Part shown: piece by piece, positions 1 through 64,000 of the stretch
How positions within the stretch are numbered: the stretch's first letter is position 1
Layout of the letters: each line of letters starts with the position of its first letter
NCBI GenBank assembly: GCA_015067585.1
Contig: SVMC01000001.1
Coordinates: forward strand, 33,876-97,875
DNA from: Oscillospiraceae bacterium
GTDB taxonomy: Bacteria; Bacillota; Clostridia; Oscillospirales; Oscillospiraceae
DNA: 64,000 bases
Reading direction: 5' to 3'
The notes under the pieces: generated by a model
Told to the model about the DNA's origin: nothing
Seen by the model: only the letters and a program-made list of their open reading frames with translations
The model's database searches: none
Position numbers and translations under genes: made by a program

Positions 1-729
1 GTGGAGGAGACCACCAGCCTTTCCACCATCAACCGCATCGGTCAGCGCCGCTATCTGACGGTAAGCGCCCAGCTGGAAGAGGGTTATAATGTCACCCTGC
101 TGACCGAGCAGGCCGAGACCGCCATGAAGAACGCAGAGCTGGGCGACGGCGTCAGCTACGCCTTCACCGGCGAGAACGAGATGATCATGGAGGCCATGGA
201 GCAGCTCATGCTCATGCTGCTGCTGGGCATCCTGTTGGTGTACCTTATCATGGTAGCCCAGTTCCAGTCCCTGAAGTCCCCCTTCATCGTCATGTTCACC
301 ATTCCTCTGGCCTTCACCGGCGGCTTCCTTGCCCTGCTGCTCTGCGGCATGGAGCTGAGCGTCATTTCCATGATCGGCTTTGTTATGCTGGTGGGCATCA
401 TCGTCAACAACGGTATCGTACTGGTGGATTACATCAATCAGCTTCGTCTGGAAGGTGTGGACCGTCGGGAAGCCATCGTGGAAGCGGGCGTCACCAGAAT
501 GCGCCCCATCCTGATGACCACCCTCACCACCATCCTGGGTCAGCTGGTTATGGCACTGAGTGGCGATATGGGCGCGGTTATGATGCGTCCCATCGTCGTG
601 GTCAGCATCGGCGGCTTGCTGTATGCCACCCTGATGACCCTCTTCGTGGTTCCCTGCATCTACGATATGCTCAATAAAAAAGACCTCCGCAAGATCAGCG
701 AAGAAGATCTGGAGATCCTGAATATCTGA
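1..729 (+). CDS. RND-family (AcrB/AcrD/AcrF-type) efflux permease, C-terminal part; the 5' end lies outside the window
   Basis: The ORF is open from base 1. The translated C-terminal TM bundle (LVGIIVNNGIVLVDYINQLR, MRPILMTTLTTILG) is typical of HAE1 RND pumps. The stop is at 727-729. Confidence 0.85.
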   Translation: MEETTSLSTINRIGQRRYLTVSAQLEEGYNVTLLTEQAETAMKNAELGDGVSYAFTGENEMIMEAMEQLMLMLLLGILLVYLIMVAQFQSLKSPFIVMFTIPLAFTGGFLALLLCGMELSVISMIGFVMLVGIIVNNGIVLVDYINQLRLEGVDRREAIVEAGVTRMRPILMTTLTTILGQLVMALSGDMGAVMMRPIVVVSIGGLLYATLMTLFVVPCIYDMLNKKDLRKISEEDLEILNI

Positions 730-735
730 TTGCCC

Positions 736-762
736 GGGCGCGCCGCAAAAACCGGCGCGCCC
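736..762 (+). terminator. GC-rich hairpin after the RND gene (gggcgcgccg / cggcgcgccc)
   Basis: Perfect 10-bp inverted repeat with a 7-nt loop, read directly. No clear U-tract follows. Confidence 0.45.
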
Positions 763-868
763 CTGTACTTACAAAGGAAATCGCTGCGCATCCGGACGGG
801 AAAGCCTGCAGAGCAGCGCAAGCGAACGCATAAAATGGATTTGTGTTCGCTTTAGTTTGAACAAAAGC

Positions 869-898
869 TTGAATCTGAGGGGCCTTCTGTGGTATACT
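869..898 (+). promoter_or_regulatory. Sigma-A-like promoter: TTGAAT, 18-nt spacer, TGgTATACT (extended -10)
   Basis: Hexamers read directly. They lie about 20 nt upstream of the AGGAGG RBS at 905-910. Confidence 0.5.
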
Positions 899-918
899 CA
901 GAAAAAGGAGGAATTCCG

Positions 919-1323
919 GTGGCTGAGAAAGCTCCATCCACGCAATTTTCTTTCATCGAACATGAGCGGGATATCCGGCATTTTTTGAAGCACACAAACG
1001 GCCTGCACGACGGATATCTGATCGGCGTCCAATACACCCACTCCGGGCATAGTCCGGGAAATCCCGGCATTACAGATTTGCTTCATAACACGCTCACACT
1101 GCAGATCCTTGTGACCAGTCTGTGTGATGCGGTGGTGGAGCTGGTATTTCAGGGGATCGCGGAATGGCGGATCAAGGATGACCAATGGGACATGACCGAT
1201 GCAGCCCTCAGTTTTACAAAGGATGGCGCCATCCTTTGGGCAGATGATGTTTCTTTGCTTCACGACAGGTCCTTAGACCGTTCCTATGTTGTGGCGCAAA
1301 GCATGAAATGGCGCATGAAATAG
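919..1323 (+). CDS. Hypothetical protein (about 134 aa); GTG start preferred over the track start at 889
   Basis: AGGAGG lies 8 nt upstream of the in-frame GTG at 919. No family was recognised. Confidence 0.5.
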   Translation: MAEKAPSTQFSFIEHERDIRHFLKHTNGLHDGYLIGVQYTHSGHSPGNPGITDLLHNTLTLQILVTSLCDAVVELVFQGIAEWRIKDDQWDMTDAALSFTKDGAILWADDVSLLHDRSLDRSYVVAQSMKWRMK

Positions 1324-1353
1324 CAAAATTTTTCCGAAACAGGAGAATACAAT

Positions 1354-2529
1354 ATGAACAACTTTACATTTTACTCCCCCACCTTCTTTGCCTTCGGCAA
1401 GGATACGGAGCATGATGCGGGCTGCTATGTCAAGCGCTTCGGCGGCACCCGTGTGCTGATCCACTACGGTGGAGGCAGCGTGATCCGCTCCGGACTTCTG
1501 GACCGGGTGAAGGCTTCCCTGGACCGGGAAGGTATCCCCTATGTCCTGCTGGGCGGCGTCAAGCCCAACCCCAGAAGCGGCCTGGTGTATGAAGGCATCG
1601 AGCTTTGCAAGAAAGAGGGTGTGGACTTCATTCTGGCCGTTGGTGGCGGCAGTACCATCGACTCTGCCAAGGCCATTGCCGCCGGCGTGGTATACGAGGG
1701 CGACTTCTGGGACTTCTACTGCGGCAAGCGGATCGAAAAGGCCCTGCCCATCGGCACCATTCTGACCATTGCCGCCGCAGGCAGCGAAGGCAGCCCCGAC
1801 ACCGTCATCACCAATGAGAATGGTATGTTCAAGCGTGGTGCCACCGGTGATGCTGTCCGTCCCAAGTTCAGCATCCTGAACCCCGCTCTGACCCAGACAC
1901 TCAGCCCCTATCAGACCGCCTGCGGCATCACCGATATCATAGCCCATCTGTATGAGCGCTATCTCACCAACACCCCCGAGGTGGAGGTCACCGACCGTCT
2001 CATCGAGGCGCTGCTGCTGACCATGGTGCATGAAGGCCCCCGGGTCATTGCCGATCCCAACAACTACGAAGCCCGCGCCAACATCATGTGGGCAGGCATG
2101 ATGGCCCACAACAATTCCTGCGGCGTCGGCCGCAGTCAGGACTGGACCAGCCACGATGTGGAGCATGAGCTTTCTGCCCTGTATGATTGCGCCCACGGCG
2201 CCGGTCTGGCGGTCACTCTGCCCGCCATGTTCACCTATGTGATGGAGCATGATGTGATGCGCTTCGCGCAGGTCGCGGTACGGGTCTGGGGCTGCCAGAT
2301 GGACTTCGCCCACCCCGAGGTCACCGCAAAGGCCGGCATCGAGGCCCTGAAGAAGTTCCTGGTCTCCATCGGCATGCCCGTGAGCTTCTCCCAGCTGGGC
2401 GCAAAGGAAGAGGATATCCCCAAGCTGGTGGATGTGCTGTGCAACGGCAATGGCAGACCCGGCTATATCGAAGGCTTTACCAAGCTGAACGAAGCGGACT
2501 GCACCAGAATCTATCAGCTCATGGTGTGA
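1354..2529 (+). CDS. Iron-containing (group III) alcohol dehydrogenase, butanol dehydrogenase/YqhD-like
   Basis: 391 aa. N-terminus MNNFTFYSPT..FGKD, a GGGS(T/V)ID glycine motif and conserved His clusters (HxxxH) are typical of the Fe-ADH family. Confidence 0.9.
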   Translation: MNNFTFYSPTFFAFGKDTEHDAGCYVKRFGGTRVLIHYGGGSVIRSGLLDRVKASLDREGIPYVLLGGVKPNPRSGLVYEGIELCKKEGVDFILAVGGGSTIDSAKAIAAGVVYEGDFWDFYCGKRIEKALPIGTILTIAAAGSEGSPDTVITNENGMFKRGATGDAVRPKFSILNPALTQTLSPYQTACGITDIIAHLYERYLTNTPEVEVTDRLIEALLLTMVHEGPRVIADPNNYEARANIMWAGMMAHNNSCGVGRSQDWTSHDVEHELSALYDCAHGAGLAVTLPAMFTYVMEHDVMRFAQVAVRVWGCQMDFAHPEVTAKAGIEALKKFLVSIGMPVSFSQLGAKEEDIPKLVDVLCNGNGRPGYIEGFTKLNEADCTRIYQLMV

Positions 2530-2553
2530 TCTGAATAAAACGGAGGGATCCAT

Positions 2554-3429
2554 ATGAGAAAGCTGTCTATTCTAAGAACCAAAAGCTTTGTGGCCTCCGC
2601 CATGAAAATGACGGTCTATATTGAAGATCAGGAATACGGCGATGTGGTGATCAACGGTGTTCCCTGCCAAAAGCTGGGCGTGCTGCCCAATGGCGAGGCG
2701 GGAGAATTCTACATCAGCACCATTGCGGCGAAGGTCTTCGTCATTGCGGACAAGCTGAGCAAGAGCTACTGCTATGACTACTACTGTCTGCCCGAGGGCG
2801 AGGAGGACATTTACCTCAGCGGTAAGAATAAGTTCAATCCCATGGCGGGCAACCCCTTCCGCTTTGACGGCGTGGAGGACCCCGAGGTACTGGAAAGCCG
2901 GAAGCAGGCGGACAAAAAGGGCCTGATCGTGATGGTTGCCGCTGTGGCGGCGGGTATCTTGCTGGGTCTTGGCATTTTCCTTCTGGCCACCGGTCTTGGC
3001 GGGGGCAAGCAGGAGTTTACCGCTGATGGGCTTAGTATCACCCTGACGAAGGACTATCAGGAGATTCCCGGTACAGGCTTCACCCTGTGCTGTGAAGGCC
3101 CGGAGGCAGCCATGTTCGCCCTGAAGGAGGAATTCTCCCTGATGGCGGGCCTTGAAAACTACAGCGTAGAGCAATATGCGGAAACCGTGCAGCAGAATAA
3201 CCCCCTGGCAGCCGGCGCAACACTGCAGACCGAGGGAGACCTCAATTGGTTTGAGTATTCTTATCAGAATCCCGGCGAAGAAGAACCCTATCATTTCCGG
3301 GTCTATGTATTTAAGAGTGACGATGCCTTCTGGATGGTGCAGTTCGCTGCCCCGGAGGCACAGGCAGAAGAAAATGCCGGTCAGTTCACAAAATGGGCAA
3401 ACACCGTCAGCTTCACTGACGATAATTAA
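2554..3429 (+). CDS. Hypothetical single-pass membrane protein
   Basis: GGAGGG RBS. One central hydrophobic segment (LIVMVAAVAAGILLGLGIFLLATGL). The C-terminal domain loosely resembles those of the next two lipoproteins. Confidence 0.6.
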   Translation: MRKLSILRTKSFVASAMKMTVYIEDQEYGDVVINGVPCQKLGVLPNGEAGEFYISTIAAKVFVIADKLSKSYCYDYYCLPEGEEDIYLSGKNKFNPMAGNPFRFDGVEDPEVLESRKQADKKGLIVMVAAVAAGILLGLGIFLLATGLGGGKQEFTADGLSITLTKDYQEIPGTGFTLCCEGPEAAMFALKEEFSLMAGLENYSVEQYAETVQQNNPLAAGATLQTEGDLNWFEYSYQNPGEEEPYHFRVYVFKSDDAFWMVQFAAPEAQAEENAGQFTKWANTVSFTDDN

Positions 3430-3441
3430 GGAGGAACGATT

Positions 3442-4113
3442 ATGAATTACCGTAGATTTTTTGCCATTCTTCTCGCTGCAGCAATGCTGCTGGCCCTGTT
3501 CACCGGCTGCGGCAAGAAGAACGAAGAGAGCGCAGCAAGCAATCAGCCTGTACAGTATCCCGGTGAGATCGCAGCCGAGAATGAAACGGATTATATCGGC
3601 ACTGTTGCTGAAAATACTTATACCAACCCCTATTTCGGCATTAGCTGTGAAGCCCCCGAAGGCTGGTCCTTCTATGACGAAGAGACCATTCTGGCAACCA
3701 TGGGCTATGCCACTGACAAGCTGGGCAGCGATATGGGCGACGGCTTCCTGGAACTGCTGGAAACCAGCGGCACCGCCTGCGTCATGGTCATGGCCGGTCC
3801 CGAAGGCGAAAGTGCCAATGTTGTTGTGCAGCAGACCCAGCCTGCCATGCTGGGCATCGATGATGACGCTCTGTACCCCATGCTGGTTCCCTCTCTGGAA
3901 AGCCAGTACGAGCAGATGGGCCTTGAGACAGAAGTCAGCATCGGTACCGCCACTTTCCTCGGCGAAGCGCGTGATGCCATCTGCACCACTTACGCCAGCA
4001 CAGGCATGATCCAGAAGCAGATCTACATCATCAATGACCTGTATTCCGGCATTGTCACCGCTTCCGCCTATGACGAAGCCACTGTCGATGCCATTATGGC
4101 CATGTTCCATTGA
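3442..4113 (+). CDS. Putative lipoprotein (lipobox LFTGC)
   Basis: AAGGAGG RBS. Signal peptide ends in LFTG-C. Shares the motif EGWSFYDEET with the downstream paralog. Confidence 0.7.
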   Translation: MNYRRFFAILLAAAMLLALFTGCGKKNEESAASNQPVQYPGEIAAENETDYIGTVAENTYTNPYFGISCEAPEGWSFYDEETILATMGYATDKLGSDMGDGFLELLETSGTACVMVMAGPEGESANVVVQQTQPAMLGIDDDALYPMLVPSLESQYEQMGLETEVSIGTATFLGEARDAICTTYASTGMIQKQIYIINDLYSGIVTASAYDEATVDAIMAMFH

Positions 4114-4129
4114 GCCGGGAGTTTGACCT

Positions 4130-4789
4130 ATGCAGAAAAAAAGACAGATATCCGTTATTCTGATCGTTGTGATGCTTCTTGGCCTGCTGGCAGGCTGCGG
4201 TAAGGATGCGGAAAATACCCCCAAAGACAGCCCTGTCAACGAAGCGGCAGAAACTGCCGGAACAGTTGCTTCTGCGCCGGAAGCAGACAGCGAAGCAGAT
4301 ACGGATGAATCCGCTGCGGAGGAAGCTGTGCCCGATATCCTCGCGGAAACCGAAACCTATTATAACGAAGAATTCGGCTTCGGTTTCGCCGTTGAAGGCT
4401 GGTCCTTCTATGATGAGGAGACTCTGAAGGCGCAGACGGACGCCAACTATGTCATGGCAGCGGCAAACAACGCCGGCGAGACGGTAAGCGTTGCCATTCA
4501 GGACACCCCTGCGGAGTACAAAGGCCTCACTGAGGAGGAACTCTACTTCCTGCTTCTGATGACTGAGCAGCCCAAACTGCAGGAGATCGGCATGCCTGAT
4601 ACAAGCATCGAAGTCGATACCACGGAATTCCTCGGAAGTGAATGTTCCGCACTGCATTCCATTCTGGGCTCCGTCAGTGTGGAACAGAAGCGGATCTATC
4701 TGGTGCAGGACGAGCAGACCTGTGTCATTACGGTTACCTCTGCCAACGAAGAGGCTGTTGATGTCATTATGGGTCTGTTCCATCACTGA
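4130..4789 (+). CDS. Putative lipoprotein, paralog of 3442..4113 (lipobox LLAGC)
   Basis: Signal peptide plus LAG-C. Shares EGWSFYDEETL and a C-terminal EA(T)VD.IM..FH block with the upstream gene. Confidence 0.7.
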   Translation: MQKKRQISVILIVVMLLGLLAGCGKDAENTPKDSPVNEAAETAGTVASAPEADSEADTDESAAEEAVPDILAETETYYNEEFGFGFAVEGWSFYDEETLKAQTDANYVMAAANNAGETVSVAIQDTPAEYKGLTEEELYFLLLMTEQPKLQEIGMPDTSIEVDTTEFLGSECSALHSILGSVSVEQKRIYLVQDEQTCVITVTSANEEAVDVIMGLFHH

Positions 4790-4816
4790 GCATTTCGCAG
4801 TCATTTCATAAACAGA

Positions 4817-4852
4817 ACCCCCGGGCGGCCGTTCGATCGGTCACCCGGGGGT
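4817..4852. terminator. Hairpin between convergent genes (acccccggg ... cccgggggt)
   Basis: 9-bp GC stem with an 18-nt loop, read directly, between the stop at 4789 (+) and the stop at 4891 (-). Confidence 0.45.
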
Positions 4853-4890
4853 GTTTGCGATGGATGGGATTTTGTGGATCACGGTGCCTT

Positions 4891-6264
4891 TTATGCTGCG
4901 ATCATGTCAAGGAACCGCATGATAAGGCTCGCAGTCTGTGCGCGGGTGGCAGATTGCCGGGGACAGAGATACACCGCTTCGTCCCGGGGAATGCCGTTGA
5001 TCAGGTCGGTCTCGGTGGCCCAGCACAGGGCTTCCCTGGCATAGGAACCGACTTCCTCCCCGTCCGGGAAGGCTTCCAGTGTGCCCTCGGATGCAGCCGC
5101 CCCGCTGCAGCGGTACAAAATGGTGGCAAGCTGTTCCCGGGTGAGCACATCTCCGGGCAGGAAGCGGCCGTCTCCCACACCGTTCACGATGCCATTGTCT
5201 GCAGCCCATTCTACTGCTTTGGAGTACCATTGACCTTCCGGGACATCGGAAAAAGCGCCGGAGTGTTCCACTGCAGGGCTGCCGGCCGCACGGTAGAGGA
5301 TGGTGACAAGCTGCGCCCGGGTCATATTGCCCTGAGGCAGGAACAGATCTTCCCGCACACCCTTCATAAGACCCCGCGCCACGCAGTAGTCAATGCCGGG
5401 ATGCGCCCAATTTCGCCAATCAGGGGTATCGGAAAAGCCGTGGCAGGGACAGGTTTCGTCGCCGTCACAGGGCTTTGGCTTGCCGTTTGGTTCTACCACG
5501 GGAAGCTCCCCAAACCAGTAATTCTCATCGATCTCACCTTTGATGCCGTCGATGATGCCGGTGCTGGAAAACTGCCACATGCCATACGCCCGGTCATATT
5601 CGGGGAATTCATCCGACCATACTGCGATCCAGCGATCCCAGGCGTCGTACTCCGGGGCGTTCAGCCGGTCTATCCACCAGTTGTAGAAGGTGTAGACGCC
5701 GGCGGTATAGCCCGCTTCTTCGATGGCTTCGCAGAAAACGGTGACATGGCGCAGAATTTGCTCGTCGCTGAGGGTGGCTACGGTACCCATGTCCTCAAGA
5801 TCGAGATAAATGGGAAGGGTGGGGTTGTGTCCCTCCAAAAGCCGCAGTACATGCTGGGCTTCACTGAGGGCGTTTTCCTCACTGAGCGCATAGGAGTAAA
5901 GGTAGACTCCGTAGGGAATGCCCAGACGCTCACAGGCATCGGCATTGCGGTGCCAGTATTCATCATCCTGAGAGGTCCGGTTCTGACCGTAGCCGCAGCG
6001 GATGATGGCAAAGTCGATCTGATCTGCTGCCGTATCCCAGTCGATCATGCCCTGCCAACAGCTTACATCAATTCCGTACTTCGCTCCCTCCGGGCGCTCT
6101 TCCGGGGCAGCCTTGCCGTTGCCCTTCGGCATATCCTGCAGGGGCATATTTTCACCGGCCACGCCCCGTCCTGTGACCGGATCATCGCCGGCAACCACAG
6201 GCAATGCCAGCAATATTGCCAGGACCAAAACTACAGCCAACAGCCGCAGACTTCTTCTGATCAT
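4891..6264 (-). CDS. GH25 muramidase (lysozyme) with C-terminal SLH domains
   Basis: Signal peptide. The GH25 start motif is GIDVSCWQG.IDW....QIDFAIIRCGYG. The C-terminus carries repeated SLH-like F(S/P)D(V/T)......A(V/L).W....G(I/L)(V/M).G blocks. Confidence 0.85.
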   Translation of the reverse strand: MIRRSLRLLAVVLVLAILLALPVVAGDDPVTGRGVAGENMPLQDMPKGNGKAAPEERPEGAKYGIDVSCWQGMIDWDTAADQIDFAIIRCGYGQNRTSQDDEYWHRNADACERLGIPYGVYLYSYALSEENALSEAQHVLRLLEGHNPTLPIYLDLEDMGTVATLSDEQILRHVTVFCEAIEEAGYTAGVYTFYNWWIDRLNAPEYDAWDRWIAVWSDEFPEYDRAYGMWQFSSTGIIDGIKGEIDENYWFGELPVVEPNGKPKPCDGDETCPCHGFSDTPDWRNWAHPGIDYCVARGLMKGVREDLFLPQGNMTRAQLVTILYRAAGSPAVEHSGAFSDVPEGQWYSKAVEWAADNGIVNGVGDGRFLPGDVLTREQLATILYRCSGAAASEGTLEAFPDGEEVGSYAREALCWATETDLINGIPRDEAVYLCPRQSATRAQTASLIMRFLDMIAA

Positions 6265-6473
6265 AATATCCCTCTTTGTTTATGTATTATGCATACAGCA
6301 TATCATATATACCTTAGGCATAAATTATACAACATTTGTCAAGTTTTGGCTATATCTTTGTCTGTTTTTGCAACGATTCCTTTCTGCGTAAAACGGGGAT
6401 TCCGGTTGCAAAGCCGATGAAGCTATGCTATACTGATATTGTATGTATCTTTTTTGGAAGGCAGGCTGTTTTT

Positions 6474-7577
6474 ATGACGGAACGCATCACGCAAAAAACT
6501 CTGGCAGAATTTGAGGCTTTCAATCAGAGCCATCCCAAGGGCAATTTTGCCCAAAGCTCCTATTGGGCAAAGCAGAAGCCCATGTGGCACTGGGAGGCTG
6601 TGGCCTGCCGCGGGGAAGACGGCAAGATCAAGGGCACACTGTCCATGCTGATCCGAAAGGCTGTCTCTGCCCTTCCTTATTCTATTATGTACTGCTGCCG
6701 CGGCCCCGTGTGCGATCTGGACGATCACGACACCATCCGGGAGCTGGTGGAGGCCGCCAAGGAACTGGCCCGGGAGCATCACTGCTATGTGATCAAGATC
6801 GACCCGGATGTTCCCTCCTCCAACACGGAATTTTCGGATTACCTCCATTCCCTCGGCTTCAAGAGCAAGGAGGGCGGCGCGGCCTTTGAGGCCCTGCAGC
6901 CCCGCTATGTATTCCGCCTGAATCTTGAGGGGAAGACCGATGAGGAGCTTTTGGCCTCCTTCCATCAGAAGACCCGCTATAATATCCGTCTGGCGGCCCG
7001 CAAGGGTGTGGAAGTACGCATCTGCGGCAAGGAAATGATCCCCGCCTTTTCTGAACTGATGCTGGTCACCGGCGTCCGGGACGGCTTCGTCACCCGCCAG
7101 CCGGAATACTTTGCTAATATGCTGGACAACCTTGGCGAGCACTGCCGCCTGTATATGGCCTTCCATGAAGGCCAGCCCATCGCCGGAACCCTTGCCATCT
7201 GGTACGGCGACAAGGTGTGGTATCTCTACGGCGCCAGCTCCAACGAGCACCGCAACCTGATGCCCAACTATCTCCTGCAGTGGGAGATGATCCAGTGGGC
7301 CACGGAGAAAGGCTGCCGGATGTACGATTTCCGGGGCGTGCCCGGCCTTGTGCCGGAGGATCACCCCCTCTACGGCCTCGTGAAGTTCAAGCGGGGCTTC
7401 AATGGCGATTACACCGAATTCGTGGGCGAGATGGACATGGTCCTGAAGCCCTTCATCAACTGGGGCGCCACCGTAGGCTTCGATGCCCTGCGCTGGGTGC
7501 GTATGCGCCTGTATCTGCTGCGCCACCGGGATAAGAGGACCGATCATGTGAAGGGAACGCCCTCGAATCCCCAGTAA
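6474..7577 (+). CDS. FemAB-family peptidoglycan interpeptide-bridge aminoacyltransferase
   Basis: About 367 aa from the ATG at 6474 (the track ORF starts upstream at 6336). Typical FemAB N-terminus (F..F....P.GNF.QS..WA..K) and C-terminus (G...FK.GF.G). Confidence 0.8.
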   Translation: MTERITQKTLAEFEAFNQSHPKGNFAQSSYWAKQKPMWHWEAVACRGEDGKIKGTLSMLIRKAVSALPYSIMYCCRGPVCDLDDHDTIRELVEAAKELAREHHCYVIKIDPDVPSSNTEFSDYLHSLGFKSKEGGAAFEALQPRYVFRLNLEGKTDEELLASFHQKTRYNIRLAARKGVEVRICGKEMIPAFSELMLVTGVRDGFVTRQPEYFANMLDNLGEHCRLYMAFHEGQPIAGTLAIWYGDKVWYLYGASSNEHRNLMPNYLLQWEMIQWATEKGCRMYDFRGVPGLVPEDHPLYGLVKFKRGFNGDYTEFVGEMDMVLKPFINWGATVGFDALRWVRMRLYLLRHRDKRTDHVKGTPSNPQ

Positions 7578-7606
7578 AATTGCCCTTTGGGCAGGAGGTT
7601 TGCCGA

Positions 7607-8698
7607 ATGAAAGCCTATATTGTAGAAAAAGCATTGCTGACAGATAATATCGAAAAGCTCATCCGGCAGGCCGGGGACACCCCCATCTGGGCGGTGCTGA
7701 AGGGCAACGGCTACGGCCTTGGCTGCGTGCCCATGGCCCGCATCCTGTCCTCCTGCGGGGTGGAGCGCTTCTGCGTCACCGAGGTGAAGGAGGCAGTCAT
7801 GCTCCGGGAGGCCGGCTTTGCCGACAATCCCATCCTCATGCTGCGCCAGACCCAGGACCCGGAAGAGATCAACCTGATGCTGGACATGAACATCATCTTC
7901 ACCGTGGGTTCTTTAGACTGCGCCATGGTGCTGGGGGGCATTGCGGCCCAGCGTTCCGCTATGGCGGAGGTGCATCTCAAGATCGATACCGGCATGGGCC
8001 GCTACGGCTTCCTGCCCGAGCAGGTGGATCAGGCCATCCGGGTCTATGAATATCAGAAAAATATCGTGGTGGGCGGCATTTATACCCACTTCCATTCCGC
8101 TTTTGGCAATGACCACGCCACCCGGGAGCAGTTCCTGCGCTTCCGGCAGGTGGTGAAGGAGATCCAGGATGCGGGCTATGAGACGGGAACCGTCCACTGC
8201 TGCAATTCCTCCGCCTTCCTGCGGTATCCCGAGATGTACTGCGACGGTGTGCGCCTTGGCTCTGCCCTTTTGGGCCGCGTTGCTGTGCCCAACCGTCTGG
8301 CGCTGCGGCGCATCGGCTATGTGGAGGCGGATGTAGAGGAGATCCGCTGGCTGCCCGCCGGTGCCACCACCGGCTACACCGCCGCATGGAAGGCCAAGCG
8401 CCCCACTCAGGTGGCCATCCTCAGCGTGGGCTGGTTCCACGGCCTTGGTACGGAAAACGGCCACGACCTGTTCCGCGCCCGGGATTGCATCCGGGGCATC
8501 CTTCATTACTGCCGCATTCTGCTCACGGGAAAGAACCTCACCGTCCAGATCGGCGAGCACAGCTGCAAGGTTCTGGGCCGTGTAGGTATGCTCCACTGCG
8601 CCGTGGATGTCACCGGAACGGATATTAAGGTAGGCGACCACGCCATTGTGAACATTAACCCCTTGGTACAGAAGGGTATGAAGATCCTCTACCGGTGA
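7607..8698 (+). CDS. alr: Alanine racemase-family PLP enzyme
   Basis: AGGAGG lies 8 nt upstream of the ATG at 7607. The PLP-lysine motif AVLKGNGYGLG resembles the VKANAYGHG consensus. It lies 30 nt after the FemAB stop. Confidence 0.8.
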   Translation: MKAYIVEKALLTDNIEKLIRQAGDTPIWAVLKGNGYGLGCVPMARILSSCGVERFCVTEVKEAVMLREAGFADNPILMLRQTQDPEEINLMLDMNIIFTVGSLDCAMVLGGIAAQRSAMAEVHLKIDTGMGRYGFLPEQVDQAIRVYEYQKNIVVGGIYTHFHSAFGNDHATREQFLRFRQVVKEIQDAGYETGTVHCCNSSAFLRYPEMYCDGVRLGSALLGRVAVPNRLALRRIGYVEADVEEIRWLPAGATTGYTAAWKAKRPTQVAILSVGWFHGLGTENGHDLFRARDCIRGILHYCRILLTGKNLTVQIGEHSCKVLGRVGMLHCAVDVTGTDIKVGDHAIVNINPLVQKGMKILYR

Positions 8699-8707
8699 GC
8701 CGGCAGG

Positions 8708-8735
8708 GTCAATCAGGGGACGGTTCCCTGTTGAC
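8708..8735. repeat. REP-like palindromic unit (gtcaatcaggggacggttccctgttgac)
   Basis: One of seven units of the same roughly 29-bp palindrome in this window. It lies 10 nt after the alr stop. Confidence 0.9.
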
Positions 8736-8758
8736 ATACCGCAGAGAAAGGAAACACT

Positions 8759-9277
8759 ATGGAAAAGATTCGGGGGTTCTACCCTGTTTGGAAATGGTTT
8801 TTGCAGGAGCGGCTGCTGGATGAGGCGTCCCAGCGGGGGCTGCAGCTGAAAAAGGCCGGTTTATTTTCTGTGAGCTATGAATTCGACGATACGAAAGCCT
8901 GTCGTCACCGTATCATTGCCTGCGAGGCAGCCAAGGGCAGCGCCAGCCGGCTGCAGTTTGAGCTTGCGTGGCAGCGGGAAGGCTGGGAAAAGATATGCCG
9001 CAGGGGCAAGCTGCTGTATTACCGCAGTCCCGCGGAGAAAAACTGCGATGAGCCGAAGGAAAATGACCTTCTGATGGTGCTGCGCCGCAGCATCCATCGC
9101 TGGGAGGTGCTGCGGCTGTGGCTTTTGGTGCTGTCTGCCCTGTGCATCATTGCAGGCTACGCCATTGATCTGTTCTGGATCGTGCGGCTGAGTGTGATCC
9201 CCCTTGCCATTGCCCTGCTGCTGACCCTAATGATCGACCGGCTGCAGAAGGCCAAGGCACACTGTCCGGATGCATAA
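8759..9277 (+). CDS. DUF2812-like membrane protein (tentative)
   Basis: 172 aa. The N-terminal soluble part with W.L.E.L...S..G..L and two C-terminal TM segments resembles DUF2812 architecture. Confidence 0.5.
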   Translation: MEKIRGFYPVWKWFLQERLLDEASQRGLQLKKAGLFSVSYEFDDTKACRHRIIACEAAKGSASRLQFELAWQREGWEKICRRGKLLYYRSPAEKNCDEPKENDLLMVLRRSIHRWEVLRLWLLVLSALCIIAGYAIDLFWIVRLSVIPLAIALLLTLMIDRLQKAKAHCPDA

Positions 9278-9285
9278 GCATAAAC

Positions 9286-9323
9286 AAAAATGGCAGATCC
9301 CGAATCTGGGATCTGCCATTTTG
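9286..9323. terminator. Bidirectional intrinsic terminator (aaaaa tggcagatccc ... gggatctgcca tttt)
   Basis: 11-bp perfect stem flanked by an A-tract and a T-tract, between convergent genes. Confidence 0.8.
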
Positions 9324-9333
9324 CTTGAATAAA

Positions 9334-10587
9334 TTATACGCCTTCGTACAGGGGGTACTTTTCGCACAGGGCGGAAACGGCGGCGAGGATGTCCTTCTGG
9401 CTGGCTTCGTAGTCGAAGACGGTGCGGCAGATGAGGCCGCCCAGGATCTTGATGTCCTCTTCCTTGAGGCCACGGGTGGTGACAGCGGGAGTGCCAACGC
9501 GGATGCCGGAGGTTTCGCGGGGGCTGCGGGTGTCGCCGGGCACCATGTTCTTGTTGACGGTGATGCGGACGCTGTCCAGACGCTCTTCCAGCTCACGGCC
9601 GCTGATGGCCTGATTTCTCAGGTCGAGGAGGAGCAGATGGTTGTCGGTGCCGCCGGAGACCAGATCGACACCGCCGGAGAGCAGGCTTTCGCCCAGAACC
9701 TTGGCATTGCGGACCACCTGTGCCTGATATTCGGCAAATTCGGGCTTGAGAGCTTCGCCCAGCGCAACGGCCTTGGCTGCGATGATGTGCATGAGGGGGC
9801 CGCCCTGGGAGCCGGGGAATACGGCGCTGTTGACCTTCTTGGCGATGGCTGCATCGTTGGAGAGGATGATGCCGCCGCGGGGACCGCGGAGGGTCTTGTG
9901 GGTGGTGGTGGCTACCACATCGGCATAGGGCATGGGGGACATATGCTGGCCGCCTGCCACGAGGCCTGCGATATGGGCCATATCCACAAACAGGTAAGCG
10001 CCCACTTCATCGGCGATCTCACGGAAGATCTTGAAGTCGATGGCACGGGGATAAGCGGAAGCGCCTGCAATGATCATCTTGGGATGATTTTCCAGTGCCT
10101 GTCTGCGGACATCTTCATAGTCGATCATGCCGGTCTGCTCGTTGACGCGGTAGGATACGATATTATAGAGCTTGCCGGAGAAGGAAACGGGGCTGCCGTG
10201 GGTCAGGTGGCCGCCGTTGGCAAGGTCCATACCCAGAACGGTGTCGCCGGGCTTGCACAGAGCCATGTAGACGGCGCAGTTGGCCTGAGAGCCGCTGTGG
10301 GCCTGGACATTGGCAAAGTTTGCGCCAAAGAGGGCCTTAGCACGCTCGATGCAGATGTTCTCCGCAATGTCAACATGTTCGCAGCCGCCGTAGTAACGGC
10401 GTCCGGGATAACCTTCGGCATATTTATTGGTCAGGACAGAACTCATGGCAGCCATGACCGCGGGGCTGACCAGATTTTCGGATGCGATCAGCTCTAAATT
10501 ATTGCGCTGACGCATGAGTTCAAGATTGATGACCTCTGCGATATCGGGGTCCTGTGCAGCAACGAGACGGATGGCTTCTTCTACCAT
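9334..10587 (-). CDS. glyA: Serine hydroxymethyltransferase
   Basis: 417 aa. Carries [26 protein letters not shown] and [11 protein letters not shown] motifs. Confidence 0.97.
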
Positions 10588-10765
10588 GATTTATTCTCCT
10601 TTATTGCAATAGTTGTCTACATCTTACCATGTTCCGCGATTGGGTGCAATGCCCAATGTTTGACAAAAAATTCGGTATTTTTGCCCAATTCTTTGCCGTT
10701 TCGGGCAGGGGATATTTTGTGGGGCAGGTGCATAGGATTTGGTACGGAATAATCAACAGACCTCA

Positions 10766-10816
10766 CCGTAGGGACAGCCGTCCCCGGCTGTCCGGTAGGG
10801 GTTACGAATTCGCCGG
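10766..10816 (+). repeat. Composite GC-rich intergenic repeat (ccgtagggacagccgtccccggctgtccgg ... cgaattcgccgg)
   Basis: Near-identical to the reverse complement of 63576..63630. Contains the hairpin ggacagccg/cggctgtcc. Confidence 0.85.
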
Positions 10817-10875
10817 AACCTGCATAAAATCGCGGCATTTTCTGCCGGGCGTGCAATGCAAAGGGGGGTAATACT

Positions 10876-11151
10876 ATGGGAAACCGGATTGCGGACTTGC
10901 GGTGCAAGGAAGTGGTGAACATATGCGATGGGGCGCGGCTTGGCTTTGTGTGCGATGTGGAGGTGGAGCTGAACTGCGGGAAGGTGACGGCGCTGCTGGT
11001 GCCGGGGCCGTGCCGTTTTTTGGGCCTGTTCTGGCGGGAATGCGACTATCTCATTCCCTGGAGCTGCATCCGGCGCATCGGGGAGGACATCATTTTGGTG
11101 GATGTGGTGCTGGACAGCGCCAAAACTCCAAGACCCCGCCGCTGGCCGTAA
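10876..11151 (+). CDS. YlmC/YmxH-family (PRC-barrel) sporulation protein
   Basis: 91 aa. Carries L..KEV.N..DG..LG.V.D.E.....G.V.A..VP. Confidence 0.8.
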
Positions 11152-11190
11152 AAATTTTTAAAAAAGTTTGCAAAACAGCGATAAAACCTC

Positions 11191-11219
11191 TTGCAAAATG
11201 GGAAAACTTGCGTTATAAT
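11191..11219 (+). promoter_or_regulatory. Sigma-A promoter of rpsB-tsf: TTGCAA, 17-nt spacer, TATAAT
   Basis: Hexamers read directly. A structured leader of about 125 nt precedes the rpsB ATG. Confidence 0.65.
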
Positions 11220-11348
11220 GTACTGCGCTGTGCTATGCACAGACATTCTAAACCACACACCCGAGGATCTTTCCGCTGCGGTGCCGCGAAGCGGTTGGCG
11301 GAGGAAATGACACGGGTGGAGGTAAAAACAAAAAAGGAGATTTTAAAA

Positions 11349-12074
11349 ATGGCAGTTGTATCTATGAAGCAGTTGCTGGAAGCCGGCGTGCACTTCGGTC
11401 ACCAGACCCGCCGCTGGAACCCCAAGATGGCCCAGTACATCTACACGGAGAGAAATGGTATCTATATCATTGACCTGCAGAAGACCGTGAAGAAGCTGGA
11501 AGAAGCTTATTCCTTCATCCGTGAGCTGGCAGCCAACGGCGAGTCCGTTCTGTTCGTCGGCACCAAGAAGCAGGCCCAGGACGCCATCAAGGAAGAGTCC
11601 GAAAAGGTCGGCCAGTTCTATGTCAACGCAAGATGGCTCGGCGGCATGCTGACCAACTTCAAGACCATGCGCACCCGTATCGACCGTCTGGCTCAGCTGA
11701 GAAAGATGGAAGCTGACGGCACCTTCGCTATGCTCCCCAAGAAGGAAGTCATCAAGCATCAGGGCGAGATCGCCAAGCTGGAAAAGTACCTCGGCGGCGT
11801 TAAGGAAATGAAGAGACTTCCCGGCGCTCTGTTCGTTGTCGACCCCCGCAAGGAAAGAAATGCCATCGCTGAAGCTCGCAAGCTGCACATCCCCATCGTC
11901 GCCATCGTTGACACCAACTGCGATCCCGACGAAGTTGACTATGTCATCCCCGGCAACGATGACGCCATCCGCGCCATCCGCCTGATCGCCGCCACCATGG
12001 CCAACGCTGTCACCGAAGGCCGTCAGGGCGAAGTCCTCACCGAGGCTGCTCCCGCCGCTCCCGCTGCGGAATAA
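11349..12074 (+). CDS. rpsB: 30S ribosomal protein S2
   Basis: [36 protein letters not shown]. The track ORF 10902..12074 is an upstream in-frame extension. Confidence 0.97.
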
Positions 12075-12131
12075 TTGATAACCCGTGCCCCAAGGGCACT
12101 TCCAAAAGATCATAATTAGGAGGATATTACC

Positions 12132-13049
12132 ATGGCATTTACTGCTGCTGATGTTAAGAAACTGCGTGAAATGACCAATGTCGGCATGATGGACTGCAAG
12201 AAGGCTCTTGTGGAAAACGACGGCGACATGGACAAGGCTGTTGAATGGCTCCGCGAAAAGGGCCTGGCCAAGGCTGCCAAGAAGGCTACCCGCATCGCTG
12301 CCGAAGGCATGGCTTACGCCACTGTCGAAAACGGTGTTGGTGTTGTTGTTGAAGTCAACATCGAAACCGACTTCGCTTCCAAGACCCCCGTATTCGTTGA
12401 TTTCGTTAAGGAAATCGCCAAGGTCGTCGTGGACAACGCTCCCGCTGACCTGGAAGCTCTCAAGGCTTGCAAGTATCCCGAATCCGAGCTGACCGTTGCT
12501 GAAATGATCCCCGAGAAGGTTATGGTCATCGGCGAAAACCTGCAGGTCCGCCGCTTCGCCCGCTTCAACGAAAACACCTCCGTGTCCTATGTACACGCAG
12601 GCGGCAAGATCGGCGTTCTGGTCAACCTGAAGGTCTCCGAAGGCATCGACGCTACCGTCGTTGGTAAGGACGTTGCCATGCAGATCGCTGCTCTGAACCC
12701 CAGATTCTGGGACAAGAGCGATGTCTCCGAAGCCGTTCTCGACGAAGAGAAGAAGATCCTCGTTGCTCAGATGGACAACGATCCCAAGATGGCTTCCAAG
12801 CCCCAGCAGGTCAAGGAAAAGATCGCTGCTGGCAAGATCAACAAGTTCTACGAAGAAAACTGCCTCCTGCAGCAGGCCTTTGTTAAGGACGGCTCCATGA
12901 GCGTTGCGCAGTATATCGCTTCCAGCGCCAAGGCTCTGGGCGGCACCATCGAATTCGTCGACGCAGTTCGCTTTGAAAAGGGCGAAGGCATCGAAAAGAA
13001 GCAGGAAGACTTCGCTGCCGAAGTCGCTGCACAGATGGCCGGCAAGTAA
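12132..13049 (+). CDS. tsf: Translation elongation factor Ts
   Basis: MAFTAADVKKLREMTNVGMMDCKKAL.ENDGDMDKAVEWLREKG. Confidence 0.97.
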   Translation: MAFTAADVKKLREMTNVGMMDCKKALVENDGDMDKAVEWLREKGLAKAAKKATRIAAEGMAYATVENGVGVVVEVNIETDFASKTPVFVDFVKEIAKVVVDNAPADLEALKACKYPESELTVAEMIPEKVMVIGENLQVRRFARFNENTSVSYVHAGGKIGVLVNLKVSEGIDATVVGKDVAMQIAALNPRFWDKSDVSEAVLDEEKKILVAQMDNDPKMASKPQQVKEKIAAGKINKFYEENCLLQQAFVKDGSMSVAQYIASSAKALGGTIEFVDAVRFEKGEGIEKKQEDFAAEVAAQMAGK

Positions 13050-13062
13050 TTTATCTACAGCT

Positions 13063-13101
13063 ACAGCACGACCGTGGGAAACCGCAGTCGTGCTGTTTTT
13101 T
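13063..13101 (+). terminator. Intrinsic terminator after tsf
   Basis: acagcacgac / gtcgtgctgt stem followed by ttttt. Confidence 0.85.
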
Positions 13102-13254
13102 GCATGGACATTGGAGCACAGTAACTACGGTTCTGCTTTTTGAAAAAATGTAATGTTCTCCTGTTGCATATTTGGCTGCAAGCTGATAAAATAATCAAGT
13201 TGGGCATTTTGAGGCCCGGTGGAATTCCAAAACATAGAAAGAGGAAATGAGAAA

Positions 13255-14445
13255 ATGAAAAAATTTCTGTCCAGCCTTCCTGTGAAGCTGCTGATCGGCA
13301 TTATCATCGGCATCGTTGTGGGTCTTGTGGTAAATGAATCCGTGATGACCGTCATCGTCCCCATCAAGAACATTCTTGGTCAGGTCATCAACTTTGTGGT
13401 TCCCCTGATCGTCATCGGCTTTATTGCTCCTTCCATCACCAAGCTTGGCAACAATGCCTCCAAGCTCCTTGGTGTTGCTCTGCTGATCGCCTATGCTTCC
13501 TCTGTTCTGGCAGCCCTTATGTCCACGGCGGCAGGCTATGCCATCATCCCCATGATGAATACCGCAAAGGAAGCAGCAGAGCTCAAGACCCTGCCCGCTG
13601 ATGTATTCGCCCTGTCCATTCCCCAGATCATGAGCGTCATGTCCGCTCTGGCCTTCTCCGTCCTCATCGGCCTCGCCGCCGTGTGGACCAAGGCAAAGAC
13701 CATCACCAAGATCCTGGACGAATTCAAGGACATCGTTCTGATGATCGTCTCCAAGGTGGTCATTCCCATCCTGCCCTTCTTCATTGCCTGCACCTTCTGC
13801 TGCCTGGCCTATGAGGGCACCATCACCAAGCAGCTTCCCGTCTTCCTCATGGCGGTCGTGATCGTTCTGGTGGGTCACTTCATCTGGATGGCCGTGCTTT
13901 ATCTGATCGCCGGCGCTTATACCAAGACCAACCCCATCGAAGTGGTCAAGCACTACGGCCCCGCCTACATCACTGCGGTGGGCACCATGTCCTCTGCTGC
14001 CACTCTGGCTGTGGCTCTGCGCTGCGCCCATAAGTCCAAGACCCTCCGTGAGGATATGGTGGACTTCGGCGTTCCCCTCTTTGCCAACATCCATCTGTGC
14101 GGCAGCGTCCTGACCGAGACCTTCTTTGTCATGATCGTTTCCGTCATCCTCTATGGCAAGCTGCCCAGCGTCGGCACCATGGTGCTGTTCTGTGTCCTGC
14201 TGGCCGTCTTTGCCATCGGCGCTCCCGGCGTTCCCGGCGGCACCGTTATGGCCTCCCTGGGTATCGTCACCAGCGTTCTGGGCTTCGGCAACGAAGGTAC
14301 CGCCCTGCTCCTTGCCATCTTTGCCATTCAGGACTCCTTCGGCACCGCCTGCAACGTCACCGGCGACGGCGCCCTCACCCTGATCCTCACCGGCTTCTGC
14401 AAGAAGCACAACATCGAAAAGCAGAACCTGTCTATCGACCTGTAA
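13255..14445 (+). CDS. Dicarboxylate/amino acid:cation symporter (DAACS) family transporter, SstT-like
   Basis: Polytopic. The C-terminal region has GAPGVPGG and NVTGDG-like motifs. The ATG at 13255 with a GAAAGAGGAAA RBS is preferred over the GTG at 13219. Confidence 0.85.
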   Translation: MKKFLSSLPVKLLIGIIIGIVVGLVVNESVMTVIVPIKNILGQVINFVVPLIVIGFIAPSITKLGNNASKLLGVALLIAYASSVLAALMSTAAGYAIIPMMNTAKEAAELKTLPADVFALSIPQIMSVMSALAFSVLIGLAAVWTKAKTITKILDEFKDIVLMIVSKVVIPILPFFIACTFCCLAYEGTITKQLPVFLMAVVIVLVGHFIWMAVLYLIAGAYTKTNPIEVVKHYGPAYITAVGTMSSAATLAVALRCAHKSKTLREDMVDFGVPLFANIHLCGSVLTETFFVMIVSVILYGKLPSVGTMVLFCVLLAVFAIGAPGVPGGTVMASLGIVTSVLGFGNEGTALLLAIFAIQDSFGTACNVTGDGALTLILTGFCKKHNIEKQNLSIDL

Positions 14446-14459
14446 TTGAGACAAATAGT

Positions 14460-14491
14460 CACCCCTGTCCGCCGGACAGGGGTGCTTTTTT
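14460..14491 (+). terminator. Intrinsic terminator
   Basis: cacccctgtcc / ggacaggggtg stem followed by ctttttt. Confidence 0.85.
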
Positions 14492-14492
14492 G

Positions 14493-14573
14493 GAAAAATG
14501 CCGCAAACAGGCAGCATAAAGTCCAGAAAAATGTCGCAAGAGGTCGCCGAAAACCTCGGAAAAATGTCACCAA
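14493..14573 (+). promoter_or_regulatory. Three direct repeats GAAAAATG(C/T)C(G/A)C at exact 33-bp phasing, abutting a TTGACA box (14578-14583)
   Basis: Repeat starts are at 14493, 14526 and 14559, read directly. They sit upstream of the 14658 gene. Confidence 0.5.
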
Positions 14574-14657
14574 GCATTTGACAAAGGGCGGGCATCGTGT
14601 TACGGTAGATTTAACAGAATCCAACGGAAGGAATTGCGGAAGGAATAGGAGAACACC

Positions 14658-15437
14658 ATGGTTTTTAATAATGAGATCAACCGGCTGAAGCTTTGGTGCG
14701 GAAATCGGGCGGAGGAGTATCTGCCGACGCAGGGAAGCTATGGCGGCATTGCTTCAGTGGGTTACCATTTGATGTATGACCTGATATTTAAGCTCTCAAC
14801 CTTGATGGATCGTCCGTTTGAGAGCAAGGCTGCCTTTCGGGAAGCGATTTTGGGGATGCTGGACATCCATTATGAACCATGCATTCTGGAGCCGCAGAAC
14901 AATACGGCGCGGCATATGATTGAGAAAACAAACCGTGGGTTTTGCGCGTATCTGGATGAGGTGCTTTCAGAGCCGGGTATATCTGGCCCTGTGGAAATCC
15001 CCTACCGCCGCGTGATCGTTGGCGATGAGGCAAAGGGGCTGATCGAAAAATTCCGGACGGTGTGGGGATATGTGAATACATGCTGTTGGTTCCCGCTGAT
15101 GGGAAATGAGCCGGAAGAGATCAAGGATAAGTTTTATATCATGTACGATTATCTCGAACCCTATCATAAGGAACTGGAAAAACTGCTTGGCTTACCCCAG
15201 ACCCACATTTACTCCTACGGAGAAACGGTATTTTACCCAGAGCATTGCGAAGAAGTGGTGGAAATGGTCGAATACGGAGGCTGCGAAAGCATCTATACGG
15301 ACAAGGACTTTTCCTGGGCCGTCTATTTTTCCCATGAAGATACCGTCGCATTTGCAGGTTCCATCGTTCCAAAGGTGAAGGAGCTTCTGTGGGCAGAGCA
15401 AGAGCACTGGGACAAGTTTGAGTGGGGCATTGACTGA
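14658..15437 (+). CDS. Hypothetical protein (259 aa), no recognised family
   Basis: GGAG-type RBS (aggaataggagaacacc ATG). Terminators flank it on both sides. It looks less GC-rich than its neighbours. Confidence 0.6.
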   Translation: MVFNNEINRLKLWCGNRAEEYLPTQGSYGGIASVGYHLMYDLIFKLSTLMDRPFESKAAFREAILGMLDIHYEPCILEPQNNTARHMIEKTNRGFCAYLDEVLSEPGISGPVEIPYRRVIVGDEAKGLIEKFRTVWGYVNTCCWFPLMGNEPEEIKDKFYIMYDYLEPYHKELEKLLGLPQTHIYSYGETVFYPEHCEEVVEMVEYGGCESIYTDKDFSWAVYFSHEDTVAFAGSIVPKVKELLWAEQEHWDKFEWGID

Positions 15438-15448
15438 TTGCGCAGAGG

Positions 15449-15496
15449 CAAACGAAAGCCTGGCTTGAAATCATTTCAAGTCAGGCTTTCGTTTGG
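15449..15496. terminator. Long bidirectional hairpin between convergent genes
   Basis: caaacgaaagcctggcttgaaa / tttcaagtcaggctttcgtttg, with one mismatch. Confidence 0.7.
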
Positions 15497-15516
15497 TGTC
15501 TTATGAAAAAATATTA

Positions 15517-16791
15517 TTACGCCTTCGGTGTATTCAGGGTTCTGGCGCTGGTGCGGCCTTCGGGACGGATCTCGCCCACCTTCATGAGGGAACGCCTGGT
15601 CAGTGCGGGGCCAACCAGTTCGTAGATCAGCACTGCGAACAGCACCACATTCCGGGTCAGGTCGCCGCCGGGCAGGGTAGCGGCGGTGATGGCCATGCCC
15701 AGTGCCACGCCTGCCTGGGGAAGCAGGGTGATGCCCAGATTCCGGGTGATGGGCTTGGACTGACGGGTGATACGGCAGCTCAGATCGGAACCGTAGTATT
15801 TGCCCAGAGAACGGGCGATGATATAGATCACGCCGACGATTAGGGTCATGGGCTGGGACAGCACATTCAGATCCAGTTCCGCACCGGAAATGACGAAAAA
15901 CAGCACATTCAGCGGCATGGTCCAGCCATCGATACGGGACATGAGTTCTTCCGAGGTGTCGCAGATGTTGCAGAAGATGGTGCCGGTCATCATGCAGGAG
16001 AGCAGCAGAGAGAAGCCGCAGTGCACCGGGCCGACATGGAATTTCAGGGTGGACAGGCCAACGGTCAGCAGGACAAAGCCCACGGAGATGGTCAGACGCT
16101 TACTGCGGGAGTGGAACATATGCTCCACCGCGTTCAGAAGCCAGCCCATGATACTGCCCAGTGCCAGAGACAGCACAATTTCAACAATGGGTTCCACCAC
16201 CACAGCCAGCACACTGGCCTGACCCTCGGACAGGGCTGTGGCAATGCCGAAGGAGGCAGAGAACAGCACAAGGCCCACCGCGTCATCAATGGCCACCACC
16301 AGCATCAGGAGTCGGGTCAGAGGACCGTCGGCCTTATACTGTCGAACCACCATCAGAGTTGCCGCCGGGGCAGTGGCGGAGGCAATGGCGCCCAGCACGA
16401 TGGCACAGGGCAGGGACAGCACATTGGGGAAGCAGAAATGCAGGGCGATCAGCACGATGTCCACCAGAACGGTGGTGAATACCGCCTGGAAAATGCCGAT
16501 GGTGATGGCCTTGGCACCGGTGGCCTTCAGCTGGCTGAGGCGGAACTCGTTGCCGATGGTGAAGGCGATGAAGCCCAGGGCGGTTTGGGTGATGATGCTG
16601 AGGGTCTCCACCTGATGGAGGGAGTTGAAACCAAAACCCGGCAGCTGCAGTGCGCCGAGGCAGAAGGGGCCAAGCAGCAGACCCGCCACCAGATAGGCGG
16701 TGACCGCAGGCAGGTTGACGAGCTTTGTAAGTCTGGAAAGCAAAAGCCCTCCCACCATGGCGAGGGCGAGACAGATCAGATAGGTTGCCAT
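15517..16791 (-). CDS. Cation:proton antiporter (CPA family, Na+/H+ exchanger-type)
   Basis: 424 aa and polytopic. The N-terminus L.R......LP.V.AYL.AGLLLGP is typical of Na_H_Exchanger proteins. Confidence 0.85.
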   Translation of the reverse strand: MATYLICLALAMVGGLLLSRLTKLVNLPAVTAYLVAGLLLGPFCLGALQLPGFGFNSLHQVETLSIITQTALGFIAFTIGNEFRLSQLKATGAKAITIGIFQAVFTTVLVDIVLIALHFCFPNVLSLPCAIVLGAIASATAPAATLMVVRQYKADGPLTRLLMLVVAIDDAVGLVLFSASFGIATALSEGQASVLAVVVEPIVEIVLSLALGSIMGWLLNAVEHMFHSRSKRLTISVGFVLLTVGLSTLKFHVGPVHCGFSLLLSCMMTGTIFCNICDTSEELMSRIDGWTMPLNVLFFVISGAELDLNVLSQPMTLIVGVIYIIARSLGKYYGSDLSCRITRQSKPITRNLGITLLPQAGVALGMAITAATLPGGDLTRNVVLFAVLIYELVGPALTRRSLMKVGEIRPEGRTSARTLNTPKA

Positions 16792-17051
16792 TGCAGTGAT
16801 TCCTTCTCTTCGTTAAAATAATCGGCGGAGTGGGCCAAAAGACACATTCTGCACCGATTTCGGCCTGTATCATAGCACTTTCGCCGCCTTACCGCAAGAG
16901 CAATACCCGCCAAAGAATGGCCTTTTTTCCCGGATTCTTTGGTGAAATTTGAGCCTTACCAAATACAGCTTTGTCCGGGATACGCAAAGAAACAGAAAAA
17001 CGGAATCCACTGCCGCACTGCGGAACAAAGGATATATAAAATGATTAAAAT

Positions 17052-17096
17052 AATACGAAAACGGGTCTTCGCTTTGGGATGCAAGCGAAGACCCGT
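17052..17096 (-). terminator. Intrinsic terminator downstream of the phosphatase gene
   Basis: acgggtcttcgctt / aagcgaagacccgt stem, with a U-rich tract on the minus strand. Confidence 0.75.
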
Positions 17097-17120
17097 AATA
17101 TTTTTGTGCGCTTTGCAGGC

Positions 17121-18542
17121 TTATTGCTCCAGAAGGATGGCGCGAATGGAGGCGATCTCCTCCTCGCTCACGCCGACATCAGTGGTCAGGAAGCTTACGA
17201 TTTTTTCCTGCAGCGTATCTCCCTCATAGGGCTGCAGACCGTCGATGACGGCCTCCATGTACACAGCGTCCACAAGGTCCGGATGGGAGAAGGCGGAGCG
17301 GCGGTATTCCAGCAGCATATCCTCCTCTGACAGATTCAGTACACCCTGCAGCAGGAAGATGATGGTTCCGGTGCGATCTCTGCCCCAGGTGCAGTGCATA
17401 TACATGGGGTAATGCTCCGGTTCTGCCAGATCGCGGAAGATCTCACGAAGCGCCGGCTGGTAGGAGGTGTTGAAGATCTGGCCGTATTGGGGCGCGTCAT
17501 AAAAACGATGGTCCACATCCCGGCCCAGCCGGGATTGATAATCCCCGCTGTAAACAGAGGGGCTGCGCAGGTCAAAATCGTATACAAAGCCAAAGGTGCT
17601 TTGCACGGCGGAGATATCATCGTCGGGAAGCAGATAGGATTCTTTGGTCAGGCCATCCAGCTCAGTACCACGGATCAGAAGATCCTGCCTTATGGTGTGG
17701 CCATCCTGCGTCACATAGCCGCCGATGTCCCGGGTGTTTTCCGTTCCCGGGATGGAAAGGAAGCGGGTAGAGGGGGCGGTTTGGAAGGTGCCGGGATAGT
17801 CGGTCCCGTTGGCGGTTACTTTATAATAATAGCTTGTGCCGGGTTTTAGGTTGTCCACAAGGATCTGGCCGGTGCCTTCCTCCAGAATGTATTCCTTTGC
17901 GCCGGTCAGCTCCGGTGTTTCGCTCAGAAGCAAAATGCCGTCTGTACCTTCAAGCGCGTATGCAAAGGCAAAGGGGCGATAGGGATCGCCTGCCCCCACG
18001 GCTGCTGCAATCGAACCTTCGTGATCGTAAAGCTCCTTGGCGGCATCGGAGCAAAGAAGAACTTCCTCTTCAAAATCGGGAAGAACGACCTGTACTGTCT
18101 GGGAACCTTCCTGTGCGGCGGGTTCTTCCCGGACGGGGGGCTGCTCATCAATGCGGCTTTCGAGGTAGTATACCACCAGAATCAAAAGAATGCAGGCAAG
18201 CACTGCTCCAATGATCCTGAGGATGCCCTTTTTTGAAATGCGGGTCCTGACCCGAGGACTTTTCTTACCTTTTCTGGTTTTCTTCAGTTTGCGCTTTTTC
18301 GGGCGGATGAAAGAACCTTTGACCAGTTTGTAGTCATCACCAAAGGTATAGGTGCCCCGCTCCAGAATGCCGTTGCCCATTTCGCTGTGGACAATGTGCT
18401 GTCCCTTGACTGCGTGCCCGCCGGAACTGATATAATAGATATCGCCGTCGATCTCGACGGCGCCGGCATGTACCCGGTGCCCGTCTTTGTAGTAGATCAG
18501 GCTGTCATTTTCAAAGAAAAGGCCGTTTTTCATTGGATGCAT
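17121..18542 (-). CDS. Membrane-anchored protein-tyrosine phosphatase-like protein (Y_phosphatase3-type, CX5R motif) with N-terminal wall-binding-like repeats
   Basis: The active-site signature is HCTWGRDRTG. One TM segment follows a K/R-rich stretch. The start is ambiguous: TTG at 18548, ATG at 18542 or ATG at 18533. Confidence 0.75.
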   Translation of the reverse strand: MHPMKNGLFFENDSLIYYKDGHRVHAGAVEIDGDIYYISSGGHAVKGQHIVHSEMGNGILERGTYTFGDDYKLVKGSFIRPKKRKLKKTRKGKKSPRVRTRISKKGILRIIGAVLACILLILVVYYLESRIDEQPPVREEPAAQEGSQTVQVVLPDFEEEVLLCSDAAKELYDHEGSIAAAVGAGDPYRPFAFAYALEGTDGILLLSETPELTGAKEYILEEGTGQILVDNLKPGTSYYYKVTANGTDYPGTFQTAPSTRFLSIPGTENTRDIGGYVTQDGHTIRQDLLIRGTELDGLTKESYLLPDDDISAVQSTFGFVYDFDLRSPSVYSGDYQSRLGRDVDHRFYDAPQYGQIFNTSYQPALREIFRDLAEPEHYPMYMHCTWGRDRTGTIIFLLQGVLNLSEEDMLLEYRRSAFSHPDLVDAVYMEAVIDGLQPYEGDTLQEKIVSFLTTDVGVSEEEIASIRAILLEQ

Positions 18543-18608
18543 CTCCAAGTCTCCATAAAGTAAATATAATTATAGCATAATTGATTGGAGACAGCAATGA
18601 AAACAAAG

Positions 18609-19361
18609 CTATTTCTCTGATATTTTGTTAAATTCTGAAAGATAGCCTGCGGTAATTACGCCGGAGGGCAGGGCGATCACTGCCACGCCCAGCACGGAGG
18701 AGAGCATGGTGATCAGCTTGCCAACGGCGGTCACGGGATAGAAGTCACCGTAGCCGATGGTTGTGAGGGAGATGGTTGCCCAGTAAAGGGCATCGAGGAA
18801 GGTAGGGAAGGTAGCAGACTCCACATTATACATGATCAACGCAGCTACGAATACATAGCCCACTGCCATAATGCCCACCGCTGCCAGCACACTGCGCTGC
18901 TCCTTCAGAACCCGGGCGATGATCTCAAAGTTTTTAGAATAGCGGAAGACTTTGAAAATACGCAGCACCCGGAAACCACGGAACAGGCGCAGAAGTCTGA
19001 GAATATCAAAGGCCTGAAGCAGCGGGATCAGGCGGATCAAACCAAGGGCATTGGCGATCAGCAGCACGGCGGGCAGCATGGACAAAAGATCAACGATTGC
19101 GATGGGGGTGAAGGGATAGAGGAGGAACGAGGCGGCGGCCTTCTTCAGCTTCAGATCCGCAGTGATCAGCCGCAGGAAATAGTCTGAAAGGAAGATCAGC
19201 GCTGTCACACAGTCGATCCAGAGCAGCAACGGCGTCACCGTTCTTACGGTCAGGGGGATGAGGCTCACAAGAATTGTGCAGAGCATCCCAATGTCATAAG
19301 CCCGGCTGAGCCTGCTGCCGTTCTTCCCCGGCTCAATGATTTCATAGATCCACTTTCTCAT
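18609..19361 (-). CDS. Voltage-gated-type potassium channel (6TM, TTIGYGD filter)
   Basis: Selectivity filter TTIGYGDFYP. S4-like segment LRLLRLFRGFRVLRIFKVFR. Confidence 0.85.
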   Translation of the reverse strand: MRKWIYEIIEPGKNGSRLSRAYDIGMLCTILVSLIPLTVRTVTPLLLWIDCVTALIFLSDYFLRLITADLKLKKAAASFLLYPFTPIAIVDLLSMLPAVLLIANALGLIRLIPLLQAFDILRLLRLFRGFRVLRIFKVFRYSKNFEIIARVLKEQRSVLAAVGIMAVGYVFVAALIMYNVESATFPTFLDALYWATISLTTIGYGDFYPVTAVGKLITMLSSVLGVAVIALPSGVITAGYLSEFNKISEK

Positions 19362-19486
19362 AATACACCAACTCGCAGATTATTTTTCATCATCATAGCG
19401 AAAAATGAAGAAAAAAGCAATGTCTTACCGCCCAAAATCTCTGTCTAAAACCAAAAGCCGAACTTGGGGTTCGGCTAAATGTATAT

Positions 19487-19732
19487 TCAATCAAATTCCA
19501 GAAATTTGTGGGGAGGGATTTCCAAAGCCTTGCTGATGCGGAACAGGGTTTCCAGAGAAATGGACTTATCAATGTTTACAGCTTCGATCTGACCGATGAA
19601 GGAGGTCCCAACCCCCATGATCTCCGCAAGCTGCTCTTGGGTCAGGCCCTTTACCTTCCGGTAATAGGCAACCTTCAGGCCGACCATCTTGTAATAAGCT
19701 CTGAATTCATCCCGCATAACAATCACCTCCAT
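19487..19732 (-). CDS. XRE-family helix-turn-helix transcriptional regulator
   Basis: 81 aa. HTH_3 pattern LTQEQLAEIMGV..SFI.QIE. An intrinsic terminator lies downstream (agccgaac/gttcggct plus a U-tract). Confidence 0.8.
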   Translation of the reverse strand: MEVIVMRDEFRAYYKMVGLKVAYYRKVKGLTQEQLAEIMGVGTSFIGQIEAVNIDKSISLETLFRISKALEIPPHKFLEFD

Positions 19733-19832
19733 GTCGGTTATTATTATATGTTCTTGCGTTGGGAATTTGTATTTGATATAATTGACATATAAATATAATA
19801 AATAATAATAATTGGCGGGAGGAACAGCTGGA

Positions 19833-20078
19833 ATGCAAAAGAAAAAAGAGCTTTTGGAGATAGCGGATCAGCTTTATACACTGGGCCTTCAGGTAGAGCG
19901 TGAACGCGCACATTTGAAATCCCTGGTATTGGCAGGTGTGCCATACGAATCAGAGGAAATGCTCAGAGCACTAATAACCTTCCAAACATTAGAAAAAAGC
20001 TGGAAGCAATTAGAAGCAGACTATCTTTCCCTGCGTCAGGAAATTGAAAGAAAATCGCATCCGCAAACGGAAGAATGA
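19833..20078 (+). CDS. Small hypothetical coiled-coil protein, divergent from the XRE gene
   Basis: About 81 aa from the ATG at 19833 (the track start is 19812). The intergenic region is AT-rich with promoter-like boxes. No family was recognised. Confidence 0.4.
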   Translation: MQKKKELLEIADQLYTLGLQVERERAHLKSLVLAGVPYESEEMLRALITFQTLEKSWKQLEADYLSLRQEIERKSHPQTEE

Positions 20079-20223
20079 TACAAACACTTGCAAATAAACA
20101 AGAAATTTCCTTGCACTATAGGAAAAAATACCTCGTGGGAAAAGAAATGCTTGTGCTTTTGCCTCAGATGGGTTACAATATAAAATACGAAGTCTTTGGC
20201 TGATTCCAAAAGGAGGTTATCTT

Positions 20224-20577
20224 ATGATTCGTCACGACACGGAAAAGGGCGGCGTATCCGTCAACAGCAATGTGTATACCAACATCGCCGGCATTGCCGC
20301 CACCAACTGCTTCGGCGTGAAGGGCATGGCTGTGCGCTCCATGACGGACGGTCTGGTCCATCTGCTGCGCCGGGAGGCCATGAGCAAGGGCGTGCTGGTC
20401 ACATTCCACGACGATCATTCCATTTCCATCGACCTGCATATTGTGGTTGACCACGGCGTCAATGTGGCTGCCGTCTGCGAGTCCATCATCGCCGAGGTGC
20501 GTTATGTGGTGCAGCAGCAGACCAGCACGGAAGTCCGCATGGTCAATGTATTTGTGGATTCCATTACGACAGATTAA
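20224..20577 (+). CDS. Asp23/Gls24-family alkaline shock protein (YloU-like)
   Basis: 117 aa. GGAGG RBS. Carries V...IAGIAA....GV.GM and I.V...G.N. Confidence 0.85.
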   Translation: MIRHDTEKGGVSVNSNVYTNIAGIAATNCFGVKGMAVRSMTDGLVHLLRREAMSKGVLVTFHDDHSISIDLHIVVDHGVNVAAVCESIIAEVRYVVQQQTSTEVRMVNVFVDSITTD

Positions 20578-20580
20578 AGG

Positions 20581-22233
20581 GTGTATCCCGACGGAGGTGT
20601 GTTTCAATTGGCACATATCATTGATGGCGCAATGTTTCGCCGTATGGTCATCAGCGCTGCTGCCGCTATCGAGATTCATAAGGAAAAAGTTAACGAACTG
20701 AATGTATTCCCGGTTCCCGATGGAGACACCGGTACCAATATGAGCATGACGCTGAACGCAGCCGCTGCCGACCTTCGCAAGGCAGAGGATCCCGATCTGG
20801 GTAAGGCTGCTTCCATCACCGCTTCTGCCCTGCTTCGGGGCGCCAGAGGCAATTCCGGCGTTATCCTGTCCCTGCTGTTCCGCGGCATGTCCAAGGTGCT
20901 GAAGCCTCTTACCGAGTGCGACGGTGTCGCTCTGGGCAAGGCGCTGAACGAAGGCGTGGAAGCCGCCTACAAGGCAGTTATGAAGCCCGCCGAGGGCACC
21001 ATCCTCACCGTTTCCCGTCTGGCTGCCGCAGCCGCAGCGGAAGCAGCGGAGGAAGACAACGATTTTGAAGCGACCCTGCAGGCCGCCATTACCGCAGGCA
21101 AGGAGGCCCTTGCCAACACCGTCAACCAGAACCCGGTGCTGAAGAAGGCCGGCGTGGTGGACGCAGGCGGTATGGGCTGGATGCTGATTCTTGAGGGCAT
21201 GATGGCCGCCCTTCGGGGCGAGGACTTTGCGCCTCCCACGGAAGGCACCGTGGTGAAGGAAAGCGCGGATTTCGCCGCCTTCGACACCGAGGATATCACC
21301 TTCGGCTACTGCACCGAGTTCATCGTCTCCCGGGATAACGATCTGCAGCCCGCTGCCCTCCGGGAATTCCTGGACGGCATGGGCGACAGCCTTGTGCTGG
21401 TGGACGATGATGAGATCATCAAGGTCCATGTGCATACCAACAACCCCGGCACCGTGCTGGAGGAGGCCCTGAAATACGGCGCCCTGGTCACGGTAAAGAT
21501 CGAAAATATGCGCCTGCAGCACACCGAGAAGGTAATGGACGAGAAGGACCTCACCCCCAAGGAAGCTGCTCCCGAGAAGAAGTACGGCATCGTCAGCGTC
21601 TGCGCAGGCGACGGCCTTGCGGAAGTGTTCCGGGATCTTGGCTGCGACGGCATCATCTCCGGCGGTCAGACCATGAACCCCTCTACTGAGGATATCCTGA
21701 AGAAGATCCAGCAGACCCCTGCCGAGATCGTCTTCGTGCTGCCCAACAATAAGAACATCATCATGGCTGCCGAGCAGACCATTCCCCTCACGGAGAAAAA
21801 GGTCATCGTCATCCCCTCCAAGACCGTACCCCAGGGCATCACCGCCCTGCTGAGCTTCGATCCCGAGGGCGAGGAAGAGGAACTTACCGCCGCCATGACC
21901 GAGGCTCTTGGCAATGTGGACACCATGCAGATCACCTATGCCGCCCGCAATTCCGATTTTGACGGCTATGATATCCACGAGGGTGACTATCTGGCCCTGG
22001 CAGGCAGCAGCCTGTTCGGCACCGATCAGGACCTCAACGCCCTGCTCACCGCGCTTGCCCAGAAGGTAGCTGAGGATGGCAGAGAATTCATCACCATCTA
22101 CTATGGCGAGGACACCACCGAGGAGCAGGCCGCGAAGGCACAGGAGATCTTCTCCGAATGCTGCCCCGAGGCGGACATCAATCTGATCCGCGGCGGCCAG
22201 CCGGTCTACTATTTCATGATCTCCGCAGAATGA
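20581..22233 (+). CDS. DAK2 domain fusion protein YloV
   Basis: Carries the VFPVPDGDTGTNM motif. It follows asp23 as in the conserved yloU-yloV pair. The true start may be the TTG at 20608, behind a GGAGG. Confidence 0.88.
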   Translation: MYPDGGVFQLAHIIDGAMFRRMVISAAAAIEIHKEKVNELNVFPVPDGDTGTNMSMTLNAAAADLRKAEDPDLGKAASITASALLRGARGNSGVILSLLFRGMSKVLKPLTECDGVALGKALNEGVEAAYKAVMKPAEGTILTVSRLAAAAAAEAAEEDNDFEATLQAAITAGKEALANTVNQNPVLKKAGVVDAGGMGWMLILEGMMAALRGEDFAPPTEGTVVKESADFAAFDTEDITFGYCTEFIVSRDNDLQPAALREFLDGMGDSLVLVDDDEIIKVHVHTNNPGTVLEEALKYGALVTVKIENMRLQHTEKVMDEKDLTPKEAAPEKKYGIVSVCAGDGLAEVFRDLGCDGIISGGQTMNPSTEDILKKIQQTPAEIVFVLPNNKNIIMAAEQTIPLTEKKVIVIPSKTVPQGITALLSFDPEGEEEELTAAMTEALGNVDTMQITYAARNSDFDGYDIHEGDYLALAGSSLFGTDQDLNALLTALAQKVAEDGREFITIYYGEDTTEEQAAKAQEIFSECCPEADINLIRGGQPVYYFMISAE

Positions 22234-22388
22234 TTTGACATAGCAACACGCCGCCCGGGATTTCCCGGGCGGCGTCAGTATGTCAAAAGTCTTTTCGACG
22301 GAAAGACAAAGGCGGTTTCTTTCCTCTCACAATTTCCGAAATAAAACGAAGGACAGGAGCACCGGTCATCATGCGCCTGTCCTTGTTT

Positions 22389-24134
22389 TTAGCGCAGCTG
22401 TGTGCGGCACAGGTCTGCGTAGATGCCGTTTTCTTGCAGCAGGTCTTCGTGGGTGCCGGATTCCGCCACCCGTCCCTCCTGCATGACTAAAATGCGGTCA
22501 GCACTGCGGATGGTGGATAGGCGGTGGGCAATGGTGAGGGTGGTGCGGCCCTGAGAGAGGGTGCGGAGGGCCGAATGGATCTTCGCCTCGGTGACGGCGT
22601 CCAGCGCGGAGGTGGCTTCGTCCAGAATCAGAATGGCCGGGTCCTTCAGGAACATCCGGGCGATGGAGATGCGCTGCTTCTGTCCGCCGGACAGGCGCAC
22701 GCCCCGCTCGCCAACCTCAGTGTTGAAGCCATTGGGCATCTGCATGATGTCCTCATAAATTTCTGCTTTTTTGGCGGCATCCACCACTTCCTCAAAAGTG
22801 GCATCGGGTCTGCCGTAGCGGATGTTGTCCAGCACCGTTGCCGCAAAGAGGAATACATCCTGCTGCACGATGCCGATGCTGCGGCGAAGGGAGTCCTGGG
22901 TCACCTGCCGCACATCCCTGCCGTCAATGGTGATGGCGCCGGAATTTACATCGTAGAATCGCAGAATGAGTTGACATAATGTTGTTTTTCCGCCGCCGGA
23001 CAGGCCAACGATGGCGATGTTCTGCCCCGGCAGGGCATGGAAGCTGAGATCCTTCAGCACATCTGCCTCTTTGGTATAGGAGAAATTCACATGGGACACG
23101 GCAATATTCCCCTGCACATGGGAAAGCTCCACAGCATCCGGCGCATCCCGCACCGCAGGCTCCAGCCGCATCACTTCCACAAAGCGCTTGAGGCCCGCAA
23201 AGCCGCCGGCGAACATCTCGGACATGGTGCTGAGCTTTCGCACCGGATTGATGAACGCGGTGATAAAAAGCTGGAAGGTGACAAGGTCCACCAGGTCCAT
23301 TTTACCCCGCATGATGAGGAATCCGCCCGCACCGATCACTGCCACGGACAGCACCGAGGCAAGGCACTCCATGGCGGTCATAAACCGGCCCATGGCTACA
23401 TAGTATTCTCCCTTCGCCCGGACAAAGCGGCGGTTACCCTCTTTGAATTTTTCAGATTCCACCGCCTCATTGGCAAAGGCTTTGGCGGTGCGGATACCGG
23501 AAAGGGAGGACTCGATGCCGGCATTGATGTCGGCGGTTTTGCCCTTCAGCTCCGCGGAGGCCCGCTCCATCCGTCCCCGCTCCAGCATCAGGATCAGCAG
23601 GAACAGGGGCAGCACGATGGCCACCACCAGCGCAAGCTGCCACGCAATGCAGAACATGGCGATGAGAGCGCCGCCGATGGTGACGGCGCAGATGAGCAGA
23701 TTCTCCGGCCCGTGGTGGGCCAGCTCCGTAATGTCGAACAGGTCGGAGGTCAGGCGGCTCATAAGCTGACCGGTGCGGCTTTGATCGAAGAAGTCAAAGC
23801 TCAGCCGCTGCATCTGATGGAACAGGTCGGAGCGAATGTCCGCCTCCACCCGGATGCCGAACACATGGCCCCAATAGGTGACCACATAGTAAAGACCCGC
23901 CCGCAGGAGGAAGGCAGCGATCACGATGGCAATGACGATGAAAAACGCCCGATACTCCTGCCGGGGCAGCAGTTCCTGCAGCACCGTCCGGGACACCAGC
24001 GGAAAGGCCAGATCCACCGCCGAAACCAGCAGGGCGCAGAACATATCCAATAAAAACAATCCCCAATGGGGCTTAAAATAGGAAAGGAAAATGCGAAGCA
24101 CCGAATGCTCCTTAAAATAGGCAGTATTCTTCAT
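22389..24134 (-). CDS. ABC exporter, fused permease/ATPase (MsbA/multidrug type)
   Basis: Six-TM N-terminal domain, Walker A GLSGGGKTT, signature LSGGQKQRISIAR and Walker B ILILDEATSALD. The ATG at 24134 with a GGGGGA RBS is preferred over 24317. Confidence 0.9.
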   Translation of the reverse strand: MKNTAYFKEHSVLRIFLSYFKPHWGLFLLDMFCALLVSAVDLAFPLVSRTVLQELLPRQEYRAFFIVIAIVIAAFLLRAGLYYVVTYWGHVFGIRVEADIRSDLFHQMQRLSFDFFDQSRTGQLMSRLTSDLFDITELAHHGPENLLICAVTIGGALIAMFCIAWQLALVVAIVLPLFLLILMLERGRMERASAELKGKTADINAGIESSLSGIRTAKAFANEAVESEKFKEGNRRFVRAKGEYYVAMGRFMTAMECLASVLSVAVIGAGGFLIMRGKMDLVDLVTFQLFITAFINPVRKLSTMSEMFAGGFAGLKRFVEVMRLEPAVRDAPDAVELSHVQGNIAVSHVNFSYTKEADVLKDLSFHALPGQNIAIVGLSGGGKTTLCQLILRFYDVNSGAITIDGRDVRQVTQDSLRRSIGIVQQDVFLFAATVLDNIRYGRPDATFEEVVDAAKKAEIYEDIMQMPNGFNTEVGERGVRLSGGQKQRISIARMFLKDPAILILDEATSALDAVTEAKIHSALRTLSQGRTTLTIAHRLSTIRSADRILVMQEGRVAESGTHEDLLQENGIYADLCRTQLR

Positions 24135-24210
24135 AATTCCCCCGTATTCCAAATCATTGTTAGAATTATTATAAGAGTGGTGGATGAAAAATGCAAGCCT
24201 TGCAAGTCGA

Positions 24211-25119
24211 TCAGGAGGCGGTTCCCCGATCGGCAAAGCGTTTGCTTTTCCTGTAAGCACCGGGACTTTGGCAGAACAATTCCCGGAATTTTCGACAGAA
24301 ATAACCGACATTCTCAAAACCGGTTTCCTCCGCGATCCGGGTCACACTCTTATCCGTGGTGCGAAGGAGCCTTGCGGCACAGTTCAGGCGGTACTGGATG
24401 AGATAGGCAATGGGAGATTGCTGGATACCGTCCCGGAAGATCTGCAGGGCACTGCTTTTGCTGATATACACCGAATCTGCAATTTCTTTCAGAGTAATCG
24501 TTTCTGTGTAATGGTCATGAATGTACTGAAGCATAAGCTGAAGCCTTGCCTGTGTGCTTCCGGGCCAGGATTTTTCATGGCGGTCCGTATGCTGCGCCAA
24601 AGTATCCCAGAGCGCCAACAGCCGCCGCAGGACTTGAAGCTCGTTGGGCCTTCCTGCCTCATGCATAGAGAATACAGCTTCCATCTCACAAAGGATCTGT
24701 GCCTGCCACGGTGTATCAAAGGAGAACAGGATGCATGGCATTGCGTTTTCTATCACAGGGCGCACATAGTCCCGGTAGATCAGGCTATCCTCCGGTGCCA
24801 GCAAGCAGGGAGAGAATACGAAATTCGGCATCAAAGCACTGCCGTTGGCAGAAAATCGATGCACGACCCGGCTGTTGATAAATACACCGCTGCCTGCCGG
24901 GATCGTCATCTGACAGCCCCCTGCACTCAGGGTAACAGAACCGCTTCTGACATATGCGAATTCCAATTCATCATGCCAATGCCAACCGATGGAATGCGCT
25001 TCGAAATCCCACACATTTTCCAGATAGTATTGAAAGGGATATTCGGCCTTTCCGTGTACGGCGGTTTCTCTCAGGTATTCATCCGTGGTGATTTTTAAGT
25101 CCGGGGAGTTTGCCTGCAT
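24211..25119 (-). CDS. AraC-family transcriptional regulator (cupin plus HTH)
   Basis: N-terminal cupin (HWHDELEF.YV..G). The C-terminus has AraC HTH helices (IA...GF.N..YF.R.F). Confidence 0.88.
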   Translation of the reverse strand: MQANSPDLKITTDEYLRETAVHGKAEYPFQYYLENVWDFEAHSIGWHWHDELEFAYVRSGSVTLSAGGCQMTIPAGSGVFINSRVVHRFSANGSALMPNFVFSPCLLAPEDSLIYRDYVRPVIENAMPCILFSFDTPWQAQILCEMEAVFSMHEAGRPNELQVLRRLLALWDTLAQHTDRHEKSWPGSTQARLQLMLQYIHDHYTETITLKEIADSVYISKSSALQIFRDGIQQSPIAYLIQYRLNCAARLLRTTDKSVTRIAEETGFENVGYFCRKFRELFCQSPGAYRKSKRFADRGTAS

Positions 25120-25237
25120 AGTGCCTCTCCTTTCTGTATTTTGGGATATTGTACCATAATATGCGGATATCGTCCAGTGACTTGCGATTGTATTTGGGAT
25201 ATAATTTTATAAACACATATAAAGGAGCATTTCCGTC

Positions 25238-26428
25238 ATGCACAAGAACTACCGCAGGACATTGATTGCCTGCTATATGGGCTTCATCACCCAGGCCATT
25301 ACCTCCAATTTTGTAACCCTGCTGTTCCTTACCTTTTATTCCGACTACCATATTTCTCTGGGCCGTATCGCCCTGATCCCTTCCACCTTCTTCATTACCC
25401 AGCTCATTGTGGATGCCCTGTGCGCCCGCTATGTGGACAGGATCGGCTACCGCAGAGCCATTCTGGTCTCTCAGATCGCGGCGGGTGCCGGACTTGCGGG
25501 TCTGGCCTTCCTGCCGGAGTTGTTCCCGGATCCCTTTGTGGGTATCTTGCTGTGCGTGGTCATCTATGCCATCGGCAGCGGCCTCATTGAGGTGCTGTGC
25601 AGCCCCATCGTGGAAGCCTGCCCGTTGGACAATAAAGCTTCCGTCATGAGCCTGCTCCATTCCTTCTATTGCTGGGGCTCTGTGGCGGTGATCGTGGTGT
25701 CCACGGCGTTCTTTGCCCTCTTCGGTACGGAAAACTGGAAGTGGCTGGCCTGCTTCTGGGCATTGATCCCCCTTGTAAACATTGCCAATTTCGCCGTCTG
25801 CCCCATCAATCATCTGGTGGAGGAGGGCAAAGGTATGTCCATCCGGGATCTTTTCAAAACGCCATTGTTCTGGCTGGCGGTGCTGCTGATGGTCTGCTCC
25901 GGCGCTTCCGAGCTTGCCATGGCCCAGTGGGCTTCCGCCTTTGTGGAATCCGCCCTCGGCCTTTCCAAAACCATGGGCGATCTGGCAGGCCCCTGTATGT
26001 TTGCCATCACCATGGGCATCAGCCGCGTGATCTACAGCAAGTGGGGCGAAAAGGTGGACCTGAGCGGCTATATGCTGGGTTCCGGTGTTCTGTGCTTCGC
26101 CTGCTATCTGCTGGCCTCCATGAGCGCCAACCCCGTGTGGGGTCTGGTGGGCTGCATCGCCTGCGGCTTCTCCGTGGGCATCATGTGGCCCGGCACCATC
26201 AGCATCTCCTCTGCCAAAATGCCTCTGGGCGGCACGGCGCTGTTTGCCCTGCTGGCCATGTCCGGTGACTTAGGCGGTGCCTTTGGCCCCACCCTTGTGG
26301 GCTATGCGACCCAGCTTGCGGGGGATGACCTGCGGGTGGGTCTACGCACCGGCTGCATCTTCCCCATTTTATTGATCGTGGGTCTCCTCCTCATGAAGCG
26401 GGTGTCCCGCAAAAAGAGCACCGTATAA
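25238..26428 (+). CDS. MFS transporter
   Basis: 396 aa with about 12 hydrophobic segments. It is divergent from the AraC gene. Confidence 0.85.
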   Translation: MHKNYRRTLIACYMGFITQAITSNFVTLLFLTFYSDYHISLGRIALIPSTFFITQLIVDALCARYVDRIGYRRAILVSQIAAGAGLAGLAFLPELFPDPFVGILLCVVIYAIGSGLIEVLCSPIVEACPLDNKASVMSLLHSFYCWGSVAVIVVSTAFFALFGTENWKWLACFWALIPLVNIANFAVCPINHLVEEGKGMSIRDLFKTPLFWLAVLLMVCSGASELAMAQWASAFVESALGLSKTMGDLAGPCMFAITMGISRVIYSKWGEKVDLSGYMLGSGVLCFACYLLASMSANPVWGLVGCIACGFSVGIMWPGTISISSAKMPLGGTALFALLAMSGDLGGAFGPTLVGYATQLAGDDLRVGLRTGCIFPILLIVGLLLMKRVSRKKSTV

Positions 26429-26433
26429 ATCAA

Positions 26434-26458
26434 AGACCGGGGTGACCCCGGTCTTTTT
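26434..26458 (+). terminator. Intrinsic terminator after the MFS gene
   Basis: agaccgggg / ccccggtct stem followed by tttt. Confidence 0.8.
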
Positions 26459-26557
26459 GCGTAAAATTGCGCAGAAAATGGTTCGATTATATCGAGATTA
26501 CCGGCGAATTCGAAGCCTTTTTCGGGCGGCGGATGATATCCGGCTGCCTTTGCGAAG

Positions 26558-26604
26558 AAACAAAAAACGGCCCTGCGTCTTGAGTTTCAAGACGCAGAGC
26601 CGTT
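26558..26604 (-). terminator. Intrinsic terminator after xpt
   Basis: 18-bp stem (aacggccctgcgtcttga / tcaagacgcagagccgtt, one mismatch) plus a U-tract on the minus strand. Confidence 0.85.
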
Positions 26605-26612
26605 TGATCTTA

Positions 26613-27191
26613 TCAAGTGCCGTCGCGGAAGGTGATGGTGCCGCCCTCGGTGCTTTCGATGATGGCGAGGGAGTGGATGTTCTGGCCTGCCTCGCGCAGA
26701 CGGTCGCCGCCGTGCTGGAAGCCTTTTTCTACCGCAATGCCGATGCCCTCAAGGGTGGCGCCTGCCTTGGCAACGATATCGCACAGGCCGCGCATGGCTT
26801 CGCCGTTGGCCATAAAGTCATCTACGATCAGGACACGGTCGGTGGATTTGATCCAGTCCTGGGACACCAGCAGGGTGACCTTCTTCTTATATGTATAGGA
26901 ATAAATATCGCTCTGGTAGAGGCCGCCTTCGATGTTGTCGCTTTTGGCCTTCTTGGCGAATACCATGGGAACGCCGTACTTGCCGGCGCAGGCCATAGCA
27001 AGGGCGATGCCGCTAGCTTCCGCAGTGAGCACCATGGTGACCTTGCTGATGTCAAAATACTTCTTGAACTCCTCGGCGATCTCGTCCATCAGGACAGTAT
27101 CCACCCGATGGTTCAGGAAGCCGTCGACCTTGATGATATTGCCGGGCAGAATTCTGCCTTCGCTGCGGATGCGTTCTTTCAGTTTTTCCAT
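26613..27191 (-). CDS. xpt: Xanthine phosphoribosyltransferase
   Basis: 192 aa. Carries MEKLKERI...G.IL.GNI.KVD.FLNH..D and the PRPP motif VLIVDDF.A.G.A. AAGGAG RBS. The track ORF extends spuriously to 27506. Confidence 0.93.
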   Translation of the reverse strand: MEKLKERIRSEGRILPGNIIKVDGFLNHRVDTVLMDEIAEEFKKYFDISKVTMVLTAEASGIALAMACAGKYGVPMVFAKKAKSDNIEGGLYQSDIYSYTYKKKVTLLVSQDWIKSTDRVLIVDDFMANGEAMRGLCDIVAKAGATLEGIGIAVEKGFQHGGDRLREAGQNIHSLAIIESTEGGTITFRDGT

Positions 27192-27392
27192 AACGATTCT
27201 CCTTTTTCTTTTGCTTATATTTTGTGGGAAAACGGGCAAAAATACAAGTGGGCAGTATTCCGAAGTTTTCCCCGGAAGTGCGTCGGTTTTTGTCAGATTG
27301 CACAAAGCTTGTCCCGGATTTGTCACAGAAATTGATTTCCAATGAAAAGAAGCTGAGACAAAAAGTTTTTTCCAAAAGTGGAAAAGTTTTTG

Positions 27393-27420
27393 TTGACAAA
27401 TGGCCGGAAATGTGTATAAT
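27393..27420 (+). promoter_or_regulatory. Sigma-A promoter of tRNA-Gln: TTGACA, 16-nt spacer, TATAAT, with an A/T-rich UP-like region upstream
   Basis: Consensus hexamers read directly, 22 nt upstream of the tRNA 5' end. Confidence 0.75.
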
Positions 27421-27441
27421 AATATTTGCTCAACGAAGCAT

Positions 27442-27515
27442 AGCGGGTTTGTGTAATGGTAGCACAGCGGACTCTGACTCCGTATGTGAGGGTTCAAATC
27501 CTTCACCCGCTGCCA
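27442..27515 (+). tRNA. tRNA-Gln (anticodon CTG), CCA encoded
   Basis: Folded by hand. Acceptor agcgggt/acccgct, D stem gtgt/gcac, anticodon stem gcgga/tccgt with loop ct-CTG-ac, T arm gaggg-ttcaaat-ccttc, discriminator G, CCA. Confidence 0.9.
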
Positions 27516-27517
27516 TG

Positions 27518-27557
27518 AAAAAAGTCACTTTTGTCTACTGACAAGAGTGACTTTTTT
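27518..27557 (+). terminator. Intrinsic terminator after tRNA-Gln
   Basis: aaaaagtcact...agtgacttttt stem with an inner ttgtc/gacaa pairing and a U-tract. Confidence 0.8.
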
Positions 27558-27561
27558 CAAT

Positions 27562-27727
27562 GATATCCGTTCCTGGCGGAACGGGTGATATATCTTCGAT
27601 ATGATATCCACCTGCGGTGGATGATATATGCCTTCGGCATATGGAGGAACGGATATTATATCATATTTGCAACGCAAATATATCATACGGCAAAGCCGTA
27701 TATCATATCGCGCAAGCGATATATCAT
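27562..27727. repeat. Array of 7 unique short hairpins separated by (G)ATATCAT-type constant motifs
   Basis: Hairpins lie at 27567-84, 27590-602, 27606-22, 27626-42, 27663-81, 27685-701 and 27705-22. ATATCAT occurs at 27658, 27680, 27700 and 27721. Confidence 0.85.
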
Positions 27728-27877
27728 TGAGTAATGCAACAAATTATGTTACCTCACGATGTTCATCCCCACTACTTTCTCCCAAAAATTTTTTCCAATT
27801 TCCCTCCCTTTGTTCATGACTAATTCATAATTATCCTGTATTGTGGCATTATATTTAAAACAAAGGAGGCGTAACCT

Positions 27878-28504
27878 ATGAAAAAAACCATCGTACTGTG
27901 CATTCTGACTGCCCTTCTCTTCACCGGCTGCGCCCGAATGCCGGTTCAGCCTGAGCCTGCCGCCCCTGAGGTGGTCGACCCGACCGTTACCGGGACCACC
28001 AACGAGACGATGCCGGCCGCTGAAACTGCTTCTGCAGCACAGCCCGGCGGCGGGATCACGGAGGAGGAAGCAAAAGATATCGCCATCTCCCATGCAGGCC
28101 TCACGCAGGATCAGGTCACCTTCGTCAAGAGCCATCTGGATCCGGAGGACGGCCGCAAGGTCTATGATGTGGAATTCTACACCCAAGACTTCAAAGAATA
28201 CGATTATGAGATCAACGCCGAGACCGGCGAGATCGTAGAATTCGATTCTGACGCGGAATTCTATGCACCCCCGGCGGACAGCGGCGCTGTCGGCGGCATC
28301 ACAGAGGACAGTGCAAAGGCCCTCGCCCTCGAAAGAGTACCGGGCGCGACCCTTTCCGACATCCGGGAATTCAAAGCGGACCACGACGACGGACGGCTGG
28401 AATATGAAGGCACCATCGTCTTCGACAAGACAGAATACGAATTCGAGATCGATGCCGCCACCGGCGAATTTCTGAGCTGGGAAGCGGAGTCCGTATTTGA
28501 TTGA
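27878..28504 (+). CDS. PepSY-domain lipoprotein (two PepSY repeats)
   Basis: Lipobox LFTGC. Repeated I(T/S)EE.AK..AL......(V/L).......D(D/G)....YE(V/G)....... EYE.EI.A.TGE. Confidence 0.8.
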   Translation: MKKTIVLCILTALLFTGCARMPVQPEPAAPEVVDPTVTGTTNETMPAAETASAAQPGGGITEEEAKDIAISHAGLTQDQVTFVKSHLDPEDGRKVYDVEFYTQDFKEYDYEINAETGEIVEFDSDAEFYAPPADSGAVGGITEDSAKALALERVPGATLSDIREFKADHDDGRLEYEGTIVFDKTEYEFEIDAATGEFLSWEAESVFD

Positions 28505-28525
28505 TACAAAAGCATAATGTCAAGC

Positions 28526-28553
28526 GGCGTGACCTGCGGGTCACGCCGTTTTT
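28526..28553 (+). terminator. Intrinsic terminator after the PepSY gene
   Basis: ggcgtgacc / ggtcacgcc stem followed by gttttt. Confidence 0.85.
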
Positions 28554-28664
28554 GTCTTTCTGTCAACCGAAGAGGCATCAGAATTGACCGAACAGACAAA
28601 AAACAACATTTCCCCATATTTATCTGCTATGATGAGGACAGAAATGAGTATGGAGGACAACAGA

Positions 28665-29393
28665 ATGTATGCAATTGAGACAATGGGCCTTACCAAGCGG
28701 TACAAGGAACTGACCGCCGTAGCCGATCTCCGTTTGAAGATCCCGCAGGGGGAACTCTTTGCCCTGTTGGGGGTGAACGGCGCGGGCAAGACCACCACCG
28801 TCAAAATGCTCTCCTGCCTGACAGACCCCACCGCCGGGGATGCCAGGGTAGGCGGCTTCAGCATTACAAAGGAAGCGGGTGAGGTAAAGCGGCGCATCGG
28901 CGTTTCCCCGCAGGAGACTGCGGTGGCGCCCAATCTTTCCGTCCGGGAAAATTTAGAACTGATCTGCGGGATCCACGGCTTTTCCAAGGAAAAAACGCAA
29001 AATAAGATTTGCGAGCTTACCGAAAAATTCTCTCTGGAGGATGTCCTGCGCAGAAAAGCGGGAAAGCTGTCCGGCGGCTGGCAGCGGCGGGTCAGCATCG
29101 CCATGGCCCTCATCAGCGAGCCGCAGATCCTGTTTTTGGATGAGCCCACCCTCGGTCTGGATGTGATCGCAAGGCATGAGCTTTGGGATACGATCCGTGC
29201 CCTGAAGGGCAGGGTGACCGTCATTCTGACCACCCATTATATGGAAGAAGCCGCCGCCCTGTCTGACCGCGTCGGCATTATGAAACGCGGCCGCCTGCTT
29301 GCGGTGGGAACGGTGGAGGAACTGAAGGAAATGGCGGGAACGGACAGCTTTGAAGCCGCCTTTGTATCCATTGTAAAGGAGGATGCGGTATGA
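28665..29393 (+). CDS. ABC transporter ATP-binding protein (ABC-2 type)
   Basis: Walker A GVNGAGKTT, signature LSGGWQRR and Walker B LFLDEPT.GLD. GGAGG lies 8 nt upstream of the ATG at 28665. Confidence 0.9.
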   Translation: MYAIETMGLTKRYKELTAVADLRLKIPQGELFALLGVNGAGKTTTVKMLSCLTDPTAGDARVGGFSITKEAGEVKRRIGVSPQETAVAPNLSVRENLELICGIHGFSKEKTQNKICELTEKFSLEDVLRRKAGKLSGGWQRRVSIAMALISEPQILFLDEPTLGLDVIARHELWDTIRALKGRVTVILTTHYMEEAAALSDRVGIMKRGRLLAVGTVEELKEMAGTDSFEAAFVSIVKEDAV

Positions 29394-30121
29394 GAATGCT
29401 TCCCTTTGCCAAACGCTGTGGCAGGGAGATCCTGCGCGATCCCATCAATCTTGGCTTCGGTCTGGGATTCCCGCTGGTTTTATTGCTGCTTCTCAGCGCG
29501 CTGCAGGCCAATATTCCTGTGAGCCTCTTTGCCATCGACACCCTGACCCCGGGCATCACCGTATTCGGTCTTTCCTTCATGACCCTGTTTTCCGCGACTT
29601 TGGTCGCAAGGGATCGGGAAAGCGCCTTCCTTCAAAGGCTGTATACCACGCCGCTGACGGGTCTTGACTTCATTCTGGGCTATATGCTCCCGCTTCTTCC
29701 CATTGCCATCGGGCAGACGGTGGTCTGCTATCTGGCTGCCATCCCTTTGGGCTTGACGGTTAGCCCCAATATTGTGTATGCTATTCTTGGCAACATCCCC
29801 ATGGCGATCTTCCATATTGCGCTGGGCCTTTTGTGCGGCAGTGTACTGGGGGTAAAGCAGGTGGGCGGCATTTGCGGCGCCCTGCTCACCAACCTTTCCG
29901 CATGGCTTTCCGGCGTATGGTTTGATTTACAGCTTGTGGGGGGATTCTTTGAAAGAATTGCCAATGCCCTGCCCTTTGTCCACGCGGTGGAGATGGAAAA
30001 GGCGCTGTTGGCCGGGAACATTGGAGCGGCAATGCCCCACCTTCTGCCCGTTGCACTCTATAGCGGGGCAGCATTGGCAGCGGCGGTGCTTTGCTTCCTC
30101 TGGCAAATGAAAAAACAGTAA
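29390..30121 (+). CDS. ABC-2 type transporter permease
   Basis: 243 aa with six hydrophobic segments. It overlaps the ATPase stop by 4 nt. Confidence 0.85.
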   Translation: MRMLPFAKRCGREILRDPINLGFGLGFPLVLLLLLSALQANIPVSLFAIDTLTPGITVFGLSFMTLFSATLVARDRESAFLQRLYTTPLTGLDFILGYMLPLLPIAIGQTVVCYLAAIPLGLTVSPNIVYAILGNIPMAIFHIALGLLCGSVLGVKQVGGICGALLTNLSAWLSGVWFDLQLVGGFFERIANALPFVHAVEMEKALLAGNIGAAMPHLLPVALYSGAALAAAVLCFLWQMKKQ

Positions 30122-30133
30122 GGATTTGAGGCC

Positions 30134-30577
30134 ATGAAGTATAAACTGGTGATCGACAAAAACGCGGAAGAAGAGATCATAGCCATCGTTCACGCTCCCT
30201 CCACCCTGACGCAGCAGATCGAAAATCTTGTGTGCAGTTTCTCCGGGTCGGACAGCGTCATGGGTTCCCGGGAGGATGAGCTGCGGAAGCTGGCCTTCGA
30301 TGAGATCGAGTGCATCACCGTTCTGGACAGAAAGGTGATCGCCATTGACAGGGAAGGGAAGCACTACCGTGTTCAGGATCGGCTTCGTGATTTGGAGTCG
30401 GTGCTGCCCTCCTATTTTATCCGCATCAATAAATCTACCCTGGCCAATGAGCACTGCATCGTGCGCTTTGTTGCGGTATTCAGCGGTGGTGTGGACGCGG
30501 TGTTCCGGTGCGGACACCGGGACTATGTTTCCCGCCGATGCTTTGCGGAAATCAAAAGGAGGTATGAAGGGGTATGA
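30134..30577 (+). CDS. LytTR-family DNA-binding protein
   Basis: 147 aa. LytTR-like F.R.(N/H)KS.(L/I).N. Confidence 0.75.
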   Translation: MKYKLVIDKNAEEEIIAIVHAPSTLTQQIENLVCSFSGSDSVMGSREDELRKLAFDEIECITVLDRKVIAIDREGKHYRVQDRLRDLESVLPSYFIRINKSTLANEHCIVRFVAVFSGGVDAVFRCGHRDYVSRRCFAEIKRRYEGV

Positions 30578-31008
30578 AAAGGTTTGGTTTGGAATTCCTT
30601 CGTCGGGGCATCATGGCCTGCGGCCTTGGCCCCATCGTTTTGGCGGTGCTCTATCTGATCCTGCGGGAATGTGCCGGACTGGAGACCCTCACCGTTTCCG
30701 AGGTCTGCATCGGCATCCTCTCCCTCACCGCGCTGGCCTTCGTCGCCGGCGGCATGAATGCCATCTATCAAATAGAAAAGCTGCCCCTGATGGTGGCCAT
30801 CTCGATCCACGGTGCAGTATTATATGTCAGCTATCTGGCCACCTATCTCCTCAACGACTGGCTGGATTGGGACATCCTCCCGATCCTGGTCTTTTCCGGA
30901 ATATTTGTGGTTGGCTACCTTGCCATCTGGGCCATCATCTACTCCATCATCAAGCGCAATACCGGGAAGCTCAACAAGCTCCTGCAGGAAAAACAGCAGT
31001 ATCTATAA
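30574..31008 (+). CDS. DUF3021-family membrane protein (usual partner of the LytTR regulator)
   Basis: 144 aa with four TM segments. It overlaps the LytTR stop by 4 nt. Confidence 0.7.
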   Translation: MKRFGLEFLRRGIMACGLGPIVLAVLYLILRECAGLETLTVSEVCIGILSLTALAFVAGGMNAIYQIEKLPLMVAISIHGAVLYVSYLATYLLNDWLDWDILPILVFSGIFVVGYLAIWAIIYSIIKRNTGKLNKLLQEKQQYL

Positions 31009-31010
31009 GG

Positions 31011-31051
31011 AACAGAGACAGTTCATCCCCCATGAACTGTCTCTGTTTTTT
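31011..31051 (+). terminator. Intrinsic terminator
   Basis: aacagagacagttcat / atgaactgtctctgtt stem followed by ttttt. Confidence 0.88.
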
Positions 31052-31288
31052 GATGCGCAAAACGGACCCGCATTCACAGAAGCAAGTGCCCTGAAATCTT
31101 TCAAACCGCGAACATATCGTTTTAGACATAACAAGATAGTAGGGGTGGTTTTCGATCTGTGCGATGGGTTCCGATGCGTCCGTAGGGGACGGGGCTCCCG
31201 TCCCATAGAAATCGATTCGACATAGGAGCTTCTTGGGACGGGAAAACCCGTTCCCTGCAGCGAAATCCTGAGAATTTTGCCAAAGGAC

Positions 31289-31316
31289 TTGACATAGAGA
31301 GATTATGTGCTATACT
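31289..31316 (+). promoter_or_regulatory. Sigma-A promoter of the PadR operon: TTGACA, 16-nt spacer, TGcTATACT
   Basis: Hexamers and the extended -10 were read directly. Confidence 0.7.
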
Positions 31317-31337
31317 GTATTTAGTAATACTAAATAC
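31317..31337. promoter_or_regulatory. Perfect 10-1-10 inverted repeat GTATTTAGTA-A-TACTAAATAC at the predicted transcription start (putative PadR operator)
   Basis: The palindrome was read directly. It lies immediately downstream of the -10 box and 23 nt upstream of the PadR GTG start. Confidence 0.65.
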
Positions 31338-31359
31338 ATAGCGGTACGGAGGTGATTTT

Positions 31360-31698
31360 GTGGAAGATCGCTTATTACAGCAACTGAAAAAGGGTGTGCT
31401 TGAAATGCTGGTATTGGAGATCATCTGCCAGAAAAGCACCTATGGGTATGAGCTGATGGCGGCGCTGAAGTCCCGGTCCGCAGCGCTCTTTACCCTGAAG
31501 GAGGGAACGCTGTACCCCATTTTATACCGTCTTGAGGATGAGGGGTTGATTGTATCGGCCTGGTCCCAGGGGATCGGAAAGGCTGCCCCAAAGAAAATGT
31601 ACACTGCCACAGAGGCGGGGCATCAGGAGCGCCTGCGGCGATATCAGGTATGGAAGACATTTTCCGGCACGGTAGACCGGTTTTTTGAGGAGGGCTGA
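31360..31698 (+). CDS. PadR-family transcriptional regulator
   Basis: Carries LKKGVLEMLVL..I......YGYEL and L.EGTLYPIL.RLE..GLI. GTG start 7 nt after GGAGG. Confidence 0.88.
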   Translation: MEDRLLQQLKKGVLEMLVLEIICQKSTYGYELMAALKSRSAALFTLKEGTLYPILYRLEDEGLIVSAWSQGIGKAAPKKMYTATEAGHQERLRRYQVWKTFSGTVDRFFEEG

Positions 31699-31702
31699 AA
31701 AG

Positions 31703-32191
31703 ATGAACAAAGCAGAAAAAAGAATGAAGCATTATACAAACGCAGTAGAGCGCAGGCTGAATCTGCCACGGGATGTGCGTTCCCGGGTGATGCATGATTT
31801 TTGCAGCTCCATTGAGGGCCGCCGGGAAGCCGGACTGTCTGACGGAGAGATCTATGCCGAGCTTGGCTCGCCCAAAAAGGTCGCGGCTGAGCTGAATGAG
31901 CAGATGAAGGACTATGCTTATGTAAAGAGTCCCTGGCGCTGGCTTTTCCTCGGCTTGAGCATCCTTTGCGGCTGCTACCTTACAGTTGAGGGCGCGGCAG
32001 GCATCTTTGCCTATTTCCTGACGCAAAGCACAGCGGCAAGCGTAGGCATCATCGGCGGCGCCGATGGACCCACAGCAATATTTGTCACAGCATCACCCTT
32101 GAGCCTTGCAGGAAGAGCTGCCCTTACCCTGATCGTACTTCTGTTGGGAATTTTAGGTTTCTACCGCCTGAGCCGGTGCAAAAGAAGATAA
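31703..32191 (+). CDS. DUF1700-like membrane protein (usual PadR partner)
   Basis: The N-terminus Y...V...L.LP...R......(D/E)......E....G.S..EI...LG.P..VA.E is followed by TM segments. Confidence 0.7.
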   Translation: MNKAEKRMKHYTNAVERRLNLPRDVRSRVMHDFCSSIEGRREAGLSDGEIYAELGSPKKVAAELNEQMKDYAYVKSPWRWLFLGLSILCGCYLTVEGAAGIFAYFLTQSTAASVGIIGGADGPTAIFVTASPLSLAGRAALTLIVLLLGILGFYRLSRCKRR

Positions 32192-32495
32192 TGGGGAGAC
32201 AGTGGATTCGATCGGGTTGCTTGCCTCTCAGAAAGGAGATTTTGTATGTTTATGTTTAAGTGACTAATGCATTTGTTGCAACCTTCTTCCGATAAAATAG
32301 AAGAGAAACTGTTGGGGGTTACTAATTGCATATTTGTATGCAATTTTCATAGTATTTCACACCATGGATAGAGGGGACTTTCCGGCGCAGGAGAGATATT
32401 TTGTGTTATCTTGTCCTTATTGTTTTATTTGTCAAAATACACAAAAATATTTTTTTATTTTCATTGCTTCTTACTGTAGCATTATACCAGAATTC

Positions 32496-32504
32496 TGATA
32501 TAAT
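32496..32504 (+). promoter_or_regulatory. Extended -10 promoter element TGATATAAT
   Basis: Read directly. No good -35 box. It lies in an AT-rich tract upstream of the repeat RNA region. Confidence 0.5.
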
Positions 32505-32510
32505 AAAGAT

Positions 32511-32658
32511 GCGGAGGTTCCGCAATGATATAGATTAAAACTCTGTGTCACCGTCATCCTAAGACTTGTAGGGCGCAAGTCACTAATAAAGAATGCCCAC
32601 TGAGTTGATCTTCCCGTAGAGCGCGGGAAGGGTAAACAAAAAAATGCTCACCGAGAAG
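32511..32658 (+). ncRNA. Putative type III antitoxin-like RNA: three units of about 50 nt (hairpin, A-rich linker, YCACYG box)
   Basis: Unit hairpins are at 32511-23 (gcgga/tccgc), 32563-81 (gacttg-tagggcg-caagtc) and 32610-30 (cttcccg-tagagcg-cgggaag). The shared box is aatgcccactgag (32592) / aatgctcaccgag (32643). No ORF is present. Confidence 0.4.
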
Positions 32659-32691
32659 ACGGCCTGCTTACACGCATGGCCGTTTTTCTTT
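32659..32691 (+). terminator. Intrinsic terminator between the repeat RNA and the toxin-like ORF
   Basis: acggcc...ggccgt stem (plus tgc/gca) followed by ttttcttt, 20 nt before the GTG start. Confidence 0.7.
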
Positions 32692-32710
32692 GGCTAAGAG
32701 GTGTCGAATC

Positions 32711-33139
32711 GTGCTGAACATTGTATTCTTAACAAAGAAATTCTTCTCAGACTATGCTGGCTGTGATGAAATAAGAACAAAAGAAAAGCGGCCCTATGTC
32801 TGTATATATGTTGTGGTCGATGGTGTGTTGTGGGCGATTCCTCTGCGTTCTCATATCAGCCACGAATATGTTATCTGGACGGATAAAGAAAACGGATGTG
32901 GCATTGATTTTTCAAAGGCGGTTGCAATTAGTAAGCCAGATGAATACATATCAAGTCAGAAACCCTATATCCGACCAAATGAATTTGCTGTATTGAAAAA
33001 GATAAACAAGTACACCATTGTTCAGAAAATGAAGCAATATATGAAAGCATATCTGAATGCAAAGAATCATCCGGAAATTGCACGAAATAAGCAATTATTA
33101 GAATTCTCTACACTTCAGTATTTCGAAGAATACTTGTAA
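32711..33139 (+). CDS. ToxN/AbiQ-like (type III TA endoribonuclease toxin-like) protein, about 142 aa
   Basis: RBS AAGAGGTG plus a GTG at 32711 (track start 32690). The core KRPYVCIYVVVDGVLWAIPLRSHIS resembles the RP(Y/F)(I/V)G(I/V)......Y(F/L)APL(S/T)S motif of ToxN/AbiQ. The gene is AT-rich. Confidence 0.55.
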   Translation: MLNIVFLTKKFFSDYAGCDEIRTKEKRPYVCIYVVVDGVLWAIPLRSHISHEYVIWTDKENGCGIDFSKAVAISKPDEYISSQKPYIRPNEFAVLKKINKYTIVQKMKQYMKAYLNAKNHPEIARNKQLLEFSTLQYFEEYL

Positions 33140-33233
33140 CACCATAGGGTGGCTCGCTTTTTCTATGCACTTTCGTCGATAGGAATTGCTTTCGTGACGA
33201 ATTCTCTTCTGTTCGTTGATGTCTTACCAGAGA

Positions 33234-33272
33234 GAATTCCTGAGCTGGGAAGCGGAATCCATTTTTGATTGA
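33234..33272 (+). pseudogene. 3'-terminal remnant of a PepSY-protein paralog (EFLSWEAESIFD-stop)
   Basis: 35/39 nt identical to the 3' end of the intact PepSY gene (28466..28504), including the stop codon. No upstream coding sequence remains. Confidence 0.7.
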
Positions 33273-33287
33273 CAGTAACGATAACGA

Positions 33288-33315
33288 ACCCCCGGACGGC
33301 TTGCCGTCCGGGGGT
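33288..33315. terminator. Bidirectional GC hairpin (acccccggacgg / ccgtccgggggt)
   Basis: 12-bp perfect stem with a 4-nt loop, between the remnant and the convergent HD gene. Confidence 0.7.
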
Positions 33316-33323
33316 AACTATGT

Positions 33324-33905
33324 TTATAGGGTTTCCAGTTCGTCCAGATTTCTGGCGAAGGCGGGAAGGCAGCGCTCCATGAACCAGTCCAGTTCGGGGC
33401 GGTGCATGTCCTCCAGGGCTTTTCTCGTCTGGCGGCAGGCGGCTTCGAATTCGGTGTTGCCTGCTTTCAGCTCCTCGATGCATTTGATGTGGGCGCTGAG
33501 CTTGTCCGCGGCTTTGACGATGGGCAGCACACTTTCGTCCGATTCCATCAGGGGCGCTTCCAAGCCCTGCCGCAGCTCCGGGGGCAGCATGGTAAGCAGC
33601 CGCTCACAGCTCACCCGCTCCACCTGCTTATAGGCATGGCGGATCTCAGGATTATAGTATTTGATGGGGGTGGGCAGATCGCCGGTGAGGATCTCGCCGG
33701 CATCGTGGAACAGGGCCGCTGTGGCGCAGCGCTCCGGGTCTGCCTCCAGACCCAGCACATCCCGGCGGATCAGCGCTAAGGCATGGGCCAGCACCGCCAC
33801 CATATGGCTGTGCTCCTGAATGTTCTCGGAAAATGTATTTCTCATCAGGCTCCAGCGGGTGATGTAGCGCATCCGCGAGAGCATGGCATAAAACGGATAA
33901 TCCAT
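33324..33905 (-). CDS. HD-domain 5'-deoxynucleotidase, YfbR-like
   Basis: Carries L.R..RW.......ENI.EHS..VA..AH and LFHD..E..TGD.PTP. Confidence 0.85.
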   Translation of the reverse strand: MDYPFYAMLSRMRYITRWSLMRNTFSENIQEHSHMVAVLAHALALIRRDVLGLEADPERCATAALFHDAGEILTGDLPTPIKYYNPEIRHAYKQVERVSCERLLTMLPPELRQGLEAPLMESDESVLPIVKAADKLSAHIKCIEELKAGNTEFEAACRQTRKALEDMHRPELDWFMERCLPAFARNLDELETL

Positions 33906-34032
33906 GGCATTCCCTCCTCATGGCTTTTAGTATAGCGCATCGGGAGAGGAAATGGAAGGATTATTTCGATAGAACGCGAAAAAGCGAAAACGGCAGGGGG
34001 ATAGAGCATGGCTCTTCCCCCTGCGTTATATA

Positions 34033-34701
34033 CTATTGAAAAGAGGGCGGTGTGACTTCCTTTCCGGAGAATCCGGCGTTGGCGGGACTCGGCTCGGACA
34101 TGCTGAAATACATCTTCGCCGCCTTGGTGGTGCCGAAATCCCGGTTGGAGCCGGTATTCTGCACCTTGTTGAAGGCTTCGCGGAACATGGCGTTGTGGGC
34201 TTCTTCCCGATTCAGCAGGAAGTCAATGGTCTGTCGTACTTTTTTGTCACTGATCTGGCGGTAAAGATACTCGTACACCACCTTGGCCCGCTGTTCTGAT
34301 GCGATGTTGGACAGAAGATCCGCGCACAAATCTCCGGTGACGGATACATAATCTCCTGTCCAGGAGTAGCCGGAGGCATTGATAAGCCCGGGATTCAGGC
34401 CTGTCAGCACATGGGACTGGATTTGACCGGCGGGCACCTGCGCCGATTCCACATCATGGCCATTGAGAAGGCTGATGGTCTGGGCTACCATCTCCATGTG
34501 GCTCAGTTCTTCGGCTGCAATATCCAGAAACAGATCCTTGATTTCCGGATCCTTCACCCGAAAGCTCTGGGACATATACTGCATGGCGGCCTTCAGTTCT
34601 CCGTTGGCACCTCCAAGCTGCTCCTGCAGCAGTGCTGCATACTGGGGATTGACCTTCTCTATCCCCACCGGGTGGAACAATTGCTTTTCGTGTTTGAACA
34701 T
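34033..34701 (-). CDS. Manganese catalase-family protein (CotJC-like)
   Basis: MFKHEKQLFHPV....P.YA.LLQEQLGG..GELKAAMQY..QSF and EE.SH.EMV. The ATG at 34701 with a GAGG RBS is preferred over 34806. Confidence 0.88.
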   Translation of the reverse strand: MFKHEKQLFHPVGIEKVNPQYAALLQEQLGGANGELKAAMQYMSQSFRVKDPEIKDLFLDIAAEELSHMEMVAQTISLLNGHDVESAQVPAGQIQSHVLTGLNPGLINASGYSWTGDYVSVTGDLCADLLSNIASEQRAKVVYEYLYRQISDKKVRQTIDFLLNREEAHNAMFREAFNKVQNTGSNRDFGTTKAAKMYFSMSEPSPANAGFSGKEVTPPSFQ

Positions 34702-34765
34702 GGCAATTACCTCGCTTTCTGATAGGATTTCGTGCTTCTCAAAGTGAAATGCTACGAAATCCGGC

Positions 34766-34791
34766 GCATACTGTTTACAGGAACAGTATGC
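34766..34791. promoter_or_regulatory. Perfect inverted repeat GCATACTGTT-N6-AACAGTATGC in the catalase upstream region
   Basis: Read directly. A second 9-bp hairpin lies at 34725-34762, between it and the start codon. Confidence 0.4.
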
Positions 34792-34908
34792 GGTTAGTTT
34801 TTCCAAAAATGCACGCAGTATACACAGAAAGGAGGCAAAGGTTCCGGATCTGCAGTTGCGCAGAGGAAAAGCTGCCTCCGAATCCGTTCAGAGGCAGCTT
34901 TTGGCAGC

Positions 34909-36867
34909 TTATTTTCCCCGCAGCTCGATGATCTGATCCCGCAGGGCGGCGGCGTATTCGTATTCCATCATGCGGGCGGCCTTCTTCATCTGCTTTTCCA
35001 GCTTGGCGATGGCCTCCTCCCGCTCCCGTTTGGTCATCTTCACATTGCCCTTTTTTAGCATCTTGGTGGTGTCCTGGGTGATCTCAATGAGGTCACGAAC
35101 ATCCTTCTTGATGGTCTTGGGCACGATGCCGTGGCGGGCGTTGTAATCTTGCTGGATCTCCCGGCGGCGGTTGGTTTCGCAAATTGCGGCATTCATGGCA
35201 GCCGTGATATGGTCGGCATACATCACGACCCGACCTTCTGCGTTTCTGGCGGCACGACCGATGGTCTGAATAAGGGAGGTCTCGCTGCGAAGGAAGCCCT
35301 CCTTGTCCGCGTCTAAAATGGCCACAAGGCTCACCTCGGGAAGGTCGAGACCCTCACGCAGCAGGTTGATGCCCACCAAAACATCGAATTTTGCCATACG
35401 AAGATCACGGATAATTTCCATGCGCTCCATGGCACCCACATCCGAGTGCATATAGCGCACCCTGATGCCGGATTTCAGCAGATAATCCGTGAGATCCTCC
35501 GCCATTTTCTTGGTGAGGGTGGTGACCAGCACCCGTTCCTGCTTTGCGGTGACCCGATGGATCTCTTCGATGAGATCGTCGATCTGCCCCTCGATGGGGC
35601 GGACAAAAATTTCCGGATCCAGCAGGCCCGTGGGACGTATGACCTGCTCCGCGATCTGGCCCGCCCGCTCCCGCTCAAAGGGTGCGGGGGTGGCAGAGAT
35701 ATAGACGCGCTGGCCGATCTTTTCTTCAAACTCCGTGAAGGTCAGGGGACGGTTGTCAAAGGCGGAGGGCAGGCGGAAGCCGTACTCCACCAAGCTCTCT
35801 TTTCTGGAGCGGTCGCCATTGTACATGGCCCGCACCTGGGGCAGGGTCACATGGCTCTCGTCGATCATCAGGAGGAAATCCTCCGGGAAATAGTCGATGA
35901 GGGTCATGGGGGGCGTTCCCGGCGCTCTGCCGGAAATGACCCGGGAATAGTTCTCAATGCCGGTGCAGAAGCCGATCTCCTGCATCATTTCCATGTCATA
36001 GCGGGTGCGCTGGGCAATGCGCTGAGCCTCCAGCAGCTTTCCCCGCTCCTCAAAATACTTCACCCGCTCTTCCATTTCCCGACCGATCTCTCCGATGGCC
36101 CGCTCCATTTTCTCCCGGGTGGTGACATAGTGGCTGGCGGGATAGATGGCCACATGGTTGATGACCCGCTCGGGAAGACCGGTGACGGCATTGATCTCGC
36201 TGATGCGGTCGATCTCATCCCCAAAGAATTCAATGCGGATGGCCCGGCCTGTCCAATAGGCGGGGTAGACCTCCACGGTATCGCCCCGCACACGGAAGGT
36301 GTTTCGGGCGAAATTCAGGTCATTTCGCTCATAGCGGATCTCCGTTAATTTACGAAGCAGGGCCTCAATGGGCCGGGTCTGGCCGATTCTCAGAGAAATG
36401 ACCATGTTCTGATAGTCGATGGGGTCGCCCAAACCGTAGATGCAGGAGACGGATGCCACCACGATCACATCCCGCCGCTCAAACAGGGCAGAGGTGGCGC
36501 TGTGGCGCAGACGGTCGATCTCTTCGTTTACGGAGCTGTCCTTCTCAATATAGGTGTCGGTGTGGGCGATGTATGCCTCCGGCTGATAATAATCGTAGTA
36601 GGAAATAAAGTATTCCACTGCGTTTTCCGGGAAAAATTCCCGAAATTCCGTACAAAGCTGGGCAGCAAGCGTTTTATTGTGGGCCAGAACCAGCGTAGGC
36701 CGGTTCATGCGGGCGATGACATTTGCCATGGTGAAGGTCTTGCCGGAGCCGGTGACGCCCAAAAGGACCTGCTCAGACAGGCCCATTTCCAGACCTTGCA
36801 CCAATTTCTCAATGGCCTGGGGCTGATCGCCGGTGGGCTGAAAAGCGGAATGCAGCCGAAAATCCAT
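34909..36867 (-). CDS. uvrB: Excinuclease ABC subunit B
   Basis: 652 aa. Carries GDQP.AI..L..G, Walker A GVTGSGKT and the C-terminal UVR domain YE.AA.LRD.I..L. Confidence 0.97.
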
Positions 36868-36870
36868 GGT

Positions 36871-37410
36871 TCAATCCTCCCAACGCAGTTTTTTGCACAG
36901 GCGGCTGCCGAAGGAGCAGCCAAGCAGGGCACAAATCATGCCCACCAAGATACCACCAAGCACATCCGTGGGGAAGTGGACATAGAGGTAGAGGCGGGAA
37001 AAGGCGATGATGGAAGCCAGAATCAGCGCCGGAATGGCGAGTTTGCTGCGCCGCAGCGCCACTACTCCCGCCGCGGCAAAGGAAACCGCCGTATGGCCGG
37101 AGGGGAAGGAGGCGTCATGGGGCGCTTTGATCAAAAGCGCCACCTCCCGAAGCTCGTAGGGACGAATCCTGCCCACGAGGGGTTTTAGAATCATGTTGCA
37201 CAGCAGAAGATCAAAGATCAGCGCCAGCGCCATACACACACCAAGGGGGCGGGTCTTTCGGATGCAAAGCAGGATCAGCGCCAGCACGATCCAGACAATG
37301 CCCGTGTCACCCAAGTGCGTGACGGCAGAAAAGAAATTGTCTAAAAAAGGAGTTCGCAGGGACGCAATGGCATCCAATACCGAAAGATCCCACTGGGTTA
37401 TCATATCCAT
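36871..37410 (-). CDS. PAP2-family phosphatase (undecaprenyl-diphosphatase-like)
   Basis: Carries motifs KPLVGRIRP, PSGHT and SRLYLYVHFPTDV. Confidence 0.85.
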   Translation of the reverse strand: MDMITQWDLSVLDAIASLRTPFLDNFFSAVTHLGDTGIVWIVLALILLCIRKTRPLGVCMALALIFDLLLCNMILKPLVGRIRPYELREVALLIKAPHDASFPSGHTAVSFAAAGVVALRRSKLAIPALILASIIAFSRLYLYVHFPTDVLGGILVGMICALLGCSFGSRLCKKLRWED

Positions 37411-37422
37411 AATTGCGCTCCT

Positions 37423-39180
37423 TTACTTACCCGGCAGGCGCAGGCGGTCGGGGAGCTTGGGATCGGGGGAAACGAAGCCGGTGTGATAGCGATCGTAGAT
37501 CACCATGCCGGGCTTTGCGCCGTTTGGCTTCTTCACATGGCGCACCTGTGCGCAGTCCACCGGCACACCCTGTCCGTCTCTGGCCTGAGAATAGTAAGCA
37601 GCCAGCTCCATGGCCTCGGTGATGGTGGAATCCGGCGGAGTTTGCCCGTCACAGAGGATGATGACATGGCTGCCGGGGATCTTCTGGGCATGGAGCCAGA
37701 GGTCGTTCTTTGCCGCGGTGCGAAGGGTCAGCTCATCGTTCTGGCGGTTGTTGCGTCCCACCAGGATGGGGAAGCCGTCAGAGCTTAAAAAGGCCATGGG
37801 GCGGGCAGGAGGCAGCTTCATGCGCTTTTTGCCGCCCCGGTCATGGAGATAGCCGCCGGAGAGCAGCTCCTCCCGGATCTCCAAAATATCCCGCTCCGAT
37901 TCGGCCCTTCCAAGGGCATCCAGCACACTGAGGAAGTATTCCAGTTCCTGTTCACCTTTGGAGATCTGCTCGGTGAGGTATTTTTCCGCGTTTTTTGCCT
38001 TGGCATAGTCCTTGTAGAACTTTGCCGCGTTCTGCTGCGGAGAAAGGGCGGGGTTCAGGGAAATGTCGATGGTCTTCATATCGGGATCGTAGAAATCCAC
38101 TGCGCTCAGGCGCACCTGTCCCCGCTCCATCTGATAGAGATTGGCGGTGACGATGTCCCCAAGCTGGCGAAGCCGCTCACGGTCATAGGTGGCGGTGAGC
38201 TCCTTGCGCTGGTTTTCCAGCTTGCGGCGGGTGCGATCCCGCAGCTTTGCCACCGTGTGAACAATGGTCTGGGCCTTTTGCCGCAGCCGATCCGACGAAT
38301 CCCGGGCAGCATAATAATCATCCAGCAATGTGGAGAAATCCTCCCGGAATTCCCGCTGCACTGCACCCTCATACTGCTGGATGGGGATGCAGGAAAAGTC
38401 GAAATTTCTGCCGTCCGCACGGCGCAGGAGGGTTGGTGTCCAAGGTCCTGCGCAGAAATGCCGCAGCTCCTCCACCAATCGCACCGCCAAAGCATCGGCA
38501 GTTTCGGGGATGGGTGCCTCCGTCAGGCCGGCGCAGCGATGGCTCAGCTCCCGGCAGAGAAGGGGAGACAGGCCGAAAAATTCATCCAGCAAAAAGCGAT
38601 CCAAGGTGGTGCTTCCGGCTTTTACAAACATCCGGTGGGCAAGCCGCGCTTCGTCTGCCTCTTCAGGGCTGCACTTGTCCTGCCGAGGCGGCAGCTCATA
38701 GCGAAGACCCGGCAGCACAGGACGGCGCTCTGACATGGTGAGGTCCACCCTTCGCAGGCAATCCAGCACTCTGCCGTCGTCTCCCACTAAGATCAGATTG
38801 GAGGTGCGGCCCATCAGCTCGGCAACCAGCTGCTTTTCCGTGCGCTGGCCCAGCTCATCCATGCAGGAAAAGCGCAGGGAGACGCAGCGCTCCATGGGAG
38901 CCTGCTGCAGCTCTAAAAGCTTTGCGCCCAAAAGGTGCTTTCTCAGCAGCATACAGAACATGGGCGGCTGCTGGGGATTTTCAGACGCCATCCGGGTCAG
39001 ATGAATGCGGGGATAGCTGGGATTGGCGCAGATGAGCAGGCGGGAATTGCCCTCCCGACTGCGGAAATGAAGGATCACGCTGTCCCGGGTGGGCTGGTGG
39101 ATCTTATCAACGCGGGAATCGACGAGCTTTTGGGTCAGCTCTCCCGTCACCGCTTTCAAAAACAGGGCATCAAATGGCAT
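37423..39180 (-). CDS. rqcH: NFACT-family ribosome quality control protein RqcH (FbpA-like)
   Basis: MPFDALFLKAV..EL and the C-terminal NFACT-R region (WLHA....GSHV). The ATG at 39180 is preferred over the 39327 extension. Confidence 0.88.
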   Translation of the reverse strand: MPFDALFLKAVTGELTQKLVDSRVDKIHQPTRDSVILHFRSREGNSRLLICANPSYPRIHLTRMASENPQQPPMFCMLLRKHLLGAKLLELQQAPMERCVSLRFSCMDELGQRTEKQLVAELMGRTSNLILVGDDGRVLDCLRRVDLTMSERRPVLPGLRYELPPRQDKCSPEEADEARLAHRMFVKAGSTTLDRFLLDEFFGLSPLLCRELSHRCAGLTEAPIPETADALAVRLVEELRHFCAGPWTPTLLRRADGRNFDFSCIPIQQYEGAVQREFREDFSTLLDDYYAARDSSDRLRQKAQTIVHTVAKLRDRTRRKLENQRKELTATYDRERLRQLGDIVTANLYQMERGQVRLSAVDFYDPDMKTIDISLNPALSPQQNAAKFYKDYAKAKNAEKYLTEQISKGEQELEYFLSVLDALGRAESERDILEIREELLSGGYLHDRGGKKRMKLPPARPMAFLSSDGFPILVGRNNRQNDELTLRTAAKNDLWLHAQKIPGSHVIILCDGQTPPDSTITEAMELAAYYSQARDGQGVPVDCAQVRHVKKPNGAKPGMVIYDRYHTGFVSPDPKLPDRLRLPGK

Positions 39181-39583
39181 TCCGGGCCTCCATTCCAAGG
39201 GCAAAGAGCTCATTGATGCGCTCGATCTGCCCGCTGAGATGTAAATAGCCAAACAGCGCCTCCAATCCCGTGGCCTTGGCATACTGCCCCCGGGTGGCAT
39301 TCTGGGGCACACCGTGGACATGGGCATTGCGGCCCCGACGGTAGACCGCCTGCTCCTCCTCCGTCAGGTGGGGAGCGATGGCGTCCACAAAGGCGGCCTG
39401 GGCCGGTGCGGAGACATAGCTGACCGTGGCCCGGTGGAGATTTCCGGAGCGGGCCAGACCGGATCTGCACAGATAGGTACGGATCAGCAGCTCAAACACC
39501 GCGTCCCCCATATGGGCAAGACCCAGGGCGGACATGGCGCAAAGTTCGGTTTTCGTCATGGACGGATGAAAATAATCCTGCAA
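39170..39583 (-). CDS. mrnC: Mini-ribonuclease III
   Basis: 137 aa. Carries LAH.GDAV.EL..R and G.N......A....Y..ATG.EAL.GYL. It overlaps the rqcH start by 11 nt. Confidence 0.88.
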   Translation of the reverse strand: MQDYFHPSMTKTELCAMSALGLAHMGDAVFELLIRTYLCRSGLARSGNLHRATVSYVSAPAQAAFVDAIAPHLTEEEQAVYRRGRNAHVHGVPQNATRGQYAKATGLEALFGYLHLSGQIERINELFALGMEARNAI

Positions 39584-39707
39584 AATAATTCCTCCGTTGT
39601 GGGTTTTTCCTCATGATATCATAAATCCCAAAAAAAGAAAAGCGATAAAACCTTACCTTGACGGGATTCTCTCCATATGGTATGCTTTTCACGGAAGGTG
39701 ATAAACG

Positions 39708-40760
39708 ATGCGAAAACTGATCTGTATGATTTTAGCAATATTGATGCTGTTGAGTCTGACCGCCTGCAGGGACAAGCGGGACCCTGATGTGCCTGTCTTC
39801 ACCTATGTGGAGGAAGGGACCACTCCTTCCAAGGTCATCCGGCAGGAGGATCGCTGGTATGCCATTACCAACACCTATGGTCTGGCGGATTTCTGCTTTG
39901 CGGTGGGGGACAGCTATGACACCATGGAAACCGTTTATCAATCCCCTAACGGCGGTTATCTGCGAAATCTCACTGCGGAAGGGCAGTGGTGCGCCTTCTT
40001 TGAAAAGGGTACGCAGAGTCTTCGCTATGCCCTCTATAATGCGGAGGATGGCTCCATCACTGATATGTATCTGACAGACGAGATCTCCAACCAGAACGGC
40101 AGCATGGTATTTATCAACGGATGCGTTTATTTTGGCGTTATCGACCATGAGAACAGCAGCGGTATGCTCAAATGCTACGACATTGCCGCCGGCACACTGG
40201 AGGATTTCTTTCCCCTGCCCTATGCGGAGATCGATACGGTGCAGGCTCTGAGCCGGGATGGGGACGATGTGCTGGTGACGGTAAAATCCGCAGAGGATCA
40301 GCGCAGCCAGATTTATCGACTCTCCACCATTGACCGTACCCTTCGGATCGTGGAGCTTCCCTTTGCCGTGCATACGGTCTACAGCGCAAGCTATGATCCC
40401 ACCCTGAATGCCTACATCCTCTACTACGAAGATGGCACCGCCCATTCTGAGGACATTGGCATCTACCGTCAGGACGAAGCTGCCCTGCGTTCTGTCTACA
40501 CCTTTGAAGACGGCTGCTATGCCTACTTTGACACCGTGGAATGCCGAGACGGCAGGATCTACTGGTGCCTGCAGGACAATGCCACAGGCAGCTTTGCCGA
40601 CAAATATGATCTTATGGTCTACGACTGCGAAGCCGAAGTGATGACGAAGTATCCTCAGGGGATCTCCTTCACCCTGAATGAGGACGGTTTTCACTATCTG
40701 ACGCTCGCATCGTCAGAACGCCCGACGATCGAACTGTATGAGCGTCCTTACAAAAAATAA
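39708..40760 (+). CDS. Hypothetical lipoprotein (lipobox LSLTAC)
   Basis: A signal peptide and Cys are followed by 330 aa rich in Y/D/G beta-type repeats. No family was recognised. Confidence 0.65.
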   Translation: MRKLICMILAILMLLSLTACRDKRDPDVPVFTYVEEGTTPSKVIRQEDRWYAITNTYGLADFCFAVGDSYDTMETVYQSPNGGYLRNLTAEGQWCAFFEKGTQSLRYALYNAEDGSITDMYLTDEISNQNGSMVFINGCVYFGVIDHENSSGMLKCYDIAAGTLEDFFPLPYAEIDTVQALSRDGDDVLVTVKSAEDQRSQIYRLSTIDRTLRIVELPFAVHTVYSASYDPTLNAYILYYEDGTAHSEDIGIYRQDEAALRSVYTFEDGCYAYFDTVECRDGRIYWCLQDNATGSFADKYDLMVYDCEAEVMTKYPQGISFTLNEDGFHYLTLASSERPTIELYERPYKK

Positions 40761-40767
40761 AAGCAAA

Positions 40768-40799
40768 AGGCGGGTCTGCTCCCCGGAGCAGACCCGCCT
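40768..40799. terminator. Bidirectional terminator hairpin (aggcgggtctgctc / gagcagacccgcct)
   Basis: Read directly between convergent genes. Confidence 0.75.
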
Positions 40800-40801
40800 G
40801 T

Positions 40802-43800
40802 TTATGCGATGGGTTGATTTACCGTGATGATTGCGCTGTCGTTTAAGCCTGCCGCGCTGATGCGCAGGTAGCCTCCGCTGCCGACGACATTGTTGTATTC
40901 GTCGGTGATCCGGAAGGATGTCACATAACCGGTGGCAGGGTCTGTGGTGAAGCTGTCCCACAAATAGGCTTCGTTAGCCAAATTACTGCCAATGGAATTG
41001 AATTTCTGACTTCTCTGCTTTGTAAATGACGCATCATACACCGTAAGATAGGTGTATTCATTCAGGCTGCCGGTTGCTGTCAGACTTGCAGCAACATTCT
41101 TCAGATACACGATATCCCCCTTCTTTACGGGGATAAAGCCTGTGACACCAACACCCTCTGCGGAAGCCTCCGCACCGGAGCTGTTCAGTCTGGTATTGTC
41201 CTTCCAGCCCTGTCCACCGTTATAAGGCGTGCCGTCAGAGGCGATGGAAATCGGAATCTGATTTGTCCAGGACGCAGGCGCAGACCCTATGGCGGTGATA
41301 ATGATGGCGCCGGTGACAGCGGGAATACGGATGACACCATTGGCGTAAACCGAAGCCGTCACATCCACCCCGCCCATCACTACGGTTACACTGTCGATGG
41401 TGCTTCCCGTGGGTGTGAGGGTGGCCGTGTATCCCTGCCCGCCTGTTGCCATGGCGGAGGTATTGCTGCTTGTCACATTGGTCAGGTTATTTATGACGGC
41501 GTAGGTCTCCAGTACGGTTTGATCCAGATAGTTCAGCGTCCGGTCATAGCCTGCGCCGTAGCATACCGCCGTGATTTTGTGGGCAGAAAGATCTATGCAG
41601 TACACCACAAAGGAGGTATCCTTCCCGCTGTCACGGGTCTTTGTGTAGGCGGTGCTTTCTCCCCAGCTTCCGGTATACTGGTTTTCCCGTCCGAGGCAGG
41701 CGTTCGGGGTAGACATACGGTATACGGCGGTTTTTGTTGCACTGTTGGAGTTGCCCAGGAACATCCGGTCCATCAGCAGATTGTGGATATGTCCATGGAC
41801 ATTGCCGATGAGCGCGGCCTTGTTCTTTCCTGCGAAATTGCAGGATACCCCATTGCCGGACCAGCTTCCCCCCGTCTGGTAGGCGTGGACGATGTAAGCC
41901 AGGCTGTATTCGCTGTTTGACTCCCAGTAATCCAGCGGATGGTGGGTGAGGATCAGGATTTGCCAGTCCTCTGCGTCTTCCCGGCTGCTGAGATCCAGAA
42001 CTTCGATCAGCCACTGAAGCTGCGTCGCCGTCATGGAGATACTGCTGGAGGGCTTGTTGGTGGAGGTATCCATAGGATTGTTTTCGTTGGTATTGGGGCA
42101 GATGACTCTCAGCTTATGGTCGCTGAAATCCCGGTAGTAATAGCCCCCCGACCGGCTGCCCCAGACGACATCGTTGCTGTAGAACTGGATCATTCTGCGG
42201 GTCATGGGGATATCCTCTGCGTAATAGTCATGGTTGCCCTGCTGCCGCAAATTCGGTGCGAAGCGCAGCTCGTTCAGCACACCGTTGACTGCCTTGAAAT
42301 CGCCGAGGGCGTTGTCCATACCGGTGGAAGGGTAACCGTCCGTATAATCCCCCAGCACAGCCACCGCATCCAGCTTCACACGGCTGTCGATGTATCGGAT
42401 GGCCTGGCAGGCATGGCGGATGCCCTCCGTGTAGCTCCCTTCGCCATAGTGCAGGTCGGAAATGGCGGCGAAGGTGAAGGTGTTTTCCCCCTGTGCTGCC
42501 AGCACCCGGTCAATGACAGCCTCTGCCTCTTCCGCCACATATGAGGGTACTTCATCCTGCGCCGCACCGGCAGCGCCGTCAGGACTAAAGGTGGCAAATT
42601 TTACATTATTTGTATCCAGCAGTTCAATCTGTCCTTCTTGGTTCACGGTTAAGTATGTGAGAGGGAATTGGTCACCGCGATCAAAAGAAATAACATCAAA
42701 ATGTACGGACGCGGGATTGAGCCAAGCTACCTTACCTGCGCCATCGCTTAAAAGAATATGTCCGTGGTAATTTGCGCTCGGCACAAGAACGGTTTTCTGT
42801 ACACTTGAGAAGCTGCCAAGTTCCGACCACACGAAGCGGACGCCTGCTTCCCGTCCTGTGCAGCTGATTTCAAACATTTCATATGCATTGCCCAGGACCA
42901 CTTCTGTTATAGCTTTGATGGCGGAAACCGAGTAGGATTTACCCTCATAAATCACGGTCGCCGCAGCCTGCAGCTCCGCCAGATCCATGGCGGCGGCCTC
43001 CGCAAAGGGAATGCCGGTTTTTTCAGCATCCAGATCAATCACGAAGTGCTGCTGCCCTCTTAGCTTTGGCAGATATTTTGCCGGAAGGGGGGTTATGATC
43101 TCCTTCGGGCCGGAAATACAGAGGGTTACGGAGGCAGCACCGTCAAGGGGGAGTGCAATGGCATAAAAGCCTGCGTCTGCTGCCTGTTCAGTGCTGGCGA
43201 CCGCCAGTAAAAACGGCTCGCCGGTATTATCACCTCCCAGTGCTGCGGCATTTCCCAGAACCTGAACCACCACATCTCCGTCTTCCAGTTCTGCACAGGT
43301 GCAGGTGTAGGGAACGCCGTTCCAGTTGACCGTGTATTGCCATCCGGTGACAACGGAAAGGGTATCCGTTACCATAAAGCCCCCCACCTCCTCCAGGAAG
43401 GGCAGGGAAGCCTCAGGCAGCAAGGTGACTTGCTCTGTTCTGCTGTAATGTGTTCGATTCTGAATGTATCCCGGTTCCCCTTCTGCGGCATTCCAGTCGG
43501 GCGGTGTGCCGTCGACGGAATCCTTGGCCAGCTTCGCATAGAATTCCTCCTCGCTCCCGGTATAGCCGCCTTCCAGTGCATACTGATAGGCGCTTTTGCC
43601 GGCTTCACCCGGCTCACCCCGGGAAGCGACAGGCAGTGCGGTGAGTATGGCAGCGCCTCTTTGTGGTACGAGGCAGTAAAAATGATGGGAAACCCCTTCC
43701 GACAGGAAGGCTGTACCCGAAAACTCGGCAGAAGCACCTGTATTCAGCCGCGTCAGGAGCAGGAGCGTACCGAAGACTTCCATTGCCACCGGTTGACCCT

Positions 43801-44359
43801 CACGGCTGGCTGTCTCGATCTGATCGAAGCTATGATCCAATGAGACGATGAGATTCCCGTCAGCATCGGGCATCGTATCCACGACCCGCACCAGCCGGAG
43901 TGTCATTCCCTCTAACTGAGCAAGCCACTTCTGGAGTCTTGCCCAGATGGGTGCCTCCGGCGGCACAGCATCAAGGCCGGATAGTGCGGCCCCCGGCTCT
44001 ACGCGGCCAAGGCTGCACCACACCGTGGGCAGGGTGACTTCTTCTCCATCCGTACCGAACAGGCCCACCATGAGGTTCTTTCCCGCTGTTGTGAGCACTT
44101 GCTGGGGTACGGTGCAGCCGTTTTCCACCCAATCCTCCTCCGGCACATCAATACTGACGGCTCCGTTGGAGAACACGGCGGTCTTCTTTAGTCCCTTCCA
44201 ATCTTCGGAGAAGGTAAAGACCACCCGAATCACTCCGGTCATGCCGCTGCTCATTAGCTCCCGCTCTCCTGTCAGCTGCAGCCGTGCCTTCCGGGCATAC
44301 AGCTCCATGACAAAGGGAACGGCCCCTTCTGCGGTCTGCCCTGCGAGTTGTTCTGTCAT
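40802..44359 (-). CDS. Large (1185 aa) protein: phage tail-fibre-like N-terminal region, calcineurin-like metallophosphoesterase core, Ig-like and lectin-like C-terminal domains
   Basis: RBS GGGAGG plus the ATG at 44359. Carries GEPGEAGKSAYQYALEGGYTGSEEEFYAKL (a tail-fibre signature). Phosphoesterase motifs are SDLHYG, LGDYTDG, GNHDYY, THHP and GHIHN. No signal peptide. Confidence 0.7.
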   Translation of the reverse strand: MTEQLAGQTAEGAVPFVMELYARKARLQLTGERELMSSGMTGVIRVVFTFSEDWKGLKKTAVFSNGAVSIDVPEEDWVENGCTVPQQVLTTAGKNLMVGLFGTDGEEVTLPTVWCSLGRVEPGAALSGLDAVPPEAPIWARLQKWLAQLEGMTLRLVRVVDTMPDADGNLIVSLDHSFDQIETASREGQPVAMEVFGTLLLLTRLNTGASAEFSGTAFLSEGVSHHFYCLVPQRGAAILTALPVASRGEPGEAGKSAYQYALEGGYTGSEEEFYAKLAKDSVDGTPPDWNAAEGEPGYIQNRTHYSRTEQVTLLPEASLPFLEEVGGFMVTDTLSVVTGWQYTVNWNGVPYTCTCAELEDGDVVVQVLGNAAALGGDNTGEPFLLAVASTEQAADAGFYAIALPLDGAASVTLCISGPKEIITPLPAKYLPKLRGQQHFVIDLDAEKTGIPFAEAAAMDLAELQAAATVIYEGKSYSVSAIKAITEVVLGNAYEMFEISCTGREAGVRFVWSELGSFSSVQKTVLVPSANYHGHILLSDGAGKVAWLNPASVHFDVISFDRGDQFPLTYLTVNQEGQIELLDTNNVKFATFSPDGAAGAAQDEVPSYVAEEAEAVIDRVLAAQGENTFTFAAISDLHYGEGSYTEGIRHACQAIRYIDSRVKLDAVAVLGDYTDGYPSTGMDNALGDFKAVNGVLNELRFAPNLRQQGNHDYYAEDIPMTRRMIQFYSNDVVWGSRSGGYYYRDFSDHKLRVICPNTNENNPMDTSTNKPSSSISMTATQLQWLIEVLDLSSREDAEDWQILILTHHPLDYWESNSEYSLAYIVHAYQTGGSWSGNGVSCNFAGKNKAALIGNVHGHIHNLLMDRMFLGNSNSATKTAVYRMSTPNACLGRENQYTGSWGESTAYTKTRDSGKDTSFVVYCIDLSAHKITAVCYGAGYDRTLNYLDQTVLETYAVINNLTNVTSSNTSAMATGGQGYTATLTPTGSTIDSVTVVMGGVDVTASVYANGVIRIPAVTGAIIITAIGSAPASWTNQIPISIASDGTPYNGGQGWKDNTRLNSSGAEASAEGVGVTGFIPVKKGDIVYLKNVAASLTATGSLNEYTYLTVYDASFTKQRSQKFNSIGSNLANEAYLWDSFTTDPATGYVTSFRITDEYNNVVGSGGYLRISAAGLNDSAIITVNQPIA

Positions 44360-44446
44360 GTTGATTCCTCCCATATTAAAAATTCTCTTCATAAATATGG
44401 GAAAAACCCGGAAAACAGGCATATAAAAGGGCAACACCACCGAAAA

Positions 44447-44505
44447 GTCAATCGGGGGACGGTCCCCCGATCGGCTTGCCGATCAGGGAACCGTCCCCTG
44501 ATTGG
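44447..44505. repeat. REP-like inverted doublet (two units facing each other around cggcttgccg)
   Basis: gtcaatcgggggacggtcccccgatcggc + ttgccgatcagggaaccgtcccctgattgg. It overlaps the 3' end of the deacetylase gene. Confidence 0.9.
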
Positions 44506-45196
44506 GCGCGTGAGCACCGGAGAACTGGCTGAACACATCCCCCGGCTGCATGGTGCAGTCGGCCAGCTCCGCCAATTCCGACACCGTCACGAAGGTAAAG
44601 CCCTGTTCACGGAGACGGTCGATGATCTGCGCCGCTGCCTCCACGGAGTAGGCATACATATCGTGCATCAGGATGATGTCGCCGTTTTTTGCCTGATCGC
44701 AGACCCTCTGTGCCATATCCTCCGCTTCGCCCCCCTGCCAGTCTAGCGAGTCCGCCGACCAAAGGATCACAGTAAGACCCGCCTCCCGGGCGGTCTCTCT
44801 GACGCTCTCGTTCCATGCCCCGCAGGGCGGGCGGAGAAGAACCGGCTGGGTGCCGCCGAATTCCCGGATCTGATCGGCGGTCCCCTGCAGCTCCTTTTGC
44901 AGTTCTTCACGGCACAGCACATCAAAGCAGGTGTGGCTGTAGCCATGCACCCCAAGCTCGTGTCCCGCTTCCCTGAGTTTCCCCACCAGCTCGGGGTATG
45001 TTTCCATCCGGTAGCCGCACAGAAAAAAGGTGGCCTTTACCTCCCTTTCCTGCAGCATTTCCAAAAGCGCTTCGGTATTATTGCCGCTGGGGCCATCATC
45101 AAAGGTCAGGGCCACATATTTGGCGGGCGCCGCGCAAACCGTGCCGGTGAGCACAAGCATCGTGAGCAGCGCAAGGATCAGCCGTTTCATATCCAC
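44483..45196 (-). CDS. Polysaccharide deacetylase (NodB homology domain), secreted
   Basis: Signal peptide. Carries ALTFDDGP, GHELG.H..SH and LLRPP.G. The last 7 codons (PNQGTVP) lie inside the REP unit. Confidence 0.88.
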   Translation of the reverse strand: MDMKRLILALLTMLVLTGTVCAAPAKYVALTFDDGPSGNNTEALLEMLQEREVKATFFLCGYRMETYPELVGKLREAGHELGVHGYSHTCFDVLCREELQKELQGTADQIREFGGTQPVLLRPPCGAWNESVRETAREAGLTVILWSADSLDWQGGEAEDMAQRVCDQAKNGDIILMHDMYAYSVEAAAQIIDRLREQGFTFVTVSELAELADCTMQPGDVFSQFSGAHAPNQGTVP

Positions 45197-45291
45197 ATCC
45201 CCTGTCGTTTTTTCACATAGTATGCCCCGCTTTCATTGACGAATTCCAAAAAAAGCGGTATGATGAGAAAAACACGAAAGGATGCTCTGCC

Positions 45292-46101
45292 ATGCCAATG
45301 CCCATCTGTCCCATTTGCGCCAAACCCCTCACCACCCAACGGCCTGCCTGGCATTGCGAGGCCGGACACAGCTTCGATGTAGCGAAGCAGGGTTATGTCA
45401 ACCTGCTTCCGGTGCAGCGCAAGCGCTCTCTCCATCCCGGCGATACCCGGGAGCAGGTTCATGCCCGCAGGCGCTTTCTCTCCGCCGGGTTCTATGCCCC
45501 CATTGCGGAAAGCGTTGCGCAGCTGCTGAAGGGCAAAGCCGCACGGGTGCTGGACATCGGCTGCGGCGAGGGTTATTATCTCCGCCAGCTTGGCTCGGCC
45601 TTCCCGGAGATGACCCGCTGGGGTATGGACATTTCCACGGACGCGGTGCGTCTGGCAGCAGGAGCGGACAAGGGGGCGTCCTACTTCGTGGGCACCGCCG
45701 CTCATCTGCCCTTTGAAGACGGCAGCTTCGATGCCATCACCTCCCTCTTTGCCCTGACAGTGCCGGAGGAATTCCGGCGGCTTTTATCACCGGGCGGCTG
45801 GTATCTGCAGGCGCTGACGGAGGACGACCATCTGCAAAGCCTGAAGGCCCTCATCTATCCCGAGCTGACCCACCGGGAAAAGCAGCTCTCCCCGGAGCTG
45901 CCCGGCTTCACCCTGATAACCCAGCGGGATTTGAAATTCAGCATTATGTTAACCGAAAACCAGCAGATCCAGGATCTTTTAGCCATGACTCCCCACTACT
46001 GGCGCATCACCAAGGAAGGCGCTCAGCGAGCCGATAGAGCCACCACCCTCCGCGACACCGCCCACATTCGCCTGAACCTCTACCGGGCACAGGTGGAGTG
46101 A
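45292..46101 (+). CDS. rlmA: 23S rRNA (guanine-N1)-methyltransferase RlmA-like (zinc ribbon plus SAM methyltransferase)
   Basis: C.IC...L......W.C...HSFD.AK.GY.NLL and the SAM motif VLD.GCGEGYY. Confidence 0.8.
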   Translation: MPMPICPICAKPLTTQRPAWHCEAGHSFDVAKQGYVNLLPVQRKRSLHPGDTREQVHARRRFLSAGFYAPIAESVAQLLKGKAARVLDIGCGEGYYLRQLGSAFPEMTRWGMDISTDAVRLAAGADKGASYFVGTAAHLPFEDGSFDAITSLFALTVPEEFRRLLSPGGWYLQALTEDDHLQSLKALIYPELTHREKQLSPELPGFTLITQRDLKFSIMLTENQQIQDLLAMTPHYWRITKEGAQRADRATTLRDTAHIRLNLYRAQVE

Positions 46102-46219
46102 TGCCGACGCATTTTTTCGCTGTTTTATGGTCGGAGCATTGATTTTTTCGGAATATTTGCTAAAATAGTTCTCTGGATGTAAAACAAGCAGTCCGATTCC
46201 GGCGGAAAGGAGGTTCTAT

Positions 46220-47284
46220 ATGCACAATCTAAAAAAAGCACTGATCGCTTCTATCGCCTTTCTGCTGGTAACCGCGGTCATGAGCATCGGCCTGATGGAA
46301 TTCTATTTTCGTTCAGAGGAGGATTTTTATCAGGATGGCTCGGAGCGGGCCGCCTACGCCGGGTCGCTGGATTATCTGATCTGCGGCGCCTCCCATGCCT
46401 ATCGGGGTATGAACCCGGAGAAGATCGATGCCCTGCTGGGTACCAGCGGCTACAACATCTCCGGCGGCCTGATGACCATGGGCGGCCGATACGAGATGCT
46501 TCGCATCGAGATTGAACGAAACCCGGTCAAAACCGTGGTTCTGGAGCTTTCCTACGCAACAATGACCCGCAACCGCGTGGAGGAAGGGCCAGAAGGAGAT
46601 CTGTATGTTTTAGGGCGAATGGACCGCTTTTGGGACAGATTTTGTTACTTTTTCCGGGGGTTTCGTATTTCAGAGCTTCCGGAGGTCTACGAAAGATTCC
46701 TCACAGAGGGCATTGATGCTCTGGGCAAAGCCCTGAACGGGGAGCTTCGCAGGAGCGATACCCAGCGGTTCCGGGGATACATCCCCACCGGTCCCCGGAC
46801 GATCGAGCTTGAGACGAATTATGAGGAACGATTCCACAGCAAAACGCCGGAAAAGGAATTTGACCCCTATAATCTGAAGTATTTAGAGCGGATCCTGACA
46901 TACTGTGAGGAACGGGATATTGAGGTGGTGTTCGTTACAATGCCCCTGACGAAGACCTTCCTTTCCACCTATGCGGAGTTGGATTATTTTTACGACTGGT
47001 ATCGGGAATTGGCCCAGGCGCATGGCTGCCGCTACTATGACTTCAACCTTCTCAAGGAAAAGGACGAAATGTTTCCGGATCCTGTGGCGTTTTACGATGT
47101 GCTCCACCTGAACGATGAGGGAGCGGAGACCTTGAGCAACTTGTTTGCGGAGCTGGAGCTGCGCACAGCAGCCGGAGAGGATGTAAGCGGTTTGTTCTAC
47201 AGCTCCTATCTTGAAATGGAGTCGGCACCGGGCTTTCTGGAGCCGTGGCCCGAAGACCTCGCCGAAGATTCTACGGGCACATGA
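46220..47284 (+). CDS. Membrane-anchored SGNH/DltD-like protein (tentative)
   Basis: N-terminal TM segment. A possible block I (LICGASH) and block V (D.LHLNDEGA). The function is uncertain. Confidence 0.55.
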   Translation: MHNLKKALIASIAFLLVTAVMSIGLMEFYFRSEEDFYQDGSERAAYAGSLDYLICGASHAYRGMNPEKIDALLGTSGYNISGGLMTMGGRYEMLRIEIERNPVKTVVLELSYATMTRNRVEEGPEGDLYVLGRMDRFWDRFCYFFRGFRISELPEVYERFLTEGIDALGKALNGELRRSDTQRFRGYIPTGPRTIELETNYEERFHSKTPEKEFDPYNLKYLERILTYCEERDIEVVFVTMPLTKTFLSTYAELDYFYDWYRELAQAHGCRYYDFNLLKEKDEMFPDPVAFYDVLHLNDEGAETLSNLFAELELRTAAGEDVSGLFYSSYLEMESAPGFLEPWPEDLAEDSTGT

Positions 47285-47291
47285 ACATATG

Positions 47292-47339
47292 AAGCAAGGC
47301 GTTGTCTCACGAAGCTTTCGATGAGACAACGCCTTGCTT
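47292..47339. terminator. Perfect 18-bp-arm hairpin between convergent genes
   Basis: aagcaaggcgttgtctca / tgagacaacgccttgctt with a 12-nt loop. Confidence 0.75.
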
Positions 47340-47409
47340 GTTCTTCACTGAGTTCATCGCCAAACAGGATAGAGAGGTAATCCCGGCGGCCGTAGGGGAA
47401 ATTACAACC

Positions 47410-47682
47410 TTAGTCATCGTACCGCGCTCCCAGTTCGGCGAAAACATCTTCCGCATCGAGATAGCCCTGCTCTTCACCGGAGCGGCGGCCCCGTTCCAGC
47501 TCCGTCAGCAGCTTCTGGCGGGCAAGCAGCTCTTCATAGCGGCGGTACTCTTCCATATCCAGCACAGCATATCTGCCATGCCCGTTCTTCGTCAAAAACA
47601 CAGGCTGACCCACGGCAACATCCCGCAGTACCTCACCGTAGTTGCGAAGATCCGAAACAGGCTTGATGTTTGGCATGATCAA
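47410..47682 (-). CDS. Phd/YefM-family type II antitoxin (no cognate toxin ORF downstream)
   Basis: 90 aa. Carries I.P.SDLRN....L......PV.LTKNG.....VL..EEY. Confidence 0.75.
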   Translation of the reverse strand: MIMPNIKPVSDLRNYGEVLRDVAVGQPVFLTKNGHGRYAVLDMEEYRRYEELLARQKLLTELERGRRSGEEQGYLDAEDVFAELGARYDD

Positions 47683-47772
47683 CGCCTCCCTTCCAACTAC
47701 AGTATACGCATATTCTTCGAAAAAATTAACGACAAATTTTACGAAAAATGCTGCAAGATACCGTTTGATCTG

Positions 47773-48990
47773 TCACTCTGCCTTGCTGTTCAGAAGAATT
47801 TGCGCAAGCTGGGCGCGGGAGGTGGTGCCTTGGGGATCGAGGAGATTGCCGGGTTTGCCCTGGATGAGGCCGGTGCGGACGGCCCAGGCGAAGGCTTCCT
47901 CCGCCCAGGGACTGATCTGATCCGCGTCGGAGAAACCGGCCAGAACATCAAGACTTGCCTTGGGACTGCCCTCGGCGCGCCAGAACATGGTCACAAGCTG
48001 CTCCCGGGTCACGGGATCGTTGGGGCCGAAGAGCTTGTGGCCGCTGCTGTCGCCATAACCTTTAATGATTCCATATCCAGCACCCCAAATCGCCGCATCA
48101 TGATACCATCCCTGTTCAAGATCGAAGAAGACCTGCATTGGCGGCCAATCAGCAATCGACGGAGAACCCGCCATACGGTACAGCACCGTGATGGCCATGG
48201 CCCGGGAAACATCCTCCTGCGGGGCAAAGCGGTCATCCGCAACGCCCTTCATCAAGCCGCGCTCAAAAGAATAGCGGACGCTGTTATGGAACCAGTCTTC
48301 TTCCGTCACATCCGCAAAGGGGTTGTTCCAGCGGTATTCGGACAGGGTAACGGCCTCAAAGCGGAACAGATCAAAATACGCCTCATCCCATAAGGCACCA
48401 TACAGGTTGCCGACACCCTGAAGCATTACCGTATAATCCATCCACTCAAAATACGCGGTGGGCGCAAACTGCTCCGGTTCATTGGTTTCCTTGTTCAGAT
48501 ACGCTCCACCATTGCAATAGTATACCGGTGTTTCTGTACCATTTAAGCTTACGGATGCAATCGCATACTGCACCTGCTCATATTCAAGGGACAACTCCCG
48601 GTTGATCTCTGCCATTTTTTCATCCAATGACGGCTTGGGATCGTCCTCTGCACCGGGCAGCTCGATGTAGACCAGGAATTTATCGCCGCCGTTTTGGAAG
48701 ATGTACTGCACATTGTCTTCTCCGATGGGCACCAGAATTTCCTGGAGGGAATACCCTTCGGAAGTCGGCTGCACCACCGGGATCTGATCGGATTCCCGCA
48801 CCACTCCAAGGAAGGGCCACCAGCTTCCCCAAACTTCGGGGAATTCTGTGTCCGCCGTCTGGCTCCAATAGATCAATTCATCCGCACTATGGGCGAAATA
48901 ATAGATTGGCGGCGCTACCGCCAGCGCAGGAACAGCGCCTGCGATCAGCAGACTCAGCACCAAGCACAAAGAAATCAATTTCTTTAACAT
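47773..48990 (-). CDS. Secreted SLH-domain protein (unknown N-terminal domain plus 3 SLH repeats)
   Basis: GGAGG RBS plus the ATG at 48990. Signal peptide ending ALA. SLH blocks run from FADVTEEDWF onward. Confidence 0.85.
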   Translation of the reverse strand: MLKKLISLCLVLSLLIAGAVPALAVAPPIYYFAHSADELIYWSQTADTEFPEVWGSWWPFLGVVRESDQIPVVQPTSEGYSLQEILVPIGEDNVQYIFQNGGDKFLVYIELPGAEDDPKPSLDEKMAEINRELSLEYEQVQYAIASVSLNGTETPVYYCNGGAYLNKETNEPEQFAPTAYFEWMDYTVMLQGVGNLYGALWDEAYFDLFRFEAVTLSEYRWNNPFADVTEEDWFHNSVRYSFERGLMKGVADDRFAPQEDVSRAMAITVLYRMAGSPSIADWPPMQVFFDLEQGWYHDAAIWGAGYGIIKGYGDSSGHKLFGPNDPVTREQLVTMFWRAEGSPKASLDVLAGFSDADQISPWAEEAFAWAVRTGLIQGKPGNLLDPQGTTSRAQLAQILLNSKAE

Positions 48991-49264
48991 GACAAACCTC
49001 CCCATCACATGATAATTCCGGGACAGCGTCCCACTGCACATTGCTTCTACCTATATAACGATTTAGAAAGGCAAAATGTTGTATGCTGCAAAAATTTTTT
49101 CGAGCGGCTATACTTTAATAATACCACAGAAATAGAATTCGTCAATCATGTAGTATTCTACAAAATCGTTCTGTTATTTTGTAAAATTCACACAAGATGC
49201 GAATTTTAAGGCCGGGAAGCTGCACTTCCCGGCCTTTGCTTAAAACGATTTTATTGTAGATAGG

Positions 49265-49828
49265 TTAAACATTCTTCTCGATTTTGTCCAGAGTTTCCTG
49301 CAAGACCGCCTCCCGCAGTTCTTTCAGGTAGGGGTCATCCCGGCAGTCCTCCCAGCCGTAGGTTTTCTGCAGGTCGTACTCCAGGGGAAGCCATGTGCTG
49401 ATGGGGGATTCGTTGTGCTGGATGAGGGCCTCCAGACGGTCTAAGGCTTTGTAGAGCTTTGCCTCCGGGGTTTCTCTTGCCTCCATTTCATTGCAAAGGG
49501 CCGCCATGCGCTGGGAAAGGGAAGGGGGCAATGTGGCGATCCAGCCGCGGTAGGCTTCCGCTTCTTTTCGGCTGTCTTCTTCGGTTTTTTCAAACACCGG
49601 CTTGTCTCCGGTGAAGGCTTCGCCAAGATCGTGGATGAGGCACAGCTCGATGACCTTGCCCATGTCCACATGGGGGAATTCTTCCCGCAGGAGCATGGCC
49701 ATCAGCGCCAGCCGCCAGCTATGCTCCGCCACACTTTCCCGACGCCCGGTGGAGGTGTCGGCGTGGCGGGTATTGTTCTTCAATCTTTCGCAAAGATGCA
49801 GGATTTCAAGGAATCGTTCCGGTTTCAT
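49265..49828 (-). CDS. HD-domain phosphohydrolase (second YfbR-like paralog)
   Basis: Carries ESVAEHSWRLAL and LIHDLGEA.TGD. Confidence 0.8.
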   Translation of the reverse strand: MKPERFLEILHLCERLKNNTRHADTSTGRRESVAEHSWRLALMAMLLREEFPHVDMGKVIELCLIHDLGEAFTGDKPVFEKTEEDSRKEAEAYRGWIATLPPSLSQRMAALCNEMEARETPEAKLYKALDRLEALIQHNESPISTWLPLEYDLQKTYGWEDCRDDPYLKELREAVLQETLDKIEKNV

Positions 49829-49836
49829 GGCATACC

Positions 49837-50778
49837 TCAGAATAAAAGCATCATGATCAGGGGCACTGCGGGTACACTCAGCACCGTGGACAGGAACACC
49901 CCGGAGGAGGCCACATCCACAGGCCCGTCAAACTTTGCGCAGAACAGGCTGGAGGTGGCGGCAACGGGCATGGCTGCCATGATGACGCAGATGCCAAGGA
50001 TCAGCCGGTTGGTCACAAAGGGAGAGAGCAGACCGTAGGCCGCCAGAGGCAGCAGAAGCTGCTTTCCCAAGGAAAGCACATACAGCCGCCAGTTGGAGAA
50101 TACTTTGCGGAATGGCACCATGGCAAGGCTGACCCCGGTGACCAGCATACAAAGGGGACTGGTGATGCCGTTCACCATGCCCAGCACCTCCGTCAGGAGC
50201 TTGCCTGCCGCCGTGGCGGTGATGGCCTCCCGCAGGGAGAAGAGATAAATGGCATAGGAGATCAAGCAGGAGAGGATCACCGGCTGCAGCAGGGTTCGCA
50301 GGGGCGATCTGCCGTCCCGGGGGTCTTTGGAAATCTGTCGGATGCCGTAGGTATAGGCAAAAAACTGGAAAAACAGGTTGAAAATTGCGGCATAGAACAC
50401 CGCTCCCTGCCCGAACACCGCCCGCACCACGGGAAATCCCATGAAGCCGATGTTGGAAAACACGGTCATGAAGCGGTAGATGCCCACATGATCCGCAGGC
50501 ACCCGCAGTAATTTCGGCACAAAATGGGCTAGGCCCATCAGCACCAGATAGAAAGCCAATGCGATGCCCGTCAGGAGCAGCAGCTCTGAAATCTTCAGAG
50601 AAGCCTCGCCGCTGAGGACACTGTAAAGAATGGTGCAGGGATTTGTGATGTACAAAACAAGGTTTGCCAGATGGCGATTGGATTCTGCCGTCAGAATCCG
50701 GGCCTTCGCCGCGGCAAAACCGATGGCGATGATGGAAAACAGCACCATCATCTGGGAAAAGATCTGTGAGGTATCCAA
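49837..50778 (-). CDS. AEC-family (auxin efflux carrier) transporter
   Basis: 313 aa and polytopic. TTG start behind an AGGAGG RBS. Confidence 0.8.
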   Translation of the reverse strand: MDTSQIFSQMMVLFSIIAIGFAAAKARILTAESNRHLANLVLYITNPCTILYSVLSGEASLKISELLLLTGIALAFYLVLMGLAHFVPKLLRVPADHVGIYRFMTVFSNIGFMGFPVVRAVFGQGAVFYAAIFNLFFQFFAYTYGIRQISKDPRDGRSPLRTLLQPVILSCLISYAIYLFSLREAITATAAGKLLTEVLGMVNGITSPLCMLVTGVSLAMVPFRKVFSNWRLYVLSLGKQLLLPLAAYGLLSPFVTNRLILGICVIMAAMPVAATSSLFCAKFDGPVDVASSGVFLSTVLSVPAVPLIMMLLF

Positions 50779-50807
50779 GGTTTCCTCCTGTGTTGCTTCA
50801 GCGATCC

Positions 50808-50836
50808 GTCAATCGGGGGACGGTTCCCCGATTGAC
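50808..50836. repeat. REP-like palindromic unit (gtcaatcgggggacggttccccgattgac)
   Basis: Lies between the stop at 50852 and the TTG start at 50778 of co-directional genes. Confidence 0.9.
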
Positions 50837-50851
50837 TCGTTTATACGGATT

Positions 50852-51307
50852 TTATTCCTCCACCAGAGGAGGAAGGGTTTCGATTTCTTCGGGGGTCAGG
50901 CCGGTGACGGTTTGGTATTGTTCGATGGTCTGCTGGGCGGTGGCGATGGCATCCTTCATGGAGTCATTCAGGGCATTGGCCTGATCCAGCTCGCTTTGCG
51001 TCTCCTGCATGGCAGTCTCCAGAGAGTTGATGCGGGAGGTCTGGGCTGCCATGCGGTCGCTTTGCTGCTGCATGATATACCACTGCCCCGCAAGCAGGAT
51101 CGTGGCGGCAATGGTCAGCACCATGAAAAGAGCGAGACAGCGCCGAATCCGCGTGTGCTTTTTGCGGAGTTTTTTGAGCTGCTCCTTCTGCACCTCTTCC
51201 TGCAGCGGCTCGATCTTTGCCTGCACCGGCTTATCCTTCTCCGCAAGGCACTCGGGGCACAATAAGATCTGATCCGGCACCGTTCTGCCGCATCTGAGAC
51301 AATTCAT
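50852..51307 (-). CDS. Zinc-ribbon / single-TM / coiled-coil hypothetical protein
   Basis: MNCLRCG......LCPEC, then a K/R-rich stretch, a TM segment and a Q/E-rich helix. Confidence 0.65.
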   Translation of the reverse strand: MNCLRCGRTVPDQILLCPECLAEKDKPVQAKIEPLQEEVQKEQLKKLRKKHTRIRRCLALFMVLTIAATILLAGQWYIMQQQSDRMAAQTSRINSLETAMQETQSELDQANALNDSMKDAIATAQQTIEQYQTVTGLTPEEIETLPPLVEE

Positions 51308-51310
51308 CCG

Positions 51311-51961
51311 TCATTCCTCCTCGTTCAGAAGCTTCATCAGTGCCTCAGCATCCGGCGCGATCTTTTCCGCACCGGCATGGCGCAAAGTCTCCTCCGATCG
51401 GAAGCCCCAGCTCACGCAGATGCAGGGAAGCTCCGCGTTTTTTGCTGTGGCGATGTCCACCTCACTGTCGCCAATATACACCGCGTCTGTGGTGCCCAGC
51501 AGCTCCATGGCCTGCAGCACGGAATCCGGGGCGGGCTTTCGCCGCACGCCCTCCCGCTCACCGATGGCCACATCGATGAGGTCACCAAAATGGAGCAGGC
51601 ACAGAGATTTTACTGCACTGTCCAGCTTATTGGAAACCACCGCCATTTTGATCCCCTGATGCTTTAACTGCAGCAGGGCGGGGATGACCCCCGGGTAGGG
51701 CGAGGTGGTATCGTTGCTGTGGAGGGCATAGTGGGCACGGAAATCGGCAAACAGCCGGTCAAACTCCACATCTTCCCGGCCCTCCGGCATGGCACGGCGC
51801 ATGAGATTCTCCACACCGTTGCCCACAAAGCGGCGCACCTCGTCTATACTGCGGGTGGGGCAGCCGTTTTTCGTTAGTGCCGCGTTCACACTGGCGGCAA
51901 GATCTCCGAGGGTATCCAAAAGGGTACCGTCCAGATCCCAGATGATGGCGTTGTATTTCAT
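51311..51961 (-). CDS. HAD-superfamily hydrolase (phosphoglycolate phosphatase-like)
   Basis: DLDGTLLDT motif I and the GDS..D motif. Confidence 0.85.
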   Translation of the reverse strand: MKYNAIIWDLDGTLLDTLGDLAASVNAALTKNGCPTRSIDEVRRFVGNGVENLMRRAMPEGREDVEFDRLFADFRAHYALHSNDTTSPYPGVIPALLQLKHQGIKMAVVSNKLDSAVKSLCLLHFGDLIDVAIGEREGVRRKPAPDSVLQAMELLGTTDAVYIGDSEVDIATAKNAELPCICVSWGFRSEETLRHAGAEKIAPDAEALMKLLNEEE

Positions 51962-51964
51962 GCT

Positions 51965-53146
51965 TTACCCCTTCTGCCGCCGTGCCAGCAGCTCCCGCTC
52001 CAGCTCGTCAGGGCTGAGGCCGTCGCTGCGGAGCATCTGCCGCATGACTTCAATATCCGCGGAGATATCCAGCACATCGGTGTGGAACAGCTTATCCAGC
52101 TGCCGCTCATAGCTCTCAATGAGCTGATCCAGCATCCCGCCGATCTCAAGCTTTGCCTTGCGGATGTTCTCCGTCTCCACCCCTTGTGCCTCCAAATGGG
52201 CATAGGTCTCTAAAATTTTCAAGGTCTGGGGCAGATAATAGTCCATAAAGGTGCGCAGCTCACCCTCCCGCTCCGGGTGCTTCTCTAAATAGCGGAAGAT
52301 CTCTCCCGTCAGCAGGCGAATGCGGTCGATCTTCTCGGAAATGACAGGGTCATCGATCAGGTCATTATCTGCCTGAATGCGCTGCAGGATCTGCTCTGCA
52401 CGGCTTTCCGGCTGCTTGGGCGCTTCCGGTGCCTTCTCCGGTGCAGGGGTGGGAATGAAGTCCGTGAACATCAGCCTGCCATGCTTGCGGTCTACCCATG
52501 CCCGGTCCCATACCTCCAATTCCACCATCTTCTGCAGGTCAGCCAGCACCTGACGGTAGGGCCTTCCGGTTCGGTCAGCAAGCTCATGGATGGAGAAATA
52601 CAGCCCATTGGGGGTGATGATGTCCGCATATTCCAAAAGCCGCTTGGACTGGCGGCTGCGCAGCCAGCCATACACCGTCAGATAAATGCCCACTGCGAAA
52701 AGCCCCATAGGGAAGAAGCAATCCCGCAGGAAATCCGCAATTCCCATCACATAGGGCAGCTTATCCGCAAGGGAGATCAGACCAATGCCGCCGAGGATCA
52801 AGCCAAGCGTAAACATTCCCTTGCCAAAGCGCAGCTTTGCCGGCTTTTTCTTCTTTTTGTGGGGCTTCGGCGGCTGCTGCACCGGGACGGCCCACTGGGC
52901 GGCCCGTGCTTTCGTCTGTTCGGTCTGTTTGCGGAGTTTTTCCACCAGATCCTGGTTCTGAACCTCCTGCCAGGGCTCCTGTTTTCCGGAGGGCTGTCCC
53001 ATACCAATGGCGGGGAGCATCTCCTTCCCTTTCAAAATGGCCAGCACCAGACCAGCGGGCCACGCGATCAGAAACGCGCCCACAATGATGAAGGTCCAGA
53101 TGGTGTCAGAGCGGTCCTTGCGCTTTTTGTATTCCCGGTAGTCCAT
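51965..53146 (-). CDS. XpaC-like (5-bromo-4-chloroindolyl phosphate hydrolysis family) membrane protein
   Basis: TM segments followed by a C-terminal helical region F.DYYLP.TLK.LE.YA.LE. Confidence 0.6.
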   Translation of the reverse strand: MDYREYKKRKDRSDTIWTFIIVGAFLIAWPAGLVLAILKGKEMLPAIGMGQPSGKQEPWQEVQNQDLVEKLRKQTEQTKARAAQWAVPVQQPPKPHKKKKKPAKLRFGKGMFTLGLILGGIGLISLADKLPYVMGIADFLRDCFFPMGLFAVGIYLTVYGWLRSRQSKRLLEYADIITPNGLYFSIHELADRTGRPYRQVLADLQKMVELEVWDRAWVDRKHGRLMFTDFIPTPAPEKAPEAPKQPESRAEQILQRIQADNDLIDDPVISEKIDRIRLLTGEIFRYLEKHPEREGELRTFMDYYLPQTLKILETYAHLEAQGVETENIRKAKLEIGGMLDQLIESYERQLDKLFHTDVLDISADIEVMRQMLRSDGLSPDELERELLARRQKG

Positions 53147-53160
53147 GGTGCAGCCTCCTT

Positions 53161-53706
53161 TCAGGGGATGATTTTCTTGGGCTTCAGATAGCGCTCCTCC
53201 TCAGAGAAGACGCATCCGCAGTATTTTTGCATATAAAAGCCAAGCGCCCGGGCTTTTTCCTGTCCCTCCCGGAAGTAGGGGCGAAAATCCCGATAGAGGA
53301 AGGAAACACCGTGGGCCATTGCTGCCCGCTCGGCGCATTGGCGCATCAGCTCATGGTTCTGATAGGGGGAGATGAAGAGGGAGGAGGTAAAGGAGTCGAA
53401 GCCTTTTTCCGCAGCCTCCGCCGCGGCGGTCTCAAAGCGCATGGTATAGCAGGTGACGCAGCGGCCGGGGATATCCTCCGCCACCGCCCGCACAAAGGGG
53501 CGAAGGCCATAGTCATTGCGCTCAATGAGGGACATACCGATGGTTTCGGCATACTCCCGCAGGCAGTTGCGGCGGCTGCGGTATTCTGTGAAGGGGTGGA
53601 TGTTGGGGTTGTACCAGTAGCCCACCGGCTCAATGCCTTCTGCCCGCAGGGTTTCGATGCACATATTCGAGCAGGGTGCGCAGCAGATATGCAAAAGGGT
53701 ATGCAT
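53161..53706 (-). CDS. queH: Epoxyqueuosine reductase QueH (DUF208)
   Basis: LLHICCAPCS, Y.YNPNIHP..EY, C..CY..R and Q.YCGC. The ATG at 53706 is preferred. Confidence 0.88.
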   Translation of the reverse strand: MHTLLHICCAPCSNMCIETLRAEGIEPVGYWYNPNIHPFTEYRSRRNCLREYAETIGMSLIERNDYGLRPFVRAVAEDIPGRCVTCYTMRFETAAAEAAEKGFDSFTSSLFISPYQNHELMRQCAERAAMAHGVSFLYRDFRPYFREGQEKARALGFYMQKYCGCVFSEEERYLKPKKIIP

Positions 53707-53789
53707 AGAAGCACCTCCTCCAAATCGTTTATAATATATTTTACCACACATTCCTCAGGGTTACAAGGGAGTTGCTCCACAATTGATAA

Positions 53790-53824
53790 GGAGCCGCGGC
53801 AAAGCAGAAACTTGCCGCGGCTCC
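53790..53824. terminator. Perfect 13-bp hairpin after ygfK (ggagccgcggcaa / ttgccgcggctcc)
   Basis: Read directly, 19 nt downstream of the ygfK stop. Confidence 0.7.
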
Positions 53825-53842
53825 TATGAAAAAGATTTCAGT

Positions 53843-56788
53843 TTATTCTGCCATCAGATAGGCATATTTGTCACGGATCGTCAGGATCAGAGCCTCGATG
53901 CCGGGGATCAGGTCGTTGGGCTTGGAAAGATCATACTTATTGACCCCGTCAAGGCGTACCAGCACCTGATTCTGATCGAGGAAGAGCACACCGGGATTCT
54001 TGGAATCCTGGAAACCTTCTCCATCCTGGAAGAGGGTGAATTTATCGTGGCAGGGTTCGGAATCATAGGGACAGAAGGGGGTGCAGTTGCCGCATTCGTT
54101 GCACATCCGGTCCACATGGAGGATCTGGCGGCTGCCGTCTGCCATGGTGATGACCACATTGGCACGGTTGGGGCAGACACTCACGCAGTTTTCGCACACA
54201 TGGCTGCACTGCAGGCAGCGCTCACCCTCACAGCCGCCCGCCATGGACAAAATGCCCTTCTTCGCCACGGCTTCATGGGCGGTGACGGCAGCAGCTTCGG
54301 GAATATCATAGACATAGGGTTCGCCAATGACGATTTCGGCAAATTTCGCCGCGTCCGCAATGCCCTCCACCACGGTGGCGGGGCCACGGCAGGCATCGCC
54401 TGCGGAATAAACCCCATCCAGATTGGTCTGGAAGGCAGGTCTGCCTCTGCGGTCCACTTTGATGCCATTGGAAGTCAGCAATTCTTCGTCCACCTGTTCG
54501 CCTACCGCGGAGATCACAAGGTCACAGGGGATGGTGAAGGTCTCACCGGTGCCCACAGGGCGTCTGCGACCGGAGGCATCCGGCTCGCCAAGGGTCATTT
54601 TTTCGCAGGTGAGAACACCCTCTGCCTGAGAGAGGGGAGCAGCCAACTCCACAAAGTTCACACCGTCTGCCAGTGCCAGCTCCAGCTCCTGAGGATCGGC
54701 GGGCATATATTTCTTCGTGCGGCGGTAGAGGATGGAGGCGGATTTCGCGCCGCCCCGGATGGCCACCCGGGCAGCATCCATGGCGGTGTTGCCCGCGCCG
54801 ACTACGACAACATGACCTTCCGCCTTGGCTGTTCCTGCCTTCATCTCCTTCATCCAGCCGATGACCCCCGCCACATTGCCGGGAATGTCCAGTTTTCCCG
54901 GCTTCCATGCGCCGGTGGCGATGAGGATATGGGTATAACCCATGGCCTTCAGTTCCTCCACCGAGGGGGCGGGTGCGCCGCAGCGCACTTCCACGCCATA
55001 GCGCTGCATCAGAGCGATATCCCGGTCGATGGCATCATGGGAGATACGGAATTCTGGGATGACATAGCGGACGATGCCGCCAAGCTGCGCTTCCCGCTCA
55101 AAGATGGTGGTCTCAATGCCGGCTCTTCCAAGGAAATAGCCTGCGGCAATGCCGGTGGGGCCGCCGCCGATGATGGCGGCCTTCTTGCCGGGTACCGGCT
55201 GGGGCTTGACGATGTCTGCCAGCACGGCGGCATAGCCATGCTCTGCTGCCAGCAGCTTGGTGTCCCGGATGCGGACGGATTCATCATAGAAGGTACGGGA
55301 GCAGCGAAGCTGGCAGCGATGGGCGCAGATGGTGCCGGTGATGAAGGGCAGCGCATTTCGCTCACAGATGAGCTTCAAAGCCGGAGCATACAGACCCTTG
55401 CGGCAAAGCTCCATGTACTCCGGGATATCCTGATCGATGGGACAGCCGCCACGGCAGGGTGCGATGCTGCAGTTCAGCAGAGGAACGGTTTCCCCATTCT
55501 TCCGGCTGGGCAGAGGCTTGATGGGTTTGACATGGTGGAAATCCTTACGGCAGGCCAAAGCCATATCGGCAATCGCCTCCGTATCCGTGCCGGAGAAGCG
55601 GACAAAGGGCAGCTTTTCCAGCGTTTCCGCCATCTGGGTCAGGCGGTTATAGCCGCCGGGTTTGAGAATGGTGGTTGCCACGGTGATGGGCCAGATGCCC
55701 GCCGCGAACAGGCCCTCGCAGTTGAAGGCATCCGCGCCGCCGGCATAGGACAGGCGCATTTTCCCGCCGAATTCACGGGAAATCCTGCGGCACATCTCAA
55801 TGGTCAGGGGGAAGAGGCTGCGGCCGGACATATACATCTCGTCCCCGGGCAGCTCGCCCCGAGTGGTGTCCACCGGGAAGGTGTTGGACAGCTTCAGGCC
55901 GAATTCCACCCCATGCTCCGCCGCCAAAGCCTGCAGCCGATGGAACATGGGAACGGCATCGGCATACTGCAGATCTTCCCTGAAGTGATGATCGTCAAAT
56001 ACGATGTAGTCATAGCCCATGGAGTCGAGGATGGAGCGGGCGGTCTCATAACCCAGAATGGTGGGATTGCACTTGACGAAGGTGTGCAAACCTTTTTCTT
56101 TAATCAGATAAGAGGCGATACGCTCGATCTCCTGTGGGGGACAGCCGTGGAGGGTGGACACGGTGACGGAGCGGGAGACCTTGGGACTGATGCTCCGGAT
56201 GAAGTCCTTTTCCTCCGGGAACAGCTCTTCCAGAACAGCTAAGCACTGGGGGAAGATTTCGGTCTTGGCGGCATCCTTCATGCCCTCAATATAAGTGTCG
56301 ATCTTTTCGCCCCGAATGCCCTCTAAGTCATAGCCTACGGATAGATTGATCACGAAGCCGTCGGGATCGCCGAAGCCGTAGACCTTGGCCAAGATCTTCA
56401 TGGCGCACCAGGCTTTGATGTATTCCTCCATGGCCTGGGGGACGGTCAGCTCCGTGGACCATTCCTGATTGTAGCCTTCGTCATCGGCTAAAATGCAGGG
56501 GCGGGGGATGCAGGCGGCCAGCTCTTCGCCGTCCATCTTCTGCACCGTCTTCACCTCGAAGAAGCGGGCACCCGCCACATAGGCGGCGATGATGTTCTGG
56601 GCAAGCTGGGAATTGGGTCCGGCTGCGGGGCCGATGGGTGTCTCGATGCGTTCCCCAAAAATAGGCAGCGTTTTGCCCTTGGCCGAATACTGGCTGTGGA
56701 TGCCAAAAATTTCGCCGGTGTTGGCATATTCACGGATCACCCACTGCATCAGCGGGCGGAATCCGATGGGATACATTTTTTCAGACAT
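53843..56788 (-). CDS. ygfK: YgfK-type putative selenate reductase/oxidoreductase subunit (DPD-like TIM barrel, FAD/NAD(P) domain, 4Fe-4S)
   Basis: 981 aa. The N-terminus resembles YgfK. Carries the dinucleotide motif IIGGGP.G and C-terminal CxxCxxCxxxCP ferredoxin motifs. Confidence 0.8.
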   Translation of the reverse strand: MSEKMYPIGFRPLMQWVIREYANTGEIFGIHSQYSAKGKTLPIFGERIETPIGPAAGPNSQLAQNIIAAYVAGARFFEVKTVQKMDGEELAACIPRPCILADDEGYNQEWSTELTVPQAMEEYIKAWCAMKILAKVYGFGDPDGFVINLSVGYDLEGIRGEKIDTYIEGMKDAAKTEIFPQCLAVLEELFPEEKDFIRSISPKVSRSVTVSTLHGCPPQEIERIASYLIKEKGLHTFVKCNPTILGYETARSILDSMGYDYIVFDDHHFREDLQYADAVPMFHRLQALAAEHGVEFGLKLSNTFPVDTTRGELPGDEMYMSGRSLFPLTIEMCRRISREFGGKMRLSYAGGADAFNCEGLFAAGIWPITVATTILKPGGYNRLTQMAETLEKLPFVRFSGTDTEAIADMALACRKDFHHVKPIKPLPSRKNGETVPLLNCSIAPCRGGCPIDQDIPEYMELCRKGLYAPALKLICERNALPFITGTICAHRCQLRCSRTFYDESVRIRDTKLLAAEHGYAAVLADIVKPQPVPGKKAAIIGGGPTGIAAGYFLGRAGIETTIFEREAQLGGIVRYVIPEFRISHDAIDRDIALMQRYGVEVRCGAPAPSVEELKAMGYTHILIATGAWKPGKLDIPGNVAGVIGWMKEMKAGTAKAEGHVVVVGAGNTAMDAARVAIRGGAKSASILYRRTKKYMPADPQELELALADGVNFVELAAPLSQAEGVLTCEKMTLGEPDASGRRRPVGTGETFTIPCDLVISAVGEQVDEELLTSNGIKVDRRGRPAFQTNLDGVYSAGDACRGPATVVEGIADAAKFAEIVIGEPYVYDIPEAAAVTAHEAVAKKGILSMAGGCEGERCLQCSHVCENCVSVCPNRANVVITMADGSRQILHVDRMCNECGNCTPFCPYDSEPCHDKFTLFQDGEGFQDSKNPGVLFLDQNQVLVRLDGVNKYDLSKPNDLIPGIEALILTIRDKYAYLMAE

Positions 56789-56813
56789 GATTCTTCCTCC
56801 TCAAGTTGTGGCG

Positions 56814-56873
56814 GTCAATCAGGGGACGGTTCCCTGATCGACTTGTCGATCGGGGAACCGTCCCCCGATTGAC
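56814..56873. repeat. REP-like inverted doublet between ssnA and ygfK
   Basis: gtcaatcaggggacggttccctgatcgac tt gtcgatcggggaaccgtcccccgattgac. Confidence 0.9.
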
Positions 56874-56881
56874 ATTCCCCC

Positions 56882-58222
56882 TCAATACTCACAGCCGTTC
56901 AGGCTGCCCCAGAGTTTTTTGGAGGCCTCTAAGATATGGGCGTTTTCCGCTTCCTCGTCGATGCCGATGAGCTCGCGGTCTTTCATCAGCACCTTGCCGG
57001 CTGCCACGGTGGTCTGGCACTGGCGGCCGGTCATGCCGAAGAGCATATGGCCGTCGATGTTGTCCGCGCCGAAGGGGGTGAAGGGCTTGTAATCCATGAC
57101 GATCACATCGGCGGATGCGCCGGGCTCCAGCACGCCAAGGCGGGTGGGGAAATATTTTTCGCCGATCTTCGCGTTGTTGCGGAACAGCATATCCGTCACC
57201 TCGCACCAGCCCACATTGGGCAGGCAAGCATTCTGCCGCTGGGCGCACAGGGCGACTTTGATGGACTCCAGCATATCGTTGGTGTAGGCATCGGTGCCGA
57301 GACCAAGGAGGATGCCCGCCTTGTAGAGCTGCAGCACCGGGCAGGTGCCCACGGCATTGCCCATGTTGGACTCAGGGTTATTCACCACCATGGTGCCGGT
57401 GTTGGCAATGATCTCGATCTCCGCGGAATTGACATGGATGCAGTGGCCCAAAATGGTTTTTTCGCCCAAGATCCCGTGATCCTGTAGCCGCTGCACCGGG
57501 CGGCGGCCGTAGTTCTGCAGGCTGTCGTACACATCATTCATGCCCTCGGACACATGGATATGATAGCCTGTACGGCCGTTATTCGCCGCCACCATGCGCT
57601 CAAAGGTCTTATCGGAGATGGTGAACAGGGCATGACCGCCGAACATGGCAGCGAGCATGGGATCTTTTTCTTTTTCGCAATAACTGATAAAATCCGCGTT
57701 CTCCTGAATGGCCTGCAGGCACTTCTCCTCTCCATCCCGGTCAGAGACCTCGTAGCACAGGCAGCTTCGCACGCCAAACTTCTTCGCAGAGGCGGCGATC
57801 TCCATCAAGGAGCCGGGGATCTCGCCGTAGGAGGCATGATGGTCAAAGATGGTGGTGACGCCCTGCTTGATGCAGTCGATGTAGAGGGCATCGGCGCTGG
57901 CACGGGTGCCGTCCAGCATCAGCTTGCGGTCGATGGCCCACCACTGACCGTCCAATACCTCATAGAAATTAGTGGCATTATAACCCTTAATACTCAGACC
58001 ACGGGCCAGAGCGGAATAGATATGGGTATGGGCATTGATGAGGGCGGGCATGATGACGCCGCCTTTGGCATCAATGAACTCCGCACCCGGATATTTTTCC
58101 TTCAGGTCCCTGGTGGTGCCCACCTCCAAAATGCGGTCACCATCCCAGACAACGCCGCCATCGGGCAAATAAGGTGTCTGGCTGCTGCGGGTGATGAGTC
58201 TGCCGTTTGCGAGCAAATACAT
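56882..58222 (-). CDS. ssnA: SsnA-type amidohydrolase (putative aminohydrolase of purine catabolism clusters)
   Basis: 446 aa. Carries G(G/K)..MP.LINAHTH.YS.LARG and metal-binding His/Asp of the amidohydrolase fold. Confidence 0.82.
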   Translation of the reverse strand: MYLLANGRLITRSSQTPYLPDGGVVWDGDRILEVGTTRDLKEKYPGAEFIDAKGGVIMPALINAHTHIYSALARGLSIKGYNATNFYEVLDGQWWAIDRKLMLDGTRASADALYIDCIKQGVTTIFDHHASYGEIPGSLMEIAASAKKFGVRSCLCYEVSDRDGEEKCLQAIQENADFISYCEKEKDPMLAAMFGGHALFTISDKTFERMVAANNGRTGYHIHVSEGMNDVYDSLQNYGRRPVQRLQDHGILGEKTILGHCIHVNSAEIEIIANTGTMVVNNPESNMGNAVGTCPVLQLYKAGILLGLGTDAYTNDMLESIKVALCAQRQNACLPNVGWCEVTDMLFRNNAKIGEKYFPTRLGVLEPGASADVIVMDYKPFTPFGADNIDGHMLFGMTGRQCQTTVAAGKVLMKDRELIGIDEEAENAHILEASKKLWGSLNGCEY

Positions 58223-58236
58223 GAAAATCCCTCCTT

Positions 58237-58281
58237 AAAAAACACAAAAGGAGCCATTTTGACCATGATCAAAATAACTCC
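58237..58281 (-). terminator. Intrinsic terminator inside the ssnA 5' leader (attenuator)
   Basis: The minus-strand RNA ggaguuauuuugauc/ggucaaaauggcucc pairs fully with G-U wobbles, whereas the plus strand would give C-A mismatches. It is followed by uuuuguguuuuuu and then the RBS. Confidence 0.65.
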
Positions 58282-58362
58282 ACTCAAGTAACTCCTGAGT
58301 GATAGTTGGAAGCCCGTGTGCGAAACACTTCGTTACAGCTATCAATCTTCAATTCTATGCAT

Positions 58363-58391
58363 ATTATAATCGGAAAAGACCGCTATTTCAA
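58363..58391 (-). promoter_or_regulatory. Sigma-A promoter of ssnA-ygfK: TTGAAA, 17-nt spacer, TATAAT
   Basis: Hexamers read on the minus strand. The leader to the ATG at 58222 is about 135 nt. Confidence 0.65.
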
Positions 58392-58440
58392 GAGCAAACG
58401 CCGCGGTCATTTGCAACAAAAATGTATTTCCTCTTTTGTG

Positions 58441-58581
58441 AGAAATGCGGAGGCCTCCGCATTTCTGCCTGCAGGGAAATGTTCCCGGAGTCCTTTCGCG
58501 TTCAATCAGAGGGCATTATGGCGGAAGCAAGCTTGCTTCCGCCATAATGTAAAGGCGTCGCTGCATTTTGCAACGACGCCT
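58441..58581. repeat. Cluster of strong palindromes: a 26-bp perfect one, a 36-bp perfect one (centre AAGCTT) and an 8-bp-stem hairpin
   Basis: 58441-58466 agaaatgcggagg/cctccgcatttct. 58514-58549 cattatggcggaagcaag/cttgcttccgccataatg. 58553-58581 aggcgtcg...cgacgcct. Confidence 0.85.
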
Positions 58582-58617
58582 GATATTTTGCAAAGTGTGT
58601 CGTAAACGGCCGGAAGA

Positions 58618-58851
58618 TTAGTCTGCTACATAGGGCAGCAGAGCGATCTGGCGGGCGCGCTTGATGGCGACGGTCAGCTGGCGCTGATGGGCAGCGCAGG
58701 TACCGGTGGTACGGCGGGGCAGGATCTTGCCGCGCTCGGACAGGTAGCGGCGGAGCTTAGCCGTATCCTTGTAATCGATGTGAGCGATCTTATCGACACA
58801 GAAGCTGCAAACCTTCTTGCGCTTATGCGGACGAGCTCTATCGTTAGCCAT
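58618..58851 (-). CDS. rpsR: 30S ribosomal protein S18
   Basis: C.FC........IDYKD...L.R(Y/F).[37 protein letters not shown]. Confidence 0.96.
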
Positions 58852-58892
58852 GAATAGTTCCTCCTTCATTTAAATTTTGTGAAAAAGCTCTT

Positions 58893-59399
58893 TTAGAACG
58901 GAAGGTGTCCGTCATCGTCCTCCAGCATAGCGAAATCGCTGACGGCAGAGGGTGCTGCCGGTGCGCTGTAGCCGCCGTAGGGGGCTGCGGGCGCATAAGA
59001 CTGCTGGGGAGCGGCATAGGACTGCTGGGGGGCACCGTAAGCGGCAGCGTAGCCGGAATCGGTGCTTTGAGAATCGCGCTTGGAATCGCCGAAATAAACA
59101 TTGTCGGCCACGACTTCTGCGCTTCTTCTCTTGTTGCCTTCCTTGTCGGTCCAGTTGCGGATCTGGAGACGACCGGAAACCACTGCCATGCGGCCCTTGG
59201 AGAAATACTTGCTGACGAACTCAGCGGTACTGCGCCATGCCACGATGTCAATGAAATCCGTTTCTCTCTCGCCGGATTCGCGGTTACCAAAATCGCGATC
59301 CACAGCCAGGGAGAAGGTTGCGACCGCCAGACCTGTGCCGGTGCGGCGCAGCTCGGGGTCTCTGGTAAGACGGCCCATGAGAACGATATGGTTCAGCAT
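58893..59399 (-). CDS. ssb: Single-stranded DNA-binding protein
   Basis: MLNHIVLMGRLTRDPELR.T..G..V..F.LAV.R and the acidic tail DDDGHLPF. Confidence 0.96.
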   Translation of the reverse strand: MLNHIVLMGRLTRDPELRRTGTGLAVATFSLAVDRDFGNRESGERETDFIDIVAWRSTAEFVSKYFSKGRMAVVSGRLQIRNWTDKEGNKRRSAEVVADNVYFGDSKRDSQSTDSGYAAAYGAPQQSYAAPQQSYAPAAPYGGYSAPAAPSAVSDFAMLEDDDGHLPF

Positions 59400-59408
59400 A
59401 TTGCCTCC

Positions 59409-59705
59409 TTACTCCTCAATAGCGATGATGAGAGAGCGCATGATGCCTTCAGTGATCTTGAACACGCGGTCCAGCTCAGCGGGGAGCTCGGGCTTGCATT
59501 CGCAGGTCATCAGGACATAGTAGCCTTCTGCCATGTCGTTGATGGGGTATGCAAGTCTGCGCTTGCCCCATTCGTCAACACTGGTCAGAGTGCCTTCCGC
59601 CTCGATCATTGCCTTGAACTTTTCCACGAGAGCAACTCTCTGCTCTTCCTCGATGGTAGCATCGATGATATAGAGGACTTCGTACTTTGCGGAAATCTTT
59701 GCCAT
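59409..59705 (-). CDS. rpsF: 30S ribosomal protein S6
   Basis: YE.LYI.......E........F...I...G.......WG.R.LAYPI. Confidence 0.95.
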   Translation of the reverse strand: MAKISAKYEVLYIIDATIEEEQRVALVEKFKAMIEAEGTLTSVDEWGKRRLAYPINDMAEGYYVLMTCECKPELPAELDRVFKITEGIMRSLIIAIEE

Positions 59706-59890
59706 GGTTCTTTGCACCTCCTTATGGACTTCAGGCCGCCGTCTTGCGGCGGCAAGGATTTATCTGCCTGCGCAGACCAGATTATATTAAAGCATTTTCT
59801 TCCATTTGTCAATATAAATTTGAAGTATTTTGCATTTTTAATGCGGCACCAAGGCGGAAGGCGGCGCATTTTGCGGCGCAGCACCTTGTG

Positions 59891-59952
59891 AAAAAACAGA
59901 ACCCCATAGTGCAACCCAAAAACCTGACATTTTGGGAAACTGCACTATGGGG
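59891..59952 (-). terminator. Intrinsic terminator after the proline-rich ORF
   Basis: ccccatagtgca / tgcactatgggg outer stem with an inner cccaaaa/ttttggg pairing and a U-tract (uucuguuuuuu) on the minus strand. Confidence 0.8.
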
Positions 59953-60025
59953 CATACATTACTGACGGTCCGGGGGTGGTCTGCGCTTGTGCGGAAGGTA
60001 TCTCAGGACTTGCGCACCACCCCCG

Positions 60026-60592
60026 TCAGCGTATCCGGGCAAGCTGACGGGAACGGGCCTGGGACTCCCGGGCAAGCTGCCGGGCAGGCTGTGTGCAGGC
60101 TTCAGGAAGCCGCTCCAGTGCGCGGCGAAGGGCTGCTTCCCGTTCCTGCTGTACCTGCAGGGAGATGACTGCAGGGGCAGTGTATGTTCCTGCAATGCCG
60201 CAGCGGCTTCGCAGTGTACTTTCCCCCCGGCGGCATTGGGCTGCCATCTGACGGAAGCCCGGAGAGCGGAAACGCATGGCCAATGCGTCATATCCGGCCG
60301 CAAGCTCCAGAAGCTGTGTCGCCGCAGAAGGTTGGGCTGGGGGCGGCGGAGGCGGCGGAGGTGGCGTCCATCCGCCCTGTCCCGGGGGATTGGGTCTGCC
60401 GCCCTGGCCCGGCGGCTGCCGGGTAGGCGGTGCGGGAGGCTTGTTGTCATCGGGATTCCGTGGCGGTGTGGGAGGTACCCCGCCCCGTCCGGCGGGAGGC
60501 GGCGCGGGCCATGCGCCGGGTGCAAAGACATCCCGCCCCGGCATGACCCTGGCCCATACCGAGCGCACCGCCCGGCGGTCATATGGATTCAT
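60026..60592 (-). CDS. Proline-rich hypothetical protein (188 aa, contains a run of 9 consecutive Pro)
   Basis: Of three overlapping frames, it alone has a strong RBS (AAGGAGGG, 6 nt before the ATG at 60592), and it is followed by a terminator. Confidence 0.55.
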   Translation of the reverse strand: MNPYDRRAVRSVWARVMPGRDVFAPGAWPAPPPAGRGGVPPTPPRNPDDNKPPAPPTRQPPGQGGRPNPPGQGGWTPPPPPPPPPAQPSAATQLLELAAGYDALAMRFRSPGFRQMAAQCRRGESTLRSRCGIAGTYTAPAVISLQVQQEREAALRRALERLPEACTQPARQLARESQARSRQLARIR

Positions 60593-60857
60593 AGCATTCC
60601 CTCCTTATCATGCTACCATCCTATGCCGGCATTCTGCTGTTGGTGCGGCCTTTTCCGTGATCCGCAGGCTGTCTTCGGTCAGATGCTCAAAAATTGCGGT
60701 CTGCACAGTTTTTTTGAGCATTTCCGAAAAAAATCATACCAATTCCATTAAGTATGTGTTATAATAGCATCATCACAAAGGAAATTATGCCCACAGGGCG
60801 AATTTCCCTGTATTTGCCCGCCTTTTTGGGCGGAGCACATATATCAACTGCAAAGGA

Positions 60858-61718
60858 ATGGATCATATGAAGAACATCACCAACCAAGAGCTGGCCCTTT
60901 GGGCGGCACGCGGCAGGCTTCTGGCGGTGGACGCAGTTCATGAAGCAGCCAGCGGCCATCCCGGCGGCTCCCTTTCGTGCATGGATGCACTCATCACCCT
61001 CTACTTCGCGGAAATGAACATCGACCCCGCCGACCCCAAGAAGGCAGACCGTGACCGTCTGGTCATGTCCAAGGGTCACTGCGCTCCCGCCCTGTACTCC
61101 GCTCTGGCACTGCGCGGCTACTTCCCCGTGGAAGACATGAAGCTCCTCCGCTCCATCAAGGCTCACTACTCCGGCCATCCCGACATGGTCAATGTTCCCG
61201 GTGTTGATATGTCCACCGGTTCTCTGTCCCAGGGTATGTCCGCAGCCGTTGGTATGGCTCTGGCGCTCAAGCATCAGGGCACTGACTGCCGCGTATACAC
61301 CATCTGCGGTGACGGCGAAATGGCAGAAGGCCAGATCTGGGAAGCTTCCATGGCAGCAGCCAAGTTCAAGCTGGACAACCTGTGCGTATTTGTAGACGTC
61401 AACGGTCTGCAGATCGACGGCGCCACCAAGGACGTTATGCCCTCCGAACCCCTGGATGCCAAGTTCGCAGCATTCAACTGGAATGTCATCAAGGTGGACG
61501 GCCATAACTTCGAAGAGATCCGCGCAGCACTGGCTCAGGCCCGTGAATGCAAGGGTATGCCCACTGTCATCCTGATGAAGACCGTCAAGGGCAAGGGCGT
61601 CAGCTTCATGGAAAACAATGCCGGCTGGCACGGCAAGGCTCCCAACGATGAGCAGCTTGCTGCCGCAAAGGCTGAGCTGGAACCCATCATTGCAGCACTT
61701 GAGAAGGAGGTAGGCTAA
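60858..61718 (+). CDS. Transketolase, N-terminal (TPP-binding) subunit
   Basis: GHPGGSLS, GHC.PALY and GDGE..EGQ.WEA motifs. 286 aa, the split form. Confidence 0.93.
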   Translation: MDHMKNITNQELALWAARGRLLAVDAVHEAASGHPGGSLSCMDALITLYFAEMNIDPADPKKADRDRLVMSKGHCAPALYSALALRGYFPVEDMKLLRSIKAHYSGHPDMVNVPGVDMSTGSLSQGMSAAVGMALALKHQGTDCRVYTICGDGEMAEGQIWEASMAAAKFKLDNLCVFVDVNGLQIDGATKDVMPSEPLDAKFAAFNWNVIKVDGHNFEEIRAALAQARECKGMPTVILMKTVKGKGVSFMENNAGWHGKAPNDEQLAAAKAELEPIIAALEKEVG

Positions 61719-61719
61719 T

Positions 61720-62667
61720 ATGGCAGGCAAGATCGCAACCAGAAGCGCCTACGGCAAGGCTCTCGCAGAGCTGGGCGCAAAGTATCCCAATGTGGTCGTG
61801 CTGGACTCCGACCTGTCCAACGCCACCATGAGTAAGTTCTTCGCAGCGGAATATCCCGAGCGTTTCTTCAACGTGGGTATCGCTGAGTGCAACATGGTCG
61901 GCGTCGCCGCCGGTATGGCAGCCGCCGGTCTCAAGCCCTTCACCAATACCTTCGCCATGTTCGCTGCCGGCCGTGCTTACGAGCAGGTCCGCAACTCCGT
62001 GGCATATCCCGGTCTGGGCGTGGTGTGCGTCGGCACCCACGGCGGCGTTTCCGTCGGTGAAGACGGCGCCACCCATCAGTGCATCGAGGATCTGGCCCTG
62101 ATGCGTGCCATCCCCGGCATGACCGTCATCCACCCCTGCGACGGCCACGAGACCGCCCTGGCAGTGGAAGCTCTGATCAACTATGACGGCCCCGCTTACC
62201 TGCGTCTGTCCCGTCCCAACACCGAAGTTTTCACCGATGAGATGGAAGGCTACAGCTTCGAGATCGGCAAGGGCGTCACCATGCGTGACGGCGCCGATGT
62301 CACTCTGGTCGCCACCGGCCTCATGGTGGGCATCGCAATGGACGCTGCCAAGATGCTGGAAGCAGAAGGCATTTCTGCCCGCGTCATCAACATCCATACC
62401 ATCAAGCCTCTGGACTGCGAACTGATCTGCAAGGCAGCCAAGGAAACCGGCGCTATCGTGACCTGCGAAGAGCACAACATCGTCGGCGGCCTGGGCGGCG
62501 CAGTTTCTGAGTGCGTGTCCGGCTGCTGCCCCGTTCCCGTTGTCCGCGTTGGTGTAGAAGACCAGTTCGGCCGCAGCGGCAAGGCAGACGAGTGCATGGC
62601 ATACTTCGGCCTCACTGCAGAGAACATCTGCGCCAAGGCAAAGGCAGCCATCGCCCTGAAAAAGTAA
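61720..62667 (+). CDS. Transketolase, C-terminal (pyrimidine-binding) subunit
   Basis: R.AYG.AL..LG, GIAE.NMVG.AAG.A and G.THQ..ED.A.MR. Confidence 0.93.
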   Translation: MAGKIATRSAYGKALAELGAKYPNVVVLDSDLSNATMSKFFAAEYPERFFNVGIAECNMVGVAAGMAAAGLKPFTNTFAMFAAGRAYEQVRNSVAYPGLGVVCVGTHGGVSVGEDGATHQCIEDLALMRAIPGMTVIHPCDGHETALAVEALINYDGPAYLRLSRPNTEVFTDEMEGYSFEIGKGVTMRDGADVTLVATGLMVGIAMDAAKMLEAEGISARVINIHTIKPLDCELICKAAKETGAIVTCEEHNIVGGLGGAVSECVSGCCPVPVVRVGVEDQFGRSGKADECMAYFGLTAENICAKAKAAIALKK

Positions 62668-62718
62668 AAAATAAGCGGCCGGGCAGTGAAAGCTGCCCGG
62701 CCGTTGCAAGGAGACATT

Positions 62719-63417
62719 ATGAAGCAAGCACTGCTTGAGGGTTTGAACCCCCTTGGCATCTCCCTCACGGAAGCACAGACCGACAATTTCTGCCGCTACG
62801 GCACTCTCTTAGTGGAGAAAAACGCGGTGATGAACCTCACCGCCATCACAGAGCCGAAGGATGTGGCCCTGCTCCACTTTGCCGACTGCCTTGCCCTGAC
62901 AAAGATCCGGGATTTTAAGGGAAAACGGGTCATCGATGTGGGCTGCGGCGCAGGCTTTCCCGGCGTTCCCCTGAAAATTGGGGAGCCTTCCATGGAGCTG
63001 ACCCTGCTGGATGCCACCGCCAAGCGGATGAACTGGCTGGAGCAGGAGCTGCTGCCGGAGCTGGGCTTGTCTGCAAAGTGTCTGACGGGCCGTGCGGAGG
63101 AGCTGATCGAAGGCCGCCGGGAGGGGTATGACATTGCCGTTTCCCGTGCCGTGGCAAGGCTCAATATGCTCTGCGAGCTGTGCCTGCCCTTCGTCAAGGT
63201 GGGGGGCTTCTTCCTCGCCATGAAGGGCGCCGCCGCCTCGGATGAGGCCGAGGAAGCCAAGGCTGCCATCCGTCTTTTAGGCGGCAAGCTGCGGGAAATC
63301 GCGGAATACCCCATTGGGGATGCGATGCACAGGGTGGTAGTGATCGAAAAGGTCCGTCCCACCCCGCCCAAATATCCCCGCCGCTTTGCCAAGATCAAGC
63401 AGCAGCCTCTTGTCTGA
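62719..63417 (+). CDS. rsmG: 16S rRNA (guanine527-N7)-methyltransferase
   Basis: N.TAI......(L/W).H..D(S/C)L and DVG.GAGFPG.PLKI. AAGGAG lies 5 nt before the ATG at 62719. Confidence 0.9.
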   Translation: MKQALLEGLNPLGISLTEAQTDNFCRYGTLLVEKNAVMNLTAITEPKDVALLHFADCLALTKIRDFKGKRVIDVGCGAGFPGVPLKIGEPSMELTLLDATAKRMNWLEQELLPELGLSAKCLTGRAEELIEGRREGYDIAVSRAVARLNMLCELCLPFVKVGGFFLAMKGAAASDEAEEAKAAIRLLGGKLREIAEYPIGDAMHRVVVIEKVRPTPPKYPRRFAKIKQQPLV

Positions 63418-63418
63418 C

Positions 63419-63543
63419 AGGGCAAGCTGCGCTTGCCCTCTCGATTTCGCTCCCTGACAGGAGCGAAATCATATCGAATTGCACAGCAATATATCGAATT
63501 CGCGAAGCGAATATATCGAGCTTCCCAAAGGGAAGCATATCGA
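63419..63543. repeat. Second hairpin array: 5 unique hairpins alternating with the constant ATATCGA motif
   Basis: Hairpins lie at 63419-39, 63443-70, 63478-90, 63498-512 and 63520-36. ATATCGA occurs at 63471, 63491, 63513 and 63537. Confidence 0.85.
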
Positions 63544-63575
63544 CAATAGCTGAAACGGCTTTGTTTTTATCGAAA

Positions 63576-63630
63576 CTACCGGCGAATTCGCCGCCTTTAT
63601 GCGGACAGCCGAGGACGGCTGTCCCTACGG
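63576..63630 (-). repeat. Composite GC-rich repeat, inverted copy of 10766..10816
   Basis: The reverse complement ccgtagggacagccgtcctcggctgtccg...ggcgaattcgccggtag matches the 10766 copy over both end blocks. Confidence 0.85.
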
Positions 63631-63666
63631 TGGAAGTTGGAGGTCTTTGCAGGACCGATATTTTAT

Positions 63667-63735
63667 CGTAGGGACAGGCCTCCGGACTGTCCGGCAGGAA
63701 AAGTTCCTTTTTCATTAAAACTACCGGCGAATTCG
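63667..63735 (+). repeat. Third, rearranged copy of the composite repeat (cgtagggacaggcctccggactgtccgg ... ctaccggcgaattcg)
   Basis: It shares the GTAGGGACAG..CTGTCCGG hairpin block and the ACCGGCGAATTCG block. The latter also occurs at 26499-26512. Confidence 0.75.
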
Positions 63736-63736
63736 T

Positions 63737-63765
63737 GTCAATCGGGGAACCGTCCCCTGATTGAC
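63737..63765. repeat. REP-like palindromic unit (gtcaatcggggaaccgtcccctgattgac)
   Basis: Lies 33 nt upstream of the rpiB ATG. Confidence 0.9.
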
Positions 63766-63797
63766 CTCGCTTTCATCAACCTTTTGGAGGAAATATT

Positions 63798-64000
63798 ATG
63801 AAGATTTCTCTTGCCTGTGACCATGGCGCGCTGACCCTGAAGCAGAAGGTGCGTCAGCATCTGGAAGCCCAGGGCCATACCGTGGTGGACTTCGGCACCA
63901 ACACCCCCGACAGCTGCGACTATGCCGACTTCGGCATCCCCGCTGCAAAGGCCGTGGCCTCCGGCGAATGCGACAGAGGCATCGTGCTCTGCACCACCGG
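63798..64000 (+). CDS. rpiB: Ribose-5-phosphate isomerase B, N-terminal part (the 3' end lies outside the window)
   Basis: MKISLACDHGALTLKQKV...L...GH.V.DFG and C..G.G. GGAGG RBS. Confidence 0.9.
   Translation, partial: MKISLACDHGALTLKQKVRQHLEAQGHTVVDFGTNTPDSCDYADFGIPAAKAVASGECDRGIVLCTT

Follow-up and report, generated by a model that had tools for sequence, protein, structure and literature searches.

REPIN-RAYT systems have been described from Pseudomonas and Enterobacteria (Bertels & Rainey 2011, PMC3116915), in which the replicated unit is a long hairpin made of a pair of inverted REPs, each REP family is accompanied by one single-copy RAYT with its own repeats on its flanks, and one genome can contain several such families, together with several RAYTs; the copies are extragenic only, and the stems are lineage-specific. 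These enzymes are Group 2 and 3 RAYTs. In the published picture, true REPIN populations are tied to two Proteobacteria RAYT groups, and the largest group, Group 1, is without a REP-like partner. Quentin et al. (2018; PMC6006769) assigned 291 of the 292 Group 1 RAYTs of Bertels et al. (2017; PMC5581495) to TnpA-Y1 subclass 2.1, for which REP-like sequences were not found by automatic or manual searches, and regarded TIRtron/TIRYT, described by Di Nocera, De Gregorio & Rocco (2013; PMC3733652), as probably the same subclass. TIRtrons contain a Y1/HUH gene exceeding the E. coli RAYT in length, whose C-terminal extension is an HTH domain of the type Bac_DnaA_C, HTH_23 or HTH_28, and, at fixed distances beside the gene, inverted repeats with a GGGG-rich motif; in some genomes these repeats are moderately abundant dimer families. 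Group 1 RAYTs have been reported from Clostridia. The gut Clostridia genome analyzed here shares these features of repeats and gene layout, with an enzyme that looks like another group than that of the REPIN-RAYT systems and an extension that resembles an HTH.

All seven palindromic units reported by the initial annotation for the window (the whole 64,000-nt stretch of DNA that was analyzed) were found where it had placed them, with the asymmetric centers (GGGGACGGTTCC versus GGGAACCGTCCCC) and the doublet centers (GATCGGCTTGCCGATC and GATCGACTTGTCGATC) that it had described, and an eighth unit had been missed. The single unit at 8708..8735 (GTCAATCAGGGGACGGTTCCCTG-TTGAC) has a 1-nt deletion in the 3' arm and is preceded at 9 nt by the alanine racemase stop codon and followed at 23 nt by the next start codon. 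The missed unit (GTCGATCAGGAGGCGGTTCCCCGATCGGC, 24206..24234) is degenerate (nhmmer E 0.002-0.013) and extends about 26 nt into the 3' end of a gene predicted on the minus strand. A REPIN-like doublet, a 60-bp palindrome, is located at 44447..44506, and its second unit contains the last 8 codons and the stop codon of a polysaccharide deacetylase gene (44483-45190, minus strand). The single unit at 50808..50836, among minus-strand genes, matches the 29-bp consensus perfectly (stop 15 nt before, next start 29 nt after). Another REPIN-like doublet (56814..56873) lies in the 93-nt gap between ssnA-like amidohydrolase and ygfK-like oxidoreductase genes, with the stop of the former at 8 nt and the start of the latter at 25 nt, and the single unit at 63737..63765 is in reversed orientation (GGGAACCGTCCCC on the plus strand), 32 nt upstream of the rpiB start. 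When the window was searched with the 13-mer half-site allowing up to 2 mismatches, 15 matches were obtained versus 3.8 ± 2.0 in shuffled sequences, and none of 100 shuffles reached 15. Within-species polymorphism was not seen at the two loci compared across independent metagenome contigs, the unit sequences being unchanged in 7 contigs (8708..8735) and 9 contigs (50808..50836), respectively.

Folded as single-stranded DNA, single units of the window formed hairpins of 11-12 bp, with energies from -8 to -12.6 kcal/mol and z-scores from -3.1 to -5.0, and each doublet formed a single long hairpin, with energies from -25 to -30.6 kcal/mol and z-scores from -5.4 to -8.8. The individual values were -8 kcal/mol (z -3.1) for 8708..8735, -12.6 kcal/mol (z -3.95) for 50808..50836, -11.9 kcal/mol (z -5.0) for 63737..63765, -25 kcal/mol (z -5.4) for the doublet 44447..44506, and -30.6 kcal/mol (z -8.8) on either strand for the doublet 56814..56873. 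Intrinsic termination was considered as a function and rejected: a scan of 56700-57000, covering one doublet locus, returned no terminator-like site, and a T-run was found neither at the doublet 56814..56873 nor after the other window units.

The palindromes are a genuine genome-wide family of small hairpin repeats of the REP/REPIN type. In the 1.82-Mb assembly, there are 9 single units and about 38 doublets, of which 2 are wide and about 36 are tight palindromes of 60-61 bp; this amounts to about 85 units, some of them standing in tandem arrays and several at contig ends (C12:214, C64:71891, C25:33510). The further copies that the initial annotation had expected from a pattern search were thus obtained, a 19-mer with up to 2 mismatches giving 62 genome matches versus 0 for the reversed control; likewise, the expected non-random placement relative to genes was observed, since coding sequence makes up 85.4% of the genome and yet all 47 loci fall outside genes, overlapping gene 3' ends by at most 24-28 nt. 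Its statement that every copy sits in a co-directional gap is true of the window and fails genome-wide, where 32 loci are in co-directional, 9 in convergent and 4 in divergent gaps (1112, 195 and 196 intergenic regions available, respectively), and the proposed confinement to short intercistronic gaps was not borne out, as the family also occurs outside short and co-directional gaps. The co-directional placement in the window reflects the background of gap types: per kb of intergenic DNA there are 0.22 loci in co-directional, 0.23 in convergent and 0.06 in divergent gaps.

A host-serving role, in which the hairpins mainly act as stabilizers of mRNA 3' ends, attenuators between cistrons or sites for gyrase or nucleoid proteins and the link to a Y1 enzyme is secondary, would agree with the proximity of the units to stop codons (of 30 co-directional gaps, 23 have the unit closer to the stop than to the following start; binomial p ~0.003), with their scarcity in divergent promoter regions, whose 64.6 kb contain 4 loci, with the high stability of the hairpins, and with the side roles documented for E. 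coli REPs (reviewed in PMC6006769). Nevertheless, the GTCAATC stem was absent in 40 relatives (8 species of the same genus and 32 others), so that no orthologous gap depends on this family, the genes beside the units have no common function, and single units occur in both orientations relative to transcription. The missing T-runs and the result at the scanned doublet locus also speak against such a role, as does the presence of a -10 box at promoter spacing for just 1 of 78 outward TTGAC ends. Host service as the main explanation is considered improbable, and as a side effect it is compatible with mobilization by a RAYT.

The sequence variation within doublets bears on which form is copied. 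The variable columns of the inner arms (20/41, 21/40, 26/35 and 28/33) are Watson-Crick paired across the long hairpin in 79 of 80 cells and pair far less well within one unit, and no variation occurs in the outer arms. Between the two units of a doublet, the base at the R/Y position is systematically different, which makes each doublet a pair of two non-identical REPs. The 60-bp inverted doublet is most likely the replicating form and equivalent to a REPIN, this being part of the RAYT-mobilized explanation as a whole, and single units are probably collapsed doublets.

The initial annotation had noted that no RAYT-like gene lies in the window, which proved correct, and had called for a genome-wide search for one. 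Four Y1 genes were found in the genome, namely, two IS200 TnpA genes (C36 and C66; matching NF033573), neither of which is near these repeats, and two REP-associated tyrosine transposase genes, which score 88.5 (RAYT-1) and 80.9 bits against the NCBIfam model NF047646 'REP-associated tyrosine transposase' (cut-off, 80 bits). RAYT-1 is a single-copy Y1/HUH gene of 254 aa on contig C42 of this genome (G000; C42:88133-88897), outside the window, and has doublets of the same family on both sides (gene, L003 1468-2232; doublets, L003 1373-1432 and 2205-2264), one 36 nt upstream and the other spanning the stop codon. RAYT-2 is 56% identical to RAYT-1, and its flanking units belong to a second family (ACACAGGGGACGGTTCTGTGT) with the same core, GGGGACGGTTC. 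The GC content of both genes (42-43%) is below that of the genome's genes (55.8 ± 3.6%), and the gene is possibly a recent arrival, which fits poorly with a diversified repeat population.

A search of PDB sequences with RAYT-1 gave E. coli TnpA-REP (YafM; 4ER8) as the sole match, and the AlphaFold model (pLDDT 89.8) had 4er8_A as its top Foldseek match (TM 0.75 on target). The HUH histidines H60 and H62, together with Y119 and N123, are invariant across 33 homologues. Shared with the E. coli system are the conserved HUH/Tyr residues, the REPtron layout and the placement of repeats in short gaps past stop codons; identity is just 24% over the catalytic core, however, the enzyme here has about 90 more C-terminal residues, and the GTAG tetranucleotide, Y/Z REP types and BIME linker motifs of E. 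coli are absent. The C-terminal extension has a weak HTH_23 match (E 0.0098; 16.1 bits, under the cut-off of 24.6), and residues 190-247 form a confident helical domain in the model. Judged from its length, the weak HTH match and the Clostridia host, the enzyme looks like TnpA-Y1 subclass 2.1 (TIRYT, Group 1) and not like Groups 2 and 3. With IS200/IS605 elements (IS608, ISDra2), it shares the HUH/Y1 fold, the lack of target duplication and, as proposed here, single-strand hairpin ends recognized by structure, whereas the RAYT gene here is single-copy per type and not itself multiplied.

The flanked RAYT gene, the copies and the extragenic placement support the proposal of a REP/BIME-like family serving as RAYT substrate. 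With a probability of about 0.8, the palindromes are non-autonomous REP-type repeats that RAYT-1 would cut and rejoin as single-stranded DNA hairpins, a mobilization read from sequence; with its doublets on both sides, RAYT-1 has a REPtron/TIRtron layout.

Since the HTH-like extension (HTH_23, E 0.0098) could bind double-stranded DNA and 60-bp imperfect palindromes in co-directional gaps superficially resemble attC sites, the palindromes might instead be sites of a site-specific recombinase or a regulator, such as integron attC-like boundaries or transcription-factor operators. The adjoining genes, however, have housekeeping functions and a conserved order (alr, glyA, rsmG, rpiB) and are not cassettes, copies are also present in tandem arrays and where genes converge or diverge, and no functional theme is common to the 47 loci, which leaves this explanation very unlikely.

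Hairpins beside homologous RAYT genes were compared at 80 loci, mostly of Bacillota, among which an upstream hairpin with the core was found at 48, a downstream inverted one at 41, and both at 36. For covariation, 75 flanking hairpins chosen for carrying the core were used; the 11-nt apex is invariant in these core-selected hairpins. In their basal six pairs, 90.3% of cells were paired versus 72.4% after shuffling and 35-55% with a slid partner, and double-change cells numbered 137 versus 41. Stem type clusters on the RAYT tree (18 changes versus 30.5 with shuffled labels), and closely related RAYTs sometimes carry unlike stems, which indicates that the specificity between enzyme and stem is loose. 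In addition, the upstream hairpin contains TTGAC (-35) at 30 of 48 loci, with a -10 box at 16-18 nt in 29 of these 30; the RAYT-1 promoter in this genome looks degenerate (13-nt spacer after TTGACG).

Published work on TIRtrons treats the flanking repeats as terminal inverted repeats, whereas the 75 core-carrying flanks compared here form hairpins whose stems covary below an invariant 11-nt apex. In this genome, the hairpins have multiplied to about 85 units arranged as REPIN-like doublets. The published TIRtron consensus GGGGWSAS is matched at 7/8 positions by GGGGACGG and at 8/8 by GGGGACAG, the latter in the 1b subfamily and the copy downstream of RAYT-1. Unlike the REPINs of Pseudomonas and Enterobacteria, the units carry no 5' GTAG tag and have their conserved element at the apex and not at the foot of the hairpin, and the copies number tens, not hundreds, in a host genome of 1.8 Mb. 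Each unit starts with GTCAATC, and a 5' GT[AG]G tag or a conserved base at positions -12 to -1 was absent in 68 flanks. No target duplication was found in the flanks of the main subfamily, which are unrelated in sequence.

These flanks, the apex and the covarying stem also bear on whether the elements could be MITEs, that is, internally deleted derivatives of a DDE-type insertion sequence with GTCAATC...GATTGAC arms as terminal inverted repeats. Doublets do resemble two inverted ends joined, and the copies at contig ends are as seen with assembly-breaking repeats, but neither a target-site duplication nor a conserved target was found, among the genes seen, no DDE transposase is bounded by these arms and the Y1/HUH gene alone is flanked by them, and a conserved apex on a covarying stem is a hallmark of the single-stranded substrates of HUH enzymes. 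A MITE origin is accordingly given very little credence.

The core 12-mer was present in 39-65 copies in four of the 40 relatives versus 0-1 copies for the control. A RAYT was not detected in G019, G006 and G005, three relatives rich in core copies; the repeats may persist after the enzyme is lost, or these assemblies may lack the gene. In a sister lineage (~90% nucleotide identity), the RAYT sits at the corresponding locus between the same doublets, and a composite copy at C42:85676 is present here and absent from that lineage. As a separate observation, a synteny breakpoint and an indel that distinguish the sister lineages fall in one case at these repeats. Metagenome assemblies are broken by these repeats.

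In the proposed mobilization by RAYT-1, the enzyme probably recognizes the invariant apical motif GGGGACGGTTC(T) on a drift-prone stem, which would explain why hairpins beside homologues, mostly in Bacillota, have species-own stems and the same core; copies would persist only where harmless, outside genes and mostly soon after stop codons. A broader reading, in which subclass 2.1 runs a genuine REPIN system in many Bacillota and the apical GGGGACGGTTC(T), not a foot tag, is the recognition determinant, is given even odds. If it is true, an apical determinant would leave stems free to drift or switch, so that every species would have a repeat family of its own, the upstream hairpin over the -35 box of the enzyme's gene could allow the enzyme or its HTH domain to repress its own gene, and genomes with 39-65 core copies and no detectable gene would be orphan populations after enzyme loss. 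Contrary to the published picture, Group 1 / subclass 2.1, as assigned by likeness, is found here with a full repeat population, and an uncharacterized enzyme subclass thereby gains a concrete candidate substrate for biochemistry and, in the core 12-mer, a simple marker for finding such repeat populations. REPIN-RAYT systems serve as models for replicators that persist in bacterial genomes over long times by vertical inheritance, and REPIN biology would be extended to abundant gut and rumen Clostridia.

The 29-bp palindromic units with the arms GTCAATC...GATTGAC, which the initial annotation had placed at five loci of the window, were recovered at those positions, and a degenerate extra unit was found at 24206-24234. 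A 13-nt half-site searched with up to two mismatches gave 15 matches in the window compared with 3.8 ± 2.0 in shuffled sequences (none of 100 shuffles reached 15). Folded as single-stranded DNA, single units formed hairpins of 11-12 bp (-8 to -12.6 kcal/mol), and the doublets, in which two units face each other, each gave a single long hairpin of -25 to -30.6 kcal/mol, with z-scores as low as -8.8. Beside the units lie ordinary housekeeping genes, namely those for alanine racemase, a polysaccharide deacetylase, and a membrane transporter, together with ssnA-like, ygfK-like, rsmG, and rpiB genes. A terminator role was rejected, as no T-runs were present at the units and no terminator-like site was detected at the one doublet locus scanned. 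No Rfam family matched at the units or in the tandem-array loci described below; the Rfam matches over the gathering score in the window were two Gut-1 RNAs next to a tRNA (27558-27632, forward strand, and 27653-27729, reverse strand), a 6A RNA (32606-32656, forward strand), and, located upstream of the ssnA-like gene, an ssnA RNA motif (58301-58348, reverse strand).

The repeats were then counted in the whole host assembly (1.82 Mb in 66 contigs, 54% GC, 82% estimated completeness; the window is C33:33876-97875). Mismatch scans and an nhmmer profile gave approximately 36 tight doublets of 60-61 bp, 9 single units, and 2 wide doublets, and the 19-mer GTCAATCRGGGGACGGTTC with up to two mismatches matched 62 times, against 0 for the reversed control. 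Thirteen nearly identical doublets with longer conserved flanks form a subfamily, 1b, whose first unit has one extra base and whose second unit has GGGGACTGTCC. The flanks of the main subfamily are unrelated to one another, and neither a conserved target nor a duplication was found in them. Doublets also occur in each repeat of two non-coding tandem arrays, one of 410 bp × 3.7 copies (95% match; C42:27894-29424, positions 595-2125 of locus L129) and one of 320 bp × 2.0 copies (99% match; C5:35795-36436, positions 96-737 of locus L130), the latter containing both wide doublets.

A simple codon-usage model called 1569 genes, which puts 85.4% of the genome in coding sequence. Every one of the 47 loci is extragenic, with 3 overlapping the final 24-28 nt of a gene. 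The surrounding gene pairs are co-directional at 32 loci, convergent at 9, and divergent at 4, and the genome has 1112 co-directional (142.9 kb), 195 convergent (38.5 kb), and 196 divergent (64.6 kb) intergenic regions. Against this background the preference for co-directional gaps that the window had suggested vanishes, yet the loci are depleted in divergent, promoter-only regions. In 23 of 30 co-directional gaps, by our own count, the element lies closer to the upstream stop than to the following start (binomial p ~0.003).

For a column-by-column analysis, 20 doublets with a length of exactly 60 nt were used. Their outer arms (GTCAATC...GATTGAC) are invariant, and the inner arms are of three types (GATTGAC/GTCAATC, GATCGAC/GTCGATC, and GATCGGC/GCCGATC). 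When inner columns 20/41, 21/40, 26/35, and 28/33 are paired across the long hairpin, 79 of 80 cells are Watson-Crick, whereas the same columns are often mismatched if paired inside their own unit. The R/Y position shows the reverse: it pairs inside each unit, as A-T in one unit and as G-C in its partner, and never forms a Watson-Crick pair when the two units are joined in the long hairpin. Each doublet therefore consists of two non-identical REPs that are inherited as one piece, and this is how a REPIN is defined (PMC3116915). At 63737, the single unit carries R from one doublet unit and Y from the other, and it may be a doublet that collapsed between its direct repeats.

A search of the genome for Y1 transposases, as suggested by the initial annotation, gave four matches, none of them inside the window. 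Two are IS200/IS605-type TnpA genes (C36:23416-23772 and C66:9669-10025; NF033573, 158-162 bits) unrelated to the repeat family. The other two exceed the curated cut-off (80 bits) of NF047646, 'REP-associated tyrosine transposase', with 88.5 and 80.9 bits, and are designated RAYT-1 (C42:88133-88897, 254 aa) and RAYT-2 (C42:95523-96266, in locus L004, C42:95460-97740; 248 aa, 56% identical to RAYT-1). The GC content of both genes is 42-43%, compared with 55.8 ± 3.6% for the genes of this genome, of which fewer than 1% lie below 43%; because of this low GC the codon-usage gene caller missed at least RAYT-1. The upstream doublet of RAYT-1 ends 36 nt before the start codon, and a second doublet contains the stop codon. 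As a separate observation, this downstream doublet encodes the final codons and stop of the gene, and likewise the polysaccharide deacetylase gene in the window terminates within a doublet (44483-44506), the repeat encoding its last 8 codons and stop.

In the PDB, the sole sequence match of RAYT-1 was E. coli TnpA-REP (4ER8, E 3e-8). A model built from 33 homologues (mean pLDDT 89.8) gave 4er8_A as the top structural match (E 8.6e-9, TM 0.75 on target), with the ISDra2, IS608, and IS200 transposases ranking lower. Residues H60, H62, Y119, and N123 are invariant, and residues ~190-247 form a confident helical domain in the model with a weak HTH_23 match (E 0.0098).

Further repeat families accompany the GTCAATC family. 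RAYT-2 is flanked by a different one, (A/G)ACACAGGGGACGGTTCT(A/G)TGTGT, with the core GGGGACGGTTC in common, and several doublets follow the gene. A third family, AGACAGGGGACGGTTCTGTGTCT, has 17 units (e.g. C29:19830-26660), and no cognate gene for it was found in this incomplete assembly. Separate from the GTCAATC family is a family of GTAG-tagged hairpins, GTAGGGGACGGGTCTCCCGTCCC, with approximately 12 copies (C42:85642, C33:18550, C24:17445, C25:12541, and about 8 more sites), none of which is in the window; these hairpins and 1b doublets are physically nested, forming a composite element, and the assembly yielded no GTAG-type RAYT to match them.

The GTCAATC stem was absent from all 40 relatives searched, including 8 species of the same genus. 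The core 12-mer AGGGGACGGTTC, present in 51 copies in the host genome, has 56, 53, and 39 copies in three congeneric species and 65 copies in one other genus of the family (reversed control, 0-1), and relatives with many core copies use other stems, such as AGGACAG (genome G003) and GCACAAG (G019). RAYT homologues were detected in G001, G004, G018, and G037, and G002 and G003 gave weaker matches to NF047646. No RAYT was detected in G019, G006, or G005, which may hold orphan repeat populations or have assembly gaps at the gene. A protein search gave 5946 clusters at E ≤ 1e-10, the named ones being called 'transposase' or 'REP element-mobilizing transposase RayT'. The host's RAYT has its closest relatives in MAGs that carry the labels Oscillospiraceae, Acutalibacteraceae, and Lachnospiraceae; together with the assembly statistics and the Rfam motifs of the window, this suggests that the host is probably a Clostridia bacterium of the gut or rumen.

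The best 80 homologous loci from species-representative genomes were surveyed for flanking hairpins. According to the record labels, the hosts are mostly Clostridia (Oscillospiraceae, Acutalibacteraceae, Faecousia, Lachnospiraceae, Christensenellales, Desulfosporosinus, Syntrophomonas, and Pelotomaculum), together with a relative of Bacillus and a small number of contigs from other phyla. A core hairpin precedes the start codon in 48 loci, mostly 60-70 nt away, an inverted core hairpin lies just past the stop in 41, and both are present in 36. The 3' arm continues into TTGAC(A) in 30 of these 48 upstream hairpins, and 29 of the 30 have a TAnnnT box 16-18 nt downstream, followed by a GGTGAT-/GAGGTG-type ribosome site and the start codon; the hairpin thus overlaps the -35 box of the RAYT's own promoter, an arrangement that suggests autoregulation of the RAYT. 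In the host genome, the spacer of RAYT-1 is only 13 nt, and its promoter may therefore be weak. All units end in an outward TTGAC, and a role as mobile promoters was considered and rejected, since a TAnnnT box at 16-18 nt was found for 1 of 78 such ends in the dispersed copies, fewer than the 3 or so roughly expected by chance.

For stem covariation, 75 of these flanking hairpins, chosen for carrying the core, were fitted to an 11-bp model. Paired cells amounted to 90.3%, compared with 72.4% in shuffles and 35-55% with slid partners, and cells with both sides changed numbered 137 against 41 expected (0/500 shuffles). In these core-selected hairpins, covariation is confined to the six basal pairs, where AU, CG, GC, and UA are all seen, and the apical GGGGACGGTTCT is invariant. 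Stem type is clustered on a maximum-likelihood tree built from 49 RAYTs, where it changes 18 times compared with 30.5 times when the labels are shuffled. In this tree the sister of RAYT-1 is another enzyme with an AATC stem, and RAYT-2 falls within a CACA-stem clade. Despite this clustering, stems switch among close RAYT relatives, so strict co-diversification of enzyme and stem was rejected and stem-specific recognition is not claimed. From the sequences, the RAYT would read the apex and shape of the hairpin rather than the stem sequence.

Signs of change were sought in related DNA. In 16 of 16 independent contigs of the host species, taken from several metagenomes and encoding exactly the neighbours of two window units, the repeats are identical and hence uninformative on mobility. 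A metagenome-wide scan with the 25-nt unit matched only one foreign contig, where a lone copy lies in AT-rich sequence that bears no relation to the host genome. A sister-lineage contig (L162; DNA ~90% identical) carries a RAYT 82% identical at the same position, behind the gene for type III glutamine synthetase, and this RAYT is flanked on either side by GTCAATC doublets. It lacks an approximately 150-nt composite present in the host at C42:85676, which consists of a 1b doublet and a second inverted copy of the GTAG-tagged hairpin. Synteny stops exactly at the doublet downstream of the RAYT (C42:88930; L162:6619-6680). In L162 the RAYT is followed by a P-type ATPase gene whose host counterpart is next to a different doublet, C47:10505-10565, which suggests that copies of the repeat were the site of a rearrangement or a large insertion.

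RAYT-like genes ('TIRYT') lying between inverted repeats that share GGGGWSAS were described as 'TIRtrons' by Di Nocera et al. (PMC3733652); some of these repeats make up families of moderate abundance with a dimeric arrangement. Quentin et al. (PMC6006769) suggested that TIRYTs probably correspond to their subclass 2.1, in which they placed 291 of the 292 RAYTs from Group 1 of Bertels et al.; this subclass has C-terminal HTH domains, and automatic and manual searches found no REP-like sequences for it (PMC6006769). Bertels et al. placed Group 1 in Clostridia and tied abundant repeats to Groups 2 and 3 only (PMC5581495). Our full-text searches of the literature found no report of the core motif as a bacterial repeat, and mention of TIRYT only by Di Nocera et al. 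and Quentin et al. The original reading of a REP-like family with a RAYT was essentially right, and the palindromes are real. They are best filed as a REPIN-like population belonging to a RAYT of TIRYT / subclass 2.1 type, a placement of RAYT-1 based on length, the weak HTH_23 match, and host range. In such a population, as judged from sequence, RAYT-1 would mobilize the repeats, recognize the apical motif, and be autoregulated, and the repeats may have a role in mRNA.

Follow-up and report, generated by a model that had tools for sequence, protein, structure and literature searches.

Among described motifs, the one to which the locus analysed here belongs is Gut-1, described by Weinberg et al. 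(2010; PMC2864571), who rated it 'Y' for RNA because of its covariation. It consists of three hairpins with (G)UGAAAU-type heptamers between them, and in its published form it is a single arm, annotated as an sRNA without assigned function and given as 'human gut only' (PMC2864571). The original alignment already contains UGAUAU variants, an inverted second arm and, in the flanks, an upstream tRNA and terminator. Searching the available literature for follow-up studies of Gut-1 or its Rfam family, RF01706, returned the 2010 paper alone and brought up no host, partner, or function for the motif.

The stretch of DNA analysed herein, a 64-kb segment from an Oscillospiraceae bacterium (the window), holds an array of mini-hairpins directly behind a tRNA-Gln gene (Table 1). 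This array is a full, two-armed copy of a composite hairpin-array repeat, the proximal arm of which is the Rfam Gut-1 motif. The covariance model of RF01706, with a curated gathering score of 50 bits, matches the proximal (P) arm on the plus strand (27558-27632, covering hp1-hp3) at 64.1 bits and the distal (D) arm on the minus strand (27653-27729) at 52.6 bits, and the Gut-1 layout of three consecutive hairpins with covarying stems and UGAAAU-like linkers is present, the linker here being UGAUAU. The array itself is already known, as a catalogued orphan motif, and the earlier note on this DNA, which recognised no described repeat class in it, has to be corrected in this respect since both arms score above the Rfam threshold.

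Table 1. Positions within the window of the two hairpin arrays, their parts and their flanking features.
Feature	Positions	Strand	Details
tRNA-Gln promoter	27393-27420	+	TTGACA, 16 nt, TATAAT; 12/12 consensus match; context, outside the element
tRNA-Gln(CTG)	27442-27515	+	element directly behind
Long hairpin (LH)	27516-27559		20-nt stem; A-run on 5' side, T-run on 3' side
Whole element	27557-27730		~174 bp; behind terminator hairpin 27516-27559
Left terminus	27557-27566	+	TCAATGATAT; includes first P heptamer ATGATAT 27560-27566
P-arm heptamers RTGATAT	27560, 27585, 27601, 27621	+	ATGATAT at 27560, 27601, 27621
X, 5' strand of long-range closing stem	27563-27574	+	ATATCCGTTCCT
hp1	27567-27584		perfect stem CCGTTCC/GGAACGG
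hp2	27590-27602		perfect stem ATATC/GATAT
hp3	27606-27622		perfect stem ATCCACC/GGTGGAT
hp4	27626-27642		perfect stem ATATGCC/GGCATAT; completes P arm
Centre / X'b	27645-27656	+	AGGAACGGATAT; closing-stem 3' strand; strand-polarity switch point
D-arm heptamers ATATCAT	27658, 27680, 27700, 27721	+	spacing 22, 20, 21 nt
hp5	27663-27681		perfect stem ATATTTGC/GCAAATAT; loop AAC
Promoter-like site (predicted)	27677-27706	-	ATGATA, 18 nt, TATATT, TG before it; toward P arm and LH
hp6	27685-27701		perfect stem ATACGGC/GCCGTAT; loop AAA
hp7	27705-27722		perfect stem ATATCGC/GCGATAT; loop GCAA
Right terminus	27721-27730	+	ATATCATTGA; last heptamer + TGA
Second family member (63.4 kb)	63419-63573	+	ATATCGA class; behind preceding gene (stop 63415-63417)
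LH of 63.4-kb array	63419-63439
P arm of 63.4-kb array	63443-63453 with 63460-63470		GATTTCGCTCC with GGAGCGAAATC; minimal, one hairpin
D arm of 63.4-kb array	63471, 63491, 63513, 63537; ending 63573		ATATCGA at the first four; TTATCGA at the end
D-arm hairpin loops of 63.4-kb array			ACA, GAA, AAA

All seven perfect-stem mini-hairpins that the earlier note had described are found between 27567 and 27722, as are its four ATATCAT copies with their regular spacing and, in front of them, the tRNA-Gln gene and its terminator. The picture of a constant ATATCAT between variable hairpins holds in that the heptamer is constant, but the array consists of two inverted arms, the motif lies on the opposite strand in the first half (ATGATAT), and its ATAT is partly within the stems. 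The outer ends form a 10-bp inverted repeat (TCAATGATAT and ATATCATTGA). The 5' strand X can pair either with the adjacent 27578-27584, giving hp1, or with 27645-27656, and what looked like a spacer, GGAGGAACGGATATT, is a repeat of the hp1 3' arm that pairs with 27563-27574. The long hairpin between tRNA and array is a bidirectional intrinsic terminator, given the A-run on its 5' side and the T-run on its 3' side. The 63-aa ORF at 27628-27819 is most likely spurious, since it runs through the D arm, which is kept as hairpins and not as codons.

The earlier note had named two outcomes that would undo its reading, namely that the array is unique to this locus or that it is an assembly artefact, and neither came about. 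ATATCAT occurs 23 times in the window vs 6.7 expected, and the tandem pattern ATATCRW-N11-19-ATATCRW occurs eight times vs 0.01 expected (0/100 shuffles), only at 27.6 and 63.4 kb; a blind scan of the 64 kb for clusters of perfect mini-hairpins returned the same two loci. The sequence recurs base for base in six further, independent metagenome contigs (L001-L004, L006, and L007), and more than 100 homologous elements exist elsewhere. Hence the shuffle controls rule out chance clustering, the independent assemblies and homologous elements rule out an artefact, and such an origin of the array is refuted, with practically no probability left to it. The second array at 63.4 kb, which had been reported along with the first, is indeed present with the heptamer ATATCGA. 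It scores below threshold against Gut-1 (22.1 bits, E = 0.063), and it was compared with two related loci (L125 and L075); the gene before it reads from its translation as RsmG-like.

The comparison set comprised about 150 related loci, including 44 full elements from GTDB genomes, and a common architecture emerges from them. Every family member is preceded by a long hairpin of the terminator type, which is followed by the P arm, with mini-hairpins separated by RTGAWAT heptamers, and then by the D arm, where the reverse-complement heptamer separates the mini-hairpins. The P arm is closed by a co-varying stem of 11-12 bp that joins its 5' end to the centre. On 52 P arms this closing stem is 94.4% paired with double changes at 9 of its 12 pairs (equalled in 0/500 shuffles), and its complementarity has a median of 10.5 nt for cognate strands vs 6 for non-cognate pairings. 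Across homologues hp1 is 95.4% paired and shows compensatory changes at all seven of its pairs (7/7), and the window's ATATC/GATAT stem becomes ATACC/GGTAT in the related locus L005. Hairpins at matching positions are homologous between loci, and stems vary while the heptamers are constant within an element; the number of P-arm hairpins differs between elements. The heptamer class is the same in both arms of 37 of 39 elements, with GTGATGT/ACATCAC, GTGAAGT/ACTTCAC, and TCGATAT/ATATCGA as further arm-matched classes.

Several other accounts of the heptamer were set aside. A 'ladder', with every P heptamer paired to a D heptamer, appears in minimum-free-energy folds with both RNA and DNA parameters; within-element variants do not discriminate, in the covarying closing stem it is the first P linker and the first D linker that pair, and the ladder is retained as no more than a possibility. 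Reading the heptamers as extended -10 promoter elements would fit the GTGATAT class but not GTGAAAT, and was rejected as a family feature. Resemblances to parS, the Noc-binding site, the DnaA box, and the Fur box fail on other heptamer classes.

The two arms differ in which strand carries the features of a folded single strand. Loops read cTTCg or cTGCg in the P arm vs cGAAg, cGTAAg, or cGCAg in the D arm, and the cGNAg and cGNNAg loops, tandem G.A pairs, and G.T wobbles are all on the ATTTCAC-type strand. The tandem G.A pairs, about 10 of them, are confined to the D top strand. In the gene-oriented set G.T outnumbers A.C on the ATTTCAC strand by 28:3 (p = 4.6e-6), which supersedes a first wobble count on a heuristically oriented set, where the asymmetry was weak (12 vs 8). 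As loops, G.A pairs, and wobbles all fall on the ATTTCAC-type strand, the folded strand, reading ATWTCAY, switches at the centre from the bottom strand in the P arm to the top strand in the D arm. This polarity does not agree with a single transcript in the orientation that Rfam gives.

In gut Clostridia the family forms a dispersed, multi-copy repeat, found in MAGs of, for example, Oscillospiraceae, Acutalibacteraceae, and Christensenellaceae from humans and ruminants. Near-identical copies with sharp ends stand behind unrelated terminators, and the same module occurs behind a protein gene, a tRNA-Pro, and a tRNA-Arg, where homology begins exactly after CCA. About two thirds of the elements lie directly behind tRNA genes, always in the same orientation: in the genome loci an element follows 27 of 43 tRNAs, and a tRNA, with 11 identities represented, precedes 25 of 37 gene-linked modules. 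The elements have unrelated genes around them, with 120 flanking ORFs yielding 141 Pfam families, and tandem and decayed copies occur. A blastn search with the full element against plasmid and phage collections returned no match, and a pattern scan of viral contigs gave 120 stretches of which four distinct loci passed the hairpin filter, two of them beside tRNA 3' ends, compared with 72 of 120 for genome contigs; the element is therefore, as far as these searches indicate, not phage- or plasmid-borne.

In its complete form the element is immediately followed by a gene for a PF05635/TIGR02436 (Avd-like) four-helix-bundle protein. Proteins of this kind are found in 23S rRNA intervening sequences, cas loci, and diversity-generating retroelements (DGRs) and are long-standing unknowns; DGRs are the one system in which an Avd-family protein has a known role, and to our knowledge no sequence-specific nucleic-acid binding has been recorded for PF05635 proteins. 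In the genome loci 9 of 11 PF05635 genes, whose family assignment was confirmed, lie directly behind a D arm, and roughly 57 of the 59 metagenomic relatives of that gene with enough upstream sequence have an element that ends some 12-110 nt before the start codon, a figure counted by eye where a strict automatic filter flagged only 29. Within one PF05635 subfamily, then, almost all genes are directly preceded by an element. No neighbouring protein family was enriched among the 120 flanking ORFs, a scan whose longest-ORF rule skipped the small PF05635 gene, so the link was spotted by eye and then tested. That scan also showed no catalytic gene beside the elements that could explain mobility, and the four-helix-bundle protein matched nothing in PADLOC or PHROGs. 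Most elements have no PF05635 gene nearby, and both copies in the window are such 'solo' elements, no PF05635 gene having been found in the 64 kb. The N-terminal motif of the protein follows the heptamer class, with ESKLR accompanying heptamers in ...CAC and ENKL(A/V)D those in ...CAT, in 10 of 10 cases and even where gene bodies are 89% identical.

We propose, with about as much chance of being wrong as right, that the arrays are strand-specific structures displaying their heptamers to a cognate four-helix-bundle protein, and that the window copy is a solo one. The hairpins would act as structural spacers on single-stranded or extruded DNA, RNA being less likely, so that each arm could offer some five single-stranded or junction-flanked heptamers to the cognate protein, which is probably pentameric (2RLD, the only solved relative, has five chains in its entry), and the two arms might be bound in two-fold symmetry. 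Solo copies may be non-autonomous relatives of the gene-carrying module, serving as binding or homing sites or persisting as relics, and the complex might act in mobility or in the local control of transcription or replication. We infer the candidate partner from position and covariation. The co-variation of heptamer and N-terminus could reflect tight linkage or modular recombination instead of recognition, as the N-terminus is only 30-100 nt from the last heptamer. The suggestion in the earlier note that a protein reads the heptamer beside a hairpin is favoured by the tight PF05635 linkage and by this same covariation, and stands as an inferred candidate. A further proposal, tentative and somewhat unlikely, is that Gut-1 motifs are not sRNA genes and may instead be DNA (or RNA) arrays that serve as recognition sites of stand-alone Avd-like PF05635 proteins, residues 4-8 of which would read the last base of the heptamer, array and gene together making up a small, previously unrecognised module with tRNA 3' flanks as its homing target.

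The alternatives that keep the array as RNA differ in the strand they invoke. Rfam's annotation implies a free-standing Gut-1 sRNA on the plus strand (27558-27632) and a convergent second copy on the minus strand (27653-27729), to which the match of the covariance model to both arms, the 'Y' rating on covariation (PMC2864571), and the abundance of compensatory stem changes all lend weight. A strong terminator lies directly upstream with no promoter between, however, the wobble and loop polarity favours the other strand for the P arm, and the model spans only one arm of a conserved two-armed unit; we consider this annotation improbable. If the strand is corrected, a minus-strand RNA could start in or near the D arm or centre and run through the P hairpins to the bidirectional terminator, and a plus-strand RNA could carry the D arm, forming at certain loci the leader of the mRNA for the four-helix bundle, with the heptamers then binding or titrating the protein. 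In the P arm the minus-strand RNA would have AUAUCAU linkers and GAA or GCA loops. With such transcripts the polarity data agree; the A-run and T-run of the long hairpin can end minus-strand transcripts, GNRA-type loops are among those seen, and in the window there is a minus-strand promoter-like site with an extended -10 (27706-27677). At one locus (L115), and apparently at another (L048), the D arm is only ~15-30 nt before the start codon, leaving no room for a separate promoter. The promoter-like site, which matters only to an RNA reading, is not kept in the GTGAAAT class. No promoter-like sequence is kept across heptamer classes, and by inspection the GTGAAAT linker gives no TANNNT -10; at many gene-linked loci, moreover, a canonical promoter lies between the D arm and the gene, so the D arm is outside the mRNA. 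In our own loop tally cGNAg triloops prevail and GNYA makes up roughly a third of the tetraloops, a mix typical of stable DNA mini-hairpins and not of selected RNA loops, although G.U-type wobbles and GNRA-like loops suit RNA equally, which counts against the DNA reading. Transcripts of the corrected strand are thus possible but, in our judgement, doubtful.

A purely selfish miniature mobile element (MITE- or REP-like), whose arms would be terminal arrays bound by some transposase or recombinase directed at terminator hairpins or at the 3' flanks of tRNA genes and whose four-helix-bundle gene would be a passenger, would account for the inverted termini, the sharp-ended copies behind unrelated terminators, the fixed orientation to tRNA genes, the tandem and decayed copies, and the variable number of P-arm hairpins. 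Yet no transposase or integrase family is enriched beside the elements, target-site duplications were not seen at the junctions inspected, and the tight, class-specific coupling to PF05635 would be unexpected for random cargo; such an element is unlikely, while being partly compatible with the display of heptamers to a protein. The related idea in the earlier note, that the hairpins are footprints of repair or transposition, agrees with copies that are dispersed, probably mobile, and sharp-ended, but not with a conserved, structured unit, which is no scar. Its remaining suggestion, stacked terminators or an insulator, which would shield downstream genes from read-through of the highly expressed tRNA, we regard as very improbable. 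In the same genomes many tRNAs are followed by no more than a terminator, and the constant heptamers, the concordance of the arms, the polarity switch, and the PF05635 link would be left unexplained. The position directly behind tRNA terminators would suit it, and two mini-hairpins are weakly terminator-like in a consensus scan, but their tails (ATATATCTTC and ATATATTTGC) are AT-mixed and not pure U-tracts. The mini-hairpin stems are 5-8 bp without U-tracts, and by eye a GC-rich stem with a U-tract is found at 27516-27559 alone.

The two-armed module resembles several known systems in part. CRISPR arrays have 23-47 nt repeats and unique, unrelated spacers beside cas genes or a leader, whereas the unit here is 7 nt and the hairpins are homologous; among the CRISPR-DR families the sole match, RF01348, was at noise level (15.6 bits, E = 7.7). 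The likeness to an inverted CRISPR drawn in the earlier note is therefore superficial, as hairpins that are homologous between loci and evolve by compensation are not free inserts. REP/BIME and REPIN-RAYT systems are similar in being extragenic, multi-copy hairpin repeats that follow genes or terminators in inverted clusters, with distinct sequence classes side by side in a genome, where each class presumably has a protein partner of its own. However, within a class the REP stems keep their sequence and have a GTAG-type tetranucleotide, whereas here the stems differ and only the 7-mer is constant; the REP partner is a Y1/HUH transposase where the candidate here is a four-helix bundle, and no RAYT or transposase family was present among the 120 flanking ORFs. 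As in MITEs, there are inverted termini (TCAATGATAT/ATATCATTGA) and dispersed near-identical copies; a transposase was not found, and the gene-carrying form encodes PF05635 only. Integron attC sites share strand-specific folding of a single strand, variable stems, inverted short 7-mers, and a place at the boundaries of small gene modules, but their 7-mers (RYYYAAC/GTTRRRY) pair within one hairpin and IntI is encoded nearby, whereas RTGAWAT/ATWTCAY here lie between many hairpins and the flanking ORFs show no conspicuous integrase family. A cassette model of the attC kind was rejected, a second element being downstream in only 5 of 44 loci.

The omega protein of pSM19035, with its WATCACW heptads, and parC of plasmid R1 provide examples of direct or inverted short repeats just upstream of a small-protein gene. 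Here too the array stands upstream of the gene of its presumed binder, and ATATCAC resembles WATCACW, a resemblance that is probably fortuitous, since the ATTTCAC, ATATCGA, and ACTTCAC classes depart from it. The omega and parC repeats are, moreover, contiguous or helically phased in double-stranded DNA without hairpin spacers, and their proteins are ribbon-helix-helix and not four-helix-bundle proteins.

Compared with Gut-1 as published, the unit has a second arm, a closing stem, and a switch of strand polarity; it is associated with the 3' flanks of tRNA genes and with genes of PF05635; the strand evidence is at odds with the orientation annotated for the P arm; and its range extends from the human gut to MAGs from the ruminant gut (goat, sheep, deer, water buffalo, and cattle). 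What is added to the 2010 description is thus the hosts, which are gut Clostridia, the two-arm anatomy with its closing stem, and a candidate PF05635 partner. A functional parallel lies in DGRs, where recognition of the target depends on a DNA hairpin or cruciform whose stem can vary and whose GRNA loop is strand-specific (PMC3240598). What is shared is an Avd-family four-helix bundle associated with a DNA hairpin of required structure and free stem sequence, the G-purine-N-A loop of which is strand-specific (Guo et al., 2011; PMC3240598), and the elements described above have an Avd-like gene and GNNA or GNA hairpins. DGRs have one GC-rich hairpin of 7-10 bp, whereas these arrays have six to nine (6-9) mini-hairpins with constant heptamer linkers, and the families listed for the flanking genes include no reverse transcriptase domain. 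With a defined nucleic-acid ligand, the function of PF05635 would become directly testable, and such a ligand could also bear on the recognition of DGR target hairpins. If our proposal is true, the module would parallel the PF05635 family in 23S rRNA intervening sequences and would suggest what reads the hairpin in DGRs.

The hairpin array behind tRNA-Gln(CTG) is, as a motif, already known: both of its arms exceed the gathering score (50) of the Rfam family Gut-1 (RF01706), and its earlier reading as an undescribed repeat class was mistaken. The seven perfect mini-hairpins reported in the earlier note are real, and the constant ATATCAT motif is present, but it does not form a single tandem series, as it occurs on both strands and the array therefore consists of two arms of opposite orientation. 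Nor is the array an artefact, since its sequence is unchanged in six more independent metagenome contigs. Within the window the tandem pattern ATATCRW-N11-19-ATATCRW was observed 8 times versus 0.01 expected and is restricted to this locus (27.6 kb) and a second one at 63.4 kb, the only two also returned by a blind search of the window for clusters of perfect mini-hairpins. At 22.1 bits, the array at 63.4 kb is a Gut-1 relative that falls below the threshold. The Gut-1 model has four (G)UGAAAU linkers that flank three hairpins, and the window linker is UGAUAU. In 2010, Weinberg et al. classed Gut-1 as a probable non-coding RNA without a cis-regulatory role, gave its occurrence as 'human gut only' and assigned it no function (PMC2864571). 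The flanks of their raw alignment already contain a second inverted arm and an upstream terminator, plus an upstream tRNA in one case. In the literature searched, no later paper mentions Gut-1.

Features of the window, with strands and scores
Feature	Position	Strand	Remarks
Twister-sister ribozyme	26110-26191	-	sub-threshold, 27.5 bits, cut-off 34, E = 0.087
tRNA-Gln(CTG)	27442-27515		
Hairpin with 20-bp stem	27516-27559		between A-run and T-run
Gut-1 (RF01706) match	27558-27632	+	64.1 bits
Seven perfect mini-hairpins	27567-27722		
ATATCAT copies	27560, 27601, 27621	-	
Gut-1 (RF01706) match	27653-27729	-	52.6 bits
ATATCAT copies	27658, 27680, 27700, 27721	+	
6A RNA	32606-32656	+	Rfam, 58.1 bits, above threshold
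ssnA RNA	58301-58348	-	Rfam, 61.2 bits, above threshold
18-nt direct repeat AAACTACCGGCGAATTCG	about 63573-63590, about 63718-63735		just downstream of the 63.4 kb element

Elsewhere in the window, about 130 nt rich in hairpins (GGACAGCCGAGGACGGCTGTCC ... GGGACAGGCCTCCGGACTGTCC) lie between the two copies of the direct repeat, upstream of a gene starting at 63799, presumably ribose-5-phosphate isomerase B from its N-terminus, and this stretch may be another small repeat element. The Twister-sister match lies inside an MFS transporter ORF (25238-26428), recurs in the related locus L001 and is probably due to chance.

When GTDB genomes were scanned for three GTGAWAT heptamers, the constant linkers between mini-hairpins, at least 120 loci were recovered. 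Among the matches listed, 72 of 120 passed the hairpin filter, nearly all came from gut Clostridia MAGs of human and ruminant hosts, and the carriers were Oscillospiraceae, Acutalibacteraceae, Christensenellaceae and 'Eubacteriales'. A single plan is common to 44 full elements: a long hairpin that is usually a bidirectional terminator; a left end reading CA(A/G)(C/T)GAAAT; a proximal (P) arm in which RTGAWAT separates short hairpins; a centre; a distal (D) arm in which ATWTCAY separates longer hairpins; and a right end at the last heptamer, the forward heptamers always preceding the reverse. Internal P hairpins range from 0 to about 5 per element, with the 63.4 kb element as the minimal form. 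The P arm has at its 5′ end a segment (the first linker and the 5′ arm of the first hairpin, hp1) that is complementary to the centre. Across 52 aligned P arms the resulting 12-pair stem shows 94.4% pairing and has double changes at 9 of its pairs, a level reached by 0 of 500 shuffles; median complementarity is 10.5 nt for cognate versus 6 for non-cognate pairs. The same segment is 95.4% paired with the adjacent hp1 3′ arm, where 7 of 7 pairs are compensatory, and it therefore has two alternative partners (in the window, 27563-27574 with 27578-27584 or with 27645-27656). This anatomy appears to be unreported in the literature searched.

The P and D heptamers agree within an element in 37 of 39 cases. 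The classes, of which different ones can share a genome or contig, are GTGAAAT/ATTTCAC, GTGATAT/ATATCAC, ATGATAT/ATATCAT (the window element), ATGAAAT/ATTTCAT, TCGATAT/ATATCGA (the 63.4 kb element and loci L125 and L075), GTGATGT/ACATCAC, GTGAAGT/ACTTCAC and ATGAAGT/ACTTCAT. A strain variant of the window locus (L005, 1-480) has a second complete element (GTGAAAT, 77.6 bits) in tandem upstream, separated by a degenerate tRNA-like 3′ remnant (GGGTTCA...CCCA), and compensatory changes in its window-type copy (ATATC/GATAT to ATACC/GGTAT; T.G to C-G in hp1).

The elements are dispersed and prefer tRNA flanks. Among the genome matches listed, an element lies within about 30-100 nt behind 27 of 43 tRNA genes, always in the order tRNA, long hairpin, P arm, with at least 12 tRNA identities represented; other elements come after the terminators of protein genes, and some tRNAs lack an element. 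Unrelated housekeeping genes flank the elements (141 Pfam families in 120 ORFs), with no associated transposase or integrase among these ORFs. Copies inside one genome are near-identical with sharp ends, and tandem and decayed copies occur. At locus L124 copies lie 15-20 nt past two unrelated terminators, and one module recurs after a protein gene, after tRNA-Pro and after tRNA-Arg, its homology starting exactly at the A-run that follows the CCA. The family was absent from the plasmid and phage collections searched and rare in viral contigs. The copies thus represent a dispersed and probably mobile chromosomal repeat. In two near-identical copies at locus L102 (4297-4468 and 5012-5183) the terminator loop is exactly inverted (TTAC versus GTAA), a flip-flop-like change that inversion of a loop inside a palindrome could account for.

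Within about 10-55 nt beyond several D arms lies a gene of roughly 115 aa assigned to PF05635/TIGR02436 ('23S rRNA intervening sequence protein'), a four-helix bundle of the Avd family. Avd is a pentamer, and the entry for 2RLD, the one relative with a solved structure, contains five chains. Among the matches listed from the 120 genome loci, 9 of 11 PF05635 genes lie directly behind a D arm. In the reverse test, metagenome contigs were searched with the protein alignment and the best 80 loci taken; 59 of these offered at least 260 nt of upstream sequence, and in about 57 of the 59, counted by eye, a complete element ends roughly 12-110 nt ahead of the start codon (a strict automatic filter flagged only 29). 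A tRNA gene or operon precedes 25 of 37 gene-linked modules. The window has no PF05635 gene, and so both of its elements are solo copies. PADLOC and PHROGs scans of the protein gave no match, the family is otherwise uncharacterised (PMC10053308; PMC3936711), and its link to the element appears unreported in the literature searched.

Several loci have further features. In many (L031, L026, L279, L065 and others) a canonical promoter abuts the last heptamer and drives the downstream gene, e.g., ATTTCAC|TTGAAA-17-TATAAT (L031) and TTGACA-17-TATAAT (L065); the window element has no convincing equivalent at its right end. A small conserved, possibly MazG-like ORF follows the four-helix-bundle gene in L248 (1232-2600), L249 and L250. 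In L248 and L250 a second copy of the long hairpin and P arm comes after it, the L250 contig ending within the copy; the L248 copy has a decayed D arm and a remnant of a four-helix-bundle N-terminus, and tRNA-Ala comes next. The atypical L305 (1062-1988) has GTGAAAT-type and ATTTCAC-type arrays with mirror-image hairpins about 700 bp apart, enclosing a minus-strand tRNA-Trp and a four-helix-bundle gene, and in an Oscillospiraceae MAG (L036, 932-1048) a hairpin-free tandem repeat (GTGAAAT GAGCAAT) adjoins a more distant PF05635 gene.

The loops are strongly polar. In elements read from the tRNA through P to D, most loops of the P arm are c-TTC-g and c-TGC-g, and D-arm loops are c-GAA-g, c-GTAA-g, c-AAA-g, c-GCA-g, c-GTTA-g and c-GAAA-g, and therefore both arms have cGNAg and cGNNAg loops when read on the ATTTCAC-linker strand. 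Tandem G.A/A.G mismatches are confined to that strand in the D arm. Among 158 distinct hairpins oriented independently via the downstream gene, the top strand has 12 A.C versus 1 G.T in the P arm and 16 G.T versus 2 A.C in the D arm, placing wobbles on the ATTTCAC strand by 28 versus 3 (p = 4.6e-6), an asymmetry blurred in a first, heuristically oriented set. The strand that folds therefore changes at the centre, and this contradicts a single RNA in Rfam's orientation. RNA would instead imply two transcripts, and minimum-free-energy folds are alike for both strands and both parameter sets. Among selected RNA hairpins GNRA and UNCG tetraloops are preferred; in our tally triloops predominate and GNYA makes up about a third of tetraloops. 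In DNA mini-hairpins, the exceptionally stable loops are reportedly cGNAg triloops and cGNNAg tetraloops (Hirao 1994; Yoshizawa 1997; Nakano 2002). The loop types tilt the balance towards DNA, though not decisively, and we consider folded DNA, extruded or transiently single-stranded, somewhat the likelier of the two.

The protein subfamily follows the heptamer class: 'DSILR.KSK' proteins accompany ATATCAC (3 of 3), 'ESKLR' N-termini ATTTCAC, and 'ENKL(A/V)D' N-termini ATTTCAT (10 of 10). The match persists even between genes that are 89% identical outside the N-terminus, with the break near codon 10. This co-variation of N-terminus and heptamer could also reflect tight physical linkage. Of the three explanations offered in the earlier note, the evidence favours a protein that would read the motif beside a hairpin. 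We propose that the hairpins act as structural spacers presenting the heptamers to a cognate four-helix-bundle oligomer, and that each arm would be read on a different strand, as expected of a complex with two-fold symmetry. With the anatomy and the PF05635 link in hand, an orphan motif and an orphan protein family can be tested together. In the diversity-generating retroelement (DGR), the system of Avd, the target requires a DNA hairpin/cruciform in which the stem sequence is free and the GRNA loop is strand-specific (PMC3240598).

Follow-up and report, generated by a model that had tools for sequence, protein, structure and literature searches.

A probable chromosomal tenpIN type III toxin–antitoxin module with two structurally conserved, 6A-type antitoxin RNA units in an uncultured Oscillospiraceae bacterium

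Introduction

The TenpIN system of P. luminescens TT01 is a working toxin–antitoxin pair that aborts coliphage infection in E. coli; its tenpI repeats neutralise the toxin in trans, and it is the only TenpIN for which toxicity and neutralisation by the cognate RNA were shown (Blower 2012, PMC3401426). Published tenpIN loci carry repeats of 39–57 nt in 1.9–3.0 copies, and the P. luminescens toxin has 143 aa (PMC3401426). tenpI repeats frequently differ from one another, by up to 35%, and most arrays escape Tandem Repeats Finder; whether both non-identical repeats work was raised as a question in the same study, and the TenpN signature was given as R36, Y38, P53, R55, H60, G75, D77 and K80 in E. 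faecium numbering (Nadig 2025, PMC12283969).

Two further groups of type III systems are relevant here. ToxIN (P. atrosepticum, B. thuringiensis) and AbiQ/antiQ have as antitoxin a pseudoknot RNA that is excised from an array of repeats, and the ToxIN assembly is a 3:3 triangle. CptIN of Eubacterium rectale (PDB 4RMO) comes from a Firmicutes gut host and has about two repeats of 40–48 nt, whose A-rich stretch engages in A-minor contacts. We know of no structure of a TenpIN complex. PMC5086642 reviews how ToxIN and CptIN work. The 6A motif, described in Weinberg et al. 2017 (PMC5737381), is an entry of Rfam (RF02925), where it is classed as an sRNA and given no function.

The window analysed here is a stretch of 64,000 nt from contig SVMC01000001.1 of an uncultured Oscillospiraceae bacterium, and all coordinates refer to it. 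An AT-rich islet within it is very probably a chromosomal tenpIN type III toxin–antitoxin, or abortive-infection, module. This assignment was drawn from one curated NCBIfam model, BLAST links and a predicted fold, since searches of Pfam, PADLOC and PDB sequences gave no significant match.

Operon layout

The GC content was 0.34–0.43 across approximately 32200–33250 and approximately 0.55 in the flanks. Within the islet the order promoter, tandem antitoxin repeats, Rho-independent terminator and toxin gene was present, with all elements conserved in position in relatives (table 1). The AT-rich islet, the extended −10 promoter, the intrinsic terminator, the ribosome-binding site and the 142-aa ORF with its GTG start had all been named in an initial annotation made from the letters of the sequence, and all were confirmed.

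Table 1. Coordinates of the features of the tenpIN locus in the window.
Feature	Position	Strand	Basis
Extended −10 promoter element TGATATAAT, tenpIN operon	32496..32504	+	read in sequence
5′-terminal leader hairpin (tGCGGA-ggt-TCCGCa)	32510..32524	+	fold and conservation in relatives
Variable spacer with second predicted hairpin (32526–32550)	32525..32561	+	fold
Distal tenpI antitoxin unit (6A-type), 44 nt	32562..32605	+	model R1, 22.4 bits
Proximal tenpI antitoxin unit (canonical 6A RNA), 51 nt	32606..32656	+	Rfam RF02925, 58.1 bits; R1, 72.5 bits
Rho-independent terminator between antitoxin RNA and toxin	32655..32693	+	fold, −18.7 kcal/mol, z = −4.1
Ribosome-binding site AAGAGGTG	32696..32703	+	7 nt before GTG
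tenpN toxin gene, 142 aa, GTG start, predicted ToxN-like endoribonuclease	32711..33139	+	profile and predicted fold
Strong bidirectional terminator hairpin	33288..33315	.	scan, 12 pairs, 10 G-C

In 10 related leaders TATAAT was near-invariant at the same position as in the window. The extended −10 was not called in a two-hexamer promoter scan because it has no good −35. It sits within a palindrome (32481–32504). Close relatives keep the leader hairpin as GCGGAG..TCCGC, and the related loci L009 and L014 carry compensatory variants of it; the hairpin begins approximately 6–7 nt past the −10, and would therefore lie at the 5′ end of the predicted transcript. The spacer that follows was approximately 47% identical to that of the closest relatives and was absent altogether from one locus (L004).

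The terminator consists of a G+C stem (32660–32682) that has a single bulge and leads into a T-run, and no shuffled sequence folded equally well. Its position and T-run were kept in relatives, and its stem and loop sequences varied. It escaped a simple terminator scan because of the bulge. Downstream, relatives share GAGGTG, and the distance from it to an NTG start is constant. A promoter-like site on the minus strand within the toxin gene (33063–33036) was rejected, sites of this kind being no commoner in the scan than expected by chance.

The toxin gene

The ORF contains the KRPYVCIYVVVDGVLWAIPLRSHIS core quoted in the initial annotation. It was matched by the NCBIfam TenpIN equivalog model NF047358.1 at 131.4 bits (E = 2.6e-38; score cutoff 90), and the match covers residues 7–142 and profile positions 1–141 of 141. 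By tblastn the ORF was 36% identical to a TenpN-like gene on Granulicella tundricola pACIX905, which is on the original tenpIN list (Blower 2012, PMC3401426). The eight signature residues correspond here to R27, Y29, P44, R46, H51, G64, D66 and K69, matched by spacing and motif and not by aligning them together with the published sequences; seven were invariant and Y29 was conserved in at least 90% of a 30-sequence alignment (A2). The toxin homologues collected (n = 141) were mostly 142 aa long. The locus belongs to the TenpN family and not to ToxN proper.

No Pfam family was matched by the ORF even at E ≤ 10, and the ToxN family PF13958 was therefore not matched either; no PADLOC defence-system model was matched. 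A PDB search with the single sequence found nothing, and a search with the toxin profile gave CptN at E = 0.18 and nothing significant; a match of this profile to an L4 ribosomal protein was judged spurious. In the profile alignment to CptN, RPY was placed on RPH and PLRS on IPLSS. An AlphaFold2 model of the toxin was obtained with a pLDDT of 92.4, and the best PDB matches of this predicted structure in Foldseek were CptN (4rmo), ToxN (4ato and 2xd0) and AbiQ (4glk), these four type III toxins having probabilities of 0.98–1.0 and TMq of 0.51–0.61, followed by MazF and Kid. A ToxN-like endoribonuclease, as had been proposed from the core motif, is thus supported by the NCBIfam profile and the predicted fold. 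Among the families named in the initial annotation as worth comparing, a profile match was obtained for TenpN and none for PF13958, and CptN is a relative in structure only.

The gene could in principle be a dead toxin kept by chance in an inactive remnant, and its position in a solitary 1-kb islet, flanked by no mobile-element genes, would suit this explanation. It was nevertheless regarded as very improbable: the ORF is full length with every family-invariant residue intact, the identical protein is encoded on 6 contigs, which come from different metagenome samples, and the promoter, ribosome-binding site, terminator and both RNA structures are intact. In gene-caller output the toxin carried no Pfam label and the RNA was unannotated.

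Two antitoxin units

A covariance model (R1) was built from relatives and found exactly two abutting units between the spacer and the terminator, the distal one with E = 0.003 in 511 kb and 1.7e-6 locally. In the distal unit, stem 1 is formed by 32563–32568 with 32576–32581, and pseudoknot stem 2 by the loop GGGC (32571–32574) with the box GCCC (32595–32598), with an A-rich linker between. In the proximal unit, stem 1 is formed by 32610–32616 with 32624–32630 and stem 2 by the loop GAGC (32619–32622) with the box GCTC (32646–32649), and the A-rich linker includes AAAAAAA. No tandem repeat was reported in the leader by Tandem Repeats Finder or by a gapless repeat finder, and the repeats can only be made visible with structure-aware models.

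The initial annotation had described three repeat units of approximately 50 nt. Its units 2 and 3, with stems GACTTG/CAAGTC and CTTCCCG/CGGGAAG, near-identical loops and common boxes, are the distal and proximal units found with R1. Its unit 1 (32510–32560) was rejected as a degenerate third repeat, since it scored at most 2.6 bits with R1 with all filters off, and the TCACCG box attributed to it was not conserved in relatives; the stem described for it is the 5′-terminal leader hairpin. The strong divergence of the repeats had also been considered unusual; the two units of the window were 64% identical, against a within-locus median of 69% (range 59–98%) in a comparison of 56 loci, and published tenpI repeats offer a precedent (Nadig 2025, PMC12283969). 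From the three degenerate repeats a divergent or undescribed type III subfamily had been proposed. The absence of repeats in Tandem Repeats Finder and of Pfam ToxN and PADLOC matches favours this proposal, which is nevertheless scarcely credible: the ORF scores above the cutoff of the TenpIN equivalog model along its whole length, unit 1 bears no resemblance to the units and is a clade-specific leader, and two non-identical units were the norm in the loci compared, as published for tenpIN (PMC12283969).

A common motif was present at all three unit boundaries (CCTA/AGAC, GAGT/TGAT and GAGA/AGAC, the slash marking the boundary), with the form GA(G)W/WGAY, and its first bases recur after the second unit. 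The motif is suggestive of processing of the repeat precursor into single units by the toxin.

Covariation and conservation of the RNA

The loops of the two window units differ at a single position (GGGC versus GAGC) and so do their boxes (GCCC versus GCTC). These differences are mutually compensatory, and the pairing was therefore identified as the second stem of an H-type pseudoknot, which had been missed in the initial annotation. Besides stem 1, the two units of a locus differed in pseudoknot base pairs in 16 of 30 loci.

Alignment of homologous upstream regions, as the initial annotation had recommended, gave support for both helices (37 proximal and 49 distal units). In the proximal units, 7/7 pairs of stem 1 showed compensatory changes and 98.8% of cells were paired. 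In the distal units, stem 2 was paired in 99.5% of cells, with 4/4 pairs compensatory, compared with 30–39% in slid controls, and stem 1 was also kept with compensatory changes. Covariation across approximately 50 related loci supports both units as hairpin and pseudoknot RNAs, and shows that both are under structural selection.

Conservation of the RNA was very strong. Both units were 96–98% identical to those of two relatives (L089 and L001), for which the toxin coding sequences were 64–71% identical and the spacers approximately 47%. The distal unit of the window was likewise 96–98% identical to units beside toxins that were 58–73% identical. Near-identity of the distal unit beside diverged toxins, with both helices kept, indicates purifying selection and not decay.

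This result bears on the explanation that only the toxin-proximal unit works, the distal one being a decaying duplicate that merely supplies the upstream cleavage site. The distal unit is shorter (44 versus 51 nt) and scores far lower (22.4 versus 72.5 bits with R1; 16.6 versus 58.1 bits with Rfam), distal units are less conserved across loci (60% versus 74% mean column identity), and the function of both repeats was left undecided by Nadig 2025 (PMC12283969). Against this stand the almost complete pairing and full set of compensatory changes in the distal pseudoknot helix, the compensatory retention of its stem 1, and the purifying selection, and the explanation was judged unlikely.

Relation to the Rfam 6A RNA

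The proximal unit matched RF02925 at 58.1 bits (E = 1e-10; gathering score 41.2 bits) over the whole 52-nt model; the distal unit, at 16.6 bits, was under the gathering score. The proximal unit has the 6A hairpin, UAGAGC loop, A-run and GCUCACUGAGA tail. The Rfam model includes the hairpin only, whereas here a loop–box pseudoknot and a constant position upstream of TenpN were also found.

Matches over the gathering score were present directly upstream of TenpN in 20/20 and 17/20 related loci, and with a clade model 6A-type units were found directly upstream of TenpN in 111/114 loci, nearly always as two abutting units. On the strength of the pseudoknot and of this constant position, the Rfam 6A motif is identified as the putative tenpI antitoxin. 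A literature search that excluded the supplement describing 6A (Weinberg 2017) turned up no paper connecting 6A RNA with type III systems. Single orphan 6A units were also detected on viral contigs, with no TenpN-type gene downstream. One orphan unit (L142) adjoins an integrase-like ORF and another (L135) a TnpB-like ORF.

Transcription-attenuation systems share the arrangement of a structured leader, a terminator and then a gene, and 6A is listed in Rfam solely as an sRNA of no known function. The upstream RNA was accordingly considered as a cis-acting attenuator or riboswitch-like leader of a non-toxic gene instead of a trans-acting antitoxin. This is highly improbable, given that the gene behind the terminator is a TenpN equivalog and has the predicted fold of ToxN, CptN and AbiQ, that the units are in tandem with a repeated boundary motif, that no alternative anti-terminator pairing was apparent in the leader folds, that the homologous repeats of P. 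luminescens neutralise their toxin in trans (PMC3401426), and that orphan single units exist with no such gene downstream.

Comparison with known systems and proposed mechanism

The tenpIN assignment agrees with the described family in the profile, the signature residues, the operon order and the presence of about two repeats of approximately 50 nt that are non-identical and have an A-stretch, a stem 1 and an H-type pseudoknot stem 2. Units of 44 and 51 nt in two copies and a toxin of 142 aa are within published tenpIN ranges. The locus differs from the family in its location on an Oscillospiraceae chromosome, in the extra 5′ hairpin and spacer ahead of the repeats, and in a distal unit 7 nt shorter than the proximal one. 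With ToxIN and AbiQ/antiQ it shares the operon logic, the predicted toxin fold (TMq 0.56–0.61) and a pseudoknot antitoxin, the cutting of which from a repeat array is predicted here. In contrast to ToxIN, the toxin has no Pfam ToxN profile match, and ToxI repeats are shorter (approximately 36 nt), more numerous and near-identical, unlike the window units. CptIN gave the best structural match and the only PDB chain related by sequence, weakly, and resembles the locus in the aligned RPH/IPLSS motifs, the gut Firmicutes host, the number and length of repeats and the A-rich stretch; it differs in belonging to a separate toxin family by sequence and in having near-identical CptI repeats.

By homology with these systems we infer the toxicity, RNA processing, cleavage site, complex stoichiometry and phage defence of the module, which might work as follows. 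Transcription from the extended −10 promoter would give an RNA opening with the 5′-terminal hairpin and spacer, followed by the two abutting non-identical units, in each of which the loop would pair with the downstream 4-nt box in an H-type pseudoknot bridged by the A-rich linker. Most transcripts would end at the terminator, and those that read through would carry the ribosome-binding site and tenpN. By analogy with ToxIN and CptIN, TenpN would cut the precursor at the motif of the three unit boundaries and stay bound to the processed pseudoknots, which would block its active site. If the supply of antitoxin failed, for example when a phage shuts off host transcription, free TenpN would cleave cellular and phage RNA and the infection would be aborted.

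It is conceivable, although doubtful, that the two tenpI units are distinct antitoxin species which are both required and are not redundant copies. On this reading, each transcript would yield a single distal and a single proximal RNA for a hetero-RNA TenpN complex, and the differing helices would stop adjacent units from mispairing. The near-invariance of both RNAs beside toxins only 58% identical would imply that one antitoxin pair can neutralise widely diverged toxins. The orphan 6A units on viral contigs would then act as antitoxin mimics by which phages disarm TenpIN defence. Mimicry of this kind has been described for phage PhiTE and ToxI.

For the genome, the islet can be given a routine annotation as a tenpIN toxin–antitoxin module. 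More generally, a function is proposed for the unassigned family RF02925, and a covariance model is at hand for finding tenpIN loci. On the question raised by Nadig 2025 (PMC12283969), covariation indicates structural selection on both repeats.

Genomic setting

The module was probably gained horizontally and is a probable phage defence. An empty-site comparison of the islet was set aside, the neighbourhoods of homologues of the adjacent HD-hydrolase gene (88–94% identity) having no synteny in common on either flank. The locus has no mobility or phage genes next to it, and the role in defence is therefore only inferred here; tblastn against GenBank phage records gave no match. The HD-hydrolase gene (33324–33905, minus strand) is convergent with tenpN, and the hairpin at 33288–33315 is common to both genes. 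Partial matches to terminator-like Rfam models were obtained for this hairpin on both strands.

Organization of the locus

The module was located in an AT-rich islet (32200–33250; GC 0.34–0.43 against ~0.55 on either flank). The islet, and the extended −10, terminator, ribosome-binding site (RBS) and 142-aa GTG ORF with the quoted core, were all present as described in the initial annotation, which was partly confirmed: everything it observed holds except a third antitoxin unit. The terminator was predicted to fold at −18.7 kcal/mol (z = −4.1). The start codon at 32711 was supported by an NTG aligned with it in relatives, at fixed spacing from a conserved GAGGTG.

The promoter lies inside a 24-nt palindrome (32481–32504, ATTATACCAGAA/TTCTGATATAAT) that gives an extended −10 on each strand (plus, TGATATAAT; minus, TGGTATAAT) and could be a divergent promoter or operator; its upstream half was not kept among relatives. 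Between the HAAS gene and the promoter, a gene-free, AT-rich stretch of ~300 nt recurred only on contigs with the same locus, at 100% identity; it contains an inverted repeat, TTGCATA-TTTG-TATGCAA (32326–32343). A strong 12-bp G+C-rich hairpin, ACCCCCGGACGGCTTGCCGTCCGGGGGT (33288–33315), separates tenpN from the convergent HD-hydrolase gene; it is probably a bidirectional terminator, and yielded spurious partial Rfam matches (P15, isrL, NsiR1).

Features of the tenpIN locus and of related loci. L numbers denote comparison loci; 6A, Rfam RF02925; R1, covariance model of toxin-proximal units.
Feature	Locus	Position	Strand	Basis or score
Extended −10, TGATATAAT	window	32496–32504	+	read in sequence
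Non-coding leader	window	between −10 (32496–32504) and terminator hairpin (32655–32693)	+	read in sequence
Distal unit	window	32562–32605		6A 16.6 bits; R1 22.4 bits
Proximal unit	window	32606–32656		6A 58.1 bits; R1 72.5 bits
Hairpin with T-run (terminator)	window	32655–32693	+	read in sequence, folded
RBS, AAGAGGTG	window	32696–32703	+	read in sequence
Toxin ORF, 142 aa, GTG start to stop	window	32711–33139	+	read in sequence
Unit-like RNA upstream of TenpN	C. estertheticum plasmid			6A 52 bits
Two tandem unit copies upstream of TenpN	Leptotrichia plasmid			~36 bits apiece
Unit-like RNA upstream of TenpN	Granulicella pACIX905			R1 19.9 bits
Unit-like RNA upstream of TenpN	Priestia and Klebsiella plasmids			weak detection
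Orphan 6A/tenpI-type single unit	L142	3549–3600		51–62 bits (range of the orphan units)
Orphan 6A/tenpI-type single unit	L135	10907–10958	−	as L142
Orphan 6A/tenpI-type single unit	L141	1294–1344	−	as L142
tRNA gene close to tenpIN	L019	2641–2713
tRNA gene close to tenpIN	L001	1094–1182
tRNA gene close to tenpIN	L005	1134–1204
tRNA gene close to tenpIN	L018	4391–4553

Identity and predicted fold of the toxin

Residues 7–142 of the ORF matched positions 1–141 of 141 of the NCBIfam equivalog NF047358.1, ‘type III toxin-antitoxin system TenpIN family toxin’ (131.4 bits, E = 2.6e-38; curated cutoff 90 bits). Searches of Pfam and PADLOC gave no match, and the ORF therefore lies outside Pfam's ToxN family (PF13958), the profile named in the initial annotation. 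A database search returned 141 homologues, most of exactly 142 aa, one of which is called a TenpIN toxin by NCBI. By tblastn, the ORF was 36% identical to the TenpN-like gene of Granulicella tundricola pACIX905, which belongs to the original tenpIN list (Blower 2012, PMC3401426), and ~30% identical to genes on small enterobacterial plasmids. The absolutely conserved TenpN residues R36, Y38, P53, R55, H60, G75, D77 and K80 (Nadig et al. 2025, PMC12283969) correspond, by spacing and motif, to R27, Y29, P44, R46, H51, G64, D66 and K69 in the window; these were invariant in a 30-sequence alignment apart from Y29, which was at least 90% conserved. The toxin also matched PHROG phrog_8049 (E = 3e-22), a family of phage proteins with unknown function that is therefore TenpN-like.

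The toxin was modelled with AlphaFold2 from the 30-sequence alignment (pLDDT 92.4, pTM 0.87). The top four PDB matches of the model coincided with the type III toxins of solved structure (CptN 4RMO, ToxN 4ATO and 2XD0, AbiQ 4GLK; probability 0.98–1.0, TMq 0.51–0.61), followed by MazF and Kid; no TenpN structure was found in the PDB by sequence and profile searches. CptN also gave a weak profile alignment (E = 0.18), with RPY of the window on RPH and PLRS on IPLSS. The ToxN active-site residues Tyr29, Thr52 and Ser53 come from the region equivalent to RPY/PLRS (review, PMC5086642).

Antitoxin units

In an Rfam scan of the region, the single above-threshold match was RF02925, ‘6A RNA’, over the proximal unit (E = 1e-10; gathering score 41.2 bits), and the distal unit gave a second, weak match. 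For comparison, 80 genomic and 34 viral-contig loci were fetched, all encoding toxin relatives. At Rfam's gathering threshold, the toxin was immediately preceded by a same-strand 6A match in 20/20 close loci and 17/20 more distant loci. A covariance model, R1, made from 37 toxin-proximal units, detected units in 111 of the 114 loci; of the other three, two are truncated by the contig end. In most loci, the window included, the array comprised exactly two units placed end to end, the proximal (~51 nt) strong and the distal (39–52 nt) weaker. The unit design was also recognisable, with weaker scores, ahead of plasmid-borne TenpN genes in several distant hosts. The occurrence of 6A-type units upstream of TenpN across the clade and on distant plasmids identifies Rfam 6A RNA as the tenpI antitoxin repeat; this link was not found in the literature searched, which excluded the 2017 supplement describing 6A.

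Some arrays were atypical. L023 (2741–2923) had four weak or partial matches at ~43 nt spacing, possibly a longer array than usual, and in L022 and L025 (2850–2952) the usual asymmetry was reversed (distal 51.5 bits, proximal 38–39 bits). On viral contigs, orphan 6A units with no TenpN gene downstream were detected (table); one adjoins what we take, from reading the ORF sequences, to be a tyrosine-recombinase-like ORF, and another presumably a TnpB-like ORF. Such units may be remnants; alternatively, phages may carry them as antitoxin mimics.

The initial annotation had counted three units. With every filter off, R1 found no further unit above 2.6 bits in the window leader, and no tandem repeats were detected there by Tandem Repeats Finder or a gapless repeat finder. 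The supposed first unit (32510–32560) was rejected as a repeat: it has no R1 similarity, and the region consists of a clade-specific hairpin and a variable spacer. When the leaders of the window and its ten closest relatives were aligned, a hairpin, GCGGAG..TCCGC, was conserved after the conserved −10, L009 and L014 carrying compensatory changes in it; the spacer 3′ of it varied in sequence and length, being absent from L004, and relatives did not retain the ‘TCACCG box’ annotated in this region. Other subclades had the distal unit almost directly behind the −10, or behind a different small hairpin (AAGG-GAAA-CCTT). This pattern marks the element at 32510–32524 as a clade-specific 5′-terminal hairpin. 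In Firmicutes, 5′-terminal stem-loops stabilise transcript 5′ ends, and we infer the same role here.

Structure and conservation of the units

Covariation, proposed in the initial annotation as a check, was analysed in the related loci, and both helices covaried. In stem 1 of the proximal units, 7/7 pairs showed double-sided changes, and 98.8% of cells were paired against 36–41% in slid controls. The second helix joins loop and box: in the window, the proximal loop GAGC pairs with box GCUC and the distal loop GGGC with box GCCC. Over 49 distal units this 4-bp helix was 99.5% paired (30–39% in slid controls), with 4/4 pairs compensatory (in 1, 11, 12 and 3 sequences) and the pair types GAAC/GUUC, GGGC/GCCC, GGAC/GUCC, GGAU/AUCC, AAGC/GCUU and GAGU/ACUC. 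The near-identical loops and shared boxes had been recognised initially, whereas the compensation between their single differences had been missed. Stem 1 and loop–box covariation together indicate a hairpin whose loop is paired to the 3′ box over an A-rich linker. Each unit is thus an H-type pseudoknot, a design put forward for tenpI on the basis of loci in enterobacteria and ESKAPE organisms (Nadig et al. 2025, PMC12283969). In 16 of 30 loci the pseudoknot pairs differed between the two units, the proximal being almost always GAGC/GCUC. The data provide sequence-based evidence of structural selection on both non-identical units; this and the identification of Rfam 6A as tenpI are useful by-products of the analysis.

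The two units of one locus were on median 69% identical (range 59–98%, 56 loci), and the window, at 64%, ranked 13th. Non-identical tenpI repeats, with variation up to 35% and missed by Tandem Repeats Finder, are already published (Nadig et al. 2025, PMC12283969). The initial interpretation was partly supported: a ToxN-like type III toxin was upheld, the ‘unusually degenerate’ repeats were not, and the full-length NCBIfam match places the module in TenpIN and not in an undescribed subfamily. Across both units (32562–32656), DNA identity of the window to L089 (2855–2949) and L001 (2856–2950) was 96–98%, against 64–71% for the toxin CDS (protein 58–73%) and ~47% for the spacer; one of the few unit differences from L001 was compensatory (GGGC/GCCC to GAGC/GCTC). 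The covariation, and this identity beside far more diverged toxins, argue that the distal unit is not decaying. Near-identical RNAs with diverged toxins would reflect either extreme RNA constraint or exchange of RNA and toxin as separate modules, and suggest possible cross-neutralisation.

Proposed processing and mechanism

A motif, GA(G)W^WGAY (caret, unit boundary), was present at all three unit boundaries of the window (32561/32562, CCTA^AGAC; 32605/32606, GAGT^TGAT; 32656/32657, GAGA^AGAC) and across 49 loci, with the family consensus ..GA^AGAU, GAGA^AGAU (or GAGU^UGAU) and GAGA^AGA; the two bases flanking the junction are AA or TT, depending on the lineage. ToxN releases ToxI units by once-per-unit cleavage (PMC5086642), and the motif is a candidate TenpN cleavage site, at which one cut per unit would free two whole units. 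Homology to P. luminescens TenpIN, a system validated by experiment (Blower 2012, PMC3401426), and to ToxIN/CptIN structures suggests the following mechanism: antitoxin leader and toxin would be co-transcribed with attenuation, the two-unit pseudoknot antitoxin would be self-processed by the module and would occlude the endoribonuclease active site, and phage infection would set the toxin free.

Genomic context

The exact toxin sequence was found on six metagenome contigs, at one and the same site each time, with a PadR–HAAS gene pair upstream and a convergent YfbR-like HD 5′-deoxynucleotidase, then Mn-catalase and uvrB, downstream; no mobility genes adjoined tenpIN on these contigs. By the source names recorded for the flanking gene, the host belongs to the uncultured Oscillospiraceae (Ruminococcaceae). 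Relatives of the module occupied many other contexts, including 34 viral contigs and sites beside tRNA genes, and this variety, with the AT-rich composition, fits horizontal acquisition. An empty site for the islet was not found, since synteny around the locus was not conserved. Such tRNA proximity, which in L019 leaves ~140 nt between the end of the tRNA and the distal unit, is consistent with the module inserting at integration hot spots linked to tRNA genes.

The final 39 nt of a PepSY-domain gene (27878–28504; final 39 nt 28466–28504, stop included) are copied downstream of the toxin at 33234–33272, with 35/39 bases identical. The copy encodes ..EFLSWEAESIFD and a stop, the gene ends ..EFLSWEAESVFD and a stop, and stop codons lie upstream of the copy. 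The pair flanks a 4.8-kb segment (ABC transporter, LytTR/DUF3021, PadR/HAAS, tenpIN). It may have arisen as an att-like duplication when DNA inserted into the PepSY-domain gene at its 3′ end, though the segment has no integrase; alternatively, the copy may be what is left of a destroyed paralogue. Two tandem FuFi-1 RNAs (RF02986, 100 and 84 bits) were located in L024 (973–1197 and 1501–1740), 1.2–2 kb upstream of the Allofournierella massiliensis tenpIN.
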